From positions 1 through 64,000 of IMG/VR virus record IMGVR_UViG_3300032287_003808: a stretch of DNA of 64,000 nt. One strand, written 5' to 3'. Shown here in pieces: positions 1 through 64,000 of the stretch. Source of the stretch: a virus. The notes below the pieces were generated by a model. It was given only the letters and a program-made list of their open reading frames with translations, was not told where the DNA came from and searched no databases. Numbering within the stretch: the first letter of the stretch is position 1; each line of letters opens with the position of its first letter. Position numbers and translations under genes: made by a program.

Positions 1-5
1 CTATA

Positions 6-734
6 TCATAGGTCAGGCCAAAAAAAGCTAAGCCCAATTGGGATATTGACTCTATCGTTACTCCCGTCGGGAAAAAAAGTAAGATCAACATCTGGCTGAA
101 CTTCTTTAATATATTCTCTTAGGGCGCGTGAGTCTTTAGCTAAGAGATAATTATCGACAAAATCTCGAATATCTTTTTTCTCTCGACTTCCTTCAACTGA
201 CGTAATAATGTATTTAAGCCTAGTGGTTAGGTCTGGGGATGCGTCTTTATTAATTTTCTTTAACCCATCGAGTTCACGAGTAATATCTTGTTCATCTTTA
301 TGTGTTAAAAAACGAAACGCTACGTGGTTACCAGAATGAGGTAAAGTATATTCAAACTCATTTGTTTTATTAGATTCTACATTTGGATGTAGTGGTTTAT
401 TTTCTATTTGGGATAAATCTACTGTTTGAGATTCTCCGTTATATTCGAATGTATAATCTTTACCATAACCTAAAACACGAGAAGCAATCATAATCGCGTT
501 TTTATCCCCGATTAATAATTCATCATAGTTTATTTTAGACACAATTAATGATTTCATTAATTTATCTAATACAGTTCCATTTTTAATATACGCCTGGTTA
601 GTTAGGATGTCTTCTTCTCTAGCAGTCATGTATTTTAACTCAATTGTACCTTTTGCTAATTCAGAAGTTTCAGGGTAAAGTAAACCTTTAGAAGGTAATT
701 CTACTGTTTCAGTAGGGATTTTAAATTCACTCAT
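6..734 (-). CDS. baseplate hub assembly / tail assembly protein (T4 gp26/gp51-like)
   Basis: 242 aa; N-terminal 'VELPSKGLLY...IELKYMTAREEDIL' typical of T4-like hub assembly proteins; directly downstream of tail tube. Confidence 0.6.
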   Translation of the reverse strand: MSEFKIPTETVELPSKGLLYPETSELAKGTIELKYMTAREEDILTNQAYIKNGTVLDKLMKSLIVSKINYDELLIGDKNAIMIASRVLGYGKDYTFEYNGESQTVDLSQIENKPLHPNVESNKTNEFEYTLPHSGNHVAFRFLTHKDEQDITRELDGLKKINKDASPDLTTRLKYIITSVEGSREKKDIRDFVDNYLLAKDSRALREYIKEVQPDVDLTFFPDGSNDRVNIPIGLSFFWPDL

Positions 735-778
735 AATTCTTATTTAATATAACTTAATTGTTCGGATATACATATATG

Positions 779-816
779 AAAAAATAAGAAGCCTACCTAA
801 ACTAGGCAAGCTTCTT
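779..816 (-). terminator. probable intrinsic terminator after tail tube gene
   Basis: minus strand AAGAAGCTTGCCTAG..TAGGTAGGCTTCTT imperfect hairpin followed by T-rich run. Confidence 0.55.
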
Positions 817-837
817 TAAAAATATTTTAAAATAGTA

Positions 838-1326
838 TTAGAAGTTTAATACGCAGTAATCTGGTTGTACTGTCATGTTGATGTTCACCGCTGCTCCATC
901 ATCATCCCAGTTATATTCACCAAATGTTGCTTCAGTAATGATTGCTCCTTTAATGATCCATTCAGAAACGATATCACCTACAGGTCCTAAAACATTAACT
1001 GTTAAATCTTTCTTATAGAAATCAGAGTAACCATCTCGGCCTGTTACAGATTCGTGGTGTAAGCGTACCCATTCCATTACAGCTTGTGCTCCAGATGGTG
1101 TAATTGGGTCAAATAATGTGAACTGAATAGTTCCCCAAGTTGTTTTTCCTTTCACAAAACGTTGAACGTTAATGTGGTTAAGAGCAACTGCGTTTTGAGA
1201 CAATGTTACAGCACCCATTCCTTTGATCATATATGATGGAATCCCATCAATATAAAGAATAAAGCGGTTAGTTTGTTTTGGTTCAAACGCGGTAAAAAAT
1301 ATTTCGTTTGGATCTAGGATTGCCAT
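838..1326 (-). CDS. tail tube protein (T4 gp19-like)
   Basis: 162 aa; 'FEPKQTNRF...GKTTWGTIQFTLFD...YKKDLTVNVLGPVGDIVSEWIIKGA' gp19-type pattern; follows sheath genes. Confidence 0.85.
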   Translation of the reverse strand: MAILDPNEIFFTAFEPKQTNRFILYIDGIPSYMIKGMGAVTLSQNAVALNHINVQRFVKGKTTWGTIQFTLFDPITPSGAQAVMEWVRLHHESVTGRDGYSDFYKKDLTVNVLGPVGDIVSEWIIKGAIITEATFGEYNWDDDGAAVNINMTVQPDYCVLNF

Positions 1327-1350
1327 GTTTTATCTATTATTTGTTTTATT

Positions 1351-1358
1351 ATACATAT
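1351..1358 (-). promoter_or_regulatory. putative late promoter motif ATAT(G/T)TAT (example upstream of tail tube)
   Basis: ATATGTAT on coding strand about 25 nt upstream of ATG; same motif recurs before about 20 genes (see findings). Confidence 0.6.
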
Positions 1359-1374
1359 TTAATTTTTCAACTTT

Positions 1375-3117
1375 TTACCCTGGGAATGTAGCTCCTGTTG
1401 GTTGTAAGATGAAGTCTAAGGCTATAAATTCTGCTGTTCTAGCTGGTTGGATATATATTTGTCCTACTAATTGGTTTCTATCAATTACATCTGGTGTATT
1501 GATTGTTTCATCCATGATTACTTTGAACGCGTATAAACCTTGTTTTTGTTGGATTGCTTCTAAGTATGGGTTAACACGGCTTACAAAATTATTTCTTGTA
1601 GTAATTGTGTTTTGTTCGAATACTAAAGTATCTGCAATTTGAGAAATATATGCTTTTAATTCAATTAACAAACGACGAACATTTACTCTATCAAGCGCTG
1701 AAGCACCTTTTTGTAATGTTTTCTGACCAAATACTGACACTCCTGTTTTAGGGAATGTAGCAATTGGGTTAACATTGTTTTCATATAATTCATCTCTATC
1801 ACCTTGAGATAATTTAAGTTTTGCTTTTAACACATTACCTAATCCACCACGGTTAATACCTGCAGGTGCAAACCAAGGAGCAGCTACTTTATCATTGTAA
1901 GCATATACTCCAGGGACTAATGTAGAAGCAGGTACGAATACTTGTTTTCCTGTAGCTGGGTCTTGAATGAACACCCAAGGCCAGTAAGTAGCAGCATATG
2001 ATGTATTACGAGATTGAGCGTTTTCAACAGCGTCTGCAAGTGTTCCAGCATATTCAACCATATCTGCTATGTAAATATTATCTCCTCTATTAATAGTGTT
2101 ATTAATAAGGCTAGATACTGTTGAAGTATGTAATGAATTGAATAATCCAGGTGTAGATAATAAATTGAATTGATAATCATCTCTATTAGCCATTAAGTTA
2201 ACCATGTTAACATAATCTGATGCTATAACTCCTTGAGTTTGGGTTGAGATGTTTTCATAAAAATTAACTCCTCCTATGATTGTTCCTACACCACCATCAA
2301 AAGCACCATTAGAATTAGCTGGTAAAGATCCTGTGTATTGTGGTTTAGGTATTCCGTTATTGTCAAAATAGTTAGGTGTTAAGAAAGTTGGGTTAACGTA
2401 GCTAATACGAACATATCTTGATTTGTTAGAATAAGTTCCAGAAAGTACATCAATTTGGTTAGAAGTAACATCGTATCCTAATTTAATATCTCCAATCACT
2501 TTAGAAATAAAACGTGAAGAATTAGGATCTAAATTAACACTATTCCATGATTCTAAGATAATCTTATCTGAATCTCTATCATTTCCTTGGCGTACAATAA
2601 CGTTAAATGTTCCTGAACCTGTATTTACTCCTGTGATTTCCCATCTTAGGTTATCTTTACTTCCAGATGTAAATGATCCACTTACTACTGGAGACTCACT
2701 ATTCATGATTTCTCCTTCAGAAATAGTTTCTAATGTAAATACGTCAGGTGTTCCAAAATATGCTGGATCAACATATCCTGCTACAACGTAACTTGCATTG
2801 TTAGTAATTAAAGATGAAGTAGCAGAAGAATATACACCTGATACTACACGAGATACAATTAATGATTGGCCTCCGTTTTGGAAATAATTGTAAGCAGAGA
2901 TAGAAGTTAAATAAGAATAAGCATTACTTCCACTGATTAAAACATCTCCAAATCTATTTACATAATCTGCATATGAAGTAACACGTGTTGGGATTTCAAC
3001 AGGTCCTTTAACTGTAGGTCCTATTATTGCTGCGCCTGCTTGAACTGGTTGGGCAAATAAAAATGTGTTATCTATTTCACTTGTAGTTACTCCAGGGGAT
3101 ACTGAGAATTTTGCCAT
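1375..3117 (-). CDS. tail sheath protein (T4 gp18-like), copy 2
   Basis: 580 aa; 'SPGV..EID', 'PWFAPAGINRG', 'FGQKTLQ..SALDRVNVRRLL', 'QPARTAEFI' sheath motifs. Confidence 0.92.
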   Translation of the reverse strand: MAKFSVSPGVTTSEIDNTFLFAQPVQAGAAIIGPTVKGPVEIPTRVTSYADYVNRFGDVLISGSNAYSYLTSISAYNYFQNGGQSLIVSRVVSGVYSSATSSLITNNASYVVAGYVDPAYFGTPDVFTLETISEGEIMNSESPVVSGSFTSGSKDNLRWEITGVNTGSGTFNVIVRQGNDRDSDKIILESWNSVNLDPNSSRFISKVIGDIKLGYDVTSNQIDVLSGTYSNKSRYVRISYVNPTFLTPNYFDNNGIPKPQYTGSLPANSNGAFDGGVGTIIGGVNFYENISTQTQGVIASDYVNMVNLMANRDDYQFNLLSTPGLFNSLHTSTVSSLINNTINRGDNIYIADMVEYAGTLADAVENAQSRNTSYAATYWPWVFIQDPATGKQVFVPASTLVPGVYAYNDKVAAPWFAPAGINRGGLGNVLKAKLKLSQGDRDELYENNVNPIATFPKTGVSVFGQKTLQKGASALDRVNVRRLLIELKAYISQIADTLVFEQNTITTRNNFVSRVNPYLEAIQQKQGLYAFKVIMDETINTPDVIDRNQLVGQIYIQPARTAEFIALDFILQPTGATFPG

Positions 3118-3140
3118 TTTTGTTTTTAATTTGTTTTATT

Positions 3141-3148
3141 ATAAATAT
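3141..3148 (-). promoter_or_regulatory. putative late promoter motif upstream of sheath copy 2
   Basis: ATATTTAT on coding strand in the short intergenic gap. Confidence 0.6.
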
Positions 3149-3172
3149 TATTTCTTTTTTTAAAAACATTTT

Positions 3173-5278
3173 TTAACTGAAAGAAACTCCAGTCGGTAAT
3201 ATATTAAATGTAAGGTAGATAAATTCTGCAGTTTTTGTTGGTTGTAAATAAATTGCTCCTACTAACTGGTTATTATCTATTACTTGCGGTGTATTGTTTG
3301 ATTCATCCATTACAACTCTAAAACTATACAAACCTTGTCTTTGCTGTACAGAAGATAAATACGGATTTACTTGGAGTAAAAAAGTATTTCTTGTAGCCGT
3401 AGTATTTTGTTCGAATACTAATGCGTCAGCTACTTGAGAGATATAATTTTTAAGTTCAATTAACAATCGACGAACATTTACACGGTCAAGAGCACTTGCT
3501 TTTTTCTGTAATGTTTTTTGTCCAAATACTGTTACTCCGCTGTTAGGGAAAGTAGCAATTGGATTTACATTAGCTTCATATAAAGTATCTCTATTACCTT
3601 GAGTTAAATATCTTTCTGCTCTAATTACATTATTCATTGTACCTCTATTTGTACCAGCGGGTGCATACCATGGTTCAGCAGCATTATCATTGAATATATA
3701 AACTCCCGGGATTAATGTTGAAGCAGGTACCCACACTTGTTGTGAAGTACTAGGGTCAATCGTTTGAACCCAAGGCCAGTAAGCAGCTGCATATGACGTG
3801 TCTAACGCAGTTGCTGCTGTAGTGACGGGCAATATATTAGATCCGTAACCTGCTATGTCTATTACAGCCATTGAATTACCATTATTTTGACAATTAGATA
3901 CTAATAATGATAATGCTTGAGCATGAGCTGGGAATGTTGAGTTATAGATTAATCCTGGTGCTGTAATTAGATTATATCGGTATTCATCTTTGTTAGCTAA
4001 CAATGATATAGATTCAAGATAATTAGCCGCCGGAATACCTTGAGGATCAATATTTCCTATATTCTCATAGTATGTTCCTGGTCCTGAAGATGGGATATTA
4101 TCTCCTGTTGTCCCTCCAAATGTTCCACTTGCAGCTGTAGGTATAGAACCAGTGTATTCTGATTTTGGGTTACCTGAATTGTCTAAGTAGTTTGGTGTAG
4201 GAGTTAATACTTGTTTTACTCTAACATATCTTGATTGGTTGTTATAATTTCCATTCAATTGAACGTAATATTCACCATTATCTTGAGCAACTGTTTGGTA
4301 TTGATTACCAATTATTCTTTCAATATAGTTAGGTGAAAAAGGATCTAATGATAATGGGCCCCAAGTTTCTACAACAGAAGGTGAATTAGTTGAGTCATTA
4401 CCTTGTCTAATAATTAAACTAAAGGTTCCGTTATTGACATTCGGAGAAACAATTTGCCATCTAAAATTATCACCTGAACCTGATTCTAAAGTACCATCAG
4501 AAAAAAGAGTACTGGTACTGTTCATTATCTTTCCTTCTGATAAAGTTTCTAAGATAAATGCTTCAGTGTTAGTACCTCCACCGAAATAGTAAGTATTACT
4601 TCCTGATATAAAATATTGAGAGTTACCTGTTAATCCGTTAGAACCCGTATAAAATAAATTTAAATTAGGGTTGTTATTTGATGCTGAGATGTATTGTAAA
4701 GATGCACTGTAAGGTGCTACAGCTCCACTTACATTAAACACTGCTGATGCTGTTGCTGTATAATCTGCTATTGTTACAGGGCTATTAGCAAAGGAAGCGG
4801 TGTTAACATAGATAGTAGTAGATGTATTAGTTACTGTTGATCCTGTGAAATAGAATAATATTCCATTTACTGAAAAAGAACCAATTCCTGAACTAGCTAC
4901 ACTAGCGGATATAAAGTTAAGGTTAAAAGAAGCAGATGCTTGAGTAACCTTAGTTGATGTAGGAATAGTTGATGATGTTGCTGGTGTGAAAGAACCACTT
5001 ACTACTCGTGTAACTAATAAAGTATTACCACCATTTTGGAAGTAATTATATGTAGAAATAGAAGTGAAGTATGTGTACGTTTGACTCCCACTAATAAGAG
5101 TAGCTCCAAATTTATTTAAATAATCACTATATGATGTTACTAATGTAGGAATTCCTACAGGACCTTTAACAGTAGGACCTACAATAGCAGCTCCAGCTTG
5201 TACTGGTTGTTGAGTGATAAATGATTGGTCATTTTCTATTGCTAGAACCCCAGGGGATAATAATACTTCTGATGCCAT
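3173..5278 (-). CDS. tail sheath protein (T4 gp18-like), copy 1
   Basis: 701 aa; same sheath motifs 'PWYAPAGTNRG', 'FGQKTLQKKASALDRVNVRRLL'; longer S/T/G-rich insertion than copy 2. Confidence 0.92.
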   Translation of the reverse strand: MASEVLLSPGVLAIENDQSFITQQPVQAGAAIVGPTVKGPVGIPTLVTSYSDYLNKFGATLISGSQTYTYFTSISTYNYFQNGGNTLLVTRVVSGSFTPATSSTIPTSTKVTQASASFNLNFISASVASSGIGSFSVNGILFYFTGSTVTNTSTTIYVNTASFANSPVTIADYTATASAVFNVSGAVAPYSASLQYISASNNNPNLNLFYTGSNGLTGNSQYFISGSNTYYFGGGTNTEAFILETLSEGKIMNSTSTLFSDGTLESGSGDNFRWQIVSPNVNNGTFSLIIRQGNDSTNSPSVVETWGPLSLDPFSPNYIERIIGNQYQTVAQDNGEYYVQLNGNYNNQSRYVRVKQVLTPTPNYLDNSGNPKSEYTGSIPTAASGTFGGTTGDNIPSSGPGTYYENIGNIDPQGIPAANYLESISLLANKDEYRYNLITAPGLIYNSTFPAHAQALSLLVSNCQNNGNSMAVIDIAGYGSNILPVTTAATALDTSYAAAYWPWVQTIDPSTSQQVWVPASTLIPGVYIFNDNAAEPWYAPAGTNRGTMNNVIRAERYLTQGNRDTLYEANVNPIATFPNSGVTVFGQKTLQKKASALDRVNVRRLLIELKNYISQVADALVFEQNTTATRNTFLLQVNPYLSSVQQRQGLYSFRVVMDESNNTPQVIDNNQLVGAIYLQPTKTAEFIYLTFNILPTGVSFS

Positions 5279-5296
5279 TAGTTTTATTTATACATA

Positions 5297-5560
5297 TTAC
5301 GAAATAGGAGTGATTTCACCAGTTTGAGGGTTAATGTTTGTTTTCCCATATTTTTCAAATATAGCTTGGTGGAAGTCTTGTTCTTTTTTAGATAACTCTC
5401 CTAAAAATGATTTAGCATTTTCTTTTCTACTAGTTAATTGGATTTGGAATAATTCAATTTCTCCAAATTCAAGGATAATAGCTTGAGTTTCCTCTTGAAT
5501 TGTTTTTAAAGTTTGTAATTCTTCTTGAGTTAAAACTTGGTTTTCTGTAACTGTTTCCAT
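5297..5560 (-). CDS. small coiled-coil protein, possibly tail-fibre assembly chaperone
   Basis: 87 aa, helical E/Q/K/L-rich, directly downstream of the fibre genes; function inferred from position only. Confidence 0.4.
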   Translation of the reverse strand: METVTENQVLTQEELQTLKTIQEETQAIILEFGEIELFQIQLTSRKENAKSFLGELSKKEQDFHQAIFEKYGKTNINPQTGEITPIS

Positions 5561-5585
5561 TTGTTTTGTTTTTATTTGTTTATGT

Positions 5586-7700
5586 TTATTTGATTAAATA
5601 TATAGCAATTTCATCATTAAGCTCTTTCATTTTAATCCATCTGGGTGGGATTTGTTGGTTTTTAAGTACTCTAATTTGGCCTAATAGTCCTACTATATTC
5701 CACTCAGGACGTTGTTCCCTAGGGGTATATTGTAATGCTGGGTTAAAATCTAAGTTTAATTTTTTACGAGTGCCTGTTAATGTTTTGTAAGTTATATTCA
5801 TGTCTTCATCTACATGACTAACTATTTGGTAATCATATTCTTCCATTACATAATTACCCCAAATATCTTTTTCATATTTTCCAATCCATTCATCACCAGT
5901 TCCTTCATCACTATTACCTAATACACTAGGTTTATTTGAAATAACACCGATAGCGTTTTCAGCAATCTCACATATTTTTATATAGCTTCCTGTTAATTCA
6001 ACTACAGTACCTAAAGGTATAGATTGGCCATCATAAGATTCAAAATATTCAGCATAGTCGGCACCACCATTCGTAAACGTACCTGCTGCTAAACATTGAC
6101 CTGAGCCTGACACTCTAAATAAATTTGCTCTAGCTGAGTCTGAAACTCCTCCTCCTACAACAAATGTACCATAGCTTGTATTAGAAATACTGCTGGTTTG
6201 GTTGTAAGTTCCAAAAGCAGTTAAAACAGATGATTCAGCTTTTACACCTACTCCAGCAGCAAAAGTTCCTATAGTGGCAGCTGATGATGACATGCCTAAA
6301 GCTACACTATAATCTCCTGATGCTGTTGAGTATATCCCTCCTGCAAATGAAAATTCTCCAGATGCAAGAGAAACAAATCCATAAGCATGTGAGCCTGTAT
6401 TAGAGGATACAGTTCCAAGACCTTCCGCATGAGAATAAATTCCACTAGCTGTTGTTAGATATCCTTCAGTATGAGAGAATAAGCCAGATGCTAATGTTTG
6501 TCTCCCTTCAGCATGAGATGCTGCACCTTCAGCTATAGATCCTGACCCTTCAGCATGAGAGAATACTCCTTTTGAAATAGTTTTAAATCCTTCAGCATGA
6601 GAAAAAGAAGCGGACGCAAAAGTAAGTAATCCTTCAGAATGAGAACCTCCAAAATCTCCACCAACTGATTCTTGCCCAGATGCTGTTGTAAAATATCCTT
6701 CAGCATGAGAACCAGGACCTATAACTAATGTACTTACTCCTTCAGCGTGTGCGGCTGATGCTGAGGTTATTGTGAAAGATCCCTCAGCATGTGATCCTGC
6801 TCCAAAAGCTTTGGTAAAAGATCCTTCAGCGTGTGCTGCCGCTGGGTTGCCTCCCCATCCTACACTTGAAGCTGTAGTAAAGTATCCTTCAGCATGGTCA
6901 ACTGTACCTTGAGCTAATGTGAATGCTCCTTCTGCGTGTGAATACTGTCCTGATGCTAATGTAGCTGCTCCTTCTGCGTGTGAAATAAGTCCAGAAGCAG
7001 TAACATAAGCTCCTTGTTCTAGACTTTGGGATAAATAATTAAATCTAAAGCTTTCTGCAGCAGCTAATTCACTACCACTATTATATTGTATTTCATAATT
7101 ATTTCCAGCAGCAGCTAAACTACCAGACGCTCCAGTAATAGTTACTACTGTTTTACCTCCAGCGTCTGTTACGTCTACTCCAGCACCAACAAAATCAATG
7201 GTTGTTCTTTGAGTTAATGGACTACCTTCGTTTTCAACAGTTGTATACCCACTTCCACCTCCAGAACCGCTAATTTGAAATGCTGTTCCTACTTGGTTAA
7301 TTGTAATATTAGGACCTGCTACAAGGTTAACATATGATGCTGTTGCTGCTGTTCCTGCTACTGAGCCGGTAAATGATCCAGTAAATGATCCTGTATTGTG
7401 GGATCCTGTAAATGCGTTGTATGATGCTGTTAAGTCATTAAGAGTACTAGATAACCCAGCAGTTAACCCTTGAGAAGAAGTATAGAATACTTGTTTAGTA
7501 ACACTATCAAAAGATAAAACATTATTTTGAGGTGTATCTGATAGTTGGTCTAAATATACTGATCCTGTTATTGTTAAAGATCCTGATATTGTTATATCGT
7601 ATGCTTCCAGTCCTGTGAACGCGTCTACAGATTGAGAGACATGCCAAGGTCTGATTGTTCCTAAGGATACGATAGTAGATTTATCTAATGTAAGAGCCAT
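5586..7700 (-). CDS. tail fibre/spike with HAEG repeats and C-terminal peptidase G2-type intramolecular chaperone
   Basis: 704 aa; many ~14-aa 'SHAEG' repeats (YadA-head-like); C-terminal 'GADYAEYFES...IGVISNKP...REQRPEWNIVGLLGQIRV'. Confidence 0.75.
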   Translation of the reverse strand: MALTLDKSTIVSLGTIRPWHVSQSVDAFTGLEAYDITISGSLTITGSVYLDQLSDTPQNNVLSFDSVTKQVFYTSSQGLTAGLSSTLNDLTASYNAFTGSHNTGSFTGSFTGSVAGTAATASYVNLVAGPNITINQVGTAFQISGSGGGSGYTTVENEGSPLTQRTTIDFVGAGVDVTDAGGKTVVTITGASGSLAAAGNNYEIQYNSGSELAAAESFRFNYLSQSLEQGAYVTASGLISHAEGAATLASGQYSHAEGAFTLAQGTVDHAEGYFTTASSVGWGGNPAAAHAEGSFTKAFGAGSHAEGSFTITSASAAHAEGVSTLVIGPGSHAEGYFTTASGQESVGGDFGGSHSEGLLTFASASFSHAEGFKTISKGVFSHAEGSGSIAEGAASHAEGRQTLASGLFSHTEGYLTTASGIYSHAEGLGTVSSNTGSHAYGFVSLASGEFSFAGGIYSTASGDYSVALGMSSSAATIGTFAAGVGVKAESSVLTAFGTYNQTSSISNTSYGTFVVGGGVSDSARANLFRVSGSGQCLAAGTFTNGGADYAEYFESYDGQSIPLGTVVELTGSYIKICEIAENAIGVISNKPSVLGNSDEGTGDEWIGKYEKDIWGNYVMEEYDYQIVSHVDEDMNITYKTLTGTRKKLNLDFNPALQYTPREQRPEWNIVGLLGQIRVLKNQQIPPRWIKMKELNDEIAIYLIK

Positions 7701-7719
7701 TTTATATTATTTGATTTTA

Positions 7720-9453
7720 TTATATTCCTAAATGAGTCTTAATAGTTTGTATTTCAGACTTTAATTCCTCGTTTTCTATAATGAGCTTTTTAATTGTACC
7801 ATACATAGCGGCATATATTTGATCAGCGTTTAATGATTTACAATCTTCTAAGTATAATTCTCCACTTCCACTAAATATTCTAGTGTCAACAGCTTTAGGA
7901 AAAACAGTTTCAACTTCTTGAGCAATCCAACCTAATTTACTTCTATCTTTTACTTGTTCTATAGTACAAGCTTCATCTTTCCAAGTATATCGTTTTAAGG
8001 GAAGATTTTTTACAATATTATAACAAGTATCATAATTTGCCTCCTCTATATTTGTTTTTAATCTTTCATCCGAAGTTACAGTCCAAGTAGTACTAGCAAA
8101 TTTTGCAGCTAAATCTGTTGATAACTCTAGCTGGTATGAAGGTTCTACTCCTAGGCCTAATCCTCCTTGCATAGATCCAGAAGCCATTAATACCATAAGA
8201 GTCCCATAAGTACCACCATTAAAATTACCCCATTTCCATCCTTTTGTATAAGTAATGTTGGCTGCGGCGCTTGTTCCAATTCCTGTAGATTCGAGTATAA
8301 CATCACTTACCCACTGGCCAAAATTAGCATTACTATCTTGGTCGATACCACCATTTGTTATTTTACGCTGTGTATAAAGTGTTGATACAGATCCTGATGT
8401 TCTAGCATAATGACTTATGAATCTGCTTGCTCCAGCGTGAGTATTAATAGCTGTTAGTACTGTCTGGGCTCCAGCGTCATTTTTTATAAATGTAGCACTT
8501 CCTGTTGCTATAAGGCTCCCACTTGTTATTAATGCAGATCCACTAAATCTAAAATTAGAAACTCCTTTAGAAAGTTGTCTAGCTGTAGTATTCCACCAAG
8601 GAATTTGGAATTGGTTTTGTGTACCTGCAGTTGTTTGAGTAACGTAAGTATTTGTTGTTATAAGAGAATAAACTATGTTATCAACTCCTATAATAGGGGA
8701 GTTTGTTGTTTGAGCATATATTAAACCTGCTTGAGTTGAACCCGTAGATGGAATAACTACTTGAGGATCAAAGTCATTTGAATCATTAGCATCTGTTGTT
8801 CTAGTTAAAATATATTTAGTAGATGATGATCCTGTTTGAGTAAGTTCATAAACCCCATTTTGCAATTGAGCTGCTTGGTTTTTTACTAAAATTCTGTCAT
8901 TAAGAACTGTTGGTGTACCATCAATTGTACCTAAAGCGCCATTAGAAGATCCTGATATGAATGATCCTATTCCATCATTTAATGGTCCATTATCATATAC
9001 TGGAGAAAATGGTAATACTGCTGTTGTAGCTACTACTACAGTTAAAGGGGTTGTTCCTAGATCTGAAGTGTTTCCTTCTAGGTATGATGCTGTTAAAGCG
9101 TATGAAGCACTAGTAGTAGTATTAGCGTATGAAGCCGTTACTGCGTATGAAGAACTTAAAGCATAAGATGCTGTCAAAGCATATGATGCACTGTTTGCAT
9201 ATGACGCACTGTCTGCATATGAAGCCGTTCCTTGTAATGAAGCTGTTATGCTATCTGTAAAATTAATTTCTCCAAACCCATTAGAAACTGCTACTCTATC
9301 TGCTCCTTCAGTACCATTTTGTAAAGTTAGAGAACCTGATAATGTAATGTCGTATGCTTCTGTTCCGGTAAAAGCATCAATAGATTGGGTGACATGCCAT
9401 GCCTCAACAGTATTTGTTGTTTCAATTCCTATTTGGGATAATGTAAGTGCCAT
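7720..9453 (-). CDS. tail fibre protein with C-terminal S74-type intramolecular chaperone
   Basis: 577 aa; 'DRILVKNQ...QNGVY' fibre module; C-terminal 'TSDERLKTNIE...LGWIAQEVE.VFP' and terminal coiled coil. Confidence 0.8.
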   Translation of the reverse strand: MALTLSQIGIETTNTVEAWHVTQSIDAFTGTEAYDITLSGSLTLQNGTEGADRVAVSNGFGEINFTDSITASLQGTASYADSASYANSASYALTASYALSSSYAVTASYANTTTSASYALTASYLEGNTSDLGTTPLTVVVATTAVLPFSPVYDNGPLNDGIGSFISGSSNGALGTIDGTPTVLNDRILVKNQAAQLQNGVYELTQTGSSSTKYILTRTTDANDSNDFDPQVVIPSTGSTQAGLIYAQTTNSPIIGVDNIVYSLITTNTYVTQTTAGTQNQFQIPWWNTTARQLSKGVSNFRFSGSALITSGSLIATGSATFIKNDAGAQTVLTAINTHAGASRFISHYARTSGSVSTLYTQRKITNGGIDQDSNANFGQWVSDVILESTGIGTSAAANITYTKGWKWGNFNGGTYGTLMVLMASGSMQGGLGLGVEPSYQLELSTDLAAKFASTTWTVTSDERLKTNIEEANYDTCYNIVKNLPLKRYTWKDEACTIEQVKDRSKLGWIAQEVETVFPKAVDTRIFSGSGELYLEDCKSLNADQIYAAMYGTIKKLIIENEELKSEIQTIKTHLGI

Positions 9454-9491
9454 TTATTATTTTGTTATAAATATTACAAAAATTTTTAATT

Positions 9492-10571
9492 TTATGCAAT
9501 TTGAGTTAAAGTAGCAATAACTGAAGGGATTGCTGGTCTTGTTGGTGTGCTTGATGATGGTGCTGCTTGTATTTGTCCTGTTGCTGCATTACAACTCCAT
9601 TTTATTTCTATATAGTCATTTGCTTGTATTGGAGTTGCAAAATTCCATGCTGCTACTAATCTACCATTACTACCTGCTACTTTATTAAGTGTTACGTTTG
9701 TGTTTGAGTGTGCAATATTACTTCCGGTATATGCAAACCATATATCAAATTCAATTGTTGTATTTGCTGTGTTTCCTAATTGGGCTGAAAATTGTAAGTC
9801 ATATAAACCTGTGTTGTCTACTGTTATTCTACTTTGGCTTACTATTCTTGTATTTAATGTAAAATCTGTTGTATTAAATTTCATAGAATACGCAGTATTT
9901 GCTGAGCCTGATTGGGTAGTTGTGTCTGAGAATTGGCCGTAGTTAAATAGTTTATTTCCCCATCTTGTAAATGAGGATCCACTTACTATATTGATATTAC
10001 CATCAATAACATCAAATGAACCAGTGACCGATGTGCTTCCACTAACACTATGCACTCCTTTAAAAAATGCAGATCCAGTTACAATAAATATACTGTTTTT
10101 AAAATTAGAGGAACCACTTACTTCAATACTACCACTTAATACAGTATTACCAGTAATTGTATTAGAGCCACTTAATGTATGAGTTCCTACAAATAATGTA
10201 GAACCACTAACATTTAATGACCCACTTAAAGTTAAAGCATTTGAGGAACTATTAAATGTAAAATTACTTGAACCGCTAAACACTCCATTCCCGTTAAATT
10301 GGATAGATGTATTAGGATTTCCAGGTAAACTTCCACCACTTGATCCAGTATTTACAGTAATTGGGAATGTACTTCCATCTCCTTTAGTAAATGTAATTGT
10401 ATTAGAACTAACTGATGCTGTGATTAAAAATGAGCCTGTAGCTCCTGTTGAGGTAATGTAACCAGCATCATTTATAAACTGTGATATATTACTTCCGGAT
10501 GTTGCTAAATCTTTAAATTTACCATATTGCCAGTTATAGTTATACTTTTTATCCTGGGTAAAGTCTGCCAT
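9492..10571 (-). CDS. putative tail fibre/virion protein
   Basis: 359 aa; S/G/T-rich 'SGS' repeats, C-terminal C1q/TNF-like beta domain ('GLYDLQFSAQL...DYIEIKW'). Confidence 0.55.
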   Translation of the reverse strand: MADFTQDKKYNYNWQYGKFKDLATSGSNISQFINDAGYITSTGATGSFLITASVSSNTITFTKGDGSTFPITVNTGSSGGSLPGNPNTSIQFNGNGVFSGSSNFTFNSSSNALTLSGSLNVSGSTLFVGTHTLSGSNTITGNTVLSGSIEVSGSSNFKNSIFIVTGSAFFKGVHSVSGSTSVTGSFDVIDGNINIVSGSSFTRWGNKLFNYGQFSDTTTQSGSANTAYSMKFNTTDFTLNTRIVSQSRITVDNTGLYDLQFSAQLGNTANTTIEFDIWFAYTGSNIAHSNTNVTLNKVAGSNGRLVAAWNFATPIQANDYIEIKWSCNAATGQIQAAPSSSTPTRPAIPSVIATLTQIA

Positions 10572-10592
10572 TAACTTTTATTATAAATATGA

Positions 10593-11327
10593 TTAAAGAC
10601 TAAAACGAGTTTTAGTTGTATTATAATTTTGTAGTATTTCTGTTGTAGATAATGTTCTAGCATATACTATAAAATTACTTATTTTACCATTAAAATACCA
10701 TTGTCTAGGATTAACAGTGTCACTATAAGCACCTAAACCAAAAAAAGTATTTGTATTAAAATAACAATTTGCTATAGTAGCCGAACCTTCTAAAATACCA
10801 TTAACATAAATTGATTGTCTAGATATTGAAATATCATAAGTACAAACAATATTATACCACTGCCCTCCAATCCAAGTGTTAGTTGTAGTATATGCTGTGC
10901 TTAAGGGGTTAAATGTTTGAAACCCCATCCTACCGTTTAGCCCAGGGACTGTAGTATTACTTAAGGTATAAAGGTAATTATCAACTCCACCTAATAAAAG
11001 GTTTTGAGCTTCCATAATCATAAAATTTGAAGTACTAGCAGGGGTTCTTGTAGTTGTAAAATTTAACCATAATGAAAAAGAATAATTCCCATATGTTTGG
11101 TTAGGAGTTGATTGAGGTAATAAAACATAACTATTAGTTCCATTAAAAGTAATTGCTCCTCCATTTAACGCATTATAAGAAGACCCACCAATTAAAGAAC
11201 CAGTAACTCCGTTACGAGAAATATCTCTCCACGATGTTGAGCCCGAAACATATGAATTTGGGTTTGCTGCATCTAGATATAGTACTAGATTGTCTGTTAT
11301 TATATTTGGTGCTATATTTCCTGCCAT
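10593..11327 (-). CDS. LamG/concanavalin A-like virion protein, paralog A
   Basis: 244 aa; 'LVLYLDAANPNSY', 'WYNIVCTYD...IYVNG', 'EILQNYN.TKTRF'. Confidence 0.75.
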   Translation of the reverse strand: MAGNIAPNIITDNLVLYLDAANPNSYVSGSTSWRDISRNGVTGSLIGGSSYNALNGGAITFNGTNSYVLLPQSTPNQTYGNYSFSLWLNFTTTRTPASTSNFMIMEAQNLLLGGVDNYLYTLSNTTVPGLNGRMGFQTFNPLSTAYTTTNTWIGGQWYNIVCTYDISISRQSIYVNGILEGSATIANCYFNTNTFFGLGAYSDTVNPRQWYFNGKISNFIVYARTLSTTEILQNYNTTKTRFSL

Positions 11328-12028
11328 TATAGTCCGAATCTAGTTTTTGTTGCGTTGTAGTTTTGTAATATTTCTGTTGGGGTTAATGTTTTATTATATA
11401 TTGAAACGTTTGATATTTTACAATTAGCAAAATCTGTTTGTCTTCTTGCTATTTGAAGAGTTCCTGATGTGTTTGTAATATTTCCGTTTGCGGAGGCACT
11501 ATGTGCAAATGATCCATTTAAATAAAATCTTAAAGTTGTACCATCAAATGTTACAGTAAATTGATTCCAAACATTAAAACATTGACTAAAAGGTATTGAA
11601 ACAAAAGTTACTTTTTGACCAGTACCCGCCCATCTTTCAGATGCAATTGCGATTGTTGTTGGGTCTCTATAAAACCATAAGTTATAACCGTTTCTAGGTG
11701 ATCCATATTCTCGATTTATCAATCCATGAAATATGCCAGTTGTTGCAGAAGTTATATTAGCCCATACACTTAAAGTATAAGGACTTAAATTTAAAAAATA
11801 TAAATTTGGATTATTTTGAAAATCTACCCATTGATTAACACCATTAAATGATATGTTTCCGTTATTTGCTGCGTTAAATAGAGGTCCATTTGTAAGAGTT
11901 CCATTTATTCTACTACGAGAAATATCATTCCATGATGTAGACCCAGATATATAACTATTAGGATTAGCAGCATCTAAATATAATACTAATTCATCTGTAA
12001 CTACTTTAGGTGAAAAATTAAAACTCAT
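11327..12028 (-). CDS. LamG/concanavalin A-like virion protein, paralog B
   Basis: same termini as paralog A; likely start MSFNFSPK at 12028 overlapping upstream stop (TAATG) rather than the track's 12061. Confidence 0.75.
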   Translation of the reverse strand: MSFNFSPKVVTDELVLYLDAANPNSYISGSTSWNDISRSRINGTLTNGPLFNAANNGNISFNGVNQWVDFQNNPNLYFLNLSPYTLSVWANITSATTGIFHGLINREYGSPRNGYNLWFYRDPTTIAIASERWAGTGQKVTFVSIPFSQCFNVWNQFTVTFDGTTLRFYLNGSFAHSASANGNITNTSGTLQIARRQTDFANCKISNVSIYNKTLTPTEILQNYNATKTRFGL

Positions 12029-14685
12029 TATATTCCTCTTACAATTGTTTTTATAGTCCATAAACCAGTAGCCGATGAGCCTGTTAAAGCTATATTTGAA
12101 CCTGTTACTATTACAGTAAACGAAATATCACTAGTCGAGCCAAATGAAGTTGTTGTAGTTTCTGTAAAATTAACTGATGATCCTGATTGAATAGCCATAA
12201 TGGTGCCCGCTCTAGCATTTAAACCTAATCGAACTGAATATTCAAAGAATGCTGTATCATATGATGATGTGGGTAAACTATAAACTACAAATGAACCTGA
12301 GTTAGTTTGGGTTATTTTTGCTGTTGTAATTAACATTGGGTCCAAGTAGTTCCCAATAAGTGTTGTATTATCAGAGAATACTTCTAATATTGGTAAACCA
12401 GAGATATCATTTACACTGAATAAGGATCCGCTTAAAACATCAGTTATAGAGAATAATTCACCTTGTGAGCCTTGTACTGTAAGTACAGGTTGAGTAGATC
12501 CAGATCCATATACTGTTAAAGAAGAGCCAGATACAGTGTTTTGCGAACTTGATATAATTGTGCGAGATGCTGTTACGTTAAATAAGCGTGATTCATCTCC
12601 AAGCCATACTACAGTACCATTTTCTGTTCTAAAATGTGGTCTTGTATTAGATGTAACGGAACCTGTAGAAGCATATAACTGAAAGGCACTTGAAATATTA
12701 TTAGTTGGGGTAGAGCCTGTGATTAGGGCTAAAACATTTTTTCCGTTTCCTTGAGTTATTCCTCCTAAAGTCCAGTTTTTACCGATATAATTGTAATAAA
12801 CAGCATTGTTACCAGATGTATCACCACCGGTTTGAGCAAAACCACTATCATTCGTTCCTTGAGAAATAGCAGTCCATGCTGCCATCGTTTGTCCGAAATT
12901 TCTTCCGGTTGGGACAGATCCTGTGCCTAATAATAAAGTGTGGGTTGCACTAGTTACACCAACTAATCCAAAACCAAATTTAATATTACAAAATCTATCT
13001 ATATCTAAATTAAATGAAGCATTATCAAAATAAGCAAACGGAATACTGGTGCCAAGCCCATTTCTAATGTTAAATAAATGGCCCCCTCCAGCAGGCGTTA
13101 TTGAGGACCCAAGAAAAACATCTCTTGTGCCTAATACAGACATAACATTTGTATTATCTAGATCATTTCTAATTCTAAAAGTTAGATCAGATGCCGTAGA
13201 ACCTGATGCTTTGATATCAACCACCGCTGCAGGGGCTGTTTGGCCAAATCCAGAAAAACCTCGTTGTGTTATTATTGCATAGTTATTAACACCATTAACA
13301 GCATCAAAATATCCTGCTACATTTGTACCAGCACTATTAACTAGTGAGTATAAACCTCTTGCAGTAATATTAGAATTTCCGGTATCAGCACCTACTTTTA
13401 ATCCGTAATGTATATTTCCAGCAGTTGAACCAACTCCTATTCTAGTAAAAAATTCTCCTGCAGAGGCACCATTCAGAGTACTGGCTCCATATTCAGCGTA
13501 TATTACACGTGATGTTGAGTTTCCTCCCCCAAAATATGATATAAAGTTTTCAGTACCATTTGCTGTAAATTTTGTATTAGGGTTAGTATAAGTACCTAAA
13601 CTAACAGCACCATCTCCACCAATTTTAACTAATTGGGTTCCGGTTGTTGATATTATATTAGTAATAGTATCTGCACTACCTGTGTATCCTCGTAATGAAA
13701 AAGATCCTGTTACACCTAAACTACCAGTAATTAAAGCTGAACCGGTAAATGGGAATGCAGGTGCACTAGGTGCAAAAGATGCACTTAAAGCATTTGTAGC
13801 AAATGATGCGGTACCAAATAAACTTCCTGTAATATCTTCAGTTACAGTTAATGAACCTGTTACGATTGTAATTGATCCACTTGAATATATTTGTGAATCA
13901 TCTAAATGATCTCCTCCATCACCACGTGGAATAAACCATTTTGTTAAATTTGGTTCGTCACCTAGTGATCCGGTGTTCCTAGGGCCGGATAATAACATTC
14001 CTCCTGTGTATGTTGCTCCATCTACATTTTGGTAAACCCAATGATTATGTAAAGAATCCCAAGCTAACGATGCTGTTGCTAATGAAGAACCAGAATCATA
14101 TACTTTTAAACCACCAAAACGTTGTGCCGGTTCGAATACATTTACTGAAATAAAAGATGCTGAGACTGCTAATTGAGATGCTGTTACGTATGTAAAAGAA
14201 GAAGATCCATAAAATGTAGAGTCTCCAACTACTGTTAATGAGCCCGAGATAAGTACATTTTGATTTAAATCATTTACTGAACTTGCTGTATTAGCGTGTG
14301 AGGCACTTATTGCGTTTAAGGCGTAAGATGCTGTTGAGGCAGTACCTAATAAAGATCCTGTAAAGCTTCCTGTAAAACTTCCTGTATTATATGACCCTGT
14401 AAAGGCATCAAATGATGATGTTGTAACAAATGAACCGGTTTCAAACGATTGAGTAGGAATATTAATTAATCCACTACCATCCCCTGTAAAGCTTCCTGTA
14501 AATGATCCAGTATTGTAAGACCCAGTAAAAGCATCAAATGATGATGTAGTTACTAACGAGCCAGTATCAATTGATGAGACTGGTAAGTTGTTTAAGCCAC
14601 TTCCATCCCCTTGGAATGATCCAGAAAATGATCCACTTATATTATATGAACCTGATGATAATTGTTCTGGTTTTATTATTGCCAT
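12028..14685 (-). CDS. long tail fibre-like virion protein
   Basis: 885 aa; 'TGSFTGSFTG' repeats, S/T/G-rich; located between gp15-like gene and LamG genes. Confidence 0.6.
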   Translation of the reverse strand: MAIIKPEQLSSGSYNISGSFSGSFQGDGSGLNNLPVSSIDTGSLVTTSSFDAFTGSYNTGSFTGSFTGDGSGLINIPTQSFETGSFVTTSSFDAFTGSYNTGSFTGSFTGSLLGTASTASYALNAISASHANTASSVNDLNQNVLISGSLTVVGDSTFYGSSSFTYVTASQLAVSASFISVNVFEPAQRFGGLKVYDSGSSLATASLAWDSLHNHWVYQNVDGATYTGGMLLSGPRNTGSLGDEPNLTKWFIPRGDGGDHLDDSQIYSSGSITIVTGSLTVTEDITGSLFGTASFATNALSASFAPSAPAFPFTGSALITGSLGVTGSFSLRGYTGSADTITNIISTTGTQLVKIGGDGAVSLGTYTNPNTKFTANGTENFISYFGGGNSTSRVIYAEYGASTLNGASAGEFFTRIGVGSTAGNIHYGLKVGADTGNSNITARGLYSLVNSAGTNVAGYFDAVNGVNNYAIITQRGFSGFGQTAPAAVVDIKASGSTASDLTFRIRNDLDNTNVMSVLGTRDVFLGSSITPAGGGHLFNIRNGLGTSIPFAYFDNASFNLDIDRFCNIKFGFGLVGVTSATHTLLLGTGSVPTGRNFGQTMAAWTAISQGTNDSGFAQTGGDTSGNNAVYYNYIGKNWTLGGITQGNGKNVLALITGSTPTNNISSAFQLYASTGSVTSNTRPHFRTENGTVVWLGDESRLFNVTASRTIISSSQNTVSGSSLTVYGSGSTQPVLTVQGSQGELFSITDVLSGSLFSVNDISGLPILEVFSDNTTLIGNYLDPMLITTAKITQTNSGSFVVYSLPTSSYDTAFFEYSVRLGLNARAGTIMAIQSGSSVNFTETTTTSFGSTSDISFTVIVTGSNIALTGSSATGLWTIKTIVRGI
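14357..14565. repeat. internal coding direct repeat (VTTSSFDAFTGSYNTGSFTGSFTG x2)
   Basis: two near-identical ~24-aa units in 12028..14685, visible in DNA ('gcatcaaatgatgatgt', 'cctgtaaagcttcctgtaaa'); bounds approximate. Confidence 0.75.
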
Positions 14686-14687
14686 GA

Positions 14688-15953
14688 TTAATTACTGAAT
14701 TTTCCTATTGCTATTATTTCATCTGATGGGTTAAAACTATATCCTAAAGCAGATGGGTTTATTACTAATGTTGTTACTCCAGCTAGTTCTGTGAATGAAA
14801 CTATAGCTGCTAATTCAATTAAATTGCCATTACAAAATATAGTAAAATTGTTTACAGATGTAGCAGGCAATCCAGCAGGGGCTATTAACCACCCACTAGC
14901 AAAAGTAACTGTTATTGCGTCGATGTATGTTCCAAGTTTTTGTACATTTGTATTTAAATATACTAATGTCATTGAGTCTATTCCACCTCCACCACCACCG
15001 CCAGATGATGGTGTAAATACAGGAGTTTTTCTAGGTTTAGTAGCTGTAAATAATTCAGTACCTGTATCTTCTACTTCTAACCCTATTATAATTTGAGATC
15101 TACTATTATATTTTTTAATAGCAGTTGTTTCTTTTTGAACATTATCTGGTATAATATATCCATATAAAGTGAGGGTAAATGTGCTCCTAACTACTCTATC
15201 ACTACTTTGGTTTAATTCAGTAATAGTTGCAAAGCTATCTATTTTAGCTTTAAACTTAAAACGTTCAGGATCACCCCAATACGAATTAGAGGCATAATTA
15301 ATGTTTTCAATAATTTTATTTAATTGCTCTATATAATATGTTTGTACTATAAAGCTATAATTTAAAATAACATAATTAGGTACTACATTAACTATAAATT
15401 GTTTTGTAGGAACTCTATTATTTAAAGTATTAAAGTTTGAGTAAGCATTTTTTGGGTTATATGCTTTTTGCCAAGAAGTATATAGATGGGGATGGTTAGC
15501 ATCTAACTTATTATAAGTAGACTTATCATTATCCATACTATCACGTTTAAACATAATAATAGGAGACATGATTTTACCATTTTTATCTTTATAATACCCA
15601 TCCTTTTGTACAGATTTCCATTTTTCAGGTGAACCATATATTAAAGGCACAGGTAATTTATTTCCATTTTGATAAACTGTAGGTTTAATAATATTTTCAA
15701 AGTAGTAAAATATAGATTCGTCTATATCTTGTATCCCTATAGTAAATGGTTTAGTAGAATCTCCTTTAAAAGATAATTTTTCTGACCTATTAAAACCTAC
15801 TCCGTTTTGTTCATTAGGAGTAAACTGTTGAAAATTAGAGGGTTCGTTAGGATTACCATAACTTTCCCCAGTCTCAGGAAAGATATAAGGATCCACCTGA
15901 TTGTTAGAAATCTCTCTTTGAGATTTAGGATTGGGTTTTCTTTGTTGTGGCAT
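14688..15953 (-). CDS. tail terminator / sheath stabiliser (T4 gp15-like) with C-terminal extension
   Basis: 421 aa; 'VPLIYGSPEKW', 'VPNYVILNYSFIVQT..EQLNKIIE'; follows gp13/gp14-like genes; polyGly linker before extra domain. Confidence 0.65.
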   Translation of the reverse strand: MPQQRKPNPKSQREISNNQVDPYIFPETGESYGNPNEPSNFQQFTPNEQNGVGFNRSEKLSFKGDSTKPFTIGIQDIDESIFYYFENIIKPTVYQNGNKLPVPLIYGSPEKWKSVQKDGYYKDKNGKIMSPIIMFKRDSMDNDKSTYNKLDANHPHLYTSWQKAYNPKNAYSNFNTLNNRVPTKQFIVNVVPNYVILNYSFIVQTYYIEQLNKIIENINYASNSYWGDPERFKFKAKIDSFATITELNQSSDRVVRSTFTLTLYGYIIPDNVQKETTAIKKYNSRSQIIIGLEVEDTGTELFTATKPRKTPVFTPSSGGGGGGGIDSMTLVYLNTNVQKLGTYIDAITVTFASGWLIAPAGLPATSVNNFTIFCNGNLIELAAIVSFTELAGVTTLVINPSALGYSFNPSDEIIAIGKFSN

Positions 15954-15956
15954 ATC

Positions 15957-16466
15957 TTATATTCTTTCTCTTGTAATTTGTACTTTATCTGCTGGTGTGT
16001 AGTGTGCTTGGCAGATGATGGATATACTTGAACCAAAATCTTCTAATCCAGGATTTAATGGGTTTGGATTGTAAGGGTAATCTGGGTCTTTTCCTACGAA
16101 ATACTGGTTAGCATTTGTATTGTCTACCTCCCAATACGCTTCATTGTACATGATAATATCCCCAACTTCAGGGACTAATTTAGCATCAACTAAATCATCT
16201 CTAAAGAAACGGAATTCTAAATCCCAAGAAAAATCAACTCCAAAGTCGTCTGTTGGTTGTGTTTGTTCTCCTCTTGAAATTAAAGCATTAAATATTACAG
16301 GTTCATGATAAAATTTAGCACCAGATGCTTCACCATATAAATTAACTTTAGTTTCTGCTAATTTAAATTTATAGTAAACACATTGTTGGGTGATAATATC
16401 TCCTAACAGTTCTCTGTTTACATGCCTAAATAATGATATGTCTCTTGCTCCGCCGAATAATGCCAT
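15957..16466 (-). CDS. neck / head closure protein (T4 gp14-like)
   Basis: 169 aa; 'NLYGEA', 'PEVGDII.Y...WEV'; synteny gp13-gp14-gp15. Confidence 0.6.
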   Translation of the reverse strand: MALFGGARDISLFRHVNRELLGDIITQQCVYYKFKLAETKVNLYGEASGAKFYHEPVIFNALISRGEQTQPTDDFGVDFSWDLEFRFFRDDLVDAKLVPEVGDIIMYNEAYWEVDNTNANQYFVGKDPDYPYNPNPLNPGLEDFGSSISIICQAHYTPADKVQITRERI

Positions 16467-16467
16467 A

Positions 16468-17622
16468 TTATCCTACAAAAATAGTAAATGGTACATAATT
16501 TAATTGTTGTTGTAAAGAAGCAGCTTCAGCAGCTTTTCTTTCGAGTAAGCTTTGACGAGATGAATCGTTAAGATAAGCTCTTAAACGCTCAATTAACGCA
16601 AGTTTTTCAGCAGTCGCAGCAGCTATTAAATCACTTTGATTAAGCGTTACTTCCGCGTTAGGAATAGGAACAGTAGAATATTTTCCTCTAACATATCCTA
16701 AGATTTCTTTAACTATTGCTAAAGCATATTCAAATACCCATGAACGACCAATTGAATTTATTTGGGCGTATGTTGGATTTTCGTATGGTACTTGAGATAT
16801 ATTTGTAATAATACTTTGACCTGGGTCTGAATCAGCATATGGGTTATTTCTATCTGATCTTTTGATATATTGCACCCATAATTTTTTCATTGCGGGTCCT
16901 GGGATAGGGAATATTTTAAGGTTATTATTTATAAGCTCAAAAGAGTATTGTGAACGTCTAATTTGGTCGTTAAATTCTATAGCTTGTAATTTTTGTAAGT
17001 CAAAATTAACAGGCATCATTAAGAAGTTAATAGCGGGTGAATAACCACCAAAACCAAAACTATCTAATAATTGCATCATCCCAGTACCTGTGCCTGCATA
17101 TGGGTCAAAGTATCTTACAATAGCAGGAGGTGCTTCATAAAATACACGTTTGATTTCTAAATCTCCAGGACTAACAGATTGAGACACAGCCCATTCTTTT
17201 AAATCATAATTTTGATGTCCTTCTTTTAGATCTATTGATGCTGAGTACCATGTTATTCTTCCTCCTACTCCGGCTTCTGTACCGTACTGGTCAGCTAGAC
17301 GCATTTCCGTCGCCATGTTAGGTTGAGGCAATGCGTTATTACCAGGGGCAATATTAGTTGATGCTCCTTGAAATGAAAGGAAATTTTCTTGAGCTTGATA
17401 AGCGTAAAGTTCATTACCGTAAGTTGTAATAGCATCCTCAAGAGCCGCGTAAAAATTTAAGTCTTGTAACTCAATGTCCACAATAGGGTATCCTAATCTG
17501 CGAGAAGCAAATACAGCAAATTTATCAGCATCTGATTGAAAATCCGGGTCGTAATCATAAAAACCAAACGGAGTTTCTCCAGGTTGAAATGAACTAGAGC
17601 CAGGCCAAATTGGAATATTCAT
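16468..17622 (-). CDS. neck protein (T4 gp13-like)
   Basis: 384 aa; 'RRLGYPIVDIEL', 'WVFEYALAIVKEILGYVRGKY..VPIP..EVTLN'. Confidence 0.75.
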   Translation of the reverse strand: MNIPIWPGSSSFQPGETPFGFYDYDPDFQSDADKFAVFASRRLGYPIVDIELQDLNFYAALEDAITTYGNELYAYQAQENFLSFQGASTNIAPGNNALPQPNMATEMRLADQYGTEAGVGGRITWYSASIDLKEGHQNYDLKEWAVSQSVSPGDLEIKRVFYEAPPAIVRYFDPYAGTGTGMMQLLDSFGFGGYSPAINFLMMPVNFDLQKLQAIEFNDQIRRSQYSFELINNNLKIFPIPGPAMKKLWVQYIKRSDRNNPYADSDPGQSIITNISQVPYENPTYAQINSIGRSWVFEYALAIVKEILGYVRGKYSTVPIPNAEVTLNQSDLIAAATAEKLALIERLRAYLNDSSRQSLLERKAAEAASLQQQLNYVPFTIFVG

Positions 17623-17647
17623 ATTTTTCTAGTTTATTATAAATATG

Positions 17648-17674
17648 AAAAAAAAGGGCCTCATTTAGAGGCCC
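17648..17674 (-). terminator. intrinsic terminator
   Basis: GGGCCTC-TAAAT-GAGGCCC followed by T8 on minus strand. Confidence 0.8.
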
Positions 17675-17696
17675 ATTTTAAAAAGATATTTAAATT

Positions 17697-18707
17697 TTAA
17701 GCTGTTAAATCAACCCAAGCAGTTCCATCATAATAATATAATTTACTAGCACCTACTGATCCTGAAGCCATAATCATACCTTCAACAGGTGATCCTGGGT
17801 CTGTAGTTCTAACTGGTAGTTGAAGGACATCAGCTATACTTAAAGTTCCATCTGTAGTAAAATTCCAGTTTTGTGTTGCTCCTACAGTATCATAAGTAGT
17901 TATTGTGACGTCACCATTTTGAGTATTTGCATTACCTTGTCCACCATAGATATACACATCACCACCATTTTCTGTAGTACTGTTACCACCTTTTATTTCT
18001 ACAAATCCTGCAGTTCCATTAGTAGTGTCACCACCTTCTATACGAACATATCCACCACTTCCTGATACAGGTCCATATCCACCTCGAACTTTAATATCAC
18101 CACCAGTCCCACTATCTACACCACCGCGTCCTGCCCAAAGATATATATCACCACCTTCTCCTGAGCCACTTCCTTGGCCTGGGTTGATGACTAATCTTTC
18201 ACTAGAATAATTTGGTAAAATTCCATCTGGGGTGCTTATTACTGCTTGGTCAGTGCCGTTACCTAATTTTAAAGTATTTGTAGTTAAGTCTCCTGAGTTG
18301 ATATCACCTCTAGGTGTAGTTAATGTTGGGAATAAAGTGTTTCCTTTATTATCAAATTCCCAAGTAAAAGAGCTTGAATTTGCTGCGGTTGTAGTAACTT
18401 GAACTTGATGAGTAGAATCATCTACAAGTACATTTGCTTTTTCACCACCTAAGTATAAATTAGCATTTGATTCATCTATCGCACCTCCTGCTCTAATATG
18501 GATATGATTTGGGCCCGTTGGATCTAATACTATGTATTGATCTGTTCCTAAATTAACATCTGGTGTTAATTCTAAGGTTGCCGCTCCTAATCCATCACCT
18601 GAGCTAGATGGTATTGATTGGATAGCACTTGAAGAAAGGGTAATAGATCCGTTATCTGTATTTAAAGACCCTGAGATTAATGTTAATGATCCTGATATTA
18701 CTGGCAT
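17697..18707 (-). CDS. glycine-rich virion fibre/decoration protein
   Basis: 336 aa; repeated 'GGD(I/V).I.GG' units; N-terminus (ISGSLTLISGSL) resembles that of neighbour 18735..20573. Confidence 0.55.
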   Translation of the reverse strand: MPVISGSLTLISGSLNTDNGSITLSSSAIQSIPSSSGDGLGAATLELTPDVNLGTDQYIVLDPTGPNHIHIRAGGAIDESNANLYLGGEKANVLVDDSTHQVQVTTTAANSSSFTWEFDNKGNTLFPTLTTPRGDINSGDLTTNTLKLGNGTDQAVISTPDGILPNYSSERLVINPGQGSGSGEGGDIYLWAGRGGVDSGTGGDIKVRGGYGPVSGSGGYVRIEGGDTTNGTAGFVEIKGGNSTTENGGDVYIYGGQGNANTQNGDVTITTYDTVGATQNWNFTTDGTLSIADVLQLPVRTTDPGSPVEGMIMASGSVGASKLYYYDGTAWVDLTA

Positions 18708-18734
18708 GGTTTGTTATTTTTAGTTTATTTTGGT

Positions 18735-20573
18735 TTATAAATTTTCTATTCCTTTGAACAGATATACTAAATAAGTAAATGATGGACTAACATTTGTCAT
18801 GTTGGTTTTATATCCAATTTCTGGAAATTCAGCAACTGATGCTGATGGTCCAGGCGTGGAACTTCCCCAATATACTACTTCAAATGTTGCTTTTTGTCCT
18901 GGGTCTATTTTAATAGAATGGGATGTAGCAGGGATAACATTACTAATATTAGTATAATTACCCCACGATCCAGAAATAATATATGATGTGTTGAAAGTTC
19001 CAGTAATAAGTTTACTTCCTGAGTCTACTGCTGTTACTCCAGATACTGTGGCTGTTACATAAATACTTCCTGTAGCTCTATAAAATGCTTCTGCTTCTCC
19101 CATGTTATATATTGTAACAATATCTCCTGATGTATATCCGGCATTATATACTGGAGGAAGAGATACTACTGGTGATGGGGAGAATGGAGCTGATGCAAGG
19201 CTATTATTAACTAAAGAATAAGCTGTGATTTTTCTATCCCAAGGTAATACTATATATGTTCCATTAGTATATAATTCTGGGTTTCTAGTGTAAGAGTTAG
19301 ATGAGTTAGCTAAACTAAAAACACAATCTGAGTTAGTGTAGCTTTTATGGAGTAAAGTACTAGAGAGTGCAAAATCAGTAAGTGGATTAAGAGGTAATGT
19401 TGTTAAAGAACCTGTTATTACTGTAGCATTAGTTCCAGCTCCTAAAGTACCTTGAACTTGGCCGGTATTATTTAAGAAATTAATAGTACCATCAGATACA
19501 TAAATATCTTTCCAAGCCGCTGTTGGAGAACCTAAATCAAAAGATGATGTAGATGATCCTGGTGGGACGTTTGGAATAATAGATCCACTTACTAAAAGTG
19601 AGCCTGATATTTGAACATCATTTCCTGCTGCAAATATTAAATTTTTACGGTTTGAATCATCTGTCCCATTTCCAAGTATAAAAGCACCTGCTGTTGAACT
19701 AGAGATATTATATAAACCTTGAACATGTTGACTATCTCCTCGAGCTATTGTTCCTACTCCTTCAGTGTGAGAAGAAGCACCTAATGTTAAAGTAAGAGTA
19801 CCTTCAGCATGTGAATAACTTCCAAGAGATACATTACCAACTCCTTCACTATGAGCTGTATTTCCTCCTAATGTTAAAGTTTGGTTTACAAGTTGAGTGC
19901 TTGGATTAGAAAGTTGTGAGTAAAGTGCAATTGGCACACCAGCACCATAATCTATAACTGTATCGGTTAATTGGATCTGGGTTCTAGAAGCAGCAAAAAA
20001 TGAATTAGAAATAGTATATTGGATTATTGTACCAGCACTATCTACAAGAAGAGATTCTCCATTAATAAAAGATGATGTTATATTCCCAGTACTTGTAGGG
20101 AGTTGAATTAATCCATTAACTGTTGAATTAGTATCCCAAGCATATAATCCTGTATTGCTAGTTCCTTCAGCATGGGAAGCATATCCTAAAGCTGTGGAAT
20201 AAGCGCCTTCAGCGTGAGAAAAAGAACCGGATGCTAATGTACCTTCACCCTGAGCTGTAGAATCATTTTTAGCTATATTATTAGCATCTCCTGTAGTTAA
20301 AGATCCAATATTAATTATAGTATTTGAACCTGATACTGTAAGAGAACCAGTAATAGTAGTGTTTCCACTTATATTTTGACTTCCTGTAAATGAATTTGAT
20401 CCAGTAGTTACAAAAGATCCGGTTTCATTGATAGTAATAAAAGATCCAGTGTTGTTACTTGTTATTACTGATGATCCTGATATTGTAATATCTCCTCCTA
20501 ATATATCTAATGAACCTGTAAAAAGAGTTAAAGATCCAGATACTAAATTTAATGATCCTGATAAGTTTGGCAT
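18735..20573 (-). CDS. virion fibre protein with HAEG repeats
   Basis: 612 aa; 'SHAEG' repeats, 'FILGNGTDDSNRKN', 'FDLGSPTAAWKDIYVS' fibre motifs. Confidence 0.6.
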   Translation of the reverse strand: MPNLSGSLNLVSGSLTLFTGSLDILGGDITISGSSVITSNNTGSFITINETGSFVTTGSNSFTGSQNISGNTTITGSLTVSGSNTIINIGSLTTGDANNIAKNDSTAQGEGTLASGSFSHAEGAYSTALGYASHAEGTSNTGLYAWDTNSTVNGLIQLPTSTGNITSSFINGESLLVDSAGTIIQYTISNSFFAASRTQIQLTDTVIDYGAGVPIALYSQLSNPSTQLVNQTLTLGGNTAHSEGVGNVSLGSYSHAEGTLTLTLGASSHTEGVGTIARGDSQHVQGLYNISSSTAGAFILGNGTDDSNRKNLIFAAGNDVQISGSLLVSGSIIPNVPPGSSTSSFDLGSPTAAWKDIYVSDGTINFLNNTGQVQGTLGAGTNATVITGSLTTLPLNPLTDFALSSTLLHKSYTNSDCVFSLANSSNSYTRNPELYTNGTYIVLPWDRKITAYSLVNNSLASAPFSPSPVVSLPPVYNAGYTSGDIVTIYNMGEAEAFYRATGSIYVTATVSGVTAVDSGSKLITGTFNTSYIISGSWGNYTNISNVIPATSHSIKIDPGQKATFEVVYWGSSTPGPSASVAEFPEIGYKTNMTNVSPSFTYLVYLFKGIENL

Positions 20574-20601
20574 GGTTTATTGTTTTAATTTATTATACAT
20601 A

Positions 20602-21087
20602 TTATATAGAAGCAACGAAATATTCTAATTGTATACTTCCTGAAAGTGCTTTAGCTTTAATGGTGTTTAATGAGTTAAAATAACTATAATATTCTTCATC
20701 TACATACCCTTCAACTACATAATCGGATGCGTTTGTAGCGTTAATATCAGCATCATTTAACATGATGGTTTTTCCAGCTGATAAGTTTAGAAGGGTGCTT
20801 TCTTGGTCGTCTGCTATAAGATATAAAGAGACATCAGATGATCCAGAAACATGAGTAATCCTAATGTACCTTACATCAGATTTTACAAATGAACCTGCTG
20901 TTTGTTCTTCTTCACTATCAACAAATTTAAGGATTTCAATTCCACTTCCACTAAAAGTAGAAACTATAGTATCAATTCTTCTAACCACTTGGTTAATACC
21001 ACTAATGGTTTTGAAGTTATTAGTTTTTTCTCTGTTGTTATTAGGGAGAAGTATTTCTTCCGTGATGGTTACATATAAGTTAGCCAT
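20602..21087 (-). CDS. hypothetical protein, probably virion-associated
   Basis: 161 aa beta-rich; preceded by late motif; carries SGS triads. Confidence 0.45.
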   Translation of the reverse strand: MANLYVTITEEILLPNNNREKTNNFKTISGINQVVRRIDTIVSTFSGSGIEILKFVDSEEEQTAGSFVKSDVRYIRITHVSGSSDVSLYLIADDQESTLLNLSAGKTIMLNDADINATNASDYVVEGYVDEEYYSYFNSLNTIKAKALSGSIQLEYFVASI

Positions 21088-21132
21088 TCTATGTTTTTGT
21101 TATAAATATTATAAAAGGCTTTTACTTGCGGT

Positions 21133-21831
21133 CTATCCCCTAATATCTTTGTATACCTCTAAGATATAGTCAACTATTGCATGCCTATGATTTTTCATCA
21201 ATGTAACTACTTCAAATCCAGGAACATCTTTCATGTGTTTACATACAACATCAAACCCTGATTGTTTGCGATCTTTTAAATCAATTTGAGCCCCATCACC
21301 ACAAAATATCATTTTAGCTCCATTACAAATACGAGTTAATAATAATTCAGTTTGATTATCTGTTAAATTTTGAGCTTCATCAACTACAACTAAACAATTT
21401 GTAAAGTTTCTACCTCGCATAAAAGATACAGGGACAATTTCGATTTCACCATCTATTATACATTTTTCGATTTTTTCTTTAGTATATAAACGATGCATGT
21501 TTTCATATACTGGCGCTGTAAATGGAGCAAGTTTTTCGTTTACATCTCCTGGAAGATAACCTATGTCTTCTCCAGCTACTACTGTTGGTCGGGTAATGAT
21601 TACTTTTTCAATTTCTCTACTAAACAATAAATCAAGGGCAACATTTGCTGCTAGCAAAGATTTACCTGAACCTGCTTTTCCTTTTAGTATCGTGACTGTA
21701 TTGTAAAGGATTTTTTCTTTAGCTTGTTTTTGCTCTTCGTTTAATTGGATATTAAACTTAATGGGACCTTTAGGTTTTCTTTTTGATTTAAAAACTTCTT
21801 GGGCTTCAGGACTTCTATTAAAATCAGACAT
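21133..21831 (-). CDS. phoH: PhoH-family ATPase
   Basis: Walker A 'GKAGSGKS', 'IGYLPGDVNEK', 'FMRGRNF', 'DEAQN', 'GDGAQIDL'. Confidence 0.92.
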   Translation of the reverse strand: MSDFNRSPEAQEVFKSKRKPKGPIKFNIQLNEEQKQAKEKILYNTVTILKGKAGSGKSLLAANVALDLLFSREIEKVIITRPTVVAGEDIGYLPGDVNEKLAPFTAPVYENMHRLYTKEKIEKCIIDGEIEIVPVSFMRGRNFTNCLVVVDEAQNLTDNQTELLLTRICNGAKMIFCGDGAQIDLKDRKQSGFDVVCKHMKDVPGFEVVTLMKNHRHAIVDYILEVYKDIRG

Positions 21832-21861
21832 AAACTTTGTTTTATTAATAAATATTAAAAA

Positions 21862-22563
21862 TCAACTATTTACTATATCAGTAAATACAATAGTATTCCC
21901 TCTCATTAAGAAATTACCAGGAGTAGGGTCTAAAACTCCAGCATCAATGATATCTTCCATATCTAAAGCAGAATTTAAATCATTTTTTATACCTACTAAT
22001 TGATTTAAAAAATCATATTTTTTAATTGTAGGTTCTACTGATGGGTCTAACTCTAATAATACTTTTTCTATTTCATTAATTTCTATTAAATTTTCTAAGA
22101 AATTATCTAAATAAGGTGCTTTTTTATTGTAGTTAGGGAATAACATTAAAAATAAATTAAATAAGTCTTTAGGTAATTCATTTAAATATTCTAACACAAT
22201 TACTCCAACATACTCACTTTGTTCAGATTCTTCTTCAAAATGAATTATATTATATATTTTAGGAAGATGTTTATAATTTGTTCCTAATAAATCTTCAGCA
22301 GTGTATACGTCATAAATGTTTTTAGTAATTTTAATAACTTTATTAGAATTTCCTATTTTAAAAACTTTTCCATTTGCTCCACTTCCTAAAAAAGAGTGTT
22401 CTTCATCATATTTGGTTATAGGAGTTAAATCTCTTTTATATTGGTTAAACAATTTAATAAAATCATCCCACGTTTCTGCTTTATCAAATTCAGACTGGGT
22501 AAATTCATTTAATATATTGAGAATTTCTTCTTTTATTAATGTTTTTAAATGAGATTTTTTCAT
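21862..22563 (-). CDS. protein-kinase-like (APH/RIO-type fold) protein with N-terminal LIKEE leader
   Basis: Gly loop 'LGSGANGKVF', 'VIKIT', hinge 'IVLEYL', catalytic-type 'DPTPGN', 'FTDI'; likely start MKKSHLK at 22563 just after late motif. Confidence 0.65.
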   Translation of the reverse strand: MKKSHLKTLIKEEILNILNEFTQSEFDKAETWDDFIKLFNQYKRDLTPITKYDEEHSFLGSGANGKVFKIGNSNKVIKITKNIYDVYTAEDLLGTNYKHLPKIYNIIHFEEESEQSEYVGVIVLEYLNELPKDLFNLFLMLFPNYNKKAPYLDNFLENLIEINEIEKVLLELDPSVEPTIKKYDFLNQLVGIKNDLNSALDMEDIIDAGVLDPTPGNFLMRGNTIVFTDIVNS

Positions 22564-22582
22564 GTTTTTGTTATACATATAC

Positions 22583-22608
22583 AAAAAAAGCCTGGCTTTC
22601 GCCAGGCT
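22583..22608 (-). terminator. intrinsic terminator after major capsid gene
   Basis: AGCCTGGC-GAAA-GCCAGGCT then T run on minus strand. Confidence 0.88.
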
Positions 22609-22631
22609 CTTTCAAACTATGATTCTATTGA

Positions 22632-24365
22632 TTAGATCAAGTTAGTGTTACTTACAAACACACGACCATAGAATTCAGGACGGATCATTTTCTTCGCGTA
22701 GCGAGTCAATAAACCTTTTCTTGGTGTAAATGTGTCTGGATCGTACACAAGTGGAGTCATAATTAATGGAATGTATGGGCTAAATGTAGCACCTGTTTCC
22801 AAGAATTGTGAACCTCTATAACCCATCAAGATAGTACCTTCAGTCATGTATGGATTCTTGTAAACTGTAAAGCGGTTGTTTAATTGACCTGCTTTTTGGA
22901 TACCGAATGCATAAGACATTTTAGTAGCTTCACCATCTGAAGTTGAAGCAAATCCTGGGATTGATTCAAGGATAGTTGCAACTGTAGGAGAAACAACCAT
23001 AAAGTTAGCACCTCCACGTAGAGTTTTCTGGTGGATTTTGTTACTTACTTTTTGGAATTTCGTTCCTAAAGTTTGGAACCATTGACCTTGTGTATTGTAG
23101 AATGCAAGATCTGTATAACCAGTTCCTGTAGAATTCAATTGTTGGTTGTTTTCAACATTCCAATATTCATCCCATGCAGAAGCATCTTGGATCAACATAT
23201 CAAGTATTTCAAGGTCGATTTCCAACGCGATATACTCAGACATGATTGATGTTAATTCAGCTTCAGCATCAAGAGCTTGATATGCATTCAAATCTTGAGC
23301 GAATTCAGGTGTCCATTGAGCATTCAACTTACGAGTTTTAGCAACAATAGCTTCTGATTTCAACTGAACGTTGATTTGTGGAATAGCTAATTGGTCTGCA
23401 GCAGAAGACTCAGCATTTGGATAACCACCACGAGCACCAGACTGATCTTCGAAATCACCACGGTAATTGTCAGTAGGTTGAACGTTATAGTACAAGAAGT
23501 TAGCAGTTGCATCTGAACCAGTTCCTGGGATACCATCACTAGCTGTAGATCCTGAAGCAGAACCAGAGAAAATAAATGTGATTGTGCTTGTACCGTTTGT
23601 AGTAGTAAACTCAGGTAACAAACGAGCATAAATTTGAGTTCCTGGGACACCAGAACCAGCTGAACCTGAAGCTGCTACGAATGCACGAACACCTTTAAAG
23701 TCAGGATTAGTAATGTTAGTACCAGCACCTACAAAATAAGTAACTTTTGAGTACTCATTTGCAGCAACAGATGCAGACAATTCAGCAGCGTATTTAACAT
23801 CAGCCCAAGACGCTTTTGAACGAGATACTTGAACAGAAGCTGAGAATTGGTTGATAGAGTATGCGAATCGACCAGCACCATACAAACCGTTAGATGCGTT
23901 AGCAGCAACTCCTGGGTTAGTGTTACCATACAAAGATGAAGTAGCACCATATACATCACCACCAGGTCCGAAAGGTCCAACAGGAGCAGTTTTTCCTTGA
24001 TCGTATTGGAAATCTAAGAAGAATACAAGTCCAGAAGGCAAGTTCATAGGTTGTACAGAAACGAATTCTTTAGTAGAAATCGAACCGAACACCTTACGTA
24101 CCAATGGAAGAGCAACTCCAGCCCATTGTGCACCTGTACCTACTGTAAAAGTACCACCTGTACCAGCAGTGTTAGTAGAAGATTCAACAACCAATTGTTT
24201 AGCTTGGTTTTCAAGGATTAAAGCCATGTTGTTTTTCTCAACTTCGCCACCTAATCCTTCTAGTAGGCCTGTTTTAGCCCATTTAGCAGCAATTCGAGCT
24301 GCATCACTCTGCATGTTTTTCCAACCGCTAGCAGAGCTTTCTAAAAGTGAATTAATGTTTGACAT
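22632..24365 (-). CDS. major capsid protein (T4 gp23-like)
   Basis: 'VSVQPMNLPSGLVFFLDF', 'AKTRKLNAQWTPEFAQDLNAY', 'PYIPL', 'FTPRKGLLTRY'; likely start MSNINSLLE at 24365 (577 aa). Confidence 0.95.
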   Translation of the reverse strand: MSNINSLLESSASGWKNMQSDAARIAAKWAKTGLLEGLGGEVEKNNMALILENQAKQLVVESSTNTAGTGGTFTVGTGAQWAGVALPLVRKVFGSISTKEFVSVQPMNLPSGLVFFLDFQYDQGKTAPVGPFGPGGDVYGATSSLYGNTNPGVAANASNGLYGAGRFAYSINQFSASVQVSRSKASWADVKYAAELSASVAANEYSKVTYFVGAGTNITNPDFKGVRAFVAASGSAGSGVPGTQIYARLLPEFTTTNGTSTITFIFSGSASGSTASDGIPGTGSDATANFLYYNVQPTDNYRGDFEDQSGARGGYPNAESSAADQLAIPQINVQLKSEAIVAKTRKLNAQWTPEFAQDLNAYQALDAEAELTSIMSEYIALEIDLEILDMLIQDASAWDEYWNVENNQQLNSTGTGYTDLAFYNTQGQWFQTLGTKFQKVSNKIHQKTLRGGANFMVVSPTVATILESIPGFASTSDGEATKMSYAFGIQKAGQLNNRFTVYKNPYMTEGTILMGYRGSQFLETGATFSPYIPLIMTPLVYDPDTFTPRKGLLTRYAKKMIRPEFYGRVFVSNTNLI

Positions 24366-24393
24366 TGTTTTTGTTTTTGTTTTTAGTTTAAAA

Positions 24394-25674
24394 TTAAATA
24401 ATTCCTGCCAATTTTTGGAATCTAGCGACCATGTCATTTGATTCTACGATTGGCTGTTTTTTAGGCGCATTTAATACTTTTGATGCACTTCCTAAGTTTT
24501 CGTTTAATTTAGTAGCTTTAACTTTCAATCCCTCGTTTAAAGTTTCAAATACTAATTTAACTTCTCCAACTGTGGTAGCTTTATCAAAAGAACTAAGTAC
24601 TTTAACCTTTTGATTTTCATTTAAGTTTTTAGATTTAAAAATTTTGTTTGTGTAAAGCAATTTAGCATTTAACAAATTGATTTCATTTAAATCTTGACGA
24701 AGAGTTTCAATAGTAGCATAAGCTTCATCTAACTCAGACTTAAGACTTTCAAATGTAGAAGGCATGTTTGGTCCTTTTATATTATCTGAAGTAATGTATG
24801 TTACTTTACCATCTTTAGCTGAGAATCCTCCTAAACCAGCGTCTTCTTTAGCTTGTTTGGTTAAGTCTGCGATTTCAGCATCACTAGGAGAGTAAGAATC
24901 ATCTAATTTTCCTAATCGTTTAAAAGCAATAATTTTGTTTGGAAGTTCTTTCATAAGATCTTCTACAGCTCCAGATGAACCTAATCTATTAACAGCAGCT
25001 ACAACTTTGTTCATTAAATTTTTAACAAAATCTCCTGCTTTTGTTCCTTCTTCTAGATCTTCTTCTAAATCTTCTTCGTAGTTCATACCTTCGGTTTCCA
25101 TCGCATCGATTTCTCGTAAAAGTTCTTCTAAATTGATTTCTTCATCATCGGACATTTCTATTTCTTCTCTGTCTCCTGTTTCATCTTCTTCAGCATCTAC
25201 TTCTACTTCTCCATTTTTCATTAGATCCATAAGTACATCTTCGATCATTTTCTTTAGATCTTCATCAGTGAAATCTTCAAGGTCAATAGGTTCACCTTCT
25301 TCTTCATCCTCTTCAAACTTTTCAACTTCAACTTCTTCGTCTTCGTTTTCGTCTTCGTTTAGTTCTCCGAATAATTCATTTAAATCCAAATCTTCTTCCA
25401 TAGATCCCTCATCTCCGTATTCGTCTTCATCTAATGCTTTTGACATATCTGAAAATCCTACGTCTCCTTCAGCTCTTGATTTTCCAAATCCGACTTCTTC
25501 TAAGTCTTCTTTTTCATCCTCATCAGCCATTTCTTGGAGTTTAAGAGAAATCATAGATTTCAATTGTGGAGCAAATGACTCTTCTAGAACTGCTTTAGCA
25601 TTTGCGATTGCAGTTTCCTTAACGGTCTTAGCATCAGCAATTGCTTCTTTAAGCAAATTTCTGTTTGTTGACAT
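24394..25674 (-). CDS. prohead core scaffold protein (T4 gp22-like)
   Basis: 426 aa highly acidic, coiled-coil, between protease and capsid genes; many L-x-E sites; C-terminal 'RFQKLAGI'. Confidence 0.75.
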   Translation of the reverse strand: MSTNRNLLKEAIADAKTVKETAIANAKAVLEESFAPQLKSMISLKLQEMADEDEKEDLEEVGFGKSRAEGDVGFSDMSKALDEDEYGDEGSMEEDLDLNELFGELNEDENEDEEVEVEKFEEDEEEGEPIDLEDFTDEDLKKMIEDVLMDLMKNGEVEVDAEEDETGDREEIEMSDDEEINLEELLREIDAMETEGMNYEEDLEEDLEEGTKAGDFVKNLMNKVVAAVNRLGSSGAVEDLMKELPNKIIAFKRLGKLDDSYSPSDAEIADLTKQAKEDAGLGGFSAKDGKVTYITSDNIKGPNMPSTFESLKSELDEAYATIETLRQDLNEINLLNAKLLYTNKIFKSKNLNENQKVKVLSSFDKATTVGEVKLVFETLNEGLKVKATKLNENLGSASKVLNAPKKQPIVESNDMVARFQKLAGII

Positions 25675-25817
25675 TTTTCCTAAATTTATTTTTTTGTTGG
25701 GAAAGTACGTTTATTAAGAAACGTAATAGATATTCTTTAATTAAATGCTATATATTATTGAGGGGATAGCATATTCGCGTTATAGGTATATAAAAAAATA
25801 TTTAAAGTCGCAGAGAC

Positions 25818-25842
25818 AAAAAAAGCCCTCAAAAAAGAGGGC
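25818..25842 (-). terminator. intrinsic terminator after prohead protease
   Basis: GCCCTC-T6-GAGGGC followed by T7 on minus strand. Confidence 0.75.
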
Positions 25843-25868
25843 AATTTTCACCGGTTTGCAAATCTTTA

Positions 25869-26507
25869 TTACCAAATAGGACAAGATCCTTGTGAACAAA
25901 GTATTTCAGTTATAATAGAATTAACTTTGACATATGGGTTAGAATTAGTATGATTTAAACCTTCATGTAACCCTATACCCATTGAGTTTCCTTTAGATAT
26001 TGGAGTCATCCATGAATCTGGGTTTGAAGGTGTTGATACAAAGTCCCAACATAGTAAATCAAAGTCAGGTTGTACTACTAATAATCCTTTTTCTTCTTGT
26101 AATGATCCCATCCCACGAGAAGAAACACCAACCATAATGCCACTATCAAGTAATGCTTTTAGAATATTTCCTGATGGTGTTGGTAAGATTTCTATTTTAC
26201 CCATAACGTTATCTCCATCCCACCATATATCAGTGATATTATGTGATACATTTTTTAGGTTAATTATAGAAGATTCAGGGTGATCTAGTTCACCACATGC
26301 TCTGTTTTCTTTAACAGAAACCATGTACTTTTCAATCTCTCGTTCCCAAAGATCTTTTTTGTAATATCTACCATTACCGTTTTTAATTTCCGCGGTTGCT
26401 AAAATACCCTCAACTAAAGGATTACCTTTAGGGGATGTTTTGCCCTCTGTTAAAGATACAACAGATGGTTTGAATAATTGGGTCTCTATTAATACTTGTT
26501 TACTCAT
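25869..26507 (-). CDS. prohead core protease (T4 gp21-like)
   Basis: 'KNGNGRYY', 'GELDHP', 'VSHNI', 'GVSSRGMGS', 'WDFVSTPS'. Confidence 0.93.
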   Translation of the reverse strand: MSKQVLIETQLFKPSVVSLTEGKTSPKGNPLVEGILATAEIKNGNGRYYKKDLWEREIEKYMVSVKENRACGELDHPESSIINLKNVSHNITDIWWDGDNVMGKIEILPTPSGNILKALLDSGIMVGVSSRGMGSLQEEKGLLVVQPDFDLLCWDFVSTPSNPDSWMTPISKGNSMGIGLHEGLNHTNSNPYVKVNSIITEILCSQGSCPIW

Positions 26508-28099
26508 TATCTTAAACGGCTTTCTATATCGCTACGCATACGAGGATTAAACTTAACTAAAATATCATCTATATCTAAACCTCCATTATACATTTCTTGA
26601 GCTTGATTTACAGCGTCTTCAAGCCCCATATCAATACCTTCTTCACCTACTTCATCAATTACTTCTTTTTTCTTACCTTTACCTTTATGCATCATCTTTT
26701 CAATTTTAGATTTTGCTTTTTCTAAGGCTTTGATATCTTTAGATATTTCTTTAACTTTTTTAGCATCAGTAAGATCTTTCATATCTTCATCTTCATCTAA
26801 ACGATTAATTTGAGATTGTTTTTTATCAATTAATGCTTGTACTTTATCTAATTTATTTTGAAGCGCTTCATGTTCTGCTTCTTTATTGATTTGAGCAAGA
26901 TCTTTTTCAATACCTTCAGTAAGTGCTGATGCTGAGTTTTTAATAGTAATGCTGCCTAATACTTCTCTTTTTTCTCCTGTGTCTCTATCAGTTTTTGTAA
27001 GTGTAGTAGTACTTATTGGGGTTAAACTAGTATAATATTTATCAGCACCAATAGACTTAACTACAGCTTTTCTAATTTCTCTTAAAGCATCTTTACTTTC
27101 TTGGCTTATCCCTCCTATAACTCTACTTAAAGAAGATTTCATTGATTCTTTTTCTCTAGAGGATCGACCACGCTCTTGACTTTCTAAGTCTTTGTATAAT
27201 AAAGCTGAAATTTTGATGTTTCCGTCATCTCCTAATATGATGTGAGGTTTACCCCAACTTAAAGAATTTTCACCTTCAGTATTAATACGATTAACATCTA
27301 AAGCATTTAATGTAATAGTTTCTTTAATAAATCTTCTTCCGCCGCCTCCAGATTTAGGAGGTCTGATGTTAATCATTTCTTCTATTTCTTCAGAAATAAT
27401 TTCACGGATTATTTTTCGTAATTTATCCTCTTCATTTAACGGTTGAACTGATTCATTTAAATCACCATATCCAGATGCTTTATATTTACCTTTAGCTTCT
27501 TTTGGAGTACCTAAACCAGGATGTTCAGTTGTATATCCTAAACCTTTAACACCAAATTGACCTTCTTTTGTATAGTAAATTGGGTCTTTAGTTAAATTTT
27601 TAAGTACTATATCTTTTAATTGCTGCATTGTTTTATCAGCATTCTTAGGGTCTTTTAATTCGGTGTAATAACCCATCATGATTTGATCAAAAATCAAGTT
27701 ATCAGGATTAGTTTTTACCATCGATTCATATCCTTTATCTAAGTCATCTTTAACTTGTTTAGAAGGTTTTTTTAACTCAGCTTTTTCAGTTTCCTCTTGA
27801 GATTTAACTTTTTTCTCTTTAACTTCTTTAGCTTTAATTTGAGGATCTTTTGCTTCTTCTAAGAATTTTTCGAAAGCAAGTTCGTATGACTCTTTTTTAG
27901 ATTCAATTTTATTAATAGGAGTAATACCTACTATATTCTCATTAATAACTCCTTTTTGCTTAAGGATATTTGTTGCTTCATCAAATGTAGCAGCATTACG
28001 AACATAGTTAGGGAATTGACGTTTAGCATCATTTAAGAACATACCTTTATGTCCTTTTCCTTCTTTAATTAATTTGTATTGTTCATTAAGGGTTTTCAT
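26507..28099 (-). CDS. hypothetical head-associated/core protein
   Basis: 530 aa, K/E-rich, between portal and protease; contains 'KLRKIIREIISEEIEE' and several L/I-N-E sites. Confidence 0.5.
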   Translation of the reverse strand: MKTLNEQYKLIKEGKGHKGMFLNDAKRQFPNYVRNAATFDEATNILKQKGVINENIVGITPINKIESKKESYELAFEKFLEEAKDPQIKAKEVKEKKVKSQEETEKAELKKPSKQVKDDLDKGYESMVKTNPDNLIFDQIMMGYYTELKDPKNADKTMQQLKDIVLKNLTKDPIYYTKEGQFGVKGLGYTTEHPGLGTPKEAKGKYKASGYGDLNESVQPLNEEDKLRKIIREIISEEIEEMINIRPPKSGGGGRRFIKETITLNALDVNRINTEGENSLSWGKPHIILGDDGNIKISALLYKDLESQERGRSSREKESMKSSLSRVIGGISQESKDALREIRKAVVKSIGADKYYTSLTPISTTTLTKTDRDTGEKREVLGSITIKNSASALTEGIEKDLAQINKEAEHEALQNKLDKVQALIDKKQSQINRLDEDEDMKDLTDAKKVKEISKDIKALEKAKSKIEKMMHKGKGKKKEVIDEVGEEGIDMGLEDAVNQAQEMYNGGLDIDDILVKFNPRMRSDIESRLR

Positions 28100-28562
28100 T
28101 CTCTTCTCCTTTTAATAATTTTTTTATGTCTTGTATGTATTCTAAAATTAAATCAGTTGATATAATTATTTCATTCGACCCTGGGTTTTCTTGGTAGAAT
28201 TCTACGGTCTGGTTTTTAGCGTTTGAAATCATAGGTGAAAGTGAGTTTAATTCATTTTCTATATCTTCAAAAGCTTTTAAACGTTCTTGTTGAAATGCAT
28301 CTGTTGTATCTTCTTCAAATAATTTTTTTACTTCTAAACCAGATCCTTTAATTTTGTTAGGTACTGCTTTCCATCCTAATTTATAATAGTATGGTTTTTT
28401 TACTCCTTTTTCATTAGTACCTTTTTTAAAAGAATATTTAGTAGCATCTTGAGCACCTTCACCAGGGGTAAAGGCACCTTCACCACCACCAGCTCCTGTT
28501 GATGATTCTTCTTTTAACTTTTTAATAGTTTCTCTTACAATATTTTTTATTCTATCAGACAT
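28086..28562 (-). CDS. hypothetical head-associated protein with LIKEE-type leader
   Basis: 158 aa; starts 'MSDRIKNIVRETIKKLKEE'. Confidence 0.5.
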   Translation of the reverse strand: MSDRIKNIVRETIKKLKEESSTGAGGGEGAFTPGEGAQDATKYSFKKGTNEKGVKKPYYYKLGWKAVPNKIKGSGLEVKKLFEEDTTDAFQQERLKAFEDIENELNSLSPMISNAKNQTVEFYQENPGSNEIIISTDLILEYIQDIKKLLKGEENENP

Positions 28563-29412
28563 TTACTACTTCTAGTTCAGTTAATAAATCGCAGTATTGT
28601 AACAAATTAACTAAATCATCATCTGTAACTTTATGAGTTTTATCTACAGGTTTAATAAGAGATATAACTTCATTAAGTTTAATTTTAGTTACAGGATCTT
28701 TAGTTTTATTATTTAATTTTTCTAATTGATTTTTAATTTCGTTTAATTTAGAAGTATAAAATTCTTTTAAACGAGGGGTATTATCTATAGAATTAATTAA
28801 TTCTTTTAAAATTAATTTTTGATGAGAATTTAAATCATCATATTTAGTATTAAAATTTTCTAATATAATACGATAAGTTAAAATTCGAGTATCTTTATCA
28901 GATTTTCTAAATTCCTCTAATACTTCATCTTTAATTTTTTTCTCTGAGATAGGGGCAGCTGTTAAGTGCTCTAAAATAGTGATTTTATTATTGATGATGT
29001 TTTCTGGGTCATTATTAATTTGAACATTATATGTTTCTACTAAAGTATAGAAAGCAGCATATATTTTATAATTAGGAAGTTTATGATTAAAAAATTCATT
29101 TAAATCATAAGATTTTTGAATCTCACTAATTAAGTTATACTTTTGTTTTTTTATTGTTTTTCTATTAAGTGTTTTAGAAGACTCAAGAAGAGTATCAATA
29201 ATAACATTAGCTTTAGCTTCAGTTAAACTAGTTTTTTTTAAAAGAGTTTCATATAATCTGAATTCTTTTCCGAGTTCTGTTTTGACAAAGTATTTTTTAA
29301 GTAATTCTTTGATAGGAGAATCTTTCCCTTCTAAAGTATCAGCTGTAATTTGCCTAACAAGCAATTCAAAAAGAATACCCGGGTTTTTATACTTCGAATG
29401 TTTAATTTTCAT
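28555..29412 (-). CDS. hypothetical helical protein downstream of portal
   Basis: 285 aa; 'KHSKYKNPGILFELLVRQIT'; intact ORF with late motif upstream. Confidence 0.55.
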   Translation of the reverse strand: MKIKHSKYKNPGILFELLVRQITADTLEGKDSPIKELLKKYFVKTELGKEFRLYETLLKKTSLTEAKANVIIDTLLESSKTLNRKTIKKQKYNLISEIQKSYDLNEFFNHKLPNYKIYAAFYTLVETYNVQINNDPENIINNKITILEHLTAAPISEKKIKDEVLEEFRKSDKDTRILTYRIILENFNTKYDDLNSHQKLILKELINSIDNTPRLKEFYTSKLNEIKNQLEKLNNKTKDPVTKIKLNEVISLIKPVDKTHKVTDDDLVNLLQYCDLLTELEVVNV

Positions 29413-29452
29413 TCTAGATAAGTGTTTTTATTTATAAATATATTAAGATTTA

Positions 29453-31351
29453 TTACTCGCGTATTTGGTTTTCATCTAATAATGATTCTTTCTGTTTATC
29501 AGATTCAAATACTAATTGTTTTTTTGTAATAGGAATTTTTTCAAGCATTTTGGATTGTGCTAAAGACAAACCTTTTGTTTCAAGTGCTAATGGAGACCCG
29601 CCCTTATAGTTGGGTTTTATTGAATCAGAGGCATCATTATCTTTTTTCATACCTAATGATCCTATTCTATCTTTTCCAAAAGCGCTATCTTGAGTGTTTC
29701 TATCTGTGTTTTTTTCTTTAGGTCTTCCTAAAGGATTAGCTTCATCATATCCAAAAGGAACATCATCTTTGTTTCCAAATCTATCTCTACCATATAAAGA
29801 TGCTAGATCATGTGGTGTACCATATGATTGACCTGTTTCTACTGGGTCGTTTCCTTCTGACTCTATCTGAGTTAATCTAAATTTACGTTTAGCGTCTTCT
29901 CTAATTAAATCTCTATATTCATCATATTGATCTTCACTCAAGTGGAATATATTTTCATATATCCAATCTGAAGGTAAAAGTTTATTTTCTAACATCTGGT
30001 TAGCTAAGTCAACTTTTTCTTTCATTAATGCAATTCTTTCTTGATCATAAATGATTGAAGGAGTAGTTAATGATAATTCAAAATTAGTTAAACTTTCAGC
30101 TGTATAACCTTGAGTGTATAAGTGAACTAATGCTATTTTATTTAGTTCTGATAAGATAATACGTTGTATTCTGTCTATAGTGCGAGCGAATCTAATATCC
30201 TCTGCAGCTAATGTTGCTTTACCTGTTAAGTCTTTTTCATATCCTAAAAACGCTTTAGGTACTTTAAGAGCAGCAAATAATTTATCTCTTAAATAAACTA
30301 CATCCGTAATACCATCATATTGTAAACCTTGAAGTGTATCAATTTTAGTTGCTTGATCATTACCACGAATAGGAATATAAAAATCTTCAAGTAAATTTTG
30401 CATGTTGTACTTCAAGTTATATTCACCTGTTTGTTGGTCAATATAAGGAGTACGTTTCATTTTAGAGATTGTTTTTTGCATGAAGTTTTCTACTTCAGCA
30501 GGCGCAATATTTCCAACATTAATATAAAATATGCGTTTTTCAGGCGCACGAACAATACGATGGATCAACATTGCGTCTTCCATTAGTGTGTATTGTTTAA
30601 ACAACTTACGAGCAGGTTCTAAATACGATCTACCATAAGGTAAAAAGTTAGTATCCGTTAACAAACGGAAGTGAGCCATTTCATAATTATCAAAAATAAT
30701 AGATGTTCCTTGCTGTGCTGAGTTAGGTACATCAAAGTATCCATAACTTGAAGCAGATATACCATCTGGGTCAAATCTAAATCTTACTGATGCTGGGTTG
30801 TTTCGGTCGTATCCTTCTTGTCTTTCAATATGGTATGCAGTATAAGGAATAACATTATATACACCATATTTTTCAGCGATTTCTAATTTAAGGAAGAAAT
30901 CACCGTATTTACACATATTACGAATCCAAGGCCATAAGTTGAATTCAATATTTAATACATCATAAAATAAGTTATATAGAATTTTTTGTACATCTTCATC
31001 CGAACTGCGAATTTGAAGTACTTCTCCCATATCATTTTTTAAAGTACTTTCATCAGCTATAATATCTAAAGCAGAAGCAATAATAGCATCTGTATCCATA
31101 GCATCATATTCTGAGTATAAAGTAGGACGTAATGTCTGGTAATTAAACGAGTTTTGATACCCGTATAATGAGGTTGCTGAGTTAGTGTAGATCCTGTTAA
31201 ACCTGTCCACTAATGAGTTAGTTTGGAGTTCACCCGATTGTTGGATTTGATTAACATCCATAACCTTAAGTTGTGTACCTCCTTGATTACGAATCACAAC
31301 ATCAGTTGAGAATAATCGTTTTAATCTAGAGAATAAGTCTTTATTTGCCAT
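29453..31351 (-). CDS. portal vertex protein (T4 gp20-like)
   Basis: 'LMEDAMLIHRIVRAPEKRIFYINVGN', 'LEDFYIPIRG', 'LFAALKVPKAFL', 'EDIRFARTIDRIQ'. Confidence 0.95.
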   Translation of the reverse strand: MANKDLFSRLKRLFSTDVVIRNQGGTQLKVMDVNQIQQSGELQTNSLVDRFNRIYTNSATSLYGYQNSFNYQTLRPTLYSEYDAMDTDAIIASALDIIADESTLKNDMGEVLQIRSSDEDVQKILYNLFYDVLNIEFNLWPWIRNMCKYGDFFLKLEIAEKYGVYNVIPYTAYHIERQEGYDRNNPASVRFRFDPDGISASSYGYFDVPNSAQQGTSIIFDNYEMAHFRLLTDTNFLPYGRSYLEPARKLFKQYTLMEDAMLIHRIVRAPEKRIFYINVGNIAPAEVENFMQKTISKMKRTPYIDQQTGEYNLKYNMQNLLEDFYIPIRGNDQATKIDTLQGLQYDGITDVVYLRDKLFAALKVPKAFLGYEKDLTGKATLAAEDIRFARTIDRIQRIILSELNKIALVHLYTQGYTAESLTNFELSLTTPSIIYDQERIALMKEKVDLANQMLENKLLPSDWIYENIFHLSEDQYDEYRDLIREDAKRKFRLTQIESEGNDPVETGQSYGTPHDLASLYGRDRFGNKDDVPFGYDEANPLGRPKEKNTDRNTQDSAFGKDRIGSLGMKKDNDASDSIKPNYKGGSPLALETKGLSLAQSKMLEKIPITKKQLVFESDKQKESLLDENQIRE

Positions 31352-31374
31352 ATTTTATAATATAATAATAAATA

Positions 31375-32952
31375 TTAAAGAAGCCAACGAATATCTTCCT
31401 CTCCTCCATACGGATTATCTATCTTCCAAGGGTTAGCTTGTACCCCTTGAGTTGAATATCCTCCAGCAAAGTTTTGTTTTGTAGTTGACATACTTTGAAG
31501 CATACTTTTAGTTAAATCTATCCCATGTTGTTTAAATTTAAGTGAAGTATCTCTCATGAATTGACCTATAGCAAAAGACATTACTAAATCATCATTGTAA
31601 CCTGTTTGAGCTTCAGCTTTACCATTTTTCCAAACAAATACCTTCATTTCTTCAATTAATCGTTTAGATTGTATTGTTACACCTCTATCAGATAATGCTT
31701 CTTGAAATTTACCTATACATAGAGGTCTAGTTCTTGTATTCATTGTAAAACCAGGTACCATTTTACTAGTATCCATATACTCAGAAAAATAAGTATCAGC
31801 TGTTAATTCACCACTTTTTGGAGAATAATACAAATTTTGATATCCCCTTTCAATTATAGTTTGGATAGTAGCCCATCCAATATTTGCATTTTCAACAACT
31901 AGCATAGCATTATTATATTCAGTTGCTATACCAACAAGTAAATAGCCAAATTCTTTAGTACCAATTTGTCCTTTATATTCACCTATCTGTGTGTTAGTTT
32001 CAATATCTAAAATATGAAAAGCAGAATGGTCTTTACCATCACCTCTAGCAACGTCTGCTATAATCATGTATGATCTAGTATAATCTGCTGGTTCCCATAT
32101 CCATAAATTTTTGTCTGCTCCTCGTCTTTCAAGTGGATCTCTAATATACGTCTTCTCATAGAATTCTAAGAATTCAGGATAAAAAACAACATCACCAGAT
32201 GTACTAAAATCACAATCACATTCTTGAGCTGCTAATCTAGGATCACCTAATAACTCATTTTGTCTATCTCTCCATGATTGGTCACGTTCAGGGTGTACCA
32301 TCCATGGTAATCTAATAGGTAAAAAATCATTTTCTTGATTTTCTGCTCTAACCCATGTTTGATGAAACCAGTTACCGGTACCATATGGAGTAGATAATGC
32401 AATACATCCACCACCTGTTGCTAAGGTTTGTTGTGCTGATGCCCATATTTCACCGATGTTCTCAATAAATGCTGCCTCATCAATTAGTAGTAATGATACT
32501 GCTTCTGATCGTCCTGCATCACTTGATGCTGATGTTGCTTTTATCTGTGAACCGTTATTTAATCTGAGGGTTAGTTTGTTATTTTCTTCTGATGGTATTT
32601 TAAGCCAAGATGGTAAATTTTCATACATGAATTTTACCTTTGTAACCATGTTCTTAGCTGTGTCTTGTTTAGTAGCTATACATAGTACGTTTTTATCTTG
32701 GTGAAAAGTCATCAACCATAAAGCATACCCTGCTCCTAATGTTGAAATACCTAGCTGTCTAGATTTAAGTATTATCGAATATGGGTTATCTCTCCATAAA
32801 TGAAGTACTTTTTCTTGGAATTGGTAAAGATTAAATTGAATTCGCCCACGTTGTGGGTGCTGAATAAAACAATATTTACGCATAAAGTGTGCTGGATCTT
32901 GGGCGCACTTAATATATTCTTGGCGTATTATTTGTTTTATGTCTTGACTCAT
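31375..32952 (-). CDS. terminase large subunit (T4 gp17-like)
   Basis: 'LKSRQLGIST' Walker A, 'LLLIDEAAF' Walker B, 'LSTPYG', nuclease 'ADVARGDGKD', 'DDLVMS'. Confidence 0.95.
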   Translation of the reverse strand: MSQDIKQIIRQEYIKCAQDPAHFMRKYCFIQHPQRGRIQFNLYQFQEKVLHLWRDNPYSIILKSRQLGISTLGAGYALWLMTFHQDKNVLCIATKQDTAKNMVTKVKFMYENLPSWLKIPSEENNKLTLRLNNGSQIKATSASSDAGRSEAVSLLLIDEAAFIENIGEIWASAQQTLATGGGCIALSTPYGTGNWFHQTWVRAENQENDFLPIRLPWMVHPERDQSWRDRQNELLGDPRLAAQECDCDFSTSGDVVFYPEFLEFYEKTYIRDPLERRGADKNLWIWEPADYTRSYMIIADVARGDGKDHSAFHILDIETNTQIGEYKGQIGTKEFGYLLVGIATEYNNAMLVVENANIGWATIQTIIERGYQNLYYSPKSGELTADTYFSEYMDTSKMVPGFTMNTRTRPLCIGKFQEALSDRGVTIQSKRLIEEMKVFVWKNGKAEAQTGYNDDLVMSFAIGQFMRDTSLKFKQHGIDLTKSMLQSMSTTKQNFAGGYSTQGVQANPWKIDNPYGGEEDIRWLL

Positions 32953-32955
32953 ATA

Positions 32956-33384
32956 TTATTTAATTGAAAATAAGGTAATTAAAGCTATTAAAGATCCTAA
33001 AAATCCTCCACTAACCCACTTAATTCCTTTTTTCAAATTGTTGTTTTTATTAGTCAAATCAACAACATCAGTTTCAAGACCTTTAATTATAGTATCTTGA
33101 ACAGCTGTTAATTTTTCATATGAAGCAGTCTGTTTAAGATAATTTGTTTCTTTTTCAACATAAATAGTAATTACACTATCTTTAGCATCTATTTTTTCAT
33201 TTAATTGCCATATCATTTTATTTACAAGCTTTAATTCAGCAACAGCAGAATCACCTCGTGTAAGATCAATAGCAATAGCTTTTACTTTATCATGAGAAAA
33301 ACAGATTTTATCTGTAACGATCTGTGAAAAACTGTTCAAGCTCAGAGTTAGAAGCACTAGTAAGATCTTTAATTTTGTTTCCAT
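32956..33384 (-). CDS. signal-peptide coiled-coil membrane protein (spanin-like)
   Basis: N-terminal hydrophobic signal, central coiled coil, C-terminal hydrophobic segment; overlaps upstream gene by 77 bp. Confidence 0.45.
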   Translation of the reverse strand: METKLKILLVLLTLSLNSFSQIVTDKICFSHDKVKAIAIDLTRGDSAVAELKLVNKMIWQLNEKIDAKDSVITIYVEKETNYLKQTASYEKLTAVQDTIIKGLETDVVDLTNKNNNLKKGIKWVSGGFLGSLIALITLFSIK

Positions 33385-33664
33385 AGTATGTGCGTGTTTG
33401 TTGTAACTCTTGTTCGGTTAATTTAATTTCCGTATTTATAGAATCTATAAAATTTTCTTGTTTTTTAAGAGTAACATTTAAAATATTTTGTTCATTTTTT
33501 AATGAATCAATATTATTTTTTAATTTTTTAATTTCTTGTTTTTGTATATCGTATTTTGAAGTATCAACGATAGAAGGACGAAAGAATAGAAAAATTAATA
33601 ATAACAAAATGATCGCACCCATAATTAGGTGCGATACATTAAGTTTTATAGTTTTAGTTCTCAT
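33308..33664 (-). CDS. membrane-anchored coiled-coil protein (i-spanin-like)
   Basis: N-terminal TM 'LIMGAIILLLLIFLFF' followed by heptad coiled coil. Confidence 0.5.
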   Translation of the reverse strand: MRTKTIKLNVSHLIMGAIILLLLIFLFFRPSIVDTSKYDIQKQEIKKLKNNIDSLKNEQNILNVTLKKQENFIDSINTEIKLTEQELQQTRTYYGNKIKDLTSASNSELEQFFTDRYR

Positions 33665-33667
33665 GAA

Positions 33668-34600
33668 TTAGTATCCTAATTTATCAATTTTTTTCTGAAG
33701 TTCACCCTCTAACTTATTGATTCTTTTAAGCTCATCAAATAACTTTGCTTTTTCGCCTTCATCTTCAGTGTCTTTACGTTTTTGGGCTATTTTTAATCTT
33801 TCTTCTCCAGCTTTTTTAAGAGCTTTTAAAAGAGCATCTTTATCATTTGACATTTTTTCTAGCTTACCTCCACCACCAGAAGCAGCTTTATTAGCTTTAT
33901 CTTCACTGCTTTCTTTAGCTTTAGGTTCAGGTTTTTTAGGTTCTTCTTTAGCTTTAGGTTCTTCTTTTTTAGGTTCTTCTTTAGCTTTAGGTTCAGCTTT
34001 TGCAGGCTCTTTCTTAGTTACTCCTGAGTCTGGTAATGCTGTTTTTTCTTTAGGTTCGCTAGGTGTTGTTTCTTCTCCTTCAGGTTTTGTTCTAGGGCCT
34101 TTAGGTTTATTTGATTTATCTAGGAATGGGCTAAAGTCAATTAATTCATTACCGGATTTATCTGTAAACATTTGATCTTCAGGTCGGTTTAAGAATTTGC
34201 GAATTTCTTGGTTGTTGAAAGTAGCTGTATCTACACCATATTCTTTACTTAGAGCATTAGTATCAACTGTACCTTCATCTTCTAATTTTTTAAGTAATAA
34301 GTTAAGTGCTTTACTTTTAGAAACTCCTTCTTCTCTAAATTGATCTAGAGTTGATTTAAAACCCTCCATATCATTAATATCATAGATTGGAGTTTCATTT
34401 AATAAATCCTCTTCAACAAAATCTACTGGGTCATCAGCTGTTCCTAATTTTGGGTTTTTAGTAGTTTGTCTTGCTTTTTTTATTAGCTCCTGTTTTTTAG
34501 GATCATTTAGCATTCCTGGGTTTTGTACATCTATAGTTGATTCATTAAGGAGGGAAGCTATCTCTTCACGTATAATTTCAAGTAATCTAGATTTTTTCAT
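33668..34600 (-). CDS. hypothetical protein with LIKEE-type leader and EPKAK low-complexity repeats
   Basis: starts 'MKKSRLLEIIREEIASLLNE'; 'EPKAKEEPKKEEPKAKEEPKKPEPKAK' repeat at about 33915-34015. Confidence 0.6.
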   Translation of the reverse strand: MKKSRLLEIIREEIASLLNESTIDVQNPGMLNDPKKQELIKKARQTTKNPKLGTADDPVDFVEEDLLNETPIYDINDMEGFKSTLDQFREEGVSKSKALNLLLKKLEDEGTVDTNALSKEYGVDTATFNNQEIRKFLNRPEDQMFTDKSGNELIDFSPFLDKSNKPKGPRTKPEGEETTPSEPKEKTALPDSGVTKKEPAKAEPKAKEEPKKEEPKAKEEPKKPEPKAKESSEDKANKAASGGGGKLEKMSNDKDALLKALKKAGEERLKIAQKRKDTEDEGEKAKLFDELKRINKLEGELQKKIDKLGY

Positions 34601-34613
34601 TATTTAAATTTAT

Positions 34614-35153
34614 TTATAAATATTGGAAACTTATTACCTGTTTAATTTGTTGTATTCTTTCTTCAGTAGTGCCTGAAATGTAATGTAATTTTTTAAATTT
34701 ATGAGGGTATTTATCTAGTAAGCGTTTAATGTTTTGATCAATTTCCATTCTATATTCAGGATCAATTGTTCTAACTCCATTATCTTCTATTTCTACACCT
34801 TCAGGTGAAATATAAAATATGTAATTATATTCCATAATTAAGTTAAGTGCTAAATCCTCAAAATGATCAGATACAAAATATGGGATTGATTTAGCTGCTC
34901 TAGTAAAAGCCATAACATCAACTACAGTACGATCTGTTACAATTTTTTCACACATTAATTCACTAGCACGTTCAGCTAAAAATACAATTTGACCCTTAAT
35001 AGTTGAATCTGTATTTAATGGGATTCCTAAATCTCTTAAGTATTTTGAACGTTCAGTTACAAAAGTATAATCTTTAAATTCAGGTAATTCTTTTAACGCA
35101 TTAACTAATGTAGTTTTACCTACAGACATTGTTCCACAAAATCCTATTTTCAT
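34614..35153 (-). CDS. NadR/AAA_28-like P-loop nucleotide kinase
   Basis: 'KIGFCGTMSVGKTTL', 'VTDRTVVD', 'IEDNGVR', 'GTTEERI'. Confidence 0.75.
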   Translation of the reverse strand: MKIGFCGTMSVGKTTLVNALKELPEFKDYTFVTERSKYLRDLGIPLNTDSTIKGQIVFLAERASELMCEKIVTDRTVVDVMAFTRAAKSIPYFVSDHFEDLALNLIMEYNYIFYISPEGVEIEDNGVRTIDPEYRMEIDQNIKRLLDKYPHKFKKLHYISGTTEERIQQIKQVISFQYL

Positions 35154-35155
35154 AA

Positions 35156-35389
35156 TTAAAATCTAGCTTTAGCACCTCCTGATTTATACCATGGCAATCC
35201 ATCGCCACCTTTCTTAGCTGCTTTCCATTCAGATTCAGTATATTTCATTCCATTAATGTAATATTCTTTTTTCTTCATATCACCTTCAGGAATATAAGCA
35301 GGTCCTTCTAAATTATGCATTTTACCATCTAGGTAATAAACAACTGTTCCGTCAGCGGAAACTAATTTTTTGGTTTGAGTATTTGACAT
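35156..35389 (-). CDS. small hypothetical protein with 'GKMHNLEGPA' repeat-type motif
   Basis: 77 aa; 'YYLDGKMHNLEGPA...EYYING' resembles the G.LHR.DGPA repeat unit common in large viruses. Confidence 0.55.
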   Translation of the reverse strand: MSNTQTKKLVSADGTVVYYLDGKMHNLEGPAYIPEGDMKKKEYYINGMKYTESEWKAAKKGGDGLPWYKSGGAKARF

Positions 35390-35412
35390 AACTTTTTATT
35401 TTTTGGTTTACC

Positions 35413-35444
35413 TAAATATATGAAAAATATATTAAAAAGCCAAA
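35413..35444 (-). promoter_or_regulatory. Bacteroidota sigma-A-like promoter
   Basis: TTTG (35444-35441) - 20 nt - TATATTTA (35420-35413). Confidence 0.65.
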
Positions 35445-35446
35445 AT

Positions 35447-35683
35447 TTATTGGATCTCATTAACATAAGAAATAAACTCAAGAATAATATTTTTATGTTG
35501 AGAAGAATTTTTAGCTGTTTCTTTTAGCATATTATGTAAATCATGTTCTCCTTCTTCTAAAGTAGATGTGATAGGTTTTAAAACAGACTCTACAACTTCG
35601 TATTCTCCATCATCACCATAATCACAAACATCATTTAAATAAAGATTAATATATTCTGTTAATTTATCTTTTGATAGTTTCAT
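35447..35683 (-). CDS. hypothetical protein
   Basis: 78 aa ORF overlapping upstream gene end, fills the gap. Confidence 0.5.
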   Translation of the reverse strand: MKLSKDKLTEYINLYLNDVCDYGDDGEYEVVESVLKPITSTLEEGEHDLHNMLKETAKNSSQHKNIILEFISYVNEIQ

Positions 35684-36146
35684 AAATGTATGTTTTAATC
35701 TTTTTAAATACTTCTTGTAATTTACTTAATTGGCTATTTAACCATTTCAATCGTTGACCAAATCTTTTACCTCCCATTGGAGTCTCAATATTAGACTCCG
35801 GGATATATTTTAATAGCGGTTTAATATACTCATTTCCTGCTAAAAATATAAATTTGTTTTTATTAGGATCAATACCACGTTGTTTCATTTCCCTATAAAC
35901 TTCTTCACCCCATTTTTCTTTTTCCTCTTTATTAAAATCTTTTAGAGTTAAATCATATGGTTTTAATTTTTGGTCTAAATTAACTAAATGATGTTTAGCC
36001 GATAAAATATACATCTTGTCAGGCTTAAGTGTTTTACCATACTCTAATGTTTTTTGAAACATAGGAGATGCTGAATATAACTCTTGAGCTGGTGCTTCGT
36101 ACGGAGTTTTAGATTTGGTACAACTTAATAGTACTACTGTTGCCAT
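35664..36146 (-). CDS. DUF6884-like protein
   Basis: 'VVLLSCTKSK..APAQELYSASPMF..YILSAKHHL..KPYDLTL..FLAGNEY' pattern. Confidence 0.65.
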   Translation of the reverse strand: MATVVLLSCTKSKTPYEAPAQELYSASPMFQKTLEYGKTLKPDKMYILSAKHHLVNLDQKLKPYDLTLKDFNKEEKEKWGEEVYREMKQRGIDPNKNKFIFLAGNEYIKPLLKYIPESNIETPMGGKRFGQRLKWLNSQLSKLQEVFKKIKTYIYETIKR

Positions 36147-36166
36147 TAAATATTTTATGATAAATA

Positions 36167-37201
36167 TTAATAAGTTTGTATCTCTTTAATAACGTTTCTC
36201 TTTAACATTAAGTTCATATGGATTCTAAAACAATTCATAAAATCTTGAGATAACTCAGGATATTTTCCTATTAACGTTGGTAAGAAATGATTAAATGTTG
36301 TTGAGTGATTTTGTGTAGAATGTATATGAACATGTTTCTTCATTTGTTTCTTTAAATAATTGTAATTTTTATTATTTGAACGATTCTGGTTCAGTTTGTA
36401 AAAATAATTAAATAAGTAGATTAAATACGATCTTGAAGATTCAAACTCCATATTAGCTAAAATTTCTTTAGCTAAATTAAGATTAGACTCATCTTGACTA
36501 GTCACCATATTAAGGATATTTTCAAAAACATCCTCATCTATAGTTAATCCTTCATTTACAACATCACTTATATTATGGTCGAATATAATTTTAAGATTAT
36601 AATTTTCTACTATATCAAACATGTTTAGGAAAAAATTCGTATTATCTGCTGCTTTTTTATTTCCCCAATCGTTAGTTACAAGAGTACATTCTATTAAAGG
36701 GTATGTGCTTATTATAGATAATTTAGAATCTAGATTAACTAAATCATTATAATCTTCATTAGATACAAAATAATGAGTTATTTTTTCACCTGCTACCTCA
36801 TCTATTTTATAATAATTTGAAGAGTTATTTATATATTTTTTAAAATATGAATCTTTTAAAATGACTTCTGGTGGTACTATATAATAATTGATTAGTTTTT
36901 TAGTGTAAGAAGAAGCTACAAAATCATGATTTATAATTAATGTATCTATCTTATCTAATTTCCTTGCTGTTTTTATATTTAGTTTATTTTCTTCTATATA
37001 ATTTTTTAATTTATATGGAGGAAATTCTGATAAGGGGGTTAAATAAACTGTTGTGTTATCTTCTAGCTTATTATTTTTATTTAGTTCATACAGTTCTTGA
37101 TATTTTTTTACTTTACTTTTTTCTACATATCCCTTTATTGTAGTATAACCAATGTTTAAGTGGGTTTTATTATGACCTAATTTTAAAAAAGTTCCTACCA
37201 T
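36167..37201 (-). CDS. hypothetical protein, third gene of MoxR/vWA cluster
   Basis: 344 aa, immediately downstream of MoxR-like ATPase. Confidence 0.55.
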   Translation of the reverse strand: MVGTFLKLGHNKTHLNIGYTTIKGYVEKSKVKKYQELYELNKNNKLEDNTTVYLTPLSEFPPYKLKNYIEENKLNIKTARKLDKIDTLIINHDFVASSYTKKLINYYIVPPEVILKDSYFKKYINNSSNYYKIDEVAGEKITHYFVSNEDYNDLVNLDSKLSIISTYPLIECTLVTNDWGNKKAADNTNFFLNMFDIVENYNLKIIFDHNISDVVNEGLTIDEDVFENILNMVTSQDESNLNLAKEILANMEFESSRSYLIYLFNYFYKLNQNRSNNKNYNYLKKQMKKHVHIHSTQNHSTTFNHFLPTLIGKYPELSQDFMNCFRIHMNLMLKRNVIKEIQTY

Positions 37202-37203
37202 GA

Positions 37204-38385
37204 CTATTTACTTAAAAATTTAATTAAAACTTTATCTAACATTAACAATTTAAACGCAGATGAATTTCCATTATATATTGATTTTACAATATTATATTTT
37301 AAATCCACTGCAAATAATTCTTCATTCATTAAGAATGATAACCTGTTAATAATTGGTTTTTCAATTTTATTATCTTTACTATAATATAAACTATAGTTAA
37401 TAAGTCGAGTTGATAAAATAGATGCTAAATCGGCTCTATAGTCTTTATCTTTCCCTATAACTCCTTTTAAAGTATTAAGTACATACTCTTCACTTTCATG
37501 AGTTAGTATAGTTTCAGGTGAAATAATCTTATCTAACTTATTATTAATGAACATTGTGAATAATGTTGTAAATTCAGGTCCAACTGATCCTTCTCCAATC
37601 ATTTGAATTAGATATAGATTATCATCAAATGAAGAAATAGATGAAATTGAATTAAAGAATGTTGTGATGCTTCTTGAATTAGTGTCTGTTGAAACTAATT
37701 CGGGATGTTTTAATAAGAAGTTAATACATCTGTTATCAATTTGAGCATTTTCAGCCCACTCACTCCAACATTTAATATCAAATTTTAAATTAACCGAAAT
37801 AAATCGTGTTTTTTGGGCGTTATCAATACTGTTAACTAAATATTCTCCATTATCCGGATTGGCGGTTAATATGATGTGCCAATCTTTAGGTAGAGACCAA
37901 CTGATATACTGTTGTCTATCTATTAGTTCCATAACAGCTTGTATGAACCTGATGTCTGCTCTATTCCAGTCATCTAATAATAAGATTCCACCATTTGATT
38001 TTCCACTAATCCACTCAGGTGGACAATAACTCATTCGATTTTGGCCTGTGAATTTATAACCTAATTTGGTATATTCTTCTACAGCATGTTCATCAATCCA
38101 AAGACAATCATTATCTGTTTTGCAAACTTCAAATTGTCTAATTGGAAACCCTACTAAATCTCCTAATTCTTCGATTTGGGCTAAATTCAACTTTACAAAG
38201 TTTAAATTTAACTCATTAGCTAATTGAATGATTGTTGATGTTTTTCCAATCCCAGAATCACCAATAACCTCAGTTGCTACAGGCAATTTACCATTTGCTT
38301 GTAAGTAACGATTGTTTGAAATGATGTGGGTTAGGAATTCTTTTGCCTCACTGATGTTCAGTGAAATTTGTTTACTGTTTGACAT
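37204..38385 (-). CDS. MoxR-like AAA+ ATPase
   Basis: Walker A 'GDSGIGKT', 'GDLVGFP', Walker B 'ILLLDDWNRA', 'IILTANP', 'AQKTRF'. Confidence 0.8.
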   Translation of the reverse strand: MSNSKQISLNISEAKEFLTHIISNNRYLQANGKLPVATEVIGDSGIGKTSTIIQLANELNLNFVKLNLAQIEELGDLVGFPIRQFEVCKTDNDCLWIDEHAVEEYTKLGYKFTGQNRMSYCPPEWISGKSNGGILLLDDWNRADIRFIQAVMELIDRQQYISWSLPKDWHIILTANPDNGEYLVNSIDNAQKTRFISVNLKFDIKCWSEWAENAQIDNRCINFLLKHPELVSTDTNSRSITTFFNSISSISSFDDNLYLIQMIGEGSVGPEFTTLFTMFINNKLDKIISPETILTHESEEYVLNTLKGVIGKDKDYRADLASILSTRLINYSLYYSKDNKIEKPIINRLSFLMNEELFAVDLKYNIVKSIYNGNSSAFKLLMLDKVLIKFLSK

Positions 38386-38406
38386 AACTCTTATTTTTAA
38401 TTTACC

Positions 38407-38438
38407 TAAATATACTAATCTAATTTTGGAGGGCCAAA
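38407..38438 (-). promoter_or_regulatory. Bacteroidota sigma-A-like promoter
   Basis: TTTG (38438-38435) - 20 nt - TATATTTA (38414-38407). Confidence 0.65.
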
Positions 38439-38439
38439 C

Positions 38440-39648
38440 TTAATCTTGAATTTTGATCACGTTACCCCATCCATTTTCTTTAACAATATCTATTTGCTCC
38501 CCATTAGAACATATTACGGTTAACATGGGTTTAAATGTATTAAATGTTTTTTCTCCTATGAATCCATCAGTTAATACAATTAAACTACTATACTGTCTAT
38601 GTTTATTTATGTACTCAATAAATGGATTCATATCTGTGCCGCCTCGACCCGTAACAAACTCAGGCATTTTACCTTTATATTCATAAACATTTTTAATATC
38701 AGCATCACCTTCAGCTATAGTTATAGTAACACCGGTTTTGTACATATGATATATTTCATTGAAAAATTCTATCAGGTCACTTTCCCTTACTGATCCTGAA
38801 GTATCTACACCTACTAATACATGTTTTTTAGGTTTGATTTTTAATGCTGGGTTTTCTTCGTAGCGTTTGTTTAGTTTGCGTCTTGTCTTTTTAGTGTAGA
38901 TTTTAGATGAAGAGCCAAAGAATCTTCTAAAATAAGACTTCCAATCATATGAAGGAGGAGTTATTTCAAACATATTGTCTATATAATCTTTTAACTCACT
39001 AGGAACAAATCCTCGACCATTATCTTTTTGGCCTTCAACAATACTTTTTATTTGGTGTCTAATTTGAGACGCAATTAATTTTTTATCAGCTTCAGACAAT
39101 TCATCAAATTCTTTCCATGTTGGATGTAAACTACCTGCTTCACAACCGTGAGTACCTCCAAAACTTGGATCACTATCTAACATAGCATTTAAAGTAGGAC
39201 TTGTTCCATTCTTTTTAGCTTGTGATAGCAATTCATAATATACTTTTGTACCTGCTTTTTCTGGTAGTTTTAATTCAGGGAATGTAGATAATAATAAAAT
39301 GTCCTTTGATGGGTATTGTTCTGGGGTTAGGTATTGATTGATTTCTAAATCTGCAGCTATATTATGCAATTCATGGTCAGGGAACCATTCTCTATCTTCT
39401 AAATGTTTAAAACAAATATGAAGTAATTCATGTTTAAGGAGTCCTATTTTCTTTTTATCTGTATCTAAAGAACCCCAAAACTCTTCATTAACTGCTAATT
39501 GGTAGTTTATATTATTTTTACAAACACCAGCTGTAGGAACATCTTTTCTTACTACTTTATTTAATGTTGAAAGAAAAATACCATAAAATGGTTCACTTAA
39601 CATTAACTGTTTACCTATACGGCCAACATCTTCTAATACATTTGTCAT
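38440..39648 (-). CDS. metallopeptidase-vWA protein (DUF2201-like)
   Basis: 'HELLH...NIAADLEIN' zincin motif; C-terminal MIDAS 'VDTSGSV', 'GRGGTD', 'LTDG'. Confidence 0.85.
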   Translation of the reverse strand: MTNVLEDVGRIGKQLMLSEPFYGIFLSTLNKVVRKDVPTAGVCKNNINYQLAVNEEFWGSLDTDKKKIGLLKHELLHICFKHLEDREWFPDHELHNIAADLEINQYLTPEQYPSKDILLLSTFPELKLPEKAGTKVYYELLSQAKKNGTSPTLNAMLDSDPSFGGTHGCEAGSLHPTWKEFDELSEADKKLIASQIRHQIKSIVEGQKDNGRGFVPSELKDYIDNMFEITPPSYDWKSYFRRFFGSSSKIYTKKTRRKLNKRYEENPALKIKPKKHVLVGVDTSGSVRESDLIEFFNEIYHMYKTGVTITIAEGDADIKNVYEYKGKMPEFVTGRGGTDMNPFIEYINKHRQYSSLIVLTDGFIGEKTFNTFKPMLTVICSNGEQIDIVKENGWGNVIKIQD

Positions 39649-39664
39649 AACTTTTATTTTTCTT

Positions 39665-39696
39665 TAAATATAAAAAAGGCCTCTTACGAGGCCAAT
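39665..39696 (-). promoter_or_regulatory. sigma-A-like promoter overlapping terminator
   Basis: ATTG - 20 nt - TATATTTA (39672-39665). Confidence 0.5.
39672..39693 (-). terminator. intrinsic terminator after flavoprotein gene
   Basis: GGCCTC-GTAA-GAGGCC followed by T6. Confidence 0.8.
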
Positions 39697-39698
39697 TT

Positions 39699-41054
39699 TT
39701 ACAATAAACTTTCTGCTACATAAATTGCTTGCGCACCTGACACTGTAATGCCGCGTGCGCTTAAAGCATCACCTACAAAATGTACATTTGGGTAATCAGT
39801 TAATGCTAGATTTTTATAATCTACTTTAACCTCAGGTGATAGATATTTTACTTCAGGAATATACATACCCCAATCATCTCCTAATGTTGGGAATACTTTT
39901 TTCATATCCATGATAAAATCCATAACATATTTGAAATAACCACCCATTGCAGGTTCTACAACATGAGTTAAAGTATCTAAACTAATTTGTTGTGTGCTTA
40001 CCCTATTACCTTCAGATGTAGTTGATGGTTGACGAGATGGGCTATAATATAATCCAGTTCTAATACCGTTAGGGGAATCTAAGTCTATTGGAAAAGGGGA
40101 TGAATATTGTATTTTAGAAACTACTTCACGTGACCAAGTAAATGGATCTTCAATACCATTGATTTCCATTAATATACCAAAGTTAGTCATATTATTTCTA
40201 TATGCTTCATCTTTTTTAGCGTGACCATTATATGAATGATCTCCATATGTTTCCTCTACAGCAACATAAGCAGCATTATTGTTTGTACAGAATGAACGTA
40301 ACGATACTCCTTCATCATCAAATTTTCTATATAACTTAAAGTCATATGAAATATCGATTAGTTTTTGAAAATGTTCTTGGGGTGCTTCAAATCGAACTCC
40401 AATTTGTACTGATTTGGGTTCATCCGGTAGTTCATATTCGTTTGCTAATTGTTGGGCAAAATCAATTCCTGATTTACCTACTGCAAATATGAGTTCATCA
40501 TATATAGTTCCTCCAGGTCCTAATTCAGGATAATTTAAGTTATTTATGGTTAAATGTTTTTTATCAAATTCAATGCTTGTTACTTTACATTCCCATAAAA
40601 ATTTAACGCCTTTTTCAACTAAATAATCGTACCAATTTTTAGCAATTTCAGATAAATAATCTGTTCCTACGTGCCATACAGGAAATAAACGTAAACCAAA
40701 ATATGGTTTAATAAAATCAGGTTCCTCAACAGGATTTGAACATTGTACTTCTTCAGGTTTAGGGTGGAAACGTTTAAAATTGGTAATTACTTGATCCATC
40801 AATTCCATTGCTTTTTCCTCACCACAATATTTAGATAATTGACCTCCAATTGCTGTATGGTATGTTAATTTACCATCAGACCAACCTCCAGCACCTAAAA
40901 ATCCTGTCATTACCTCTTCAGGTAAACGTTGGTATGGATCTTTACCCATATCAACTATTGTGATAAGTTCTCCAGGATAACCATTATCAACTAATTTTGT
41001 TGCAGCATTTACGCCTGCTACTCCAGCTCCTACTATTACTACTCGTTTATCCAT
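39699..41054 (-). CDS. FAD-dependent oxidoreductase (uncharacterised flavoprotein family)
   Basis: Rossmann 'VVIVGAGVAG', 'GFLGAGGWSDGKL', 'IGVRFE', 'RSFCTN', 'PEVKYLS', 'VGDA...RGITVSG'. Confidence 0.85.
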   Translation of the reverse strand: MDKRVVIVGAGVAGVNAATKLVDNGYPGELITIVDMGKDPYQRLPEEVMTGFLGAGGWSDGKLTYHTAIGGQLSKYCGEEKAMELMDQVITNFKRFHPKPEEVQCSNPVEEPDFIKPYFGLRLFPVWHVGTDYLSEIAKNWYDYLVEKGVKFLWECKVTSIEFDKKHLTINNLNYPELGPGGTIYDELIFAVGKSGIDFAQQLANEYELPDEPKSVQIGVRFEAPQEHFQKLIDISYDFKLYRKFDDEGVSLRSFCTNNNAAYVAVEETYGDHSYNGHAKKDEAYRNNMTNFGILMEINGIEDPFTWSREVVSKIQYSSPFPIDLDSPNGIRTGLYYSPSRQPSTTSEGNRVSTQQISLDTLTHVVEPAMGGYFKYVMDFIMDMKKVFPTLGDDWGMYIPEVKYLSPEVKVDYKNLALTDYPNVHFVGDALSARGITVSGAQAIYVAESLL

Positions 41055-41512
41055 TCTGGTTTATTATTTAATTTTCTCCAACCTAATTTTTTAACTTTTA
41101 TTTTATCGTTAATATAAAAATTTTTATATGATTTTATAGTATCTTCTAATTTAAATTCGTCAGGCATACATCTAGGAGGGTCAACAAATCCATTATCGGG
41201 AATATTAGGTTCGTTAACTTGTAACCATTCAAGTACATCTTTTGTTTTATGTTTTTTACCATATCGTTTTTCAAATTCATCACAAATTTCTAATCCATGT
41301 TGAATTAACCATCTATAATGTTGTATAGATTCTCTTACCCATTTTGCCGATGGGTGATTAGTATGGGATTGTTTATATGGAGCAGTTGATCCATTTACCC
41401 AATGAGCAGTACTACACATTTGTGCGCTTTCTATCTGCATTTTTCTAATATGATCATCAGCCAACTCACGAGCTGCTATAATCGGATCTTCATTAATGTA
41501 AAATATATTCAT
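41039..41512 (-). CDS. pyrimidine-dimer DNA glycosylase-like protein (DenV-related)
   Basis: 'MNIFY...AA..LADDHIRKMQIESAQMCSTAH', 'HTNHPSAKWVRES', 'PPRCMPDEFK'. Confidence 0.75.
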   Translation of the reverse strand: MNIFYINEDPIIAARELADDHIRKMQIESAQMCSTAHWVNGSTAPYKQSHTNHPSAKWVRESIQHYRWLIQHGLEICDEFEKRYGKKHKTKDVLEWLQVNEPNIPDNGFVDPPRCMPDEFKLEDTIKSYKNFYINDKIKVKKLGWRKLNNKPEWINE

Positions 41513-41526
41513 GACCTTTATTTTCT

Positions 41527-41558
41527 TAAATATATAAAAAAAGAAGGCCTAATCCAAA
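41527..41558 (-). promoter_or_regulatory. Bacteroidota sigma-A-like promoter overlapping terminator
   Basis: TTTG (41558-41555, the terminator loop) - 20 nt - TATATTTA (41534-41527). Confidence 0.6.
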
Positions 41559-41567
41559 GATTAGGCC
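41536..41567 (-). terminator. intrinsic terminator
   Basis: GGCCTAATC-TTTG-GATTAGGCC followed by TTCTTTTTTT. Confidence 0.8.
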
Positions 41568-41623
41568 ACAACTCTAGAAAATTCATTTTTAAAAATTAAG
41601 CGACTAGGCTGTGAATCTAGTCT

Positions 41624-42079
41624 TTATTTTACGTCGTATTCTACTTTATCTACTACTAATTTATTTATAGTATTAATATTTACCATTCTATACCCTTTAA
41701 TTTTAGCATCAAATACCGGAATTAAACCTTTTTCGTCTGGGTTGTATGGTAATGTTCCTCCTTTAAGGTATACTTTAACACCTAAACGAGCATTCATTAC
41801 TCTATTAGTACCATCTTTTTTAGTAAAAGATACTGTAAAATATTTACCTTTAGTACTTTTAATTATTTTAGCTGCTTCTTGTTTAGAAATAGTTCTATTA
41901 GGAAACTCAGGATTGTCCTCTGGTTTTTCTTGAGGTTGTTCTGGTTCTTCTTTTTGTTCAGGCTCTTGAGGTTGTTCTTCTTCCGGAGTTTCTTCTGGGT
42001 TTTCTTCCTCAGATGCAGGTATTTCTTCTGCTTCTAGAAGAATTTTTTTAATTATATCTTTTAAATTTAGGGAATTCAT
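41624..42079 (-). CDS. leader + acidic linker + SH3/WYL-like beta-barrel protein
   Basis: 'LKDIIKKILLE', E/P/Q linker, then 'FTVSFTKKDGTNRVMNA...VFDAKIKGYRMVN'. Confidence 0.55.
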   Translation of the reverse strand: MNSLNLKDIIKKILLEAEEIPASEEENPEETPEEEQPQEPEQKEEPEQPQEKPEDNPEFPNRTISKQEAAKIIKSTKGKYFTVSFTKKDGTNRVMNARLGVKVYLKGGTLPYNPDEKGLIPVFDAKIKGYRMVNINTINKLVVDKVEYDVK

Positions 42080-42669
42080 TATGTTAATGCTTCAAAATCA
42101 TCATCTATATCTAAAAGAAACTCATCGGTTATCCCTTGATTATTTGAAAGAATAAGTTTTACATCATTCCCATACATTCCTTTATCTTTAACCTCAACCC
42201 TATCTCCTCTTTTAAATAAACCAATATCACTACTTAAAGTAAAAACATCACCTACATTAATTTGGCTTGTCATAATTTCTTCTAATTGAGTCTCTTCAAG
42301 AATATCATCTAATATTTCGTTGATTTCTTTTTTTAATTCATTCATATTATTAGTAAGTTTTTCAACCCCTCTAACACCTGTTATTCTATATCCTGTATTT
42401 ATATAATTACCTTCTGTGTCTGTATTGAATAGGTCGTCTAGATAGTTTTGGATAGATGTGTTCCCTCCATATTTGTTAATATCGTCTTGGGTGATAGAAA
42501 TTGTAGTGTCACCTAAATCTTTTTCACCTTGATTATCTCGAGCTCTATAATATACTTTATATTCTGTTCCTAATTCAAGGTCTTCTAAAAATGATGGTTC
42601 ATTTTCATTTTCATGTAAAGCACGTTTAAGTTCTTCTTTTACTAATTCTCTTAAGCCGTTTAATTTCAT
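42079..42669 (-). CDS. hypothetical protein with two LIKEE-type segments
   Basis: 'LRELVKEELKRALHE' at N-terminus and internal 'LKKEINEILDDILEE'. Confidence 0.55.
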   Translation of the reverse strand: MKLNGLRELVKEELKRALHENENEPSFLEDLELGTEYKVYYRARDNQGEKDLGDTTISITQDDINKYGGNTSIQNYLDDLFNTDTEGNYINTGYRITGVRGVEKLTNNMNELKKEINEILDDILEETQLEEIMTSQINVGDVFTLSSDIGLFKRGDRVEVKDKGMYGNDVKLILSNNQGITDEFLLDIDDDFEALT

Positions 42670-42926
42670 AATTTATATATTTTCAATTTTAAATTTCCAT
42701 CACCTTTAATAACACGATGCCATTGATGGCGTTCTATAAATATTGGTTGGTTTAATGAGGTTGGTAACTCGTTATCAAGTTGTATCTTCCAATTTGTTTC
42801 TCCAAGTATTTCTATTGTTCTATTTTCATCATCGCGGTGCCACATAAGTTCAATTGGATCTATATTTTCGTTAAACTCACGAATAATATATTTGTCTGTA
42901 ACTTCTATGTCGGTGTATGGGGTCAT
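42666..42926 (-). CDS. small cupin-like protein
   Basis: 'ELMWHRDDENR...WKIQLDNELP...WHRVIKG' with His residues placed as in cupins. Confidence 0.55.
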   Translation of the reverse strand: MTPYTDIEVTDKYIIREFNENIDPIELMWHRDDENRTIEILGETNWKIQLDNELPTSLNQPIFIERHQWHRVIKGDGNLKLKIYKL

Positions 42927-43168
42927 TCACCTTTAGGTAAAAACCAGTTTGAACACCATTTTGAAGGGTCTTTAATTTGATTCCCTTCATTATCTATTAA
43001 TTCAGCTGTTCCCATATGTTCTTGATAATATGAATTACCACACATATGTTTTTCGTTTTCTACATAGTAGAATTTACAAACATGACATCCAAACCCCACA
43101 GGTGAATACATGTAAGCGGGTGATTTTTCTGATTGGGTAGTTTCTTTAAGTAGGTCTATTAATTTCAT
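42923..43168 (-). CDS. small Cys-rich metal-binding protein (HiPIP-like spacing)
   Basis: 'CHVCKFY..C..KWCSNW'; starts 'MKLIDLLKE'. Confidence 0.45.
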   Translation of the reverse strand: MKLIDLLKETTQSEKSPAYMYSPVGFGCHVCKFYYVENEKHMCGNSYYQEHMGTAELIDNEGNQIKDPSKWCSNWFLPKGE

Positions 43169-43557
43169 TTTGTTTTACCCCATTTTTTACCTTTACCAGG
43201 TGTTTTACATTGAGCAGGTGTAGGACGACATGAAGGATATTTGGCTCGTTTTTCACCTTCTTTTCTACCACATGCTTTACATTTACCATCTCGGCAAGTA
43301 TTACAATCTACCCAACCACCTTCTTTTCCTGGTGTACCTTGGCGTTTAAACCATTTATAGAGTGATTCGTCTTCTTGGATTATTTCTTGGATTATTTCTT
43401 TTAATCCTTTCCATATATCACCTTGTCGGCATCTTTCTATATTGCCTGAGCGGTAAGCAGATGATTTTGGTATTTTACGTCTAGCAATACGTAAGCACCT
43501 ATCAGCTTTCTTTTTTTCTAAGAGAACTTCTTTAATTAAATCTCTTAACCTAGACAT
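43165..43557 (-). CDS. basic Cys-rich hypothetical protein with LIKEE-type leader
   Basis: 'MSRLRDLIKEVLLE', internal 'LKEIIQEIIQEDE', 'WVDCNTC..CKACGR..YPSCRP'. Confidence 0.55.
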   Translation of the reverse strand: MSRLRDLIKEVLLEKKKADRCLRIARRKIPKSSAYRSGNIERCRQGDIWKGLKEIIQEIIQEDESLYKWFKRQGTPGKEGGWVDCNTCRDGKCKACGRKEGEKRAKYPSCRPTPAQCKTPGKGKKWGKTK

Positions 43558-43910
43558 TTTAATTTATAAAGTGTTGATTGGGTTAATTCAATCACAGTAT
43601 CAATTTGATTTTGAATGTAAGAATCTGGGATATCTTGGCGTAATGTTTCTGTAATTTTATACAATGATTCAAAGTATGTTACTACTTGGTTTTTATCTGT
43701 GTAATTTATTAAAGGGAAACTAACGTATTCTTTGATAATTCCGTATTTACCTTGGTAAGATTCTACTAAACCATCTATTAAATCTACAATTCCATCATAA
43801 TAATCATTTAGTGCTTTATGTTCAGCAAATGATAAGGTTTGTAAATGAAACACATGAGCTTGTGTTCTTGAATGCATTAAATAAGATACTAATTTTGAGC
43901 AATTTTCCAT
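43545..43910 (-). CDS. ferritin/Dps-like four-helix protein
   Basis: 'HVFHLQT.SFAEHKALNDYYD...DGLVESYQGKYG...LYKL' Dps/ferritin-type metal-ligand pattern. Confidence 0.7.
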   Translation of the reverse strand: MENCSKLVSYLMHSRTQAHVFHLQTLSFAEHKALNDYYDGIVDLIDGLVESYQGKYGIIKEYVSFPLINYTDKNQVVTYFESLYKITETLRQDIPDSYIQNQIDTVIELTQSTLYKLKCLG

Positions 43911-43931
43911 TTTGTTTTATTTTTGTTTTTA

Positions 43932-44798
43932 TCACCAGAATCCTGAGAATGATGATTTTAGTCCAAGTAATTTAGCGTATCGAGGTAAGCGGCAACTCCA
44001 GTATGATGCTTTTGTTTTGTCTGTTTTTTGGGCACATTTATGACGTGCAGCAAATGCTCTACGTGCTTCTGGGTTGTTTATTTTAGCAGACATTCCTGCT
44101 TGCCCGAATGATACTTTTTTGATTCCACCTCCAGGTTTTCTTACATAAACATAAAATTTCTTAGAACCACCACGTTTTGGTTTTCCTATAGGAGGATTTT
44201 TTTTCTTTTTATCAGCTTCATTTAGATTTAAGAGATCTTCATATTCATGATATACACCATAATCTCTTAATATATACCTAATTTCATCTATGTCTATGTA
44301 CTCTTGACCTAATTCAGCAACTAGTTCATTATAAAAGGGATATTTGTCATGGCCTTTTTGTTGGGCTCTATCTAAAATTTTCATTAAAGGAATTTCATTA
44401 GCTCTAACAGATAAATCTATTCCTTCTTCTAACATAGGTAAATCTAATTCTACTAATTTACCTTCGTACATCCCATAATTACCTAAATCAGTTTCAAGTA
44501 AAATTTCTTTATCATCATCATTTACATGAATAATTTCACGTAAATATAAAGCACGAGCTTCCGCCCATAAATCAAGGAAAGATTTAGAGCCATAACGGAA
44601 TGTATTTTCAGTAAGTGGTAATTTATTATCCACGTGATATCGCAGATTATCCGATAATATATCTTTTTTAACTAAACTTTCATTTAGTACTACACCAGAA
44701 TTACCTACATTCTCACAACTATGACATCCACAACTGCAAGAATCTTTTTTAGGTGGAGTAGATAATACTTCTTTTATGAGTTTATGTAAACGTTCCAT
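43932..44798 (-). CDS. hypothetical protein with leader and basic C-terminal domain
   Basis: likely start MERLHKLIKEVL at 44798; 'CSCGCHSC'; C-terminal 'KKFYVYV..KKVSFG..ARRAFAARHKC..ASYWSC'. Confidence 0.6.
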   Translation of the reverse strand: MERLHKLIKEVLSTPPKKDSCSCGCHSCENVGNSGVVLNESLVKKDILSDNLRYHVDNKLPLTENTFRYGSKSFLDLWAEARALYLREIIHVNDDDKEILLETDLGNYGMYEGKLVELDLPMLEEGIDLSVRANEIPLMKILDRAQQKGHDKYPFYNELVAELGQEYIDIDEIRYILRDYGVYHEYEDLLNLNEADKKKKNPPIGKPKRGGSKKFYVYVRKPGGGIKKVSFGQAGMSAKINNPEARRAFAARHKCAQKTDKTKASYWSCRLPRYAKLLGLKSSFSGFW

Positions 44799-44809
44799 GA
44801 TAATAAATA

Positions 44810-45907
44810 TCAAGGAATAAAATAGAAATTACTTTTTAATCCTTTTTCCTTATCCCAAAACATAGCTTCTGCAGATCTTTTAGCACCTATATATCCTTTT
44901 TTATGATGCCATGAATCTGTAGCTGATAGTGAGCTCATATATCGTATGATAACGCCTTGGTATTCTTCTGTTGATTTGTATTTAATCTCTTTTTTTCTAT
45001 GTTCATGTCCTAAATGAAACTCTCTGAATTTAGATAGAGCCCAATCGGTTGGGTTTTCATGAGCCATTATAATAGGTAAATCAGTAATTTTTTCTTCATT
45101 ACCATGTGTGTATCCTATTAGCACATTACCATGCTTATAATACTTTCTAGGACTAGGTGAATTATCAACATTCACATTAGGATTATTATAGAACCATCCC
45201 TCTAATGAATCTCCTAGATAAAAATTTCTTTCATAATCATGATTTCCAGGAACCATAACTACATCAACAGGAGCAATTTGAGATAATTTATTTATATTAT
45301 CTACTATTAATTGTCTTCCGGTACGGAATGTTTTTTGCCATCTAGCATCTTCTTCTTGTGGAGTACCTCTAGTAGTACTATTAAATGGATGAGATCTATC
45401 TGAATTGAAGAAATCGTTTCCTATTGGGAGTACGATTCGTTCTATGTTTTTATTTTGGCATTCTAAAATAAAATCATCAATACAGCTGTTGAATAAATCA
45501 CTAGCTATATTTAAGTTATAATTATGTCCTGTTTCTTCATCCCACGCTATTTTCCCTAAATGAAGGTCAAATATATTAAGTTCTAAAAGTAAAGGTGATT
45601 TATCAACTCTAGGTTTATAAGATATTTTATCTACTTTAGGAGATAATTTTTTAATATCTTCAATAAAATCTTCTCTAATTAAATTAAAAACAGAAGTGTT
45701 TTTATTTTTTAGCCAAATTTTTACTTGAAACAAAGGTGTAGTGACAATTTTATTATCTGGTCCTTTTGCTCCTACTTCCCAAGTATTTAAGACTTGTTTT
45801 TCAATTTCCCACTCATCTAAAGATATGTTATACACATTTAAAAGATCATCAGCGGTAATTATTCTATTAACAATTTCTGATGTTAAAACTTTGGTATTTT
45901 GTTCCAT
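44810..45907 (-). CDS. calcineurin-like metallophosphoesterase
   Basis: 'DLHLG', 'GNDFFN', 'PGNHD', 'THG', 'GHEH' motifs. Confidence 0.8.
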   Translation of the reverse strand: MEQNTKVLTSEIVNRIITADDLLNVYNISLDEWEIEKQVLNTWEVGAKGPDNKIVTTPLFQVKIWLKNKNTSVFNLIREDFIEDIKKLSPKVDKISYKPRVDKSPLLLELNIFDLHLGKIAWDEETGHNYNLNIASDLFNSCIDDFILECQNKNIERIVLPIGNDFFNSDRSHPFNSTTRGTPQEEDARWQKTFRTGRQLIVDNINKLSQIAPVDVVMVPGNHDYERNFYLGDSLEGWFYNNPNVNVDNSPSPRKYYKHGNVLIGYTHGNEEKITDLPIIMAHENPTDWALSKFREFHLGHEHRKKEIKYKSTEEYQGVIIRYMSSLSATDSWHHKKGYIGAKRSAEAMFWDKEKGLKSNFYFIP

Positions 45908-45925
45908 TAAGTATATTTTAAAACT

Positions 45926-45957
45926 TAAAAATAAAAAAGATTTTATTAGAAGCCAAA
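45926..45957 (-). promoter_or_regulatory. Bacteroidota sigma-A-like promoter
   Basis: TTTG (45957-45954) - 20 nt - TATTTTTA (45933-45926). Confidence 0.55.
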
Positions 45958-45961
45958 CAAT

Positions 45962-46855
45962 TTATTCAGCTGCCTTTATATCTAAATCTGGGGATAATGA
46001 GGTGTATATGTTTTTTATAGTACGAGTCTTTTTAAGTTGGCCACTAGCTACATAAGGTCTGCCAAAATCTACTTCAACCCATTCAACAACTCCCCTACTA
46101 TCAGGTTCTCCTGATCTTGTGCCTGCAGATGCTGCGGCTACTACTTTTCCGGTTCCATAATCCTTATGAGTAAAATCTGATCCTACTCTATATGACGCTT
46201 TTATTCTATAAGGTAATGATTCTGGATCTATTAATGTTTTAGTAGTTTTTATCTCAGGAGTTATAAGAAATTCATAATCAGAGGCTGTAGTTATTCTAAC
46301 TGGTTTTTCAATTTTATTTCTTTCTTGGTGGCTAGCCATGTTAGATTCTATAGTAGCACTATCATCATCATCTAATAGTAATAATGTACGTAGCGTATTA
46401 TCAGATATTACAGCTACATATGAAGTTCCTATATTTATTTTTTTAGTTTCTTTAGTAGTATATTCTGTTTTTAATTTAAGAGGAATTCTACGATTTTCAT
46501 AAACCAAAATAGGTTTCATTAATTTATATCCTATTTTATTAGGGATAGAAGCAGGAAATTCTTTAAGATTTAATAATCTAGATGTTCTTGATATAAGTTC
46601 ATTTTGTATTTGTTCTATAACTTCTTGTTTAGATGTAGGATAATCTTTAGGAAAATTAGTTATATCTAATATTGTTCCTCTTTCTTTTACTCTATCTTGC
46701 CAATGGTTCTGCCAAGTTTCTAATTCATTTAGGTCTATACCTACTTTTTTAAGCTCATTCTCTAAAATTAAAATATCCTTAGGATCACTAATATCAGGGT
46801 ATCCTTTAGAAAACTTATATGATATATTATAAAGAAATTGTTCTAAAACGTCCAT
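45962..46855 (-). CDS. hypothetical protein with C-terminal Tudor-like (UvrD/PcrA CTD-like) segment
   Basis: 'VGSDFTHKDYGTGKVV...VEVDFG'. Confidence 0.5.
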   Translation of the reverse strand: MDVLEQFLYNISYKFSKGYPDISDPKDILILENELKKVGIDLNELETWQNHWQDRVKERGTILDITNFPKDYPTSKQEVIEQIQNELISRTSRLLNLKEFPASIPNKIGYKLMKPILVYENRRIPLKLKTEYTTKETKKINIGTSYVAVISDNTLRTLLLLDDDDSATIESNMASHQERNKIEKPVRITTASDYEFLITPEIKTTKTLIDPESLPYRIKASYRVGSDFTHKDYGTGKVVAAASAGTRSGEPDSRGVVEWVEVDFGRPYVASGQLKKTRTIKNIYTSLSPDLDIKAAE

Positions 46856-47562
46856 TATTTACTTTCAAGATTTTTCAATTGAGTCATAATTTTTGTGAGT
46901 AATTGATCATCATTAGATCTAATTAAACCTATCATAGCGTTACTCATAGCTTTTACTTGTTGCATACTAAGATTTTTACCGGTTTTTACAGCATTATATG
47001 CCATTTGAAAATCATTAATATCTACTCCTGGGAGCTGTTGGATTAATGGTTTAAGGTTAGCTGCTCCTTTAAGTTCAGTTTCTGAAATGATATTTTTAAT
47101 TTCTTCTTTAATTAGTTTTTTTAAGGCTTCGTTTTTCATTTTTTTAGATTTATTATAAGTATTAGATTCTTGGATGCCAGTTACTGTTCTACCTTCAAAT
47201 TTTTCTTTTAAATAATTAACTAATTTTTGATTCATATTAAAATCATCTTCTAATGGTTTAGTATCAGGTTCATTGTCTATAATATTAGCTGTGATTTTAA
47301 GAAAAGCATTTTCTACAGTATCATCTACTATAGCTGAGAATTCATCGTCAACGTCAATTTTATCTAGCCAAGTTTTGGTTTTTACAGTGTCAGGTTTACC
47401 AAAGAAAGCTTTAATAACGCCTAATGTATTTTTAGCTGCATCCGCGTAAGGTATCAGCCCAGTAATAATATCTACAGTTGTATTACCTACTTTTTCATTT
47501 CTTTGCTGTTTAGTAATAGCTTGAATTGCTTTTTTTAAATCACCATAAGTATTTAATTCCAT
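46855..47562 (-). CDS. hypothetical protein with internal LIKEE segment
   Basis: internal 'MKNEALKKLIKEEIKNIISE'. Confidence 0.55.
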   Translation of the reverse strand: MELNTYGDLKKAIQAITKQQRNEKVGNTTVDIITGLIPYADAAKNTLGVIKAFFGKPDTVKTKTWLDKIDVDDEFSAIVDDTVENAFLKITANIIDNEPDTKPLEDDFNMNQKLVNYLKEKFEGRTVTGIQESNTYNKSKKMKNEALKKLIKEEIKNIISETELKGAANLKPLIQQLPGVDINDFQMAYNAVKTGKNLSMQQVKAMSNAMIGLIRSNDDQLLTKIMTQLKNLESK

Positions 47563-47573
47563 AATTTACATCA

Positions 47574-48065
47574 TTATGCTTCTGCTGGCACTTCTGCCGC
47601 CGGTGGGGTTTCTTCTTCTGGTGGGGTTTCTCCAGGTGGTGTTTCAGTTGGAGGTAAAGCCCCCATTGCTAAATCTTCGTCTGTAGGGATATCACTCTCA
47701 GCTTTGGCTCCGTATCTTAAAATTCGAGAGATAGCTTCTGCTGCTCTTTCTTCTTCAGGTAAATTTAAAAGATAATATTTTTTACCTTCTACTTGAGCTA
47801 TCCAACTACGTTTACCATAGATAAGATAAAACTCTTGCCCATTTTTTAAATTAATACGAAATGTGGTAGGACGAGGAGCTACCCAATCTATAGAAGACAT
47901 AAATTTATTAAACTCATCAGTTAATAAATCTACAATAATATTTTTTAGTTCAGGGAATTTAGTCAATTCATCATACTCAACAGCTATGGTTTCTACTTTC
48001 TCCTGTCTCTTAATCGCTTGGGGAGCAAGTCGTTTAATACGTGCTATGAGTTCTTCTTTAGTCAT
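47574..48065 (-). CDS. hypothetical protein with acidic ETPP-repeat tail
   Basis: 163 aa; C-terminal 'PPTETPPGETPPEEETPP'. Confidence 0.55.
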   Translation of the reverse strand: MTKEELIARIKRLAPQAIKRQEKVETIAVEYDELTKFPELKNIIVDLLTDEFNKFMSSIDWVAPRPTTFRINLKNGQEFYLIYGKRSWIAQVEGKKYYLLNLPEEERAAEAISRILRYGAKAESDIPTDEDLAMGALPPTETPPGETPPEEETPPAAEVPAEA

Positions 48066-48802
48066 TATTTTTTATCTTTAAGATGTTGCATTACACTTTC
48101 AGCTAATTTTTTAGCTATGGCATACATTTGAGGATCATCTTCTTTAAATTTTCCAGATTTTTTAAGAGCTTTAACTATTTTTTCTTCTGGTTTAGTGAGT
48201 TTACCTTCATCGATGACATCTTCTTGAGACATAACATCTGTCATGGCATCAATTTGAGGTTCTTTTAATTCAAATTCAAGGTAATTTTTTGCACTACCTA
48301 ACATAGTACACGCTTTAGTAACTTTAGATTGCCACCAAGCTGGTAAGTCTACTTCTTGATCAACACCATCAAACTTATCTAGCATTTTATATAACGCCAT
48401 TGCATTTTGGGCAATTTTATATAACTCACCTTTAATCATATGTGGTTCATCATCTTCATGACCTAAATCAAGATCTTCTTCTAGTTCAATTCCTCGACCT
48501 TTTAAAATGTCTGCTTTAGTTACTTTACCATCTCCTGTTAAATCAGGGAAAGATTTTTTCTTTTCATCTAATGGTTTAGATAAAACATCTTGTACTAATT
48601 TTTTTAATCGATCATTTTCCATTTCTTCTGACGTTGGTTCAGGTGTATATTGTTTAGCAATTTTTAAAGCTCTTTTTTTCATAAAAGCTTCTGCTTTCAT
48701 TCCATACTTTTTTACAAAGTTTCTTTTATTCTTTTTCATCCCGAAAAGAACTTGCTCCATCTTATATTTTTGGTCAGGAGTAAGTTCGTTTTCAGAAATC
48801 AT
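48065..48802 (-). CDS. hypothetical protein with EF-hand/dockerin-like loop
   Basis: 'DLTGDGKVTKAD' 12-residue Ca-loop pattern; 'LPAWWQSKVTKA'; internal 'RLKKLVQDVL'. Confidence 0.55.
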   Translation of the reverse strand: MISENELTPDQKYKMEQVLFGMKKNKRNFVKKYGMKAEAFMKKRALKIAKQYTPEPTSEEMENDRLKKLVQDVLSKPLDEKKKSFPDLTGDGKVTKADILKGRGIELEEDLDLGHEDDEPHMIKGELYKIAQNAMALYKMLDKFDGVDQEVDLPAWWQSKVTKACTMLGSAKNYLEFELKEPQIDAMTDVMSQEDVIDEGKLTKPEEKIVKALKKSGKFKEDDPQMYAIAKKLAESVMQHLKDKK

Positions 48803-48813
48803 AATACAATAAA

Positions 48814-48984
48814 TTAAGCTTTATCTTCAGCAGAGGATACTTTCTTAAATTCACCAGCTAATTTTTTTAATTCGCTAGCGGCTTTACGAGCACGTCCATG
48901 AGCTGCTTTAGATGTTTTTTCGTTTTCTGTTTTTACTGTCTCTAACAATGCCTCCATTGTTGTAATTAATTCTTGTGTGTTCAT
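48814..48984 (-). CDS. histone H1-like Hc1-family protein (56 aa, absent from ORF track)
   Basis: translated by hand: MNTQELITTMEALLETVKTENEKTSKAAHGRARKAASELKKLAGEFKKVSSAEDKA*; 'KAA..RARKA..EL.KL..EF.KVS' matches Bacteroidota Hc1-like proteins. Confidence 0.75.
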   Translation of the reverse strand: MNTQELITTMEALLETVKTENEKTSKAAHGRARKAASELKKLAGEFKKVSSAEDKA

Positions 48985-49008
48985 AGATTTTATTTATTAT
49001 AGATTTAA

Positions 49009-49452
49009 TTATTGCTCACCTCCACCAATATATTCACTAACAAAGAATTTTAGTGTGTTTCCTATTTGTGTTGTAAGCTTTTCGTTATTCATTCCTTTAG
49101 CTATTTTAAGGGCACTCATTAAATGATCCATAACTTCACTCTCAGTACCTTCCATATTAGCCGCTACATCTTCTAAACCGCTATCAGTTGAAATATCTCC
49201 TACAGGCATTTCATCTTCAGCAGGTATATCTTCTATTTCAGTATCAGTTACTTCAACATCTTCTACTTCTTCGTCTTTTTTCTTTTTAGCTTCTTCAAGA
49301 TCTTTTTCTTCAGAAAGTTCAGCTAAAACCATTTCACGAATTTTAGATCGGATGTCATTTTCTGAAAGGTTTTCTTTAGCTATTACAGGGTTTAAATTCT
49401 CAAGTGCTTTACTTTCAGTTAAGAATTTTTTTAGGTCAAAATTATCTGCCAT
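49009..49452 (-). CDS. acidic hypothetical protein with LIKEE-type segment
   Basis: 'FDLKKFLTE', 'IRSKIREMVLAELSEE'; late motif upstream. Confidence 0.55.
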   Translation of the reverse strand: MADNFDLKKFLTESKALENLNPVIAKENLSENDIRSKIREMVLAELSEEKDLEEAKKKKDEEVEDVEVTDTEIEDIPAEDEMPVGDISTDSGLEDVAANMEGTESEVMDHLMSALKIAKGMNNEKLTTQIGNTLKFFVSEYIGGGEQ

Positions 49453-49473
49453 TTTATTTTATTATAAATATTA

Positions 49474-50100
49474 TTATTTCTTGTTGGTTGTGTATAAATA
49501 TTCGGAGAGTAATGTTCCTATGACTCCTACTTTTTGTCTAATATAAATCCATTCATCTTTTGTAATATGATGAGGATTTTGGAATGATACAGCTAATACA
49601 CCTATTAAATGATTATCTAAACTATGAAGCCCAACCATACAAACTGATTTTGTATTGAATTGAGTTGTTAAATATTCTAAACCATAAGTATCTTCTTCTT
49701 CATTTACATCTTCTATTGATAATTCATTATCTTTGTATACTTTAGAAAGTACTCTAGGAAATAAAGATACAGGGATATTTTGAAATGTATTTTGAATATT
49801 AGGTGTTTCAGGAGTACATTTTTCATAGAAAATAGAAAATTTCTGGATTGAGCGGCCTGTTGGGTAGAAATGCCCTCCATTATGGAATTGTGCAATCCAA
49901 ATACGATCACATTCTAATTCCCCCATTACTTGTTCTAATTGGTTATCAATTAATGTAGAAGTTTCAAGAGCATCACGCATCTGGGTTGATGGGTCTTTTT
50001 TCTCCATTTTTAATTTAACCCAATTTACCATAATAGGTCCAACAACAGCTGTGATTAATGCTACTGTTATAGTTGTAATTACAGTTAAGGTTTCCATCAT
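49474..50100 (-). CDS. single-TM GAF-like protein, candidate T4 T-type holin
   Basis: N-terminal TM (TVITTITVALITAVVGPIMV) then 'CDRIWIAQFHNGG...LIGVLAVSF' GAF-like pattern; same architecture as T4 holin T. Confidence 0.5.
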   Translation of the reverse strand: MMETLTVITTITVALITAVVGPIMVNWVKLKMEKKDPSTQMRDALETSTLIDNQLEQVMGELECDRIWIAQFHNGGHFYPTGRSIQKFSIFYEKCTPETPNIQNTFQNIPVSLFPRVLSKVYKDNELSIEDVNEEEDTYGLEYLTTQFNTKSVCMVGLHSLDNHLIGVLAVSFQNPHHITKDEWIYIRQKVGVIGTLLSEYLYTTNKK

Positions 50101-50666
50101 TTTTTAAGGCTTTCTAAATATTTAATTACTTCATCTAATGATTCTTCTGCACGTTCTTGGTCTATAGAACCGAACCATCTTTCTACTTCACCACTTTCCG
50201 TAACTGTTCCTTGGTTACTTTCTTTAAGTTTTTCTTGAAAGAAAGCTTTATATTCTTTTATCGTTTGATCTATTTCTAAATTAAAAGTATGATCAGTATA
50301 TGTTTGCCATTCACCTTTTATTTTCATTTGGGTTTCTGTAGTTGCTCTGCAATCTAGACACTCACCATATGATTTATAATAGAATGGATCTAATTGTTTA
50401 TCCATAACTTGTTTACAAGCTGGGCAGAATAGGGGTACTGAAACTTTTTTGAATTTATCTAATTTAGTGATATTTTGTTTGATTCCATCTTTGATGGTCC
50501 AAGTACGGCCATCTTCTTGCCAGACGTCACCTTCATCATAATCTTTAGATTCTTTAGTATAACCCACACCATGAGTTATTTTTTCTCCACTTTTGCCTTT
50601 TACAAGGTTTCTAACACGTTGTATGTCTTTTTCAGTGAATTGTTTTTTTAGGACATTTTCTTTCAT
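50097..50666 (-). CDS. hypothetical protein with Zn-finger
   Basis: 'EGDVWQEDGRTWTIKDG', 'CPAC...CLDC'. Confidence 0.55.
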   Translation of the reverse strand: MKENVLKKQFTEKDIQRVRNLVKGKSGEKITHGVGYTKESKDYDEGDVWQEDGRTWTIKDGIKQNITKLDKFKKVSVPLFCPACKQVMDKQLDPFYYKSYGECLDCRATTETQMKIKGEWQTYTDHTFNLEIDQTIKEYKAFFQEKLKESNQGTVTESGEVERWFGSIDQERAEESLDEVIKYLESLKK

Positions 50667-50669
50667 AAC

Positions 50670-51098
50670 TTATTTTTTAATCTTATTTGTCCACCCTCGG
50701 AACATTATATTTCCCTTTTTATAGGCTTCTTCTTCAATTTGTTTTAAATAATTATCTTCATTGATATCTTTAGTTTTAATCCTACCACCTCCAATTCTTC
50801 CATCACATTTTTGTTCATGGTGAATCATTTCATGAGCGAATGAACGCATCACATCTTTAGGATGACGGTTTAAAGTATAAAGAGCTATTAAATTACTATC
50901 AGGACGATAATAAGCTGTTTTGCCAAAAAAATCTTCAGCATTTGAAGTATCATTATCTATAAATTTAACTTTAGGTAAAGGAAGAATATTCATTTCTTCT
51001 TCTAGCATATACTCAATGAGAGATTTAAATAACGGCTTATAATCAAATTCATCAGATTTAGCCGTTATTTCATTTAATAAATGAGTTAATTTTATCAT
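50670..51098 (-). CDS. zincin-like metallopeptidase with short leader
   Basis: 'RSFAHEMIHHEQ...IEEEAY' HExxH+E; likely start MIKLTHLLNE at 51098. Confidence 0.65.
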   Translation of the reverse strand: MIKLTHLLNEITAKSDEFDYKPLFKSLIEYMLEEEMNILPLPKVKFIDNDTSNAEDFFGKTAYYRPDSNLIALYTLNRHPKDVMRSFAHEMIHHEQKCDGRIGGGRIKTKDINEDNYLKQIEEEAYKKGNIMFRGWTNKIKK

Positions 51099-51109
51099 GA
51101 TTATACATA

Positions 51110-51874
51110 TCATGAAATCCGCTTAGCACTCGTTCTAAATTCAGTAAATGATGGAGCGTGATTAGGATTTTCTAAATCAAATATAGTTTTTACTGTTCTA
51201 AATAAATTTAAATTTTCATCTTGGGTTCTATTTGATTCAAATACCTCCCATCCTTTACCTTGCATTTTATCTTTAGCTGCTTTACGTTTAGCTGATTTTA
51301 GCCATAATATACCACGTCTATCTGGTTTTACTCCGAAACATTCTTCATAACATTTATCATATACTGCTACTTGAAATTCATATATTGTATGTATATGATT
51401 AGATGTTTTATAATCTAAAACCCATAGTTGGTCTTCTATTTTACAAACTAAATCACAAGTACCTGCTATTTTTTCTTCGTCTGAGAATAGGTGTATTTCT
51501 GTTCCGATTAATTCAGGTTTGTATGTTTCCCAGAATTCAACAAATTTAAGGAACATTTGCCATACATCAGTATCATATAATGGGGTATTATCTTTAGAAA
51601 GGAAATTTAATTCTTTTCCATTTAAATAATCTTCAATCATGTTGTGTACTTTGGTTCCATCTTCAGCTGATTTTCTCATTATATAATCAGCATTGTTTCC
51701 CATTTGTTTTAACCAATCTTCAAAATACTTTCCTTTAGGATAATATTGTAAGACGTAAGTGATTGAAGGGTAGTATTCTCCATTTCTAAGGTAATACCTT
51801 GAATCAGGCATTGTAATTTGTTGCGCATCTTCAGATATTTGAAGAATACGATTGTGTGGTGTTTTTATATTCAT
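51110..51874 (-). CDS. PD-(D/E)xK exonuclease (Cas4/RecB-like)
   Basis: 'YPSITYVL', 'GTKVH', 'AGTCDLV..VLDYKTS', 'QVAVY'. Confidence 0.8.
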   Translation of the reverse strand: MNIKTPHNRILQISEDAQQITMPDSRYYLRNGEYYPSITYVLQYYPKGKYFEDWLKQMGNNADYIMRKSAEDGTKVHNMIEDYLNGKELNFLSKDNTPLYDTDVWQMFLKFVEFWETYKPELIGTEIHLFSDEEKIAGTCDLVCKIEDQLWVLDYKTSNHIHTIYEFQVAVYDKCYEECFGVKPDRRGILWLKSAKRKAAKDKMQGKGWEVFESNRTQDENLNLFRTVKTIFDLENPNHAPSFTEFRTSAKRIS

Positions 51875-52791
51875 ATTATAGATAATTTTTTCTCCATTAG
51901 TTTATATGATGTTAGAGGAGAAACTGTTTGTATTAATTTTGTGAAATTTTCAAAACCCATATCACTTGGATCTTTTTCTTTAAGTTCTACTAAATATACT
52001 TCTTTACCTTCATTAAGAAGCATCTCACAAAACTCTAAAGCTTTACTTATAGCGTCAGTATCTAGAGCAATGTATATTTTTTGTACTTTAGAAGTAACAA
52101 TTTTCTTCATTAAAGAAGGTTGAATATTTTTTCCAAATAAAGGAATAACATTTCGTTTTATAGCTATAGCATCAAATGGCCCTTCACATAATATAATAGG
52201 TAAATCCCAATTAATAAACAACTCAAAAGGTATTATATCACGAGATACTTCAGGATTACGATATTTAACATAAGGATCTTTTTCAAATGATCTAGCAGTA
52301 AAATAATTTAATCTACCATTAATATCATATGATGGTATAATAATCATTTTACTATAAAGCCCATACTCGCAATAACCAATGTTATATTTTAAAATATCAT
52401 TTTTAGTAATATTTCTTTTTTTAAGATAAGTTAATGCATGTCTTGAGATAATAGTATTATCAAATTGTTTAAATTCTTTAGGTAATTCAACTGGGTTGTA
52501 GGTTGTTATAGTTTCAACGTTATTTCCGGTTTTAATTAGGGGTTTAAGTTGGGCTAATATTTCGGGCGATGCTTCAACTTGTTTAAGTAAACTTCGTATT
52601 GTTTTACCTTTTTTACCACATACCCAACATTGCCAAGGATTTTTTCCTTCTTTATCTTCAGTAAAATTAACTTCTAATTTAGGTTTATGATGATGGCAAA
52701 ATGGACAAGTATAAGCTTGATTACCACGAGCAGTACGTTTACCAGCCCCAAGGACAGAGTTAACTAAATTAACTAAAAGTTCATTCACCAT
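51871..52791 (-). CDS. DNA primase (Zn-finger + Toprim)
   Basis: 'CPFC..WQCWVC', 'IILCEGPFDA', 'IALDTDA', 'KDPSD'. Confidence 0.88.
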   Translation of the reverse strand: MVNELLVNLVNSVLGAGKRTARGNQAYTCPFCHHHKPKLEVNFTEDKEGKNPWQCWVCGKKGKTIRSLLKQVEASPEILAQLKPLIKTGNNVETITTYNPVELPKEFKQFDNTIISRHALTYLKKRNITKNDILKYNIGYCEYGLYSKMIIIPSYDINGRLNYFTARSFEKDPYVKYRNPEVSRDIIPFELFINWDLPIILCEGPFDAIAIKRNVIPLFGKNIQPSLMKKIVTSKVQKIYIALDTDAISKALEFCEMLLNEGKEVYLVELKEKDPSDMGFENFTKLIQTVSPLTSYKLMEKKLSII

Positions 52792-52795
52792 GTAT

Positions 52796-52826
52796 TAAAG
52801 GTATGAACTTAATCTATAGAAGCAAA
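52796..52826 (-). promoter_or_regulatory. Bacteroidota sigma-A-like promoter for primase/exonuclease
   Basis: TTTG (52826-52823) - 19 nt - TACCTTTA (52803-52796). Confidence 0.5.
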
Positions 52827-53267
52827 ATCTTTAGAATAAAATTTTCCAAGAATATTATCATTTATCCATTCATCAGGTTTTTCTAAGACGCTTAATTGGA
52901 ATAGATATTTACATTCATAATATGTTAGGAGTTTTTTATTAGGAGCAAAACATAAAATTTTACGTACAAAATCTCCTTGTTTACCTTGTTTGATTAATTC
53001 AAGTATAGGTTTAGCAGAACCGTAATATGTTTTCCAATCAGATTCTTTTTGAATAGTTGTAGTTAAAGATTTACGCCCCCTAGTTACAGGCTGTTCAGCT
53101 AATTCTTTTTTAGTAAGTTTTTTCTTTACATTATGATGTAAAGCTTTTTTACCTAAATATGTTTTACCTGATGGTTCATGGACTGTAATATATACAAAAC
53201 CGTAAGTTCTTTCAGGAAAATCCTCTATTGATTCTATTCTTTTATCTTTGTATAACCAATTATTCAT
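52809..53267 (-). CDS. GIY-YIG-like endonuclease
   Basis: 'GFVYIT...KTYLGKK', 'SDWKTYYGS', 'YYE..', 'NDNILGKF'. Confidence 0.7.
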   Translation of the reverse strand: MNNWLYKDKRIESIEDFPERTYGFVYITVHEPSGKTYLGKKALHHNVKKKLTKKELAEQPVTRGRKSLTTTIQKESDWKTYYGSAKPILELIKQGKQGDFVRKILCFAPNKKLLTYYECKYLFQLSVLEKPDEWINDNILGKFYSKDFASID

Positions 53268-53270
53268 AAA

Positions 53271-54224
53271 TTACATATCTAGATTAACTAATACATTCAT
53301 ATCAGTGACTGAGGATAAAGGTAAGGGTTGGGCTAGTTTAGCAATAGCTAATAGTTCATAATTATTATTATATAAACCTATAGTTGTTACAAACGGATCA
53401 AAATATGACCCAGTAGCAAAATTATATATTACTCCACTATTTGAACTTCCGGATATTAAAGTAGGATTTTGAGAGAAATTAAACTCATTTTCTCTAACTG
53501 TGCATTTATATTGAGTTTCATATATGGTTATAGTACTTTCAAATGAACAAGAAATTTGTTGGGAACCAATTAATCCTTCTATAAAAACAACATCTAATCC
53601 TCCATATGGAGTTGAACCATAATTCACAAACCCATAACCTGGGGTTCCAGGGATACCGTCACTGGTTAGAATAACCATCCCATGTTCATATATAATATCA
53701 CCTACTTTTAATGAACCTGTTAATATATTTCCTTCTCCATCATCTATAAAAGAACCACTTTCATATGATAAAGTAAAAGTACCTGGTTTGATATACTCTC
53801 CAAATATGTTAGAAGGGATAGATATTACTCCTATTACTTCATTTGAACCGGTAGGGAAATATCTACTAGCAGGTAATGTGTTACTTAGGTAATTATAAGC
53901 ATTTGGAGTATACGCTGTAGTAGTAGTTATAGTTCCATCTGTATTAAAAGATGCTGTTGTTACAGGGGAACCATCATCTCCATAAATGTAATTATAATAA
54001 TATAATTCTCTAATAGAACGATAAACTAAAAATGTATCTTGTATTGAAATATATCCAGTTGAAGTAGAACCCGAAGTCCATAATGTAGAACTATTATTTT
54101 CTCCTATGAATAAATCAATACCTGATCCTGTTAGGAAGGCTGTTCCTTCAAATGTAAATGATTTATTTACTTTGAACGGTGAGACAACAACGTCTGAAGT
54201 TATGAATGGTTTGAATACGCTCAT
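53271..54224 (-). CDS. putative baseplate/tail structural protein, paralog B
   Basis: C-terminal 'EFNFSQNPT..TTIGLYNNNYELLAIAKLAQPL' shared with 54231..55247. Confidence 0.55.
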   Translation of the reverse strand: MSVFKPFITSDVVVSPFKVNKSFTFEGTAFLTGSGIDLFIGENNSSTLWTSGSTSTGYISIQDTFLVYRSIRELYYYNYIYGDDGSPVTTASFNTDGTITTTTAYTPNAYNYLSNTLPASRYFPTGSNEVIGVISIPSNIFGEYIKPGTFTLSYESGSFIDDGEGNILTGSLKVGDIIYEHGMVILTSDGIPGTPGYGFVNYGSTPYGGLDVVFIEGLIGSQQISCSFESTITIYETQYKCTVRENEFNFSQNPTLISGSSNSGVIYNFATGSYFDPFVTTIGLYNNNYELLAIAKLAQPLPLSSVTDMNVLVNLDM

Positions 54225-54230
54225 TCATTC

Positions 54231-55247
54231 TTAAAAATCTAGTTTTACTCTAACAAGAGCTTCTTTTGTAAAGTCTTTTAATAATGGTCTTGACATTTTA
54301 GCTACAGCTAATAATTCATTCTGATCATTATACATTCCTACAGTTGTAATATATGTTTGGGGTTGATTTATAAATTCATCATAAATTACCTCACCTGTAG
54401 ATCCTGATATGAATGTTGGGTTTTCAGAGTAATTAAATTCACTATTTCTTGCTCTAACAAATATATAATCAGATGTTATAGTTTCTTGAGAATTTAAAGT
54501 AAATGAAGCTCCTAAATCTATAGCATTATATAATCTTTGAAGATTTAATCCGTCTGAGTTGTATGAGCGGCTAGGTTCTATTTGTAAAGATTCTGAGATA
54601 GCATATGGGTTTAAAAGGATAGTTCCTAAATCAGGAAATACTAAACCATAAGAACCAGATCCAGCTACATATCCACTATTAGCTAATGATCCTGCTGTAC
54701 CATTTGATCCTGAAATTAATTGGAATACTCTAGTAGAACCAAGAAATGTATTTACAAGAACATCATTTGAATTATCTGTTAATTGAATTTTATTATTACC
54801 GGATCCTGATAGTACTAAGTTAAGTGATCCTGGGAATAAAGATTCTTTATATCTAGCTCTTTCAACTGATATTACCCAAAAGTTAGATCCAGTTATAACA
54901 TTATTTCCAGTACCAAAAACAAAACTAGCATTTTCGTCTTCTAAAATTAAAGCTCTATATTGTCCATACATTGTTTTAGTATAAGAACTTCCTGTTACAA
55001 TAGCGTTATACCAATCACTTCCACTTCCTTCAGAGTCGCAATATACAACATCAAATTGTACAGCTGCGTTATCATCAGTAGAGGCAGTTTGGAATATACT
55101 TAAATAGTAATTTCCGGAAGAATTAGATGCTTGTACAGAAGAAGTATAAAAACTGGTTAATGCTGGGTTGTCAGTAGACCATAATGTAGAAACTACAGAA
55201 TCACTACTTACTACAAAATCTTCAGGGTCAAATGCTTTAAAGCTCAT
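54231..55247 (-). CDS. putative baseplate/tail structural protein, paralog A
   Basis: C-terminal 'EFNYSENPT..TTVGMYNDQNELLAVAKMSRPL'. Confidence 0.55.
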   Translation of the reverse strand: MSFKAFDPEDFVVSSDSVVSTLWSTDNPALTSFYTSSVQASNSSGNYYLSIFQTASTDDNAAVQFDVVYCDSEGSGSDWYNAIVTGSSYTKTMYGQYRALILEDENASFVFGTGNNVITGSNFWVISVERARYKESLFPGSLNLVLSGSGNNKIQLTDNSNDVLVNTFLGSTRVFQLISGSNGTAGSLANSGYVAGSGSYGLVFPDLGTILLNPYAISESLQIEPSRSYNSDGLNLQRLYNAIDLGASFTLNSQETITSDYIFVRARNSEFNYSENPTFISGSTGEVIYDEFINQPQTYITTVGMYNDQNELLAVAKMSRPLLKDFTKEALVRVKLDF

Positions 55248-55264
55248 TATTTATTTATTTTAAA

Positions 55265-55924
55265 TTAGATCTGGTTTATGATAATAGGAATTGTTACTCT
55301 AGCTCCACTATCTAAACCGACAACAGTTAATGTGGCTGATAATTGAGTATTCGCACCAAATAGAGTGTTTACTGTTGTAGCTCTTAAATTAAATTGGGTT
55401 CCTATAATGGTTTTAGAAACATTAGTACCTAGCGTGGTTGTAGAAGTTTGATTAGCAGTTGTAGCTGCTGTAGTATTAATACCTACTCCAGTATATGTAT
55501 TCATTAATCTAACATCAGATATAGTAGCTGAATATCCACTAGTCTCGTATGTTTGGTTGTTACCTAAATAGTTTAATGTTTGTGGTGTTACAGAAAGAGC
55601 TGCTCCTTGTTGTAATGTAATTGTAGTATAACCTAAATCAAGTACAGGCAATTTAGCTGTTCCACGAGGTAAAGTAGCTAATTTATACTTCATGATTTGG
55701 GTTTCTTGAGGAAACGCTTCTAATAAAGGCATGTTTTGGATAGCTTCACCATAAAAAGCAGAACCTGATGGGTGGTTAGGGTTATATAAGGTGTAATCAA
55801 TTTCATCATCTGCTAAAGCAAATTGGGTGATTCTAAAAGAACCATCATTTTTAGCTAATAATTCTCTACCTTTTGTTGTTAAAATTGCGTCAACTGTGAC
55901 TACTTGGTTATTTAAATATCCCAT
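55265..55924 (-). CDS. putative baseplate/fibre-attachment structural protein
   Basis: 'DAILTTKGRELLA..ITQFALADDEIDY' resembles N-terminal attachment modules of fibre/baseplate proteins. Confidence 0.5.
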   Translation of the reverse strand: MGYLNNQVVTVDAILTTKGRELLAKNDGSFRITQFALADDEIDYTLYNPNHPSGSAFYGEAIQNMPLLEAFPQETQIMKYKLATLPRGTAKLPVLDLGYTTITLQQGAALSVTPQTLNYLGNNQTYETSGYSATISDVRLMNTYTGVGINTTAATTANQTSTTTLGTNVSKTIIGTQFNLRATTVNTLFGANTQLSATLTVVGLDSGARVTIPIIINQI

Positions 55925-55964
55925 GTTTTGTTTTATTATAAATATATTATACTAATAAATATTA

Positions 55965-58900
55965 TTAAAGCAAACCTTTATTGGTAAAGTCTTCAATATA
56001 TTTTCCTATGTTTTCTTTCATTTTATTACTTACATATTCAGGTTTAATCAAATATGGTGATTGAAAGCCTGAAGGTTTGAGTCCATCTAAAATTAAACTG
56101 CCAGCATTATCAACATATCTTCTTAAAAGAAATTGGTTTATATTAATATTTGATCCTGAAATTATGTTGTTTAAAGTAACAACAAGAGCAGGGTCACTAG
56201 GAAGATAAGCACTAGCTGAAAATATTTGGATGTCACTAACCATAAATGTTTTAGTTTCATCACCTTCAAACCTAAATTCATCTCCTCGCTGTATTGTAAC
56301 TGGTAAAGTTATAGGAAAAAATCCTGATCCTACTATATCTTGTTGGTAAATGTTAGAGGAATTAACATACTGAATAAGTTGAGAGCTAGTAGTGTATATG
56401 ATATTAGGCTCACTAGATGACCCAGTACGCCATAAATTAGTAACATTTATTGGAGGTGTAGGGTATGGGTTAGTTGATATTTTAAAAGTACTAGTACTCT
56501 TATAAAATGTATTTGGTTGACCTGCTAACATTGCCACAAAAAATTGATCTCCAGTTTGAAGTTCAGCTTTAGGTACAGTAATTGTAAAATTTATATTTAG
56601 TTCAGTTGCAGGATAAATAAACCCTCCAAAATCACCACTTACAGCTGTGTTTACTCCTCCTCTATTTCTAACAACTCTAGCATATACAGTACCAGTAGAT
56701 GGAATTAATCTTATACAATTCATATTTACTTCAAATACTAGATCTACATTTTCAGTTATAACAGGTGCTGTAACTACATATCTATTTGTTCCTGGTGGTA
56801 ATTGGCCTCCGGCTCCTGGGGTGATATTAATACCTTGGGCTAAGACTTCATTCATAAAAATTCCTGAAAATCCATTGAAGCCTACTTGGTAATCAAGGTT
56901 AGGACTTAAAGTTGCAGTGTAATCAAGTACTGATGAAGTAGAGTAAGGATTCCTGTCTGAAAATGACAATGTAGCTGCAAATGTCATTGGAGGATTTTCA
57001 TAATGCTTAATTTGATTATATAAGATAGGTTCAATTGAAGCTCCTCCTTTAAAAATAACTAATGATGGGTTTTGAGCTACAGTACCTCCACTTAAAGTTT
57101 GTAATTCAATTTTTTCACCATACATGAAATTCTGTTTCATGATAGAAAGTGAATTTGGTGAAGTATTATTTGAGATTAACTCTCCATCCTCACTAATTAA
57201 ATATTTAACTAATACTCCTGAAGTGTTCATTTTTTCAGGCGCGTACCCTCCTATATTATCACTATAAGCTATATATGTTTTTGTAGATTCTATCGTTGGA
57301 AGTTTACCATATGTTCCTGAATCTCCTTTAGTCCATTTATTTAGTTTTTGAGAAATTGATCTACTTCCATTATATCTAGGATCAATGATACGTTTTGTAG
57401 TATAATTTGAAGCTGGTATAGTGGCTTTAGTAGCATCTCCTTCTATTAAAGCATTAAAATTAGTTGGGGTTAAGACACCCGTTGAATAATCTGCATCTTG
57501 TATAAAAGAGTTTTGGCGGATATCAACAGCATTGTTTAATAATGCATTTCCATCACTGTTATAAAAATTAGGTGTGGTAATGTATGGTTCAAAGATTATT
57601 GGATCTTGAAAGGATGCTGTTGGGGATATACTTTGAGTGATTAATAAATTTACTCCAGAAAGACTAGCATTAATTCCTCCTTTAGTTGTAAGTGCTAAAA
57701 GATCTCCTGCTATTCCTATATACGAGGTAGATATTGTTTTTATTCCTGAGAATGATGATGGGAATGTTGTTGATGCTAGATATAATATACTATTATTATC
57801 ACTAACAGCAATAGAGCAAGTTCCTGCACTTCCCCCTCCAGATTGTACTACTGTAAAAGAAGCAGTTATTAGGATAGGGATATTTGGGGTGTTTCCTAAA
57901 GTATATATCCCAGAAGAGGTATCAAAGTAACCAAGAGTATCTCCTAATTCAGATGTATAAGTATCAATAGGTACATCTATTGGAAGGAATGATGTTATTG
58001 TATTTTTAGAGGCAGAAACGTAATAGTTTTTAACCTCAGTATCTATTCCAGAACCAGAAATATCTATATTTTGATTGGATATTTCATATAAATAATAAGT
58101 TGGATATTCATTTATATTTAATACTTGATAAGTAGTATAAGAAGAATTAACATAATCTATAATTAAATTTGTAATTTGACCTAATGGAATAGTATTATCA
58201 TTTCCATTAAGATCTATTTTATTTAATTTAATATAAGCATTACTATATGGATTTACAGATGAAGATAATGTAAGTTTATTAGCTTTAGGAGCTAAAATTA
58301 ATATTTCCCCAAGTTGAGGAACTGTTAAAGAATTTAAAAATTGGTTTTGAGTAGTTATTGATGTACTACTAACTCCATAAAATGGATTTTTATATAATAT
58401 TGGGGAGTAGTTAAATTCTGTATTATCTAAAGGGTATGGTTGATTTAAACTTTGTGTTGTAACTAATATAACAGATCCGCTAAATTCACCATCATAAAAT
58501 TCCTCTTGGGAATCGTATAATGTTGTAGCTATTCCTAAAGGTGTAGCAATACTTTCACTCCAACTTTGAGTAATTCCGAATATATTGTTAGGGCCATTAC
58601 CATCAATACCATAAGGAGAGGTATTTACTCCATTAAATATTTCAAATGAACCTGCTGTGCCTCCACTAAACTCTTCAATTAAAGAATGAGATATATAGCT
58701 ACTTTGAGATATAGGATCCCATACTTGAATAGATTTTATAGCTCCAGAAATATCTAAATCTTCCCATTCTATTTGTGGTTGTGGGTAACGATTTCTTTCA
58801 AGTAAATGTTGTTTAATAACAACTCCAGAAGCAAGACTTGTACGTGCAGGTACAAAATCTTTTATCATTTTAAATAATGAGTTATCAAAGAATTTTATTA

Positions 58901-61900
58901 AACGTATAAAATCAACTAAATTATAATTTTTAATATATTTTTCAAAATAAGCATTTCTTAACTTATCTAAATCAGTGTATGATTGAAGTGGGGAAAATCT
59001 AAAAGCAGGGTCACCTATAAAATCACCTATATTAAAAAACCCAAGTTGAGAATTTATATCATCATTAATTTCATCTTGTGGAGAAAATGCTACTTCAAGT
59101 AAATTAATATTTGGAGTATAACTAGCACTAGCTTCTATAGTTTGTGATAATGCTCTAAATGGTGATAAAGTACTACCAGAAGGTAAAGAATCATTTTCTA
59201 ATCTAATTTTATCACTAACAGCATTTTTTATACCTGCTATAGGTTGGTCATAGAAAAAATATTCTACGTTTGATACAAAATTAGGTGAAGCATCGTAATA
59301 AAAATTACTATCAGAGATAAATGAACTAGTAGTAACCCAAGATCCTGTTACTTTAGGATGAATAGATATAGATGCAGTATATAATTCTCCTCCAACTGGG
59401 GCTCTAAAGGCTAATTCGTCTGGGGTGCTATTTAATGAATTTCCTTCGATTGAATAAGGATTCATAGTGTAATCAGCAAAAACACTCTCACTTATAGGAA
59501 CAGTATAATATCTAATTTCTTGATATGAACCTGAAAATGCTGTATACGAACCTGCTGTATTACCAGATCCATCATATACATTAACATCGTATGATGATAT
59601 GTCATATCCTTCTGGGGTACCTACTGAGAAACTAACAGGGAAATAACTTATAAGAGTATTATCCCAATTAGTTGAAACATATGTTATAGCATTAGAAGCT
59701 GTAAATCCTAGTAAAGTACCATTATCTCCCCCTTCATAAATTTTGTTTTGGGTATATAAAGTATATGTATCTGATTCTTTAGTAACCATAACAGACCACC
59801 AATCACCATCAAAAAATGGTAAATACACGCTTGCTGTTTGCCCAGCAACACTTATATCTGGGTAGAAAGCTACTGTAGCATATTGGTAGTATGGATCAAT
59901 TATAGAGCCAGAGTATGATTCACTAACATAAGCTGATCCTGTGTATGTTAATGTTATGGCACATCCTCCATCCCCATACCATAAGCTTTGAGAGTAAGGG
60001 ATATTTGATGTAGGTAAACCTTCGGTTTTAAACCTAAACATTAAAGTAGCAGGCGTATCATTTGGGGCATTCCAATCAGGATTTAAATCCCAAGAGGATG
60101 AGATAAAATTACTTCCTAAAGTAGAAAAAGCATAATTGAATTCATTCTGCCAATAATCCCAGTCATTTGAATTTACTTTATCTTTTCCTCCATACTCATT
60201 AATCCTTAAAACAGTATCAGGGATACCATATGAAGTAATAAGGGCGCGCAAACCAGGTAAAGTACCTTTTGCTTTAAGCAGGTATGGTAAATTATGATAA
60301 ATACGTTTATATAGCGACTTATTCACATCATCTAACGGCATATAATCATTAGAGGCAGATATTAAAGTATCAACATACTCAAATCCACTAGGGGTTGGGA
60401 GTGAACTTGTTATATTTGGGAATGGAAATAAAGCACCATCAGGTGTTAAACCTAAGAATGCAGTATATAAATCTTGGTTAGAGAAATTATTTTGGTATAA
60501 TTTAACTCCAAAATCTCTAATAGCATCTGCTACTATATCTTTTGATATACCTTGTTCTAAGCGATTGTCAGCATTATACTTTTGTGTAATATCTTTATAA
60601 TAGATCCAAATATTATCAAAATGTTGAGCAACCATATCGATAAAAAGTCCGTATTGGTCGTTTTCAGGGTCATCTCTTAAATATTCAGGAATAGAAAATA
60701 ATAAATTATCTTTGTTTTCATTATCATATAATGATGCAGATAAAATAATTCCCCCATATAATGGACTATATTCGTTAGTACTTCCAAACCAAGTTAAAGC
60801 TATGTTATTGTTTGCAGATACTAATTGATATGGTGGTTCATTATTTAACTTAGGCCATGCCCAAGAACCACTAGAGTAATACATGTAATACTCCCATCCA
60901 TCAAAATATTTTGTAATTTCATTTATTTTATTCTCTAAAACAGCTTTACTTTCACTTACTGATGGTGTTAGTGATGTTGGTCCTGTTATGGAAGAATTTA
61001 TGATAGCTAATGAAGAAGAATATTCTTCTATAAGATTTACTTTATAAAAGAAATTTTCTAAACGTGTTTGGGCAGAACTAAAATGAACAAATTCTTCAAA
61101 TTTAGTATAATCTATATTTATATCTATCTCTTTTTCTTCTAAAAGACTATTTAATTGAGAAAATGAACTAGATACTGGGGTTGAGACTAAATCCGAGTAT
61201 GAAAGTTCATTAGTTGAGTTGTTTATTTGGTCTTTAATTGGAATATTAAAGTTAGGCCCTTGGATAGTTGTAAAATCATTTATCTCAATAGGGTCATTTA
61301 TAAAATCTATATCATAAGCTAACGGTTCTTCTACGTTAGTTATAATCCATAAAGTAGAGTTTATATCATATTCTTCTGGTAATGGATCATATAATTTTAT
61401 TAGTATAGTTGGATTAAGAGGATCTGTGTTGTCTAAAGATATATTATTAGCTATAAAAAGTTCATTATCTCCAAAATTAATATAGAAATCTAAAAAATAA
61501 GTACTTTCTTCTCTTTCTAATATAAAAGCATTAGTTTGTTCAACTATATCTAAATTAGTTAATGTGGTACTATCTAAACGTAATTCAGTTCTGTCTGAGG
61601 ATACTTCTGTTATATAAAGTTGTTGTATGTCAGATCCTATTTTCTTATTTAAGAAATTAAAATAGAGTATGTATTTTCCTTGAGTTGATCCTAACGCTGT
61701 AGATGTAACGTTTTCAAGATCTATTTCGATTTGGGATAGTATATTATTATTACCAGCTGATTGTCCGTTGTTTAAAACGGAGTATTGGGTAAAATTATAT
61801 GTTCTATATATTAAATTTTTATTAAGAGAATATATAAAGAATTCAATATAACTTTCAGATGATAATGATGTATCAATTTCAAAAGTAGGTATTAAACTAG

Positions 61901-61967
61901 TTTCTTGCCCATCGTATGATTGGGCAGATAATGTTATTGGATCTAATAATGTAATTTCTGCAGCCAT
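55965..61967 (-). CDS. large baseplate wedge-like structural protein (2000 aa)
   Basis: 'IPEYL', 'LLKAKGTLPGLRALITSYGI' (gp7/P2 gpI-like), LamG-like segment, 'IKDFVPART'; two genes from a gp6-like gene. Confidence 0.6.
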   Translation of the reverse strand: MAAEITLLDPITLSAQSYDGQETSLIPTFEIDTSLSSESYIEFFIYSLNKNLIYRTYNFTQYSVLNNGQSAGNNNILSQIEIDLENVTSTALGSTQGKYILYFNFLNKKIGSDIQQLYITEVSSDRTELRLDSTTLTNLDIVEQTNAFILEREESTYFLDFYINFGDNELFIANNISLDNTDPLNPTILIKLYDPLPEEYDINSTLWIITNVEEPLAYDIDFINDPIEINDFTTIQGPNFNIPIKDQINNSTNELSYSDLVSTPVSSSFSQLNSLLEEKEIDINIDYTKFEEFVHFSSAQTRLENFFYKVNLIEEYSSSLAIINSSITGPTSLTPSVSESKAVLENKINEITKYFDGWEYYMYYSSGSWAWPKLNNEPPYQLVSANNNIALTWFGSTNEYSPLYGGIILSASLYDNENKDNLLFSIPEYLRDDPENDQYGLFIDMVAQHFDNIWIYYKDITQKYNADNRLEQGISKDIVADAIRDFGVKLYQNNFSNQDLYTAFLGLTPDGALFPFPNITSSLPTPSGFEYVDTLISASNDYMPLDDVNKSLYKRIYHNLPYLLKAKGTLPGLRALITSYGIPDTVLRINEYGGKDKVNSNDWDYWQNEFNYAFSTLGSNFISSSWDLNPDWNAPNDTPATLMFRFKTEGLPTSNIPYSQSLWYGDGGCAITLTYTGSAYVSESYSGSIIDPYYQYATVAFYPDISVAGQTASVYLPFFDGDWWSVMVTKESDTYTLYTQNKIYEGGDNGTLLGFTASNAITYVSTNWDNTLISYFPVSFSVGTPEGYDISSYDVNVYDGSGNTAGSYTAFSGSYQEIRYYTVPISESVFADYTMNPYSIEGNSLNSTPDELAFRAPVGGELYTASISIHPKVTGSWVTTSSFISDSNFYYDASPNFVSNVEYFFYDQPIAGIKNAVSDKIRLENDSLPSGSTLSPFRALSQTIEASASYTPNINLLEVAFSPQDEINDDINSQLGFFNIGDFIGDPAFRFSPLQSYTDLDKLRNAYFEKYIKNYNLVDFIRLIKFFDNSLFKMIKDFVPARTSLASGVVIKQHLLERNRYPQPQIEWEDLDISGAIKSIQVWDPISQSSYISHSLIEEFSGGTAGSFEIFNGVNTSPYGIDGNGPNNIFGITQSWSESIATPLGIATTLYDSQEEFYDGEFSGSVILVTTQSLNQPYPLDNTEFNYSPILYKNPFYGVSSTSITTQNQFLNSLTVPQLGEILILAPKANKLTLSSSVNPYSNAYIKLNKIDLNGNDNTIPLGQITNLIIDYVNSSYTTYQVLNINEYPTYYLYEISNQNIDISGSGIDTEVKNYYVSASKNTITSFLPIDVPIDTYTSELGDTLGYFDTSSGIYTLGNTPNIPILITASFTVVQSGGGSAGTCSIAVSDNNSILYLASTTFPSSFSGIKTISTSYIGIAGDLLALTTKGGINASLSGVNLLITQSISPTASFQDPIIFEPYITTPNFYNSDGNALLNNAVDIRQNSFIQDADYSTGVLTPTNFNALIEGDATKATIPASNYTTKRIIDPRYNGSRSISQKLNKWTKGDSGTYGKLPTIESTKTYIAYSDNIGGYAPEKMNTSGVLVKYLISEDGELISNNTSPNSLSIMKQNFMYGEKIELQTLSGGTVAQNPSLVIFKGGASIEPILYNQIKHYENPPMTFAATLSFSDRNPYSTSSVLDYTATLSPNLDYQVGFNGFSGIFMNEVLAQGINITPGAGGQLPPGTNRYVVTAPVITENVDLVFEVNMNCIRLIPSTGTVYARVVRNRGGVNTAVSGDFGGFIYPATELNINFTITVPKAELQTGDQFFVAMLAGQPNTFYKSTSTFKISTNPYPTPPINVTNLWRTGSSSEPNIIYTTSSQLIQYVNSSNIYQQDIVGSGFFPITLPVTIQRGDEFRFEGDETKTFMVSDIQIFSASAYLPSDPALVVTLNNIISGSNININQFLLRRYVDNAGSLILDGLKPSGFQSPYLIKPEYVSNKMKENIGKYIEDFTNKGLL

Positions 61968-62329
61968 TATTGTGGGTTAGCTAAAGAAGTTCCTGTTTGG
62001 GCTTCAATTAATTGTTTTTGAGTATTTAATAATTCAGTTCTTAACTGATCTATTTCTTTTTGTAGTGCTAATATTAATTCATTATTAAATTGGTAATTAA
62101 TATATTCAGCACTTGTAGTTATAAGGTATTCATGTGAATTAGTAGTTCCTAATTCAGGTATGTCATAGAATAATTCGTCATACATTTGAAAAAATTGTTC
62201 AACTGTATTTTGTTGGGCTAATTGTTCAGGTATAGTTTGAACACCTAATTGAGTAAAAGACGTATCAATTACTTTTTGGTAATTAGCTTTATTATATACT
62301 TGCTTACTAAATTTTATTTGTTCACTCAT
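61967..62329 (-). CDS. hypothetical protein with C-terminal coiled coil
   Basis: 120 aa, translationally coupled to neighbours. Confidence 0.55.
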   Translation of the reverse strand: MSEQIKFSKQVYNKANYQKVIDTSFTQLGVQTIPEQLAQQNTVEQFFQMYDELFYDIPELGTTNSHEYLITTSAEYINYQFNNELILALQKEIDQLRTELLNTQKQLIEAQTGTSLANPQ

Positions 62330-63513
62330 CCGTTAACTACTTTAAAATAATACTGATCATTAAAAATGAGAGTAGAGCCGTTAATATTAGTTTGAATCAG
62401 GATAGTATAATATCTTTCAGGTTCAAGCCCACTCATATAAACATCAAAATAATTACCATATTCATCAGCACTAATTTGAGTATATTGTTCATCGAATGTA
62501 ACAACGTATTCATTAGTATCCAAGTCTTTTATAGCATAATATGAAGAAGTTGGTAGATAATATAAATCAGTAAAGTATGATGATGTCTGGAATGTTCGAG
62601 GTGGGTATAAAGGACTTGAATTAACTCTAAATCTATTTACACTAAAAGGATAAAATACTCCTGGGTTTTCGTTTAGAGCTAATTTTGCTTCTGTTGTGTT
62701 AAGTATTTTTTCTGTAGATGCTCCTGTTAGTATGGTAGAATAATCTCTCCATCTAAATTCTAAACATGGAGGGTATATTGTATTAGTATCAACACTATAA
62801 TATTTTAATGTAGGTTGAATGTTTTGACTTGGGTTAAATTCAGCGTTTTCATCTAGTTTAGTTATAAAACCATAATTTGGTATATAATCTTCCGCCCACG
62901 CTTGGACTAAGAGACTAACATTTGCTTCAAGATCTTTAACAGTTCTTAATCCGTATGATGCACTAGAAGGTAAACTTAAAGGATTTCCTTGAGTATAAAA
63001 AGGACTCATATAGTTAATAACAACATATAAGTTACTTCCTGTATCATAAAACCAATTACCACCCCCAGCAGAAGCATAAGCTGAGTTATAAGAACTGGTA
63101 TAAGAAAATCCATTTATAGAGCCGCTTGGATTCCAATTCCCTGAACCTGAGAAGTTAGCGTAATTCCAGGATACTCCGTCTTTAGTTTGAGGGGAATCTC
63201 CGAACACTCCTGTTCCATTATTCCAAGATTGAGCTACAGGATAAATTTCTATTGTTGTATCTGCGTTTAATCCTTGAGCGGTAGCTATGAAATTTTTTAA
63301 GTATACCCCAAATAAATTATCTTTTACTTTATTATTTAATATATCTTTTATTTCATCTGTATCAAATAAAGTAAGATATCTAGTTACAACTGGGTTTCCA
63401 GCTCCATTTAACGTATTAGAGACTTCACATATAGCATCTAAACCTGTATTCATTTCTGGGTATTCAGAATACAAAGTAGCATCTTGGGTAGGGAATATCT
63501 TGTAGACAGCCAT
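62326..63513 (-). CDS. putative virion structural protein
   Basis: 395 aa beta-rich; 'QDATLYSEYP', 'VAQSWNNGTG', 'NYGFI', 'IYPPCLE'; in baseplate cluster. Confidence 0.5.
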   Translation of the reverse strand: MAVYKIFPTQDATLYSEYPEMNTGLDAICEVSNTLNGAGNPVVTRYLTLFDTDEIKDILNNKVKDNLFGVYLKNFIATAQGLNADTTIEIYPVAQSWNNGTGVFGDSPQTKDGVSWNYANFSGSGNWNPSGSINGFSYTSSYNSAYASAGGGNWFYDTGSNLYVVINYMSPFYTQGNPLSLPSSASYGLRTVKDLEANVSLLVQAWAEDYIPNYGFITKLDENAEFNPSQNIQPTLKYYSVDTNTIYPPCLEFRWRDYSTILTGASTEKILNTTEAKLALNENPGVFYPFSVNRFRVNSSPLYPPRTFQTSSYFTDLYYLPTSSYYAIKDLDTNEYVVTFDEQYTQISADEYGNYFDVYMSGLEPERYYTILIQTNINGSTLIFNDQYYFKVVNG

Positions 63514-63526
63514 TTTATTATAAATA

Positions 63527-64000
63527 TTATAAAGGTACTACTTTTCCTTTAATATCTAACTCAGGGTATCTAACTTCAAAAATACTAGGGTCTAAAGAAG
63601 GGTATACAACTTGATTTTGGGTAGCTGCTGTTATATCATAAGCATATTGAGAATATCCCATCATAGTTCCTACTTTATTAGAAATAGCAATATTTTTAAC
63701 AGTTTGAACTCCTTTTATTTTATCTAAAAGTATATATAAATCTCTTAAAAATATAGGTTGATTAATTTGCCATTTATCACGAGCAAAATAATTTTGGACT
63801 GAAGTGATGCATGCCAAGATAACTTCGTTGTTGTTATATTCAGGTAAAACTATGATTTCAAAATTTACTCCTATATTAATAATATAAGCGTCTTTAATCT
63901 CAATAGAATCTCCTATTACTCTATATTGGGAAAGGTAAGTGCGAAGATTATTCTTTAATGTATTAGAGGCATAATCAAATTGACCTAAATTATTAAATGC
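63527..64000 (-). CDS. baseplate wedge protein (T4 gp6-like), C-terminal fragment
   Basis: frame is open to the window edge: 'LKNNLRTYLSQYRVIGDSIEIKDAYIINIGVNF...YPSLDPSIFEVRYP..DIKG'. Confidence 0.7.
   Translation of the reverse strand, partial: AFNNLGQFDYASNTLKNNLRTYLSQYRVIGDSIEIKDAYIINIGVNFEIIVLPEYNNNEVILACITSVQNYFARDKWQINQPIFLRDLYILLDKIKGVQTVKNIAISNKVGTMMGYSQYAYDITAATQNQVVYPSLDPSIFEVRYPELDIKGKVVPL

Follow-up and report, generated by a model that had tools for sequence, protein, structure and literature searches.

Many otherwise unrelated late proteins of this phage, which is T4-type with a genome of 131 kb and probably infects aquatic Flavobacteria, begin with the same kind of short amphipathic helix ending in Glu, and by analogy with T4 this helix is probably a capsid-targeting propeptide. 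The features concerned in the window, the whole 64,000-nucleotide stretch analysed, are collected in Table 1. Late in infection a varied set of proteins, including a kinase-fold enzyme and HExxH peptidase-like, SH3/WYL-like, Cys-rich basic and Lys-rich proteins, would each be made with a leader of 9-20 residues directly behind the start Met. Through the leader the protein would bind to the scaffolding core as the prohead assembles, with the gp21-type S77 protease cutting behind the leader's terminal Glu in the context hydrophobic-x-Glu. Internal copies of the leader may be cut likewise to free separate modules within the head, and the freed modules would be delivered later together with the DNA.

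Table 1. Leaders, leader-like segments and head genes in the window (all on the minus strand; bits are profile scores).
Feature	Position	Strand	Detail
20-residue long-form leader, kinase-fold protein (21862-22563)	22504..22563	-	27.2 bits, relatives-only profile; late promoter motif 22570-22579
Major capsid protein, gp23 type, with propeptide-like N-terminal region	22632..24365	-	Pfam Gp23 E 4e-74
Scaffold protein	24394..25674	-	alignment of 43 sequences shows invariant and near-invariant columns
Scaffold C-terminal tail, conserved	24397-24423	-	tails of 62 homologues
Scaffold central leader-like helix, conserved	about 25207-25260	-
Scaffold N-terminal 10-residue peptide ending Leu-Lys-Glu	25645-25674	-
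Prohead protease, T4 gp21 type	25869..26507	-	Pfam Peptidase_S77 E 1.1e-31; PHROG head maturation protease E 1.7e-62
Internal leader-like segment, 530-aa head-module protein (26507-28099)	27377..27424	-	core pattern at residue 227
19-residue leader, small prohead-core-position protein (28086-28562)	28506..28562	-	between portal and protease; T4 gp67/gp68 position
20-residue long-form leader, 310-aa Lys/Pro/Glu-rich protein (33668-34600)	34541..34600	-	29.8 bits
Late gene block with 6 N-terminal and 4 internal leaders	41624..51113	-	promoter scan and unit assignment; early genes flank
16-residue leader and acidic Pro/Glu linker, WYL_2/SH3-like protein (41624-42079)	42032..42079	-	near noise alone
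20-residue long-form leader, 196-aa two-module protein (42079-42669)	42610..42669	-	21.4 bits
9-residue short-form leader, 81-aa Cys-containing protein (42923-43168)	43142..43168	-	top-four short-form profile match, 5.2 bits
14-residue leader, basic Cys-rich DUF5872-like protein (43165-43557)	43516..43557	-	best short-form match, 9.4 bits
Short leader, Cys-rich 288-aa protein (43932-44798)	44769..44798	-	9.0 bits at Met; late promoter 44800-44809
Internal long-leader copy with own Met (46855-47562)	47080..47139	-	14.2 bits, residues 147-161
Internal leader-like segment with own Met (48065-48802)	48563..48622	-	core pattern at residue 66
Internal leader-like segment (49009-49452)	49306..49353	-	in locus L091 the body behind it starts with a long-form leader
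Third leader class, 13 residues ending Leu-Thr-Glu (49009-49452)	49414..49452	-	late promoter 49461-49470
10-residue short leader, HExxH metallopeptidase-like protein (50670-51098)	51069..51098	-	6.6 bits at Met; late promoter 51100-51109

The core of the motif, [LIVMF]xx[LIVM][LIVM][KRQ][ED], has 30 matches in the 187 minus-strand ORFs, 10 of which (in nine proteins) begin at residues 1-14, where about 6.5% would be expected. When the first 28 residues of 184 proteins were compared all against all without bias, six pairs scored 40 or more as against none among the internal segments and none among the shuffled N-termini that served as controls, with the biggest cluster containing eight members, seven being leader proteins. 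All 13 leader peptides quoted in the earlier note were found in the translations at the coordinates it gives. Its proposal of one shared leader held in that the motif is real, but the set is heterogeneous, comprising (by start position) a 20-residue form at 22563, 34600 and 42669, a 9-14-residue form at 43168, 43557, 44798 and 51098 and weaker cases at 28562 and 42079, and further classes had been missed, including one that copies the C-terminal tail of the scaffold.

Comparison of relatives' loci bore out the suggestion that the leader is anchored at the N-terminus and is a portable element found on dozens of unrelated bodies across the phage clade. Among uncultured relatives 278 leader proteins fell into 72 body clusters, or about 57 once false positives recognised by eye were dropped. 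Of 165 representatives, 124 have the Met at a distance of exactly 3 or 5 residues ahead of the core; information content drops to background once the Glu (core position +6 or +14) is passed, and in a 25-sequence alignment conservation extends up to Glu20 with none past it. The kinase-fold body bears three different leaders in different phages, the long form here, the third class (Leu-Thr-Glu) in a 73%-identical homologue and the short form in others, with yet others having none. Leaders are switched as well on the WYL_2 body and on that of 49009-49452, the former having long-form, short-form or other N-termini in four relatives.

Leader genes occupy both the gp67/gp68 position and the spot directly after the major capsid gene, where the kinase-fold gene lies; its label as a kinase appears supported at the level of the fold, while that of the SH3/WYL-like protein agrees with a Pfam WYL_2 match at residues 71-137. 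Orthologues of the small core-position protein in locus L010 and in the cultured relative immuto keep the leader, which ends Glu-Glu and is followed by a Ser/Thr/Gly stretch, and orthologues of 33668-34600 keep it in six loci. The N-terminal module of 42079-42669 matches leader proteins of 89-94 aa, its C-terminal module having counterparts both in a separate leader gene of 74 aa and in the C-terminal domain of relatives' head-module core proteins. The body of 42923-43168 has short leaders in eight relatives and that of 43932-44798 forms the largest leader-bearing cluster, with 57 members. The body motif of 43165-43557 was found in 114 of its closest 120 database homologues, 100 of the 114 having a leader-length segment of 16-17 residues ahead of it, and the Pfam DUF5872 match begins at residue 16. 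Counting against head targeting, the predicted mature bodies here are mostly acidic (9 of 12 with pI 4.1-5.6), whereas the internal proteins of T4 are basic. The library searched yielded no virion proteome for the clade.

Over 26 residues the internal copy in 46855-47562 shares 58% identity with the leader at 22563. The modules flanking the internal segment of 26507-28099 vary among relatives, and in 8 of the 11 relatives shown for 48065-48802 a comparable Glu-ending segment lies ahead of the conserved body. The first 19 residues of 49009-49452 share 63% identity with the N-terminus of an otherwise unrelated 333-aa immuto protein.

Conserved segments of the scaffold protein itself appear to have been copied in the leaders. 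The main class (class A) resembles its N-terminal peptide and central helix, and a second class copies its C-terminal tail, so that cargo would ride on the scaffold's own contacts. The tail is conserved in 62 homologues (by eye, Leu-Ala-Gly in 57 of 62), with the Mel-JY01 scaffold also showing a conserved C-terminal tail, and it matches class B leaders on late genes outside the window. Followed by Thr-Glu, it recurs as an N-terminal leader on late genes here, in immuto and in four or five other loci. The protease is of the gp21 type as proposed, belonging to S77 with 36% identity to T4 gp21 and with the HP and GVSSRG motifs aligned. Capsid residues 74-127 align with residues 84-137 of T4 gp23, and hydrophobic-x-Glu sites lie at capsid residues 7-9, 34-36, 50-52 and 59-61 (hand count). 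The bare [LI]xE ending at residues 6-25 is unspecific, being present in 63 of 187 proteins; so are, taken singly, the sites cited in the earlier note for the capsid (NSLLE), scaffold (NLLKE) and protease (VLIE). The scaffold and protease N-termini parallel those of T4 gp22 and gp21.

In T4, propeptides of 10-20 residues are described, in passages of two papers, as targeting proteins to the core and being removed by gp21 (PMC9026906, PMC5694885). The capsid-targeting sequence (CTS) of IPII and IPIII, also of IPI and Alt, which gp21 removes, is like the leader described here in being an N-terminal peptide of 10-20 residues with a hydrophobic-x-Glu end on unrelated bodies, and both phages have a gp21-type protease and a scaffold core. 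In the T4 record ipII and ipIII have a 10-residue leader in common and adjoin denV, the cargo genes here likewise adjoining a denV-type gene, while by eye the class A leader has no significant sequence similarity to the ipII/ipIII leader. Peptides of this type are found at the N-termini of T4 gp24, gp22 and gp21 and within gp67: residues 1-10 of gp24 match the core pattern, and the gp67 segment shares the Leu-Ile-Lys-Glu-Glu core and has Leu-Ile-Glu as its end, likenesses of motif type judged by eye, as are the parallels of gp21 and gp22 with the protease and scaffold of this phage, rather than tested homology. In T4 these four peptides are on structural and core proteins, whereas here such peptides head a large exchangeable cargo set. 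Unlike the T4 CTS, these putative targeting leaders comprise at least three or four interchangeable classes in two lengths, include internal copies joining modules and serve many more cargo families, the bodies of which are mostly acidic. In phiKZ, 201phi2-1 and SPN3US a protease related to gp21 processes many head-internal proteins behind Glu, and the propeptides have redundant sites, according to the same passages (PMC9026906, PMC5694885). Most of those propeptides, by contrast, exceed 100 residues in length and have Ala/Ser/Gly at P3, and unlike here no single short portable leader is common to unrelated proteins.

Alternatively, the helix might be an uncleaved module shared by late proteins and holding no capsid address, such as a coiled-coil or oligomerisation handle, a tag for chaperonin recognition or an assembly factor, or a tag for another part of the virion, e.g. 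the baseplate. This is unlikely, although it would accommodate the finding, itself a point against capsid targeting, of the core on proteins not expected to be head cargo, namely TerL, whose N-terminus also resembles it and which forms a cluster of 25 proteins in relatives, and a protein of 113 aa encoded within the baseplate module (65784-66125, outside the window). It is also compatible with the AlphaFold prediction of the leader as a free amphipathic helix (residues 3-18 of the kinase-fold protein, pLDDT 58-59 as against at least 85 for the body) and with the GroEL-like protein encoded at 124175-125821 (identified by eye). Against it, conservation ends exactly at the Glu, the lengths of 9-10 and 20 residues agree with those given for T4 propeptides in the passages cited above, the small core-position protein, scaffold and protease bear the same kind of peptide, and the leaders swap with a class copying the scaffold tail.

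Less probable still is that the leaders are propeptides removed by the protease that keep virion or assembly proteins inactive or soluble until maturation, targeting being specified elsewhere in the protein. Enzymes such as a kinase and a peptidase could need masking, and some cargo bodies have leaderless homologues, among them several of the kinase-fold protein and the peptidase body, which in relatives is leaderless (loci L132, L091, L127 and L153) or fused behind a nucleotidyltransferase-like domain. However, leaders as short as 9-20 residues could hardly inhibit every one of the more than 50 unrelated folds that bear them, and in T4 10 residues are enough for targeting, according to a passage of one paper (PMC9026906).

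Predicted late units account for all 12 leader genes, compared with 60 of the 175 other genes (Fisher 5.8e-6), and the neighbours from primase to DenV, assigned to the other promoter class, are without a leader as had been stated. Seven leader genes are each preceded, at 13-22 nt, by a late promoter motif of their own, some being islands among early genes; that of 33668-34600 (34613-34622) lies within the end of an early gene. The same motif was seen by eye upstream of 15 of 25 relatives' leader genes. The spacing to the late promoter supports 22563, 44798 and 51098, inside longer TTG/ATG frames, as the true starts. The late block, with promoters at the three positions within it listed in Table 1, also contains Hc1 histone-like, DUF5856, membrane protein and exonuclease genes, all without a leader.

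Late promoter, start codon and leader move together on many cassettes, as would be expected if conservation were at the DNA level, the leader being a recombination linker or translation-initiation region of mobile late cassettes and the peptide having no role. The AAA Lys codons right behind ATG, typical of efficient starts, would fit this equally. Such an origin is nevertheless very improbable: the leader is selected at the protein level, since at the conserved positions for Leu, Ile, Arg and Lys 3-5 synonymous or alternative codons are found, the amphipathic spacing and terminal Glu are retained despite nucleotide drift, and internal copies distant from any start retain the motif.

With Lys, Glu, Leu and Ile each at 7-8% of residues in the proteome of an AT-rich genome, and with 28562, 42079 and 66125 (the last outside the window) near noise singly and supported by conserved orthologues, chance similarity of N-termini might be suspected, but it is scarcely credible and for the core leader set is refuted by the relatives-only profiles and by positional enrichment in the relatives' loci. 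The long-form profile, derived from 22 long leaders found in relatives and without any sequence from this genome, gave four matches of at least 10 bits (the three long leaders and the internal copy in 46855-47562) against a mean of 0.02 in 100 composition-preserving shuffles of the proteome, where the top score was 10.7. The best four matches of the short-form profile, also from relatives, were the leaders at 43557, 44798, 51098 and 43168, three of them starting at Met, the shuffles having a mean maximum of 3.8 and a highest score of 8.4 bits. Seven N-terminal leaders (three long and four short) were thus recovered and almost none in the 100 shuffles, and the motif lies far above chance. The N-terminal enrichment was repeated in immuto, where 6 of 30 core matches lie at position 9 or before, and in 160 loci of relatives; in the 80 loci around the relatives' cargo block, 225 of 362 core matches fall in the first 15 residues, where 7% would be expected.

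The short amphipathic helix that the earlier note described at the start of many unrelated proteins is a genuine, portable, N-terminal leader of late genes. The peptides quoted in support of it were all found in translation, and the core pattern of the helical leaders (class A), [LIVMF]xx[LIVM][LIVM][KRQ][ED], has 30 matches in 187 open reading frames (ORFs), of which 10 start in the first 14 residues against about 6.5% expected, one of these ten, the early gene at 118527-119471, being probably a false positive. All-against-all comparison of N-terminal 28-mers, made free of any pattern, gave six pairs scoring at least 40 compared with none for internal segments and none for shuffled N-termini, and the largest resulting cluster includes seven leader proteins. 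A profile of the long form, trained on 22 long leaders that all come from relatives and none from this genome, scored the proteins whose genes start at 34600, 22563 and 42669 at 21-30 bits, all from the Met, with an additional internal copy at 14 bits, compared with a mean of 0.02 matches of 10 bits or more in 100 composition-preserving shuffles. Likewise, a short-form profile from relatives ranked the proteins starting at 43557, 44798, 51098 and 43168 at the top. Chance similarity of the N-termini is rejected for the core set by these relatives-only profiles and by the N-terminal enrichment in relatives.

With four lines of evidence against chance, the set of leaders proposed earlier is real, but mixed, in that the single shared leader resolves into a 20-residue form, a 9-14-residue form and weaker members, with those starting at 28562, 42079 and 66125 (the last outside the window) relying on conserved orthologues. 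The L/I-x-E sites pointed out in the capsid protein, scaffold and protease are present but individually unspecific, because 63 of the 187 proteins have a hydrophobic-x-Glu near the N-terminus. Coordinates of leader parts were derived by hand from residue numbers, such that those of internal segments may be one codon off.

Among named phages the closest is Flavobacterium phage vB_FspM_immuto (capsid protein identity 55%), followed by Microcystis phage Mel-JY01 and Rhodothermus phage RM378, and IMG/VR holds more than 600 uncultured relatives. A megablast query of 24 kb found no match in cultured phages. Over the whole immuto genome 6 of 30 core matches lie at position 9 or earlier, and its leader proteins include those starting at 102294, 103366, 111184, 112261, 113188, 123355 and 81525. 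In 80 capsid-gene loci of relatives 35 of 222 core matches fall in the first 15 residues against 5% expected, a count that takes in the large terminase (TerL) and a 141-aa family, both regarded as false positives. The proportion rises to 225 of 362 against 7% expected in 80 loci of DUF5872-like proteins, which were picked via a leader protein so that its own family adds to the count. Among 2,837 pooled ORFs, 278 leader-bearing proteins fell into 72 clusters by the body behind the leader (BLAST E 1e-4 or better). A prefix list, chosen by eye, was used to take out TerL, the 141-aa family, spurious ORFs of low complexity, nucleotide-binding N-termini and tail-fibre-like proteins, after which 57 clusters remained, with 165 distinct leader/body representatives.

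In 124 of these 165 representatives a Met lies 3 or 5 residues ahead of the core. Cluster-weighted conservation at positions that the pattern leaves free was 69% for Met at -5 and 28% for Met at -3 relative to the core start, with Lys at -4, Glu at +7, Ile or Leu at +8, Leu at +12 and Glu at +14 also conserved. Glu reaches 97% at +6, where the pattern fixes it, and 47% at +14, where it does not, and the terminal Glu of the leader falls at residue 9-10 or 20. Beyond Glu +14 the information content is that of background, and in keeping with this an alignment of 25 long leaders is conserved up to Glu20 and not past it. Conservation at the DNA level is rejected as an explanation because the conserved leader residues are written with several codons, which points to selection on the peptide.

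In this genome similarity among leader proteins is mainly limited to the leaders, the exception being the low-complexity acidic regions of 33668-34600 and 41624-42079, which match each other. The kinase-fold body between the capsid and PhoH genes carries a long leader here; among its homologues, one of 73% identity has a 13-residue leader of a further class, two have short leaders and several have none, with the junction Glu ahead of the body retained across the exchanges. Among four relatives the WYL_2/SH3-like body is found with four kinds of N-terminus. The body of 49009-49452 follows an internal leader-like segment in this phage and a long leader at the N-terminus in one uncultured relative (locus L091). 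The peptidase-like body is without a leader in some relatives and is fused behind a nucleotidyltransferase-like domain in others, and in 42079-42669 the C-terminal module corresponds to a gene of its own with a short leader in one relative and, in others, to the C-terminal domain of a head-module protein between portal and protease.

Two further kinds of N-terminus were seen. The 13-residue class, ending in Leu-Thr-Glu, is encoded at 49414-49452, is common to an otherwise unrelated immuto protein (117631-118632) and also opens the close homologue of the kinase-fold protein. The first 45 or so residues of 45962-46855 are common to at least 12 proteins of relatives with differing remainders, BLAST matches spanning residues 1-47 only, and the body of this protein carries a short class A leader in another relative (locus L117). 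The 45-residue module may be another interchangeable address module.

The phage genome is 131,434 bp long with 31.8% G+C, the window being its first 64 kb, and its minus strand holds all plausible genes. Pfam and PHROG annotation places the genes of a T4-type head module in T4 order (see the table). Four tandem pairs of late structural genes look like paralogues by the likeness of their N-termini. A single 2,000-aa ORF occupies 55965-61967 in the tail/baseplate region, and a 548-aa protein outside the window (124175-125821) has an N-terminus that is GroEL-type chaperonin-like by eye only.

Coordinates of head-module genes, tandem late gene pairs, late-class motifs and copies of the scaffold-tail peptide
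Feature	Position	Strand	Remark
Large terminase	31375-32952	-	head module
gp20-type portal	29453-31351	-	head module
285-aa protein	between portal and 158-aa protein	-	head module
158-aa protein	28086-28562	-	head module
530-aa protein	26507-28099	-	head module
S77 prohead protease	25869-26507	-	Pfam Peptidase_S77, E 1.1e-31
426-aa acidic scaffold	24394-25674	-	between protease and capsid genes
gp23-type capsid protein	22632-24365	-	head module
Kinase-fold gene	21862-22563	-	between capsid protein and PhoH
PhoH	after 21862-22563	-	end of head module list
Tandem pair 1	1375-3117 / 3173-5278	-	similar N-termini
Tandem pair 2	5586-7700 / 7720-9453	-	similar N-termini
Tandem pair 3	10593-11327 / 11327-12061	-	similar N-termini
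Tandem pair 4	17697-18707 / 18735-20573	-	similar N-termini
TAT[TG]TAT[ATC]A, examples	3138-3147, 9464-9473, 21845-21854		late class
Class B leader, tail peptide then Thr-Glu	119579-119884	-	outside window, late protein
Class B leader, tail peptide then Thr-Glu	127339-128004	-	outside window, late protein
Scaffold-tail peptide, internal copy	120133-120870	-	outside window
Scaffold-tail peptide at C-terminal end, 309 aa	122969-123898	-	outside window; short leader-like N-terminus

Two classes of motif lie upstream of the genes. The first, TTTCGTATATTAAA... and then AAAGGTT, precedes about 60 small and replication genes and is seen in the window as CGTATATT.AA with a downstream AAAGGTT, for example at 35390-35446 and 38386-38439. 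The second, TAT[TG]TAT[ATC]A, lies 13-30 nt upstream of sheath, tube, fibre, baseplate, portal and PhoH genes, and we infer that it acts as the late promoter. Its T4 counterpart, TATAAATA, was rejected as the late signal here, its 15 coding-strand occurrences being mostly not ahead of genes. The TAT[TG]TAT[ATC]A motif stands immediately upstream of the leader genes starting at 22563, 34600, 44798, 51098, 49452, 66125 and 128004, several of which form lone late islands amid early genes. All 12 leader genes (10 of class A and 2 of class B, whose leader copies the C-terminal tail of the scaffold) fall in predicted late units compared with 60 of 175 others (Fisher 5.8e-6), under a crude assignment by nearest upstream motif in which primase and a nuclease count as late because no early motif was seen ahead of them. 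Between early genes lies a late block, 41624-51113, which also holds two proteins without leaders, an Hc1 histone-like protein of 56 aa (48814-48984) and a DUF5856 protein (43545-43910) annotated by PHROG as a starvation-inducible regulator.

According to three published accounts, T4 head-internal proteins carry N-terminal propeptides of 10-20 residues (a range taken from PMC5694885) that confer affinity for the core, ten residues being enough for targeting, with gp21 cutting the propeptides off after Glu ('C-terminal to a glutamyl residue', 'LIE-9') and the cargo diverse except for its leader (PMC9026906, PMC5694885, PMC3012670). The leaders described here resemble these propeptides in lying at the extreme N-terminus, in falling in the same length range, in ending in hydrophobic-x-Glu, a feature that is unspecific alone, and in serving unrelated mature parts (72 body clusters in the clade, about 57 once cleaned). 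As in T4, a scaffold core and a gp21-family S77 protease are encoded, the latter 36% identical to T4 gp21 with the HP and GVSSRG motifs conserved. The cleavage consensus of T4 gp21 is L/I-x-E, and a T4 leader with Asp in place of this Glu is reported to be packaged yet left untrimmed. In the T4 record the first ten residues of gp24 fit the core pattern, a segment of gp67 matches it too, and the N-terminal region of the capsid protein here aligns weakly to the part of T4 gp23 just after its propeptide. By analogy with T4, and from the sequence comparisons, we lean towards the leader being a capsid-targeting propeptide of the T4 kind, in a richer version with several classes.

Several observations count against capsid targeting. 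Look-alike N-termini occur on TerL and on a baseplate-module protein, and some body homologues are without a leader. T4 internal proteins are basic, whereas most predicted mature bodies here are acidic and, of a payload said earlier to include basic proteins, 2 of 12 leader proteins are clearly basic. Class A also differs from the T4 ipII/ipIII leader, having only the terminal hydrophobic-x-Glu in common with it. The likeness on TerL is an exact fit to the pattern in 25 relatives; it could be a false positive, or it could mark a docking helix held in common. The sole N-terminus here that starts like the ipII/ipIII leader, by eye, is that of the 530-aa head-module protein, where Met-Lys-Thr is followed by Ile-Lys-Glu at residue 13 (28061-28099), conserved in relatives. 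As a point of likeness to T4, a DenV-like pyrimidine-dimer glycosylase gene (41039-41512) adjoins the cargo block at 41624-42079 just as T4 ipII and ipIII adjoin denV, an adjacency that could be remnant synteny or coincidence. The literature, supplements aside, yielded neither a description of leaders of this sort in these phages nor a virion proteome, and tblastn with a 23-residue leader found nothing in cultured phages because the query is too short.

A candidate for what a capsid-targeting leader would copy is the scaffold itself. The scaffold C-terminal tail (24397-24423) is conserved across 62 homologues, with Leu-Ala-Gly in 57 by eye, and is found in Mel-JY01 too; the same peptide opens proteins in immuto and in four to five other loci in addition to the class B proteins. 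By eye, the N-terminal 10 residues of the scaffold and its near-invariant central helix are class A core-like, and in the T4 record the ipII/ipIII leader resembles the first nine residues of scaffold gp22. Taken together these likenesses suggest that leaders imitate scaffold segments, which would also offer an answer to the old T4 question of the binding partner of the capsid targeting sequence. No co-variation of scaffold tails and class B leaders within a genome was seen by eye, and a complex prediction for the scaffold (43-row alignment) with a 40-residue long leader (25-row alignment), run without controls, scored 0.00 against a mark of 0.32, a result that weighs neither for nor against the idea.

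A wider reading, which we put forward tentatively and hold to be rather doubtful, is that this clade of abundant aquatic T4-type phages may use a modular code of capsid addresses. The interchangeable leaders may comprise the long and short helix forms, the copy of the scaffold C-terminal tail and the 13-residue Leu-Thr-Glu class, with perhaps the 45-residue module as well, and all of them would either descend from the segments through which the scaffold makes its contacts or compete with those segments. More than 50 unrelated families would be directed into the head for injection by these leaders, including a minimal protein kinase predicted to be catalytically intact and a metallopeptidase, while multi-domain genes with internal leaders would yield polyproteins cut inside the capsid. 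If true, scaffold mimicry would be a general rule for capsid targeting sequences, those of T4 included. If the favoured reading of capsid targeting is right, these phages would inject with their genome a large and rapidly changing repertoire of enzymes and DNA-binding proteins. Searching for the leader could then give the cargo list directly from sequence, permitting systematic discovery of the 'first-strike' proteins of environmental phages, and the leaders would provide portable tags with which to package foreign proteins in non-coli phages. Experimental work is feasible given that immuto is cultured on Flavobacterium sp. LMO8.

The identities first given to the cargo fared differently. The SH3/WYL-like label was borne out by a Pfam match to WYL_2. 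The metallopeptidase has the HExxH motif, but its Pfam matches are weak and under threshold, and the DUF5872 match is likewise weak and under the Pfam cut-off. For the kinase-fold protein, 'kinase' held for the fold, through homologues, alignment and fold search, but not as a direct match to a curated profile, in that the protein itself fell in no Pfam or PHROG kinase family and a PDB sequence search returned no kinase. A homologue lies above the Pfam APH cut-off, and a 23-sequence alignment has G62, K78, D212 and D229 in every row, with N217 conserved at 90% or more. In the AlphaFold2 model (pLDDT 86, pTM 0.82) the leader is a separate low-confidence helix, and the 48 PDB matches listed by Foldseek are, with one possible exception, protein kinases or aminoglycoside phosphotransferases, with E about 1e-4 and TM 0.23-0.39 among those listed. 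The protein is thus predicted to have a bilobal kinase-like fold with the kinase hallmarks, namely a Gly-rich loop, the beta-3 Lys, the catalytic Asp...Asn and the metal-binding Asp. Giant homologues of 1,200-2,400 aa (P0124, P0127, P0128, P0131 and P0141) have several kinase-like domains each and, as a set, cytidylyltransferase, RNA-ligase, 2'-5' ligase and pyrophosphatase domains; other phages may use such proteins as cargo polyproteins.
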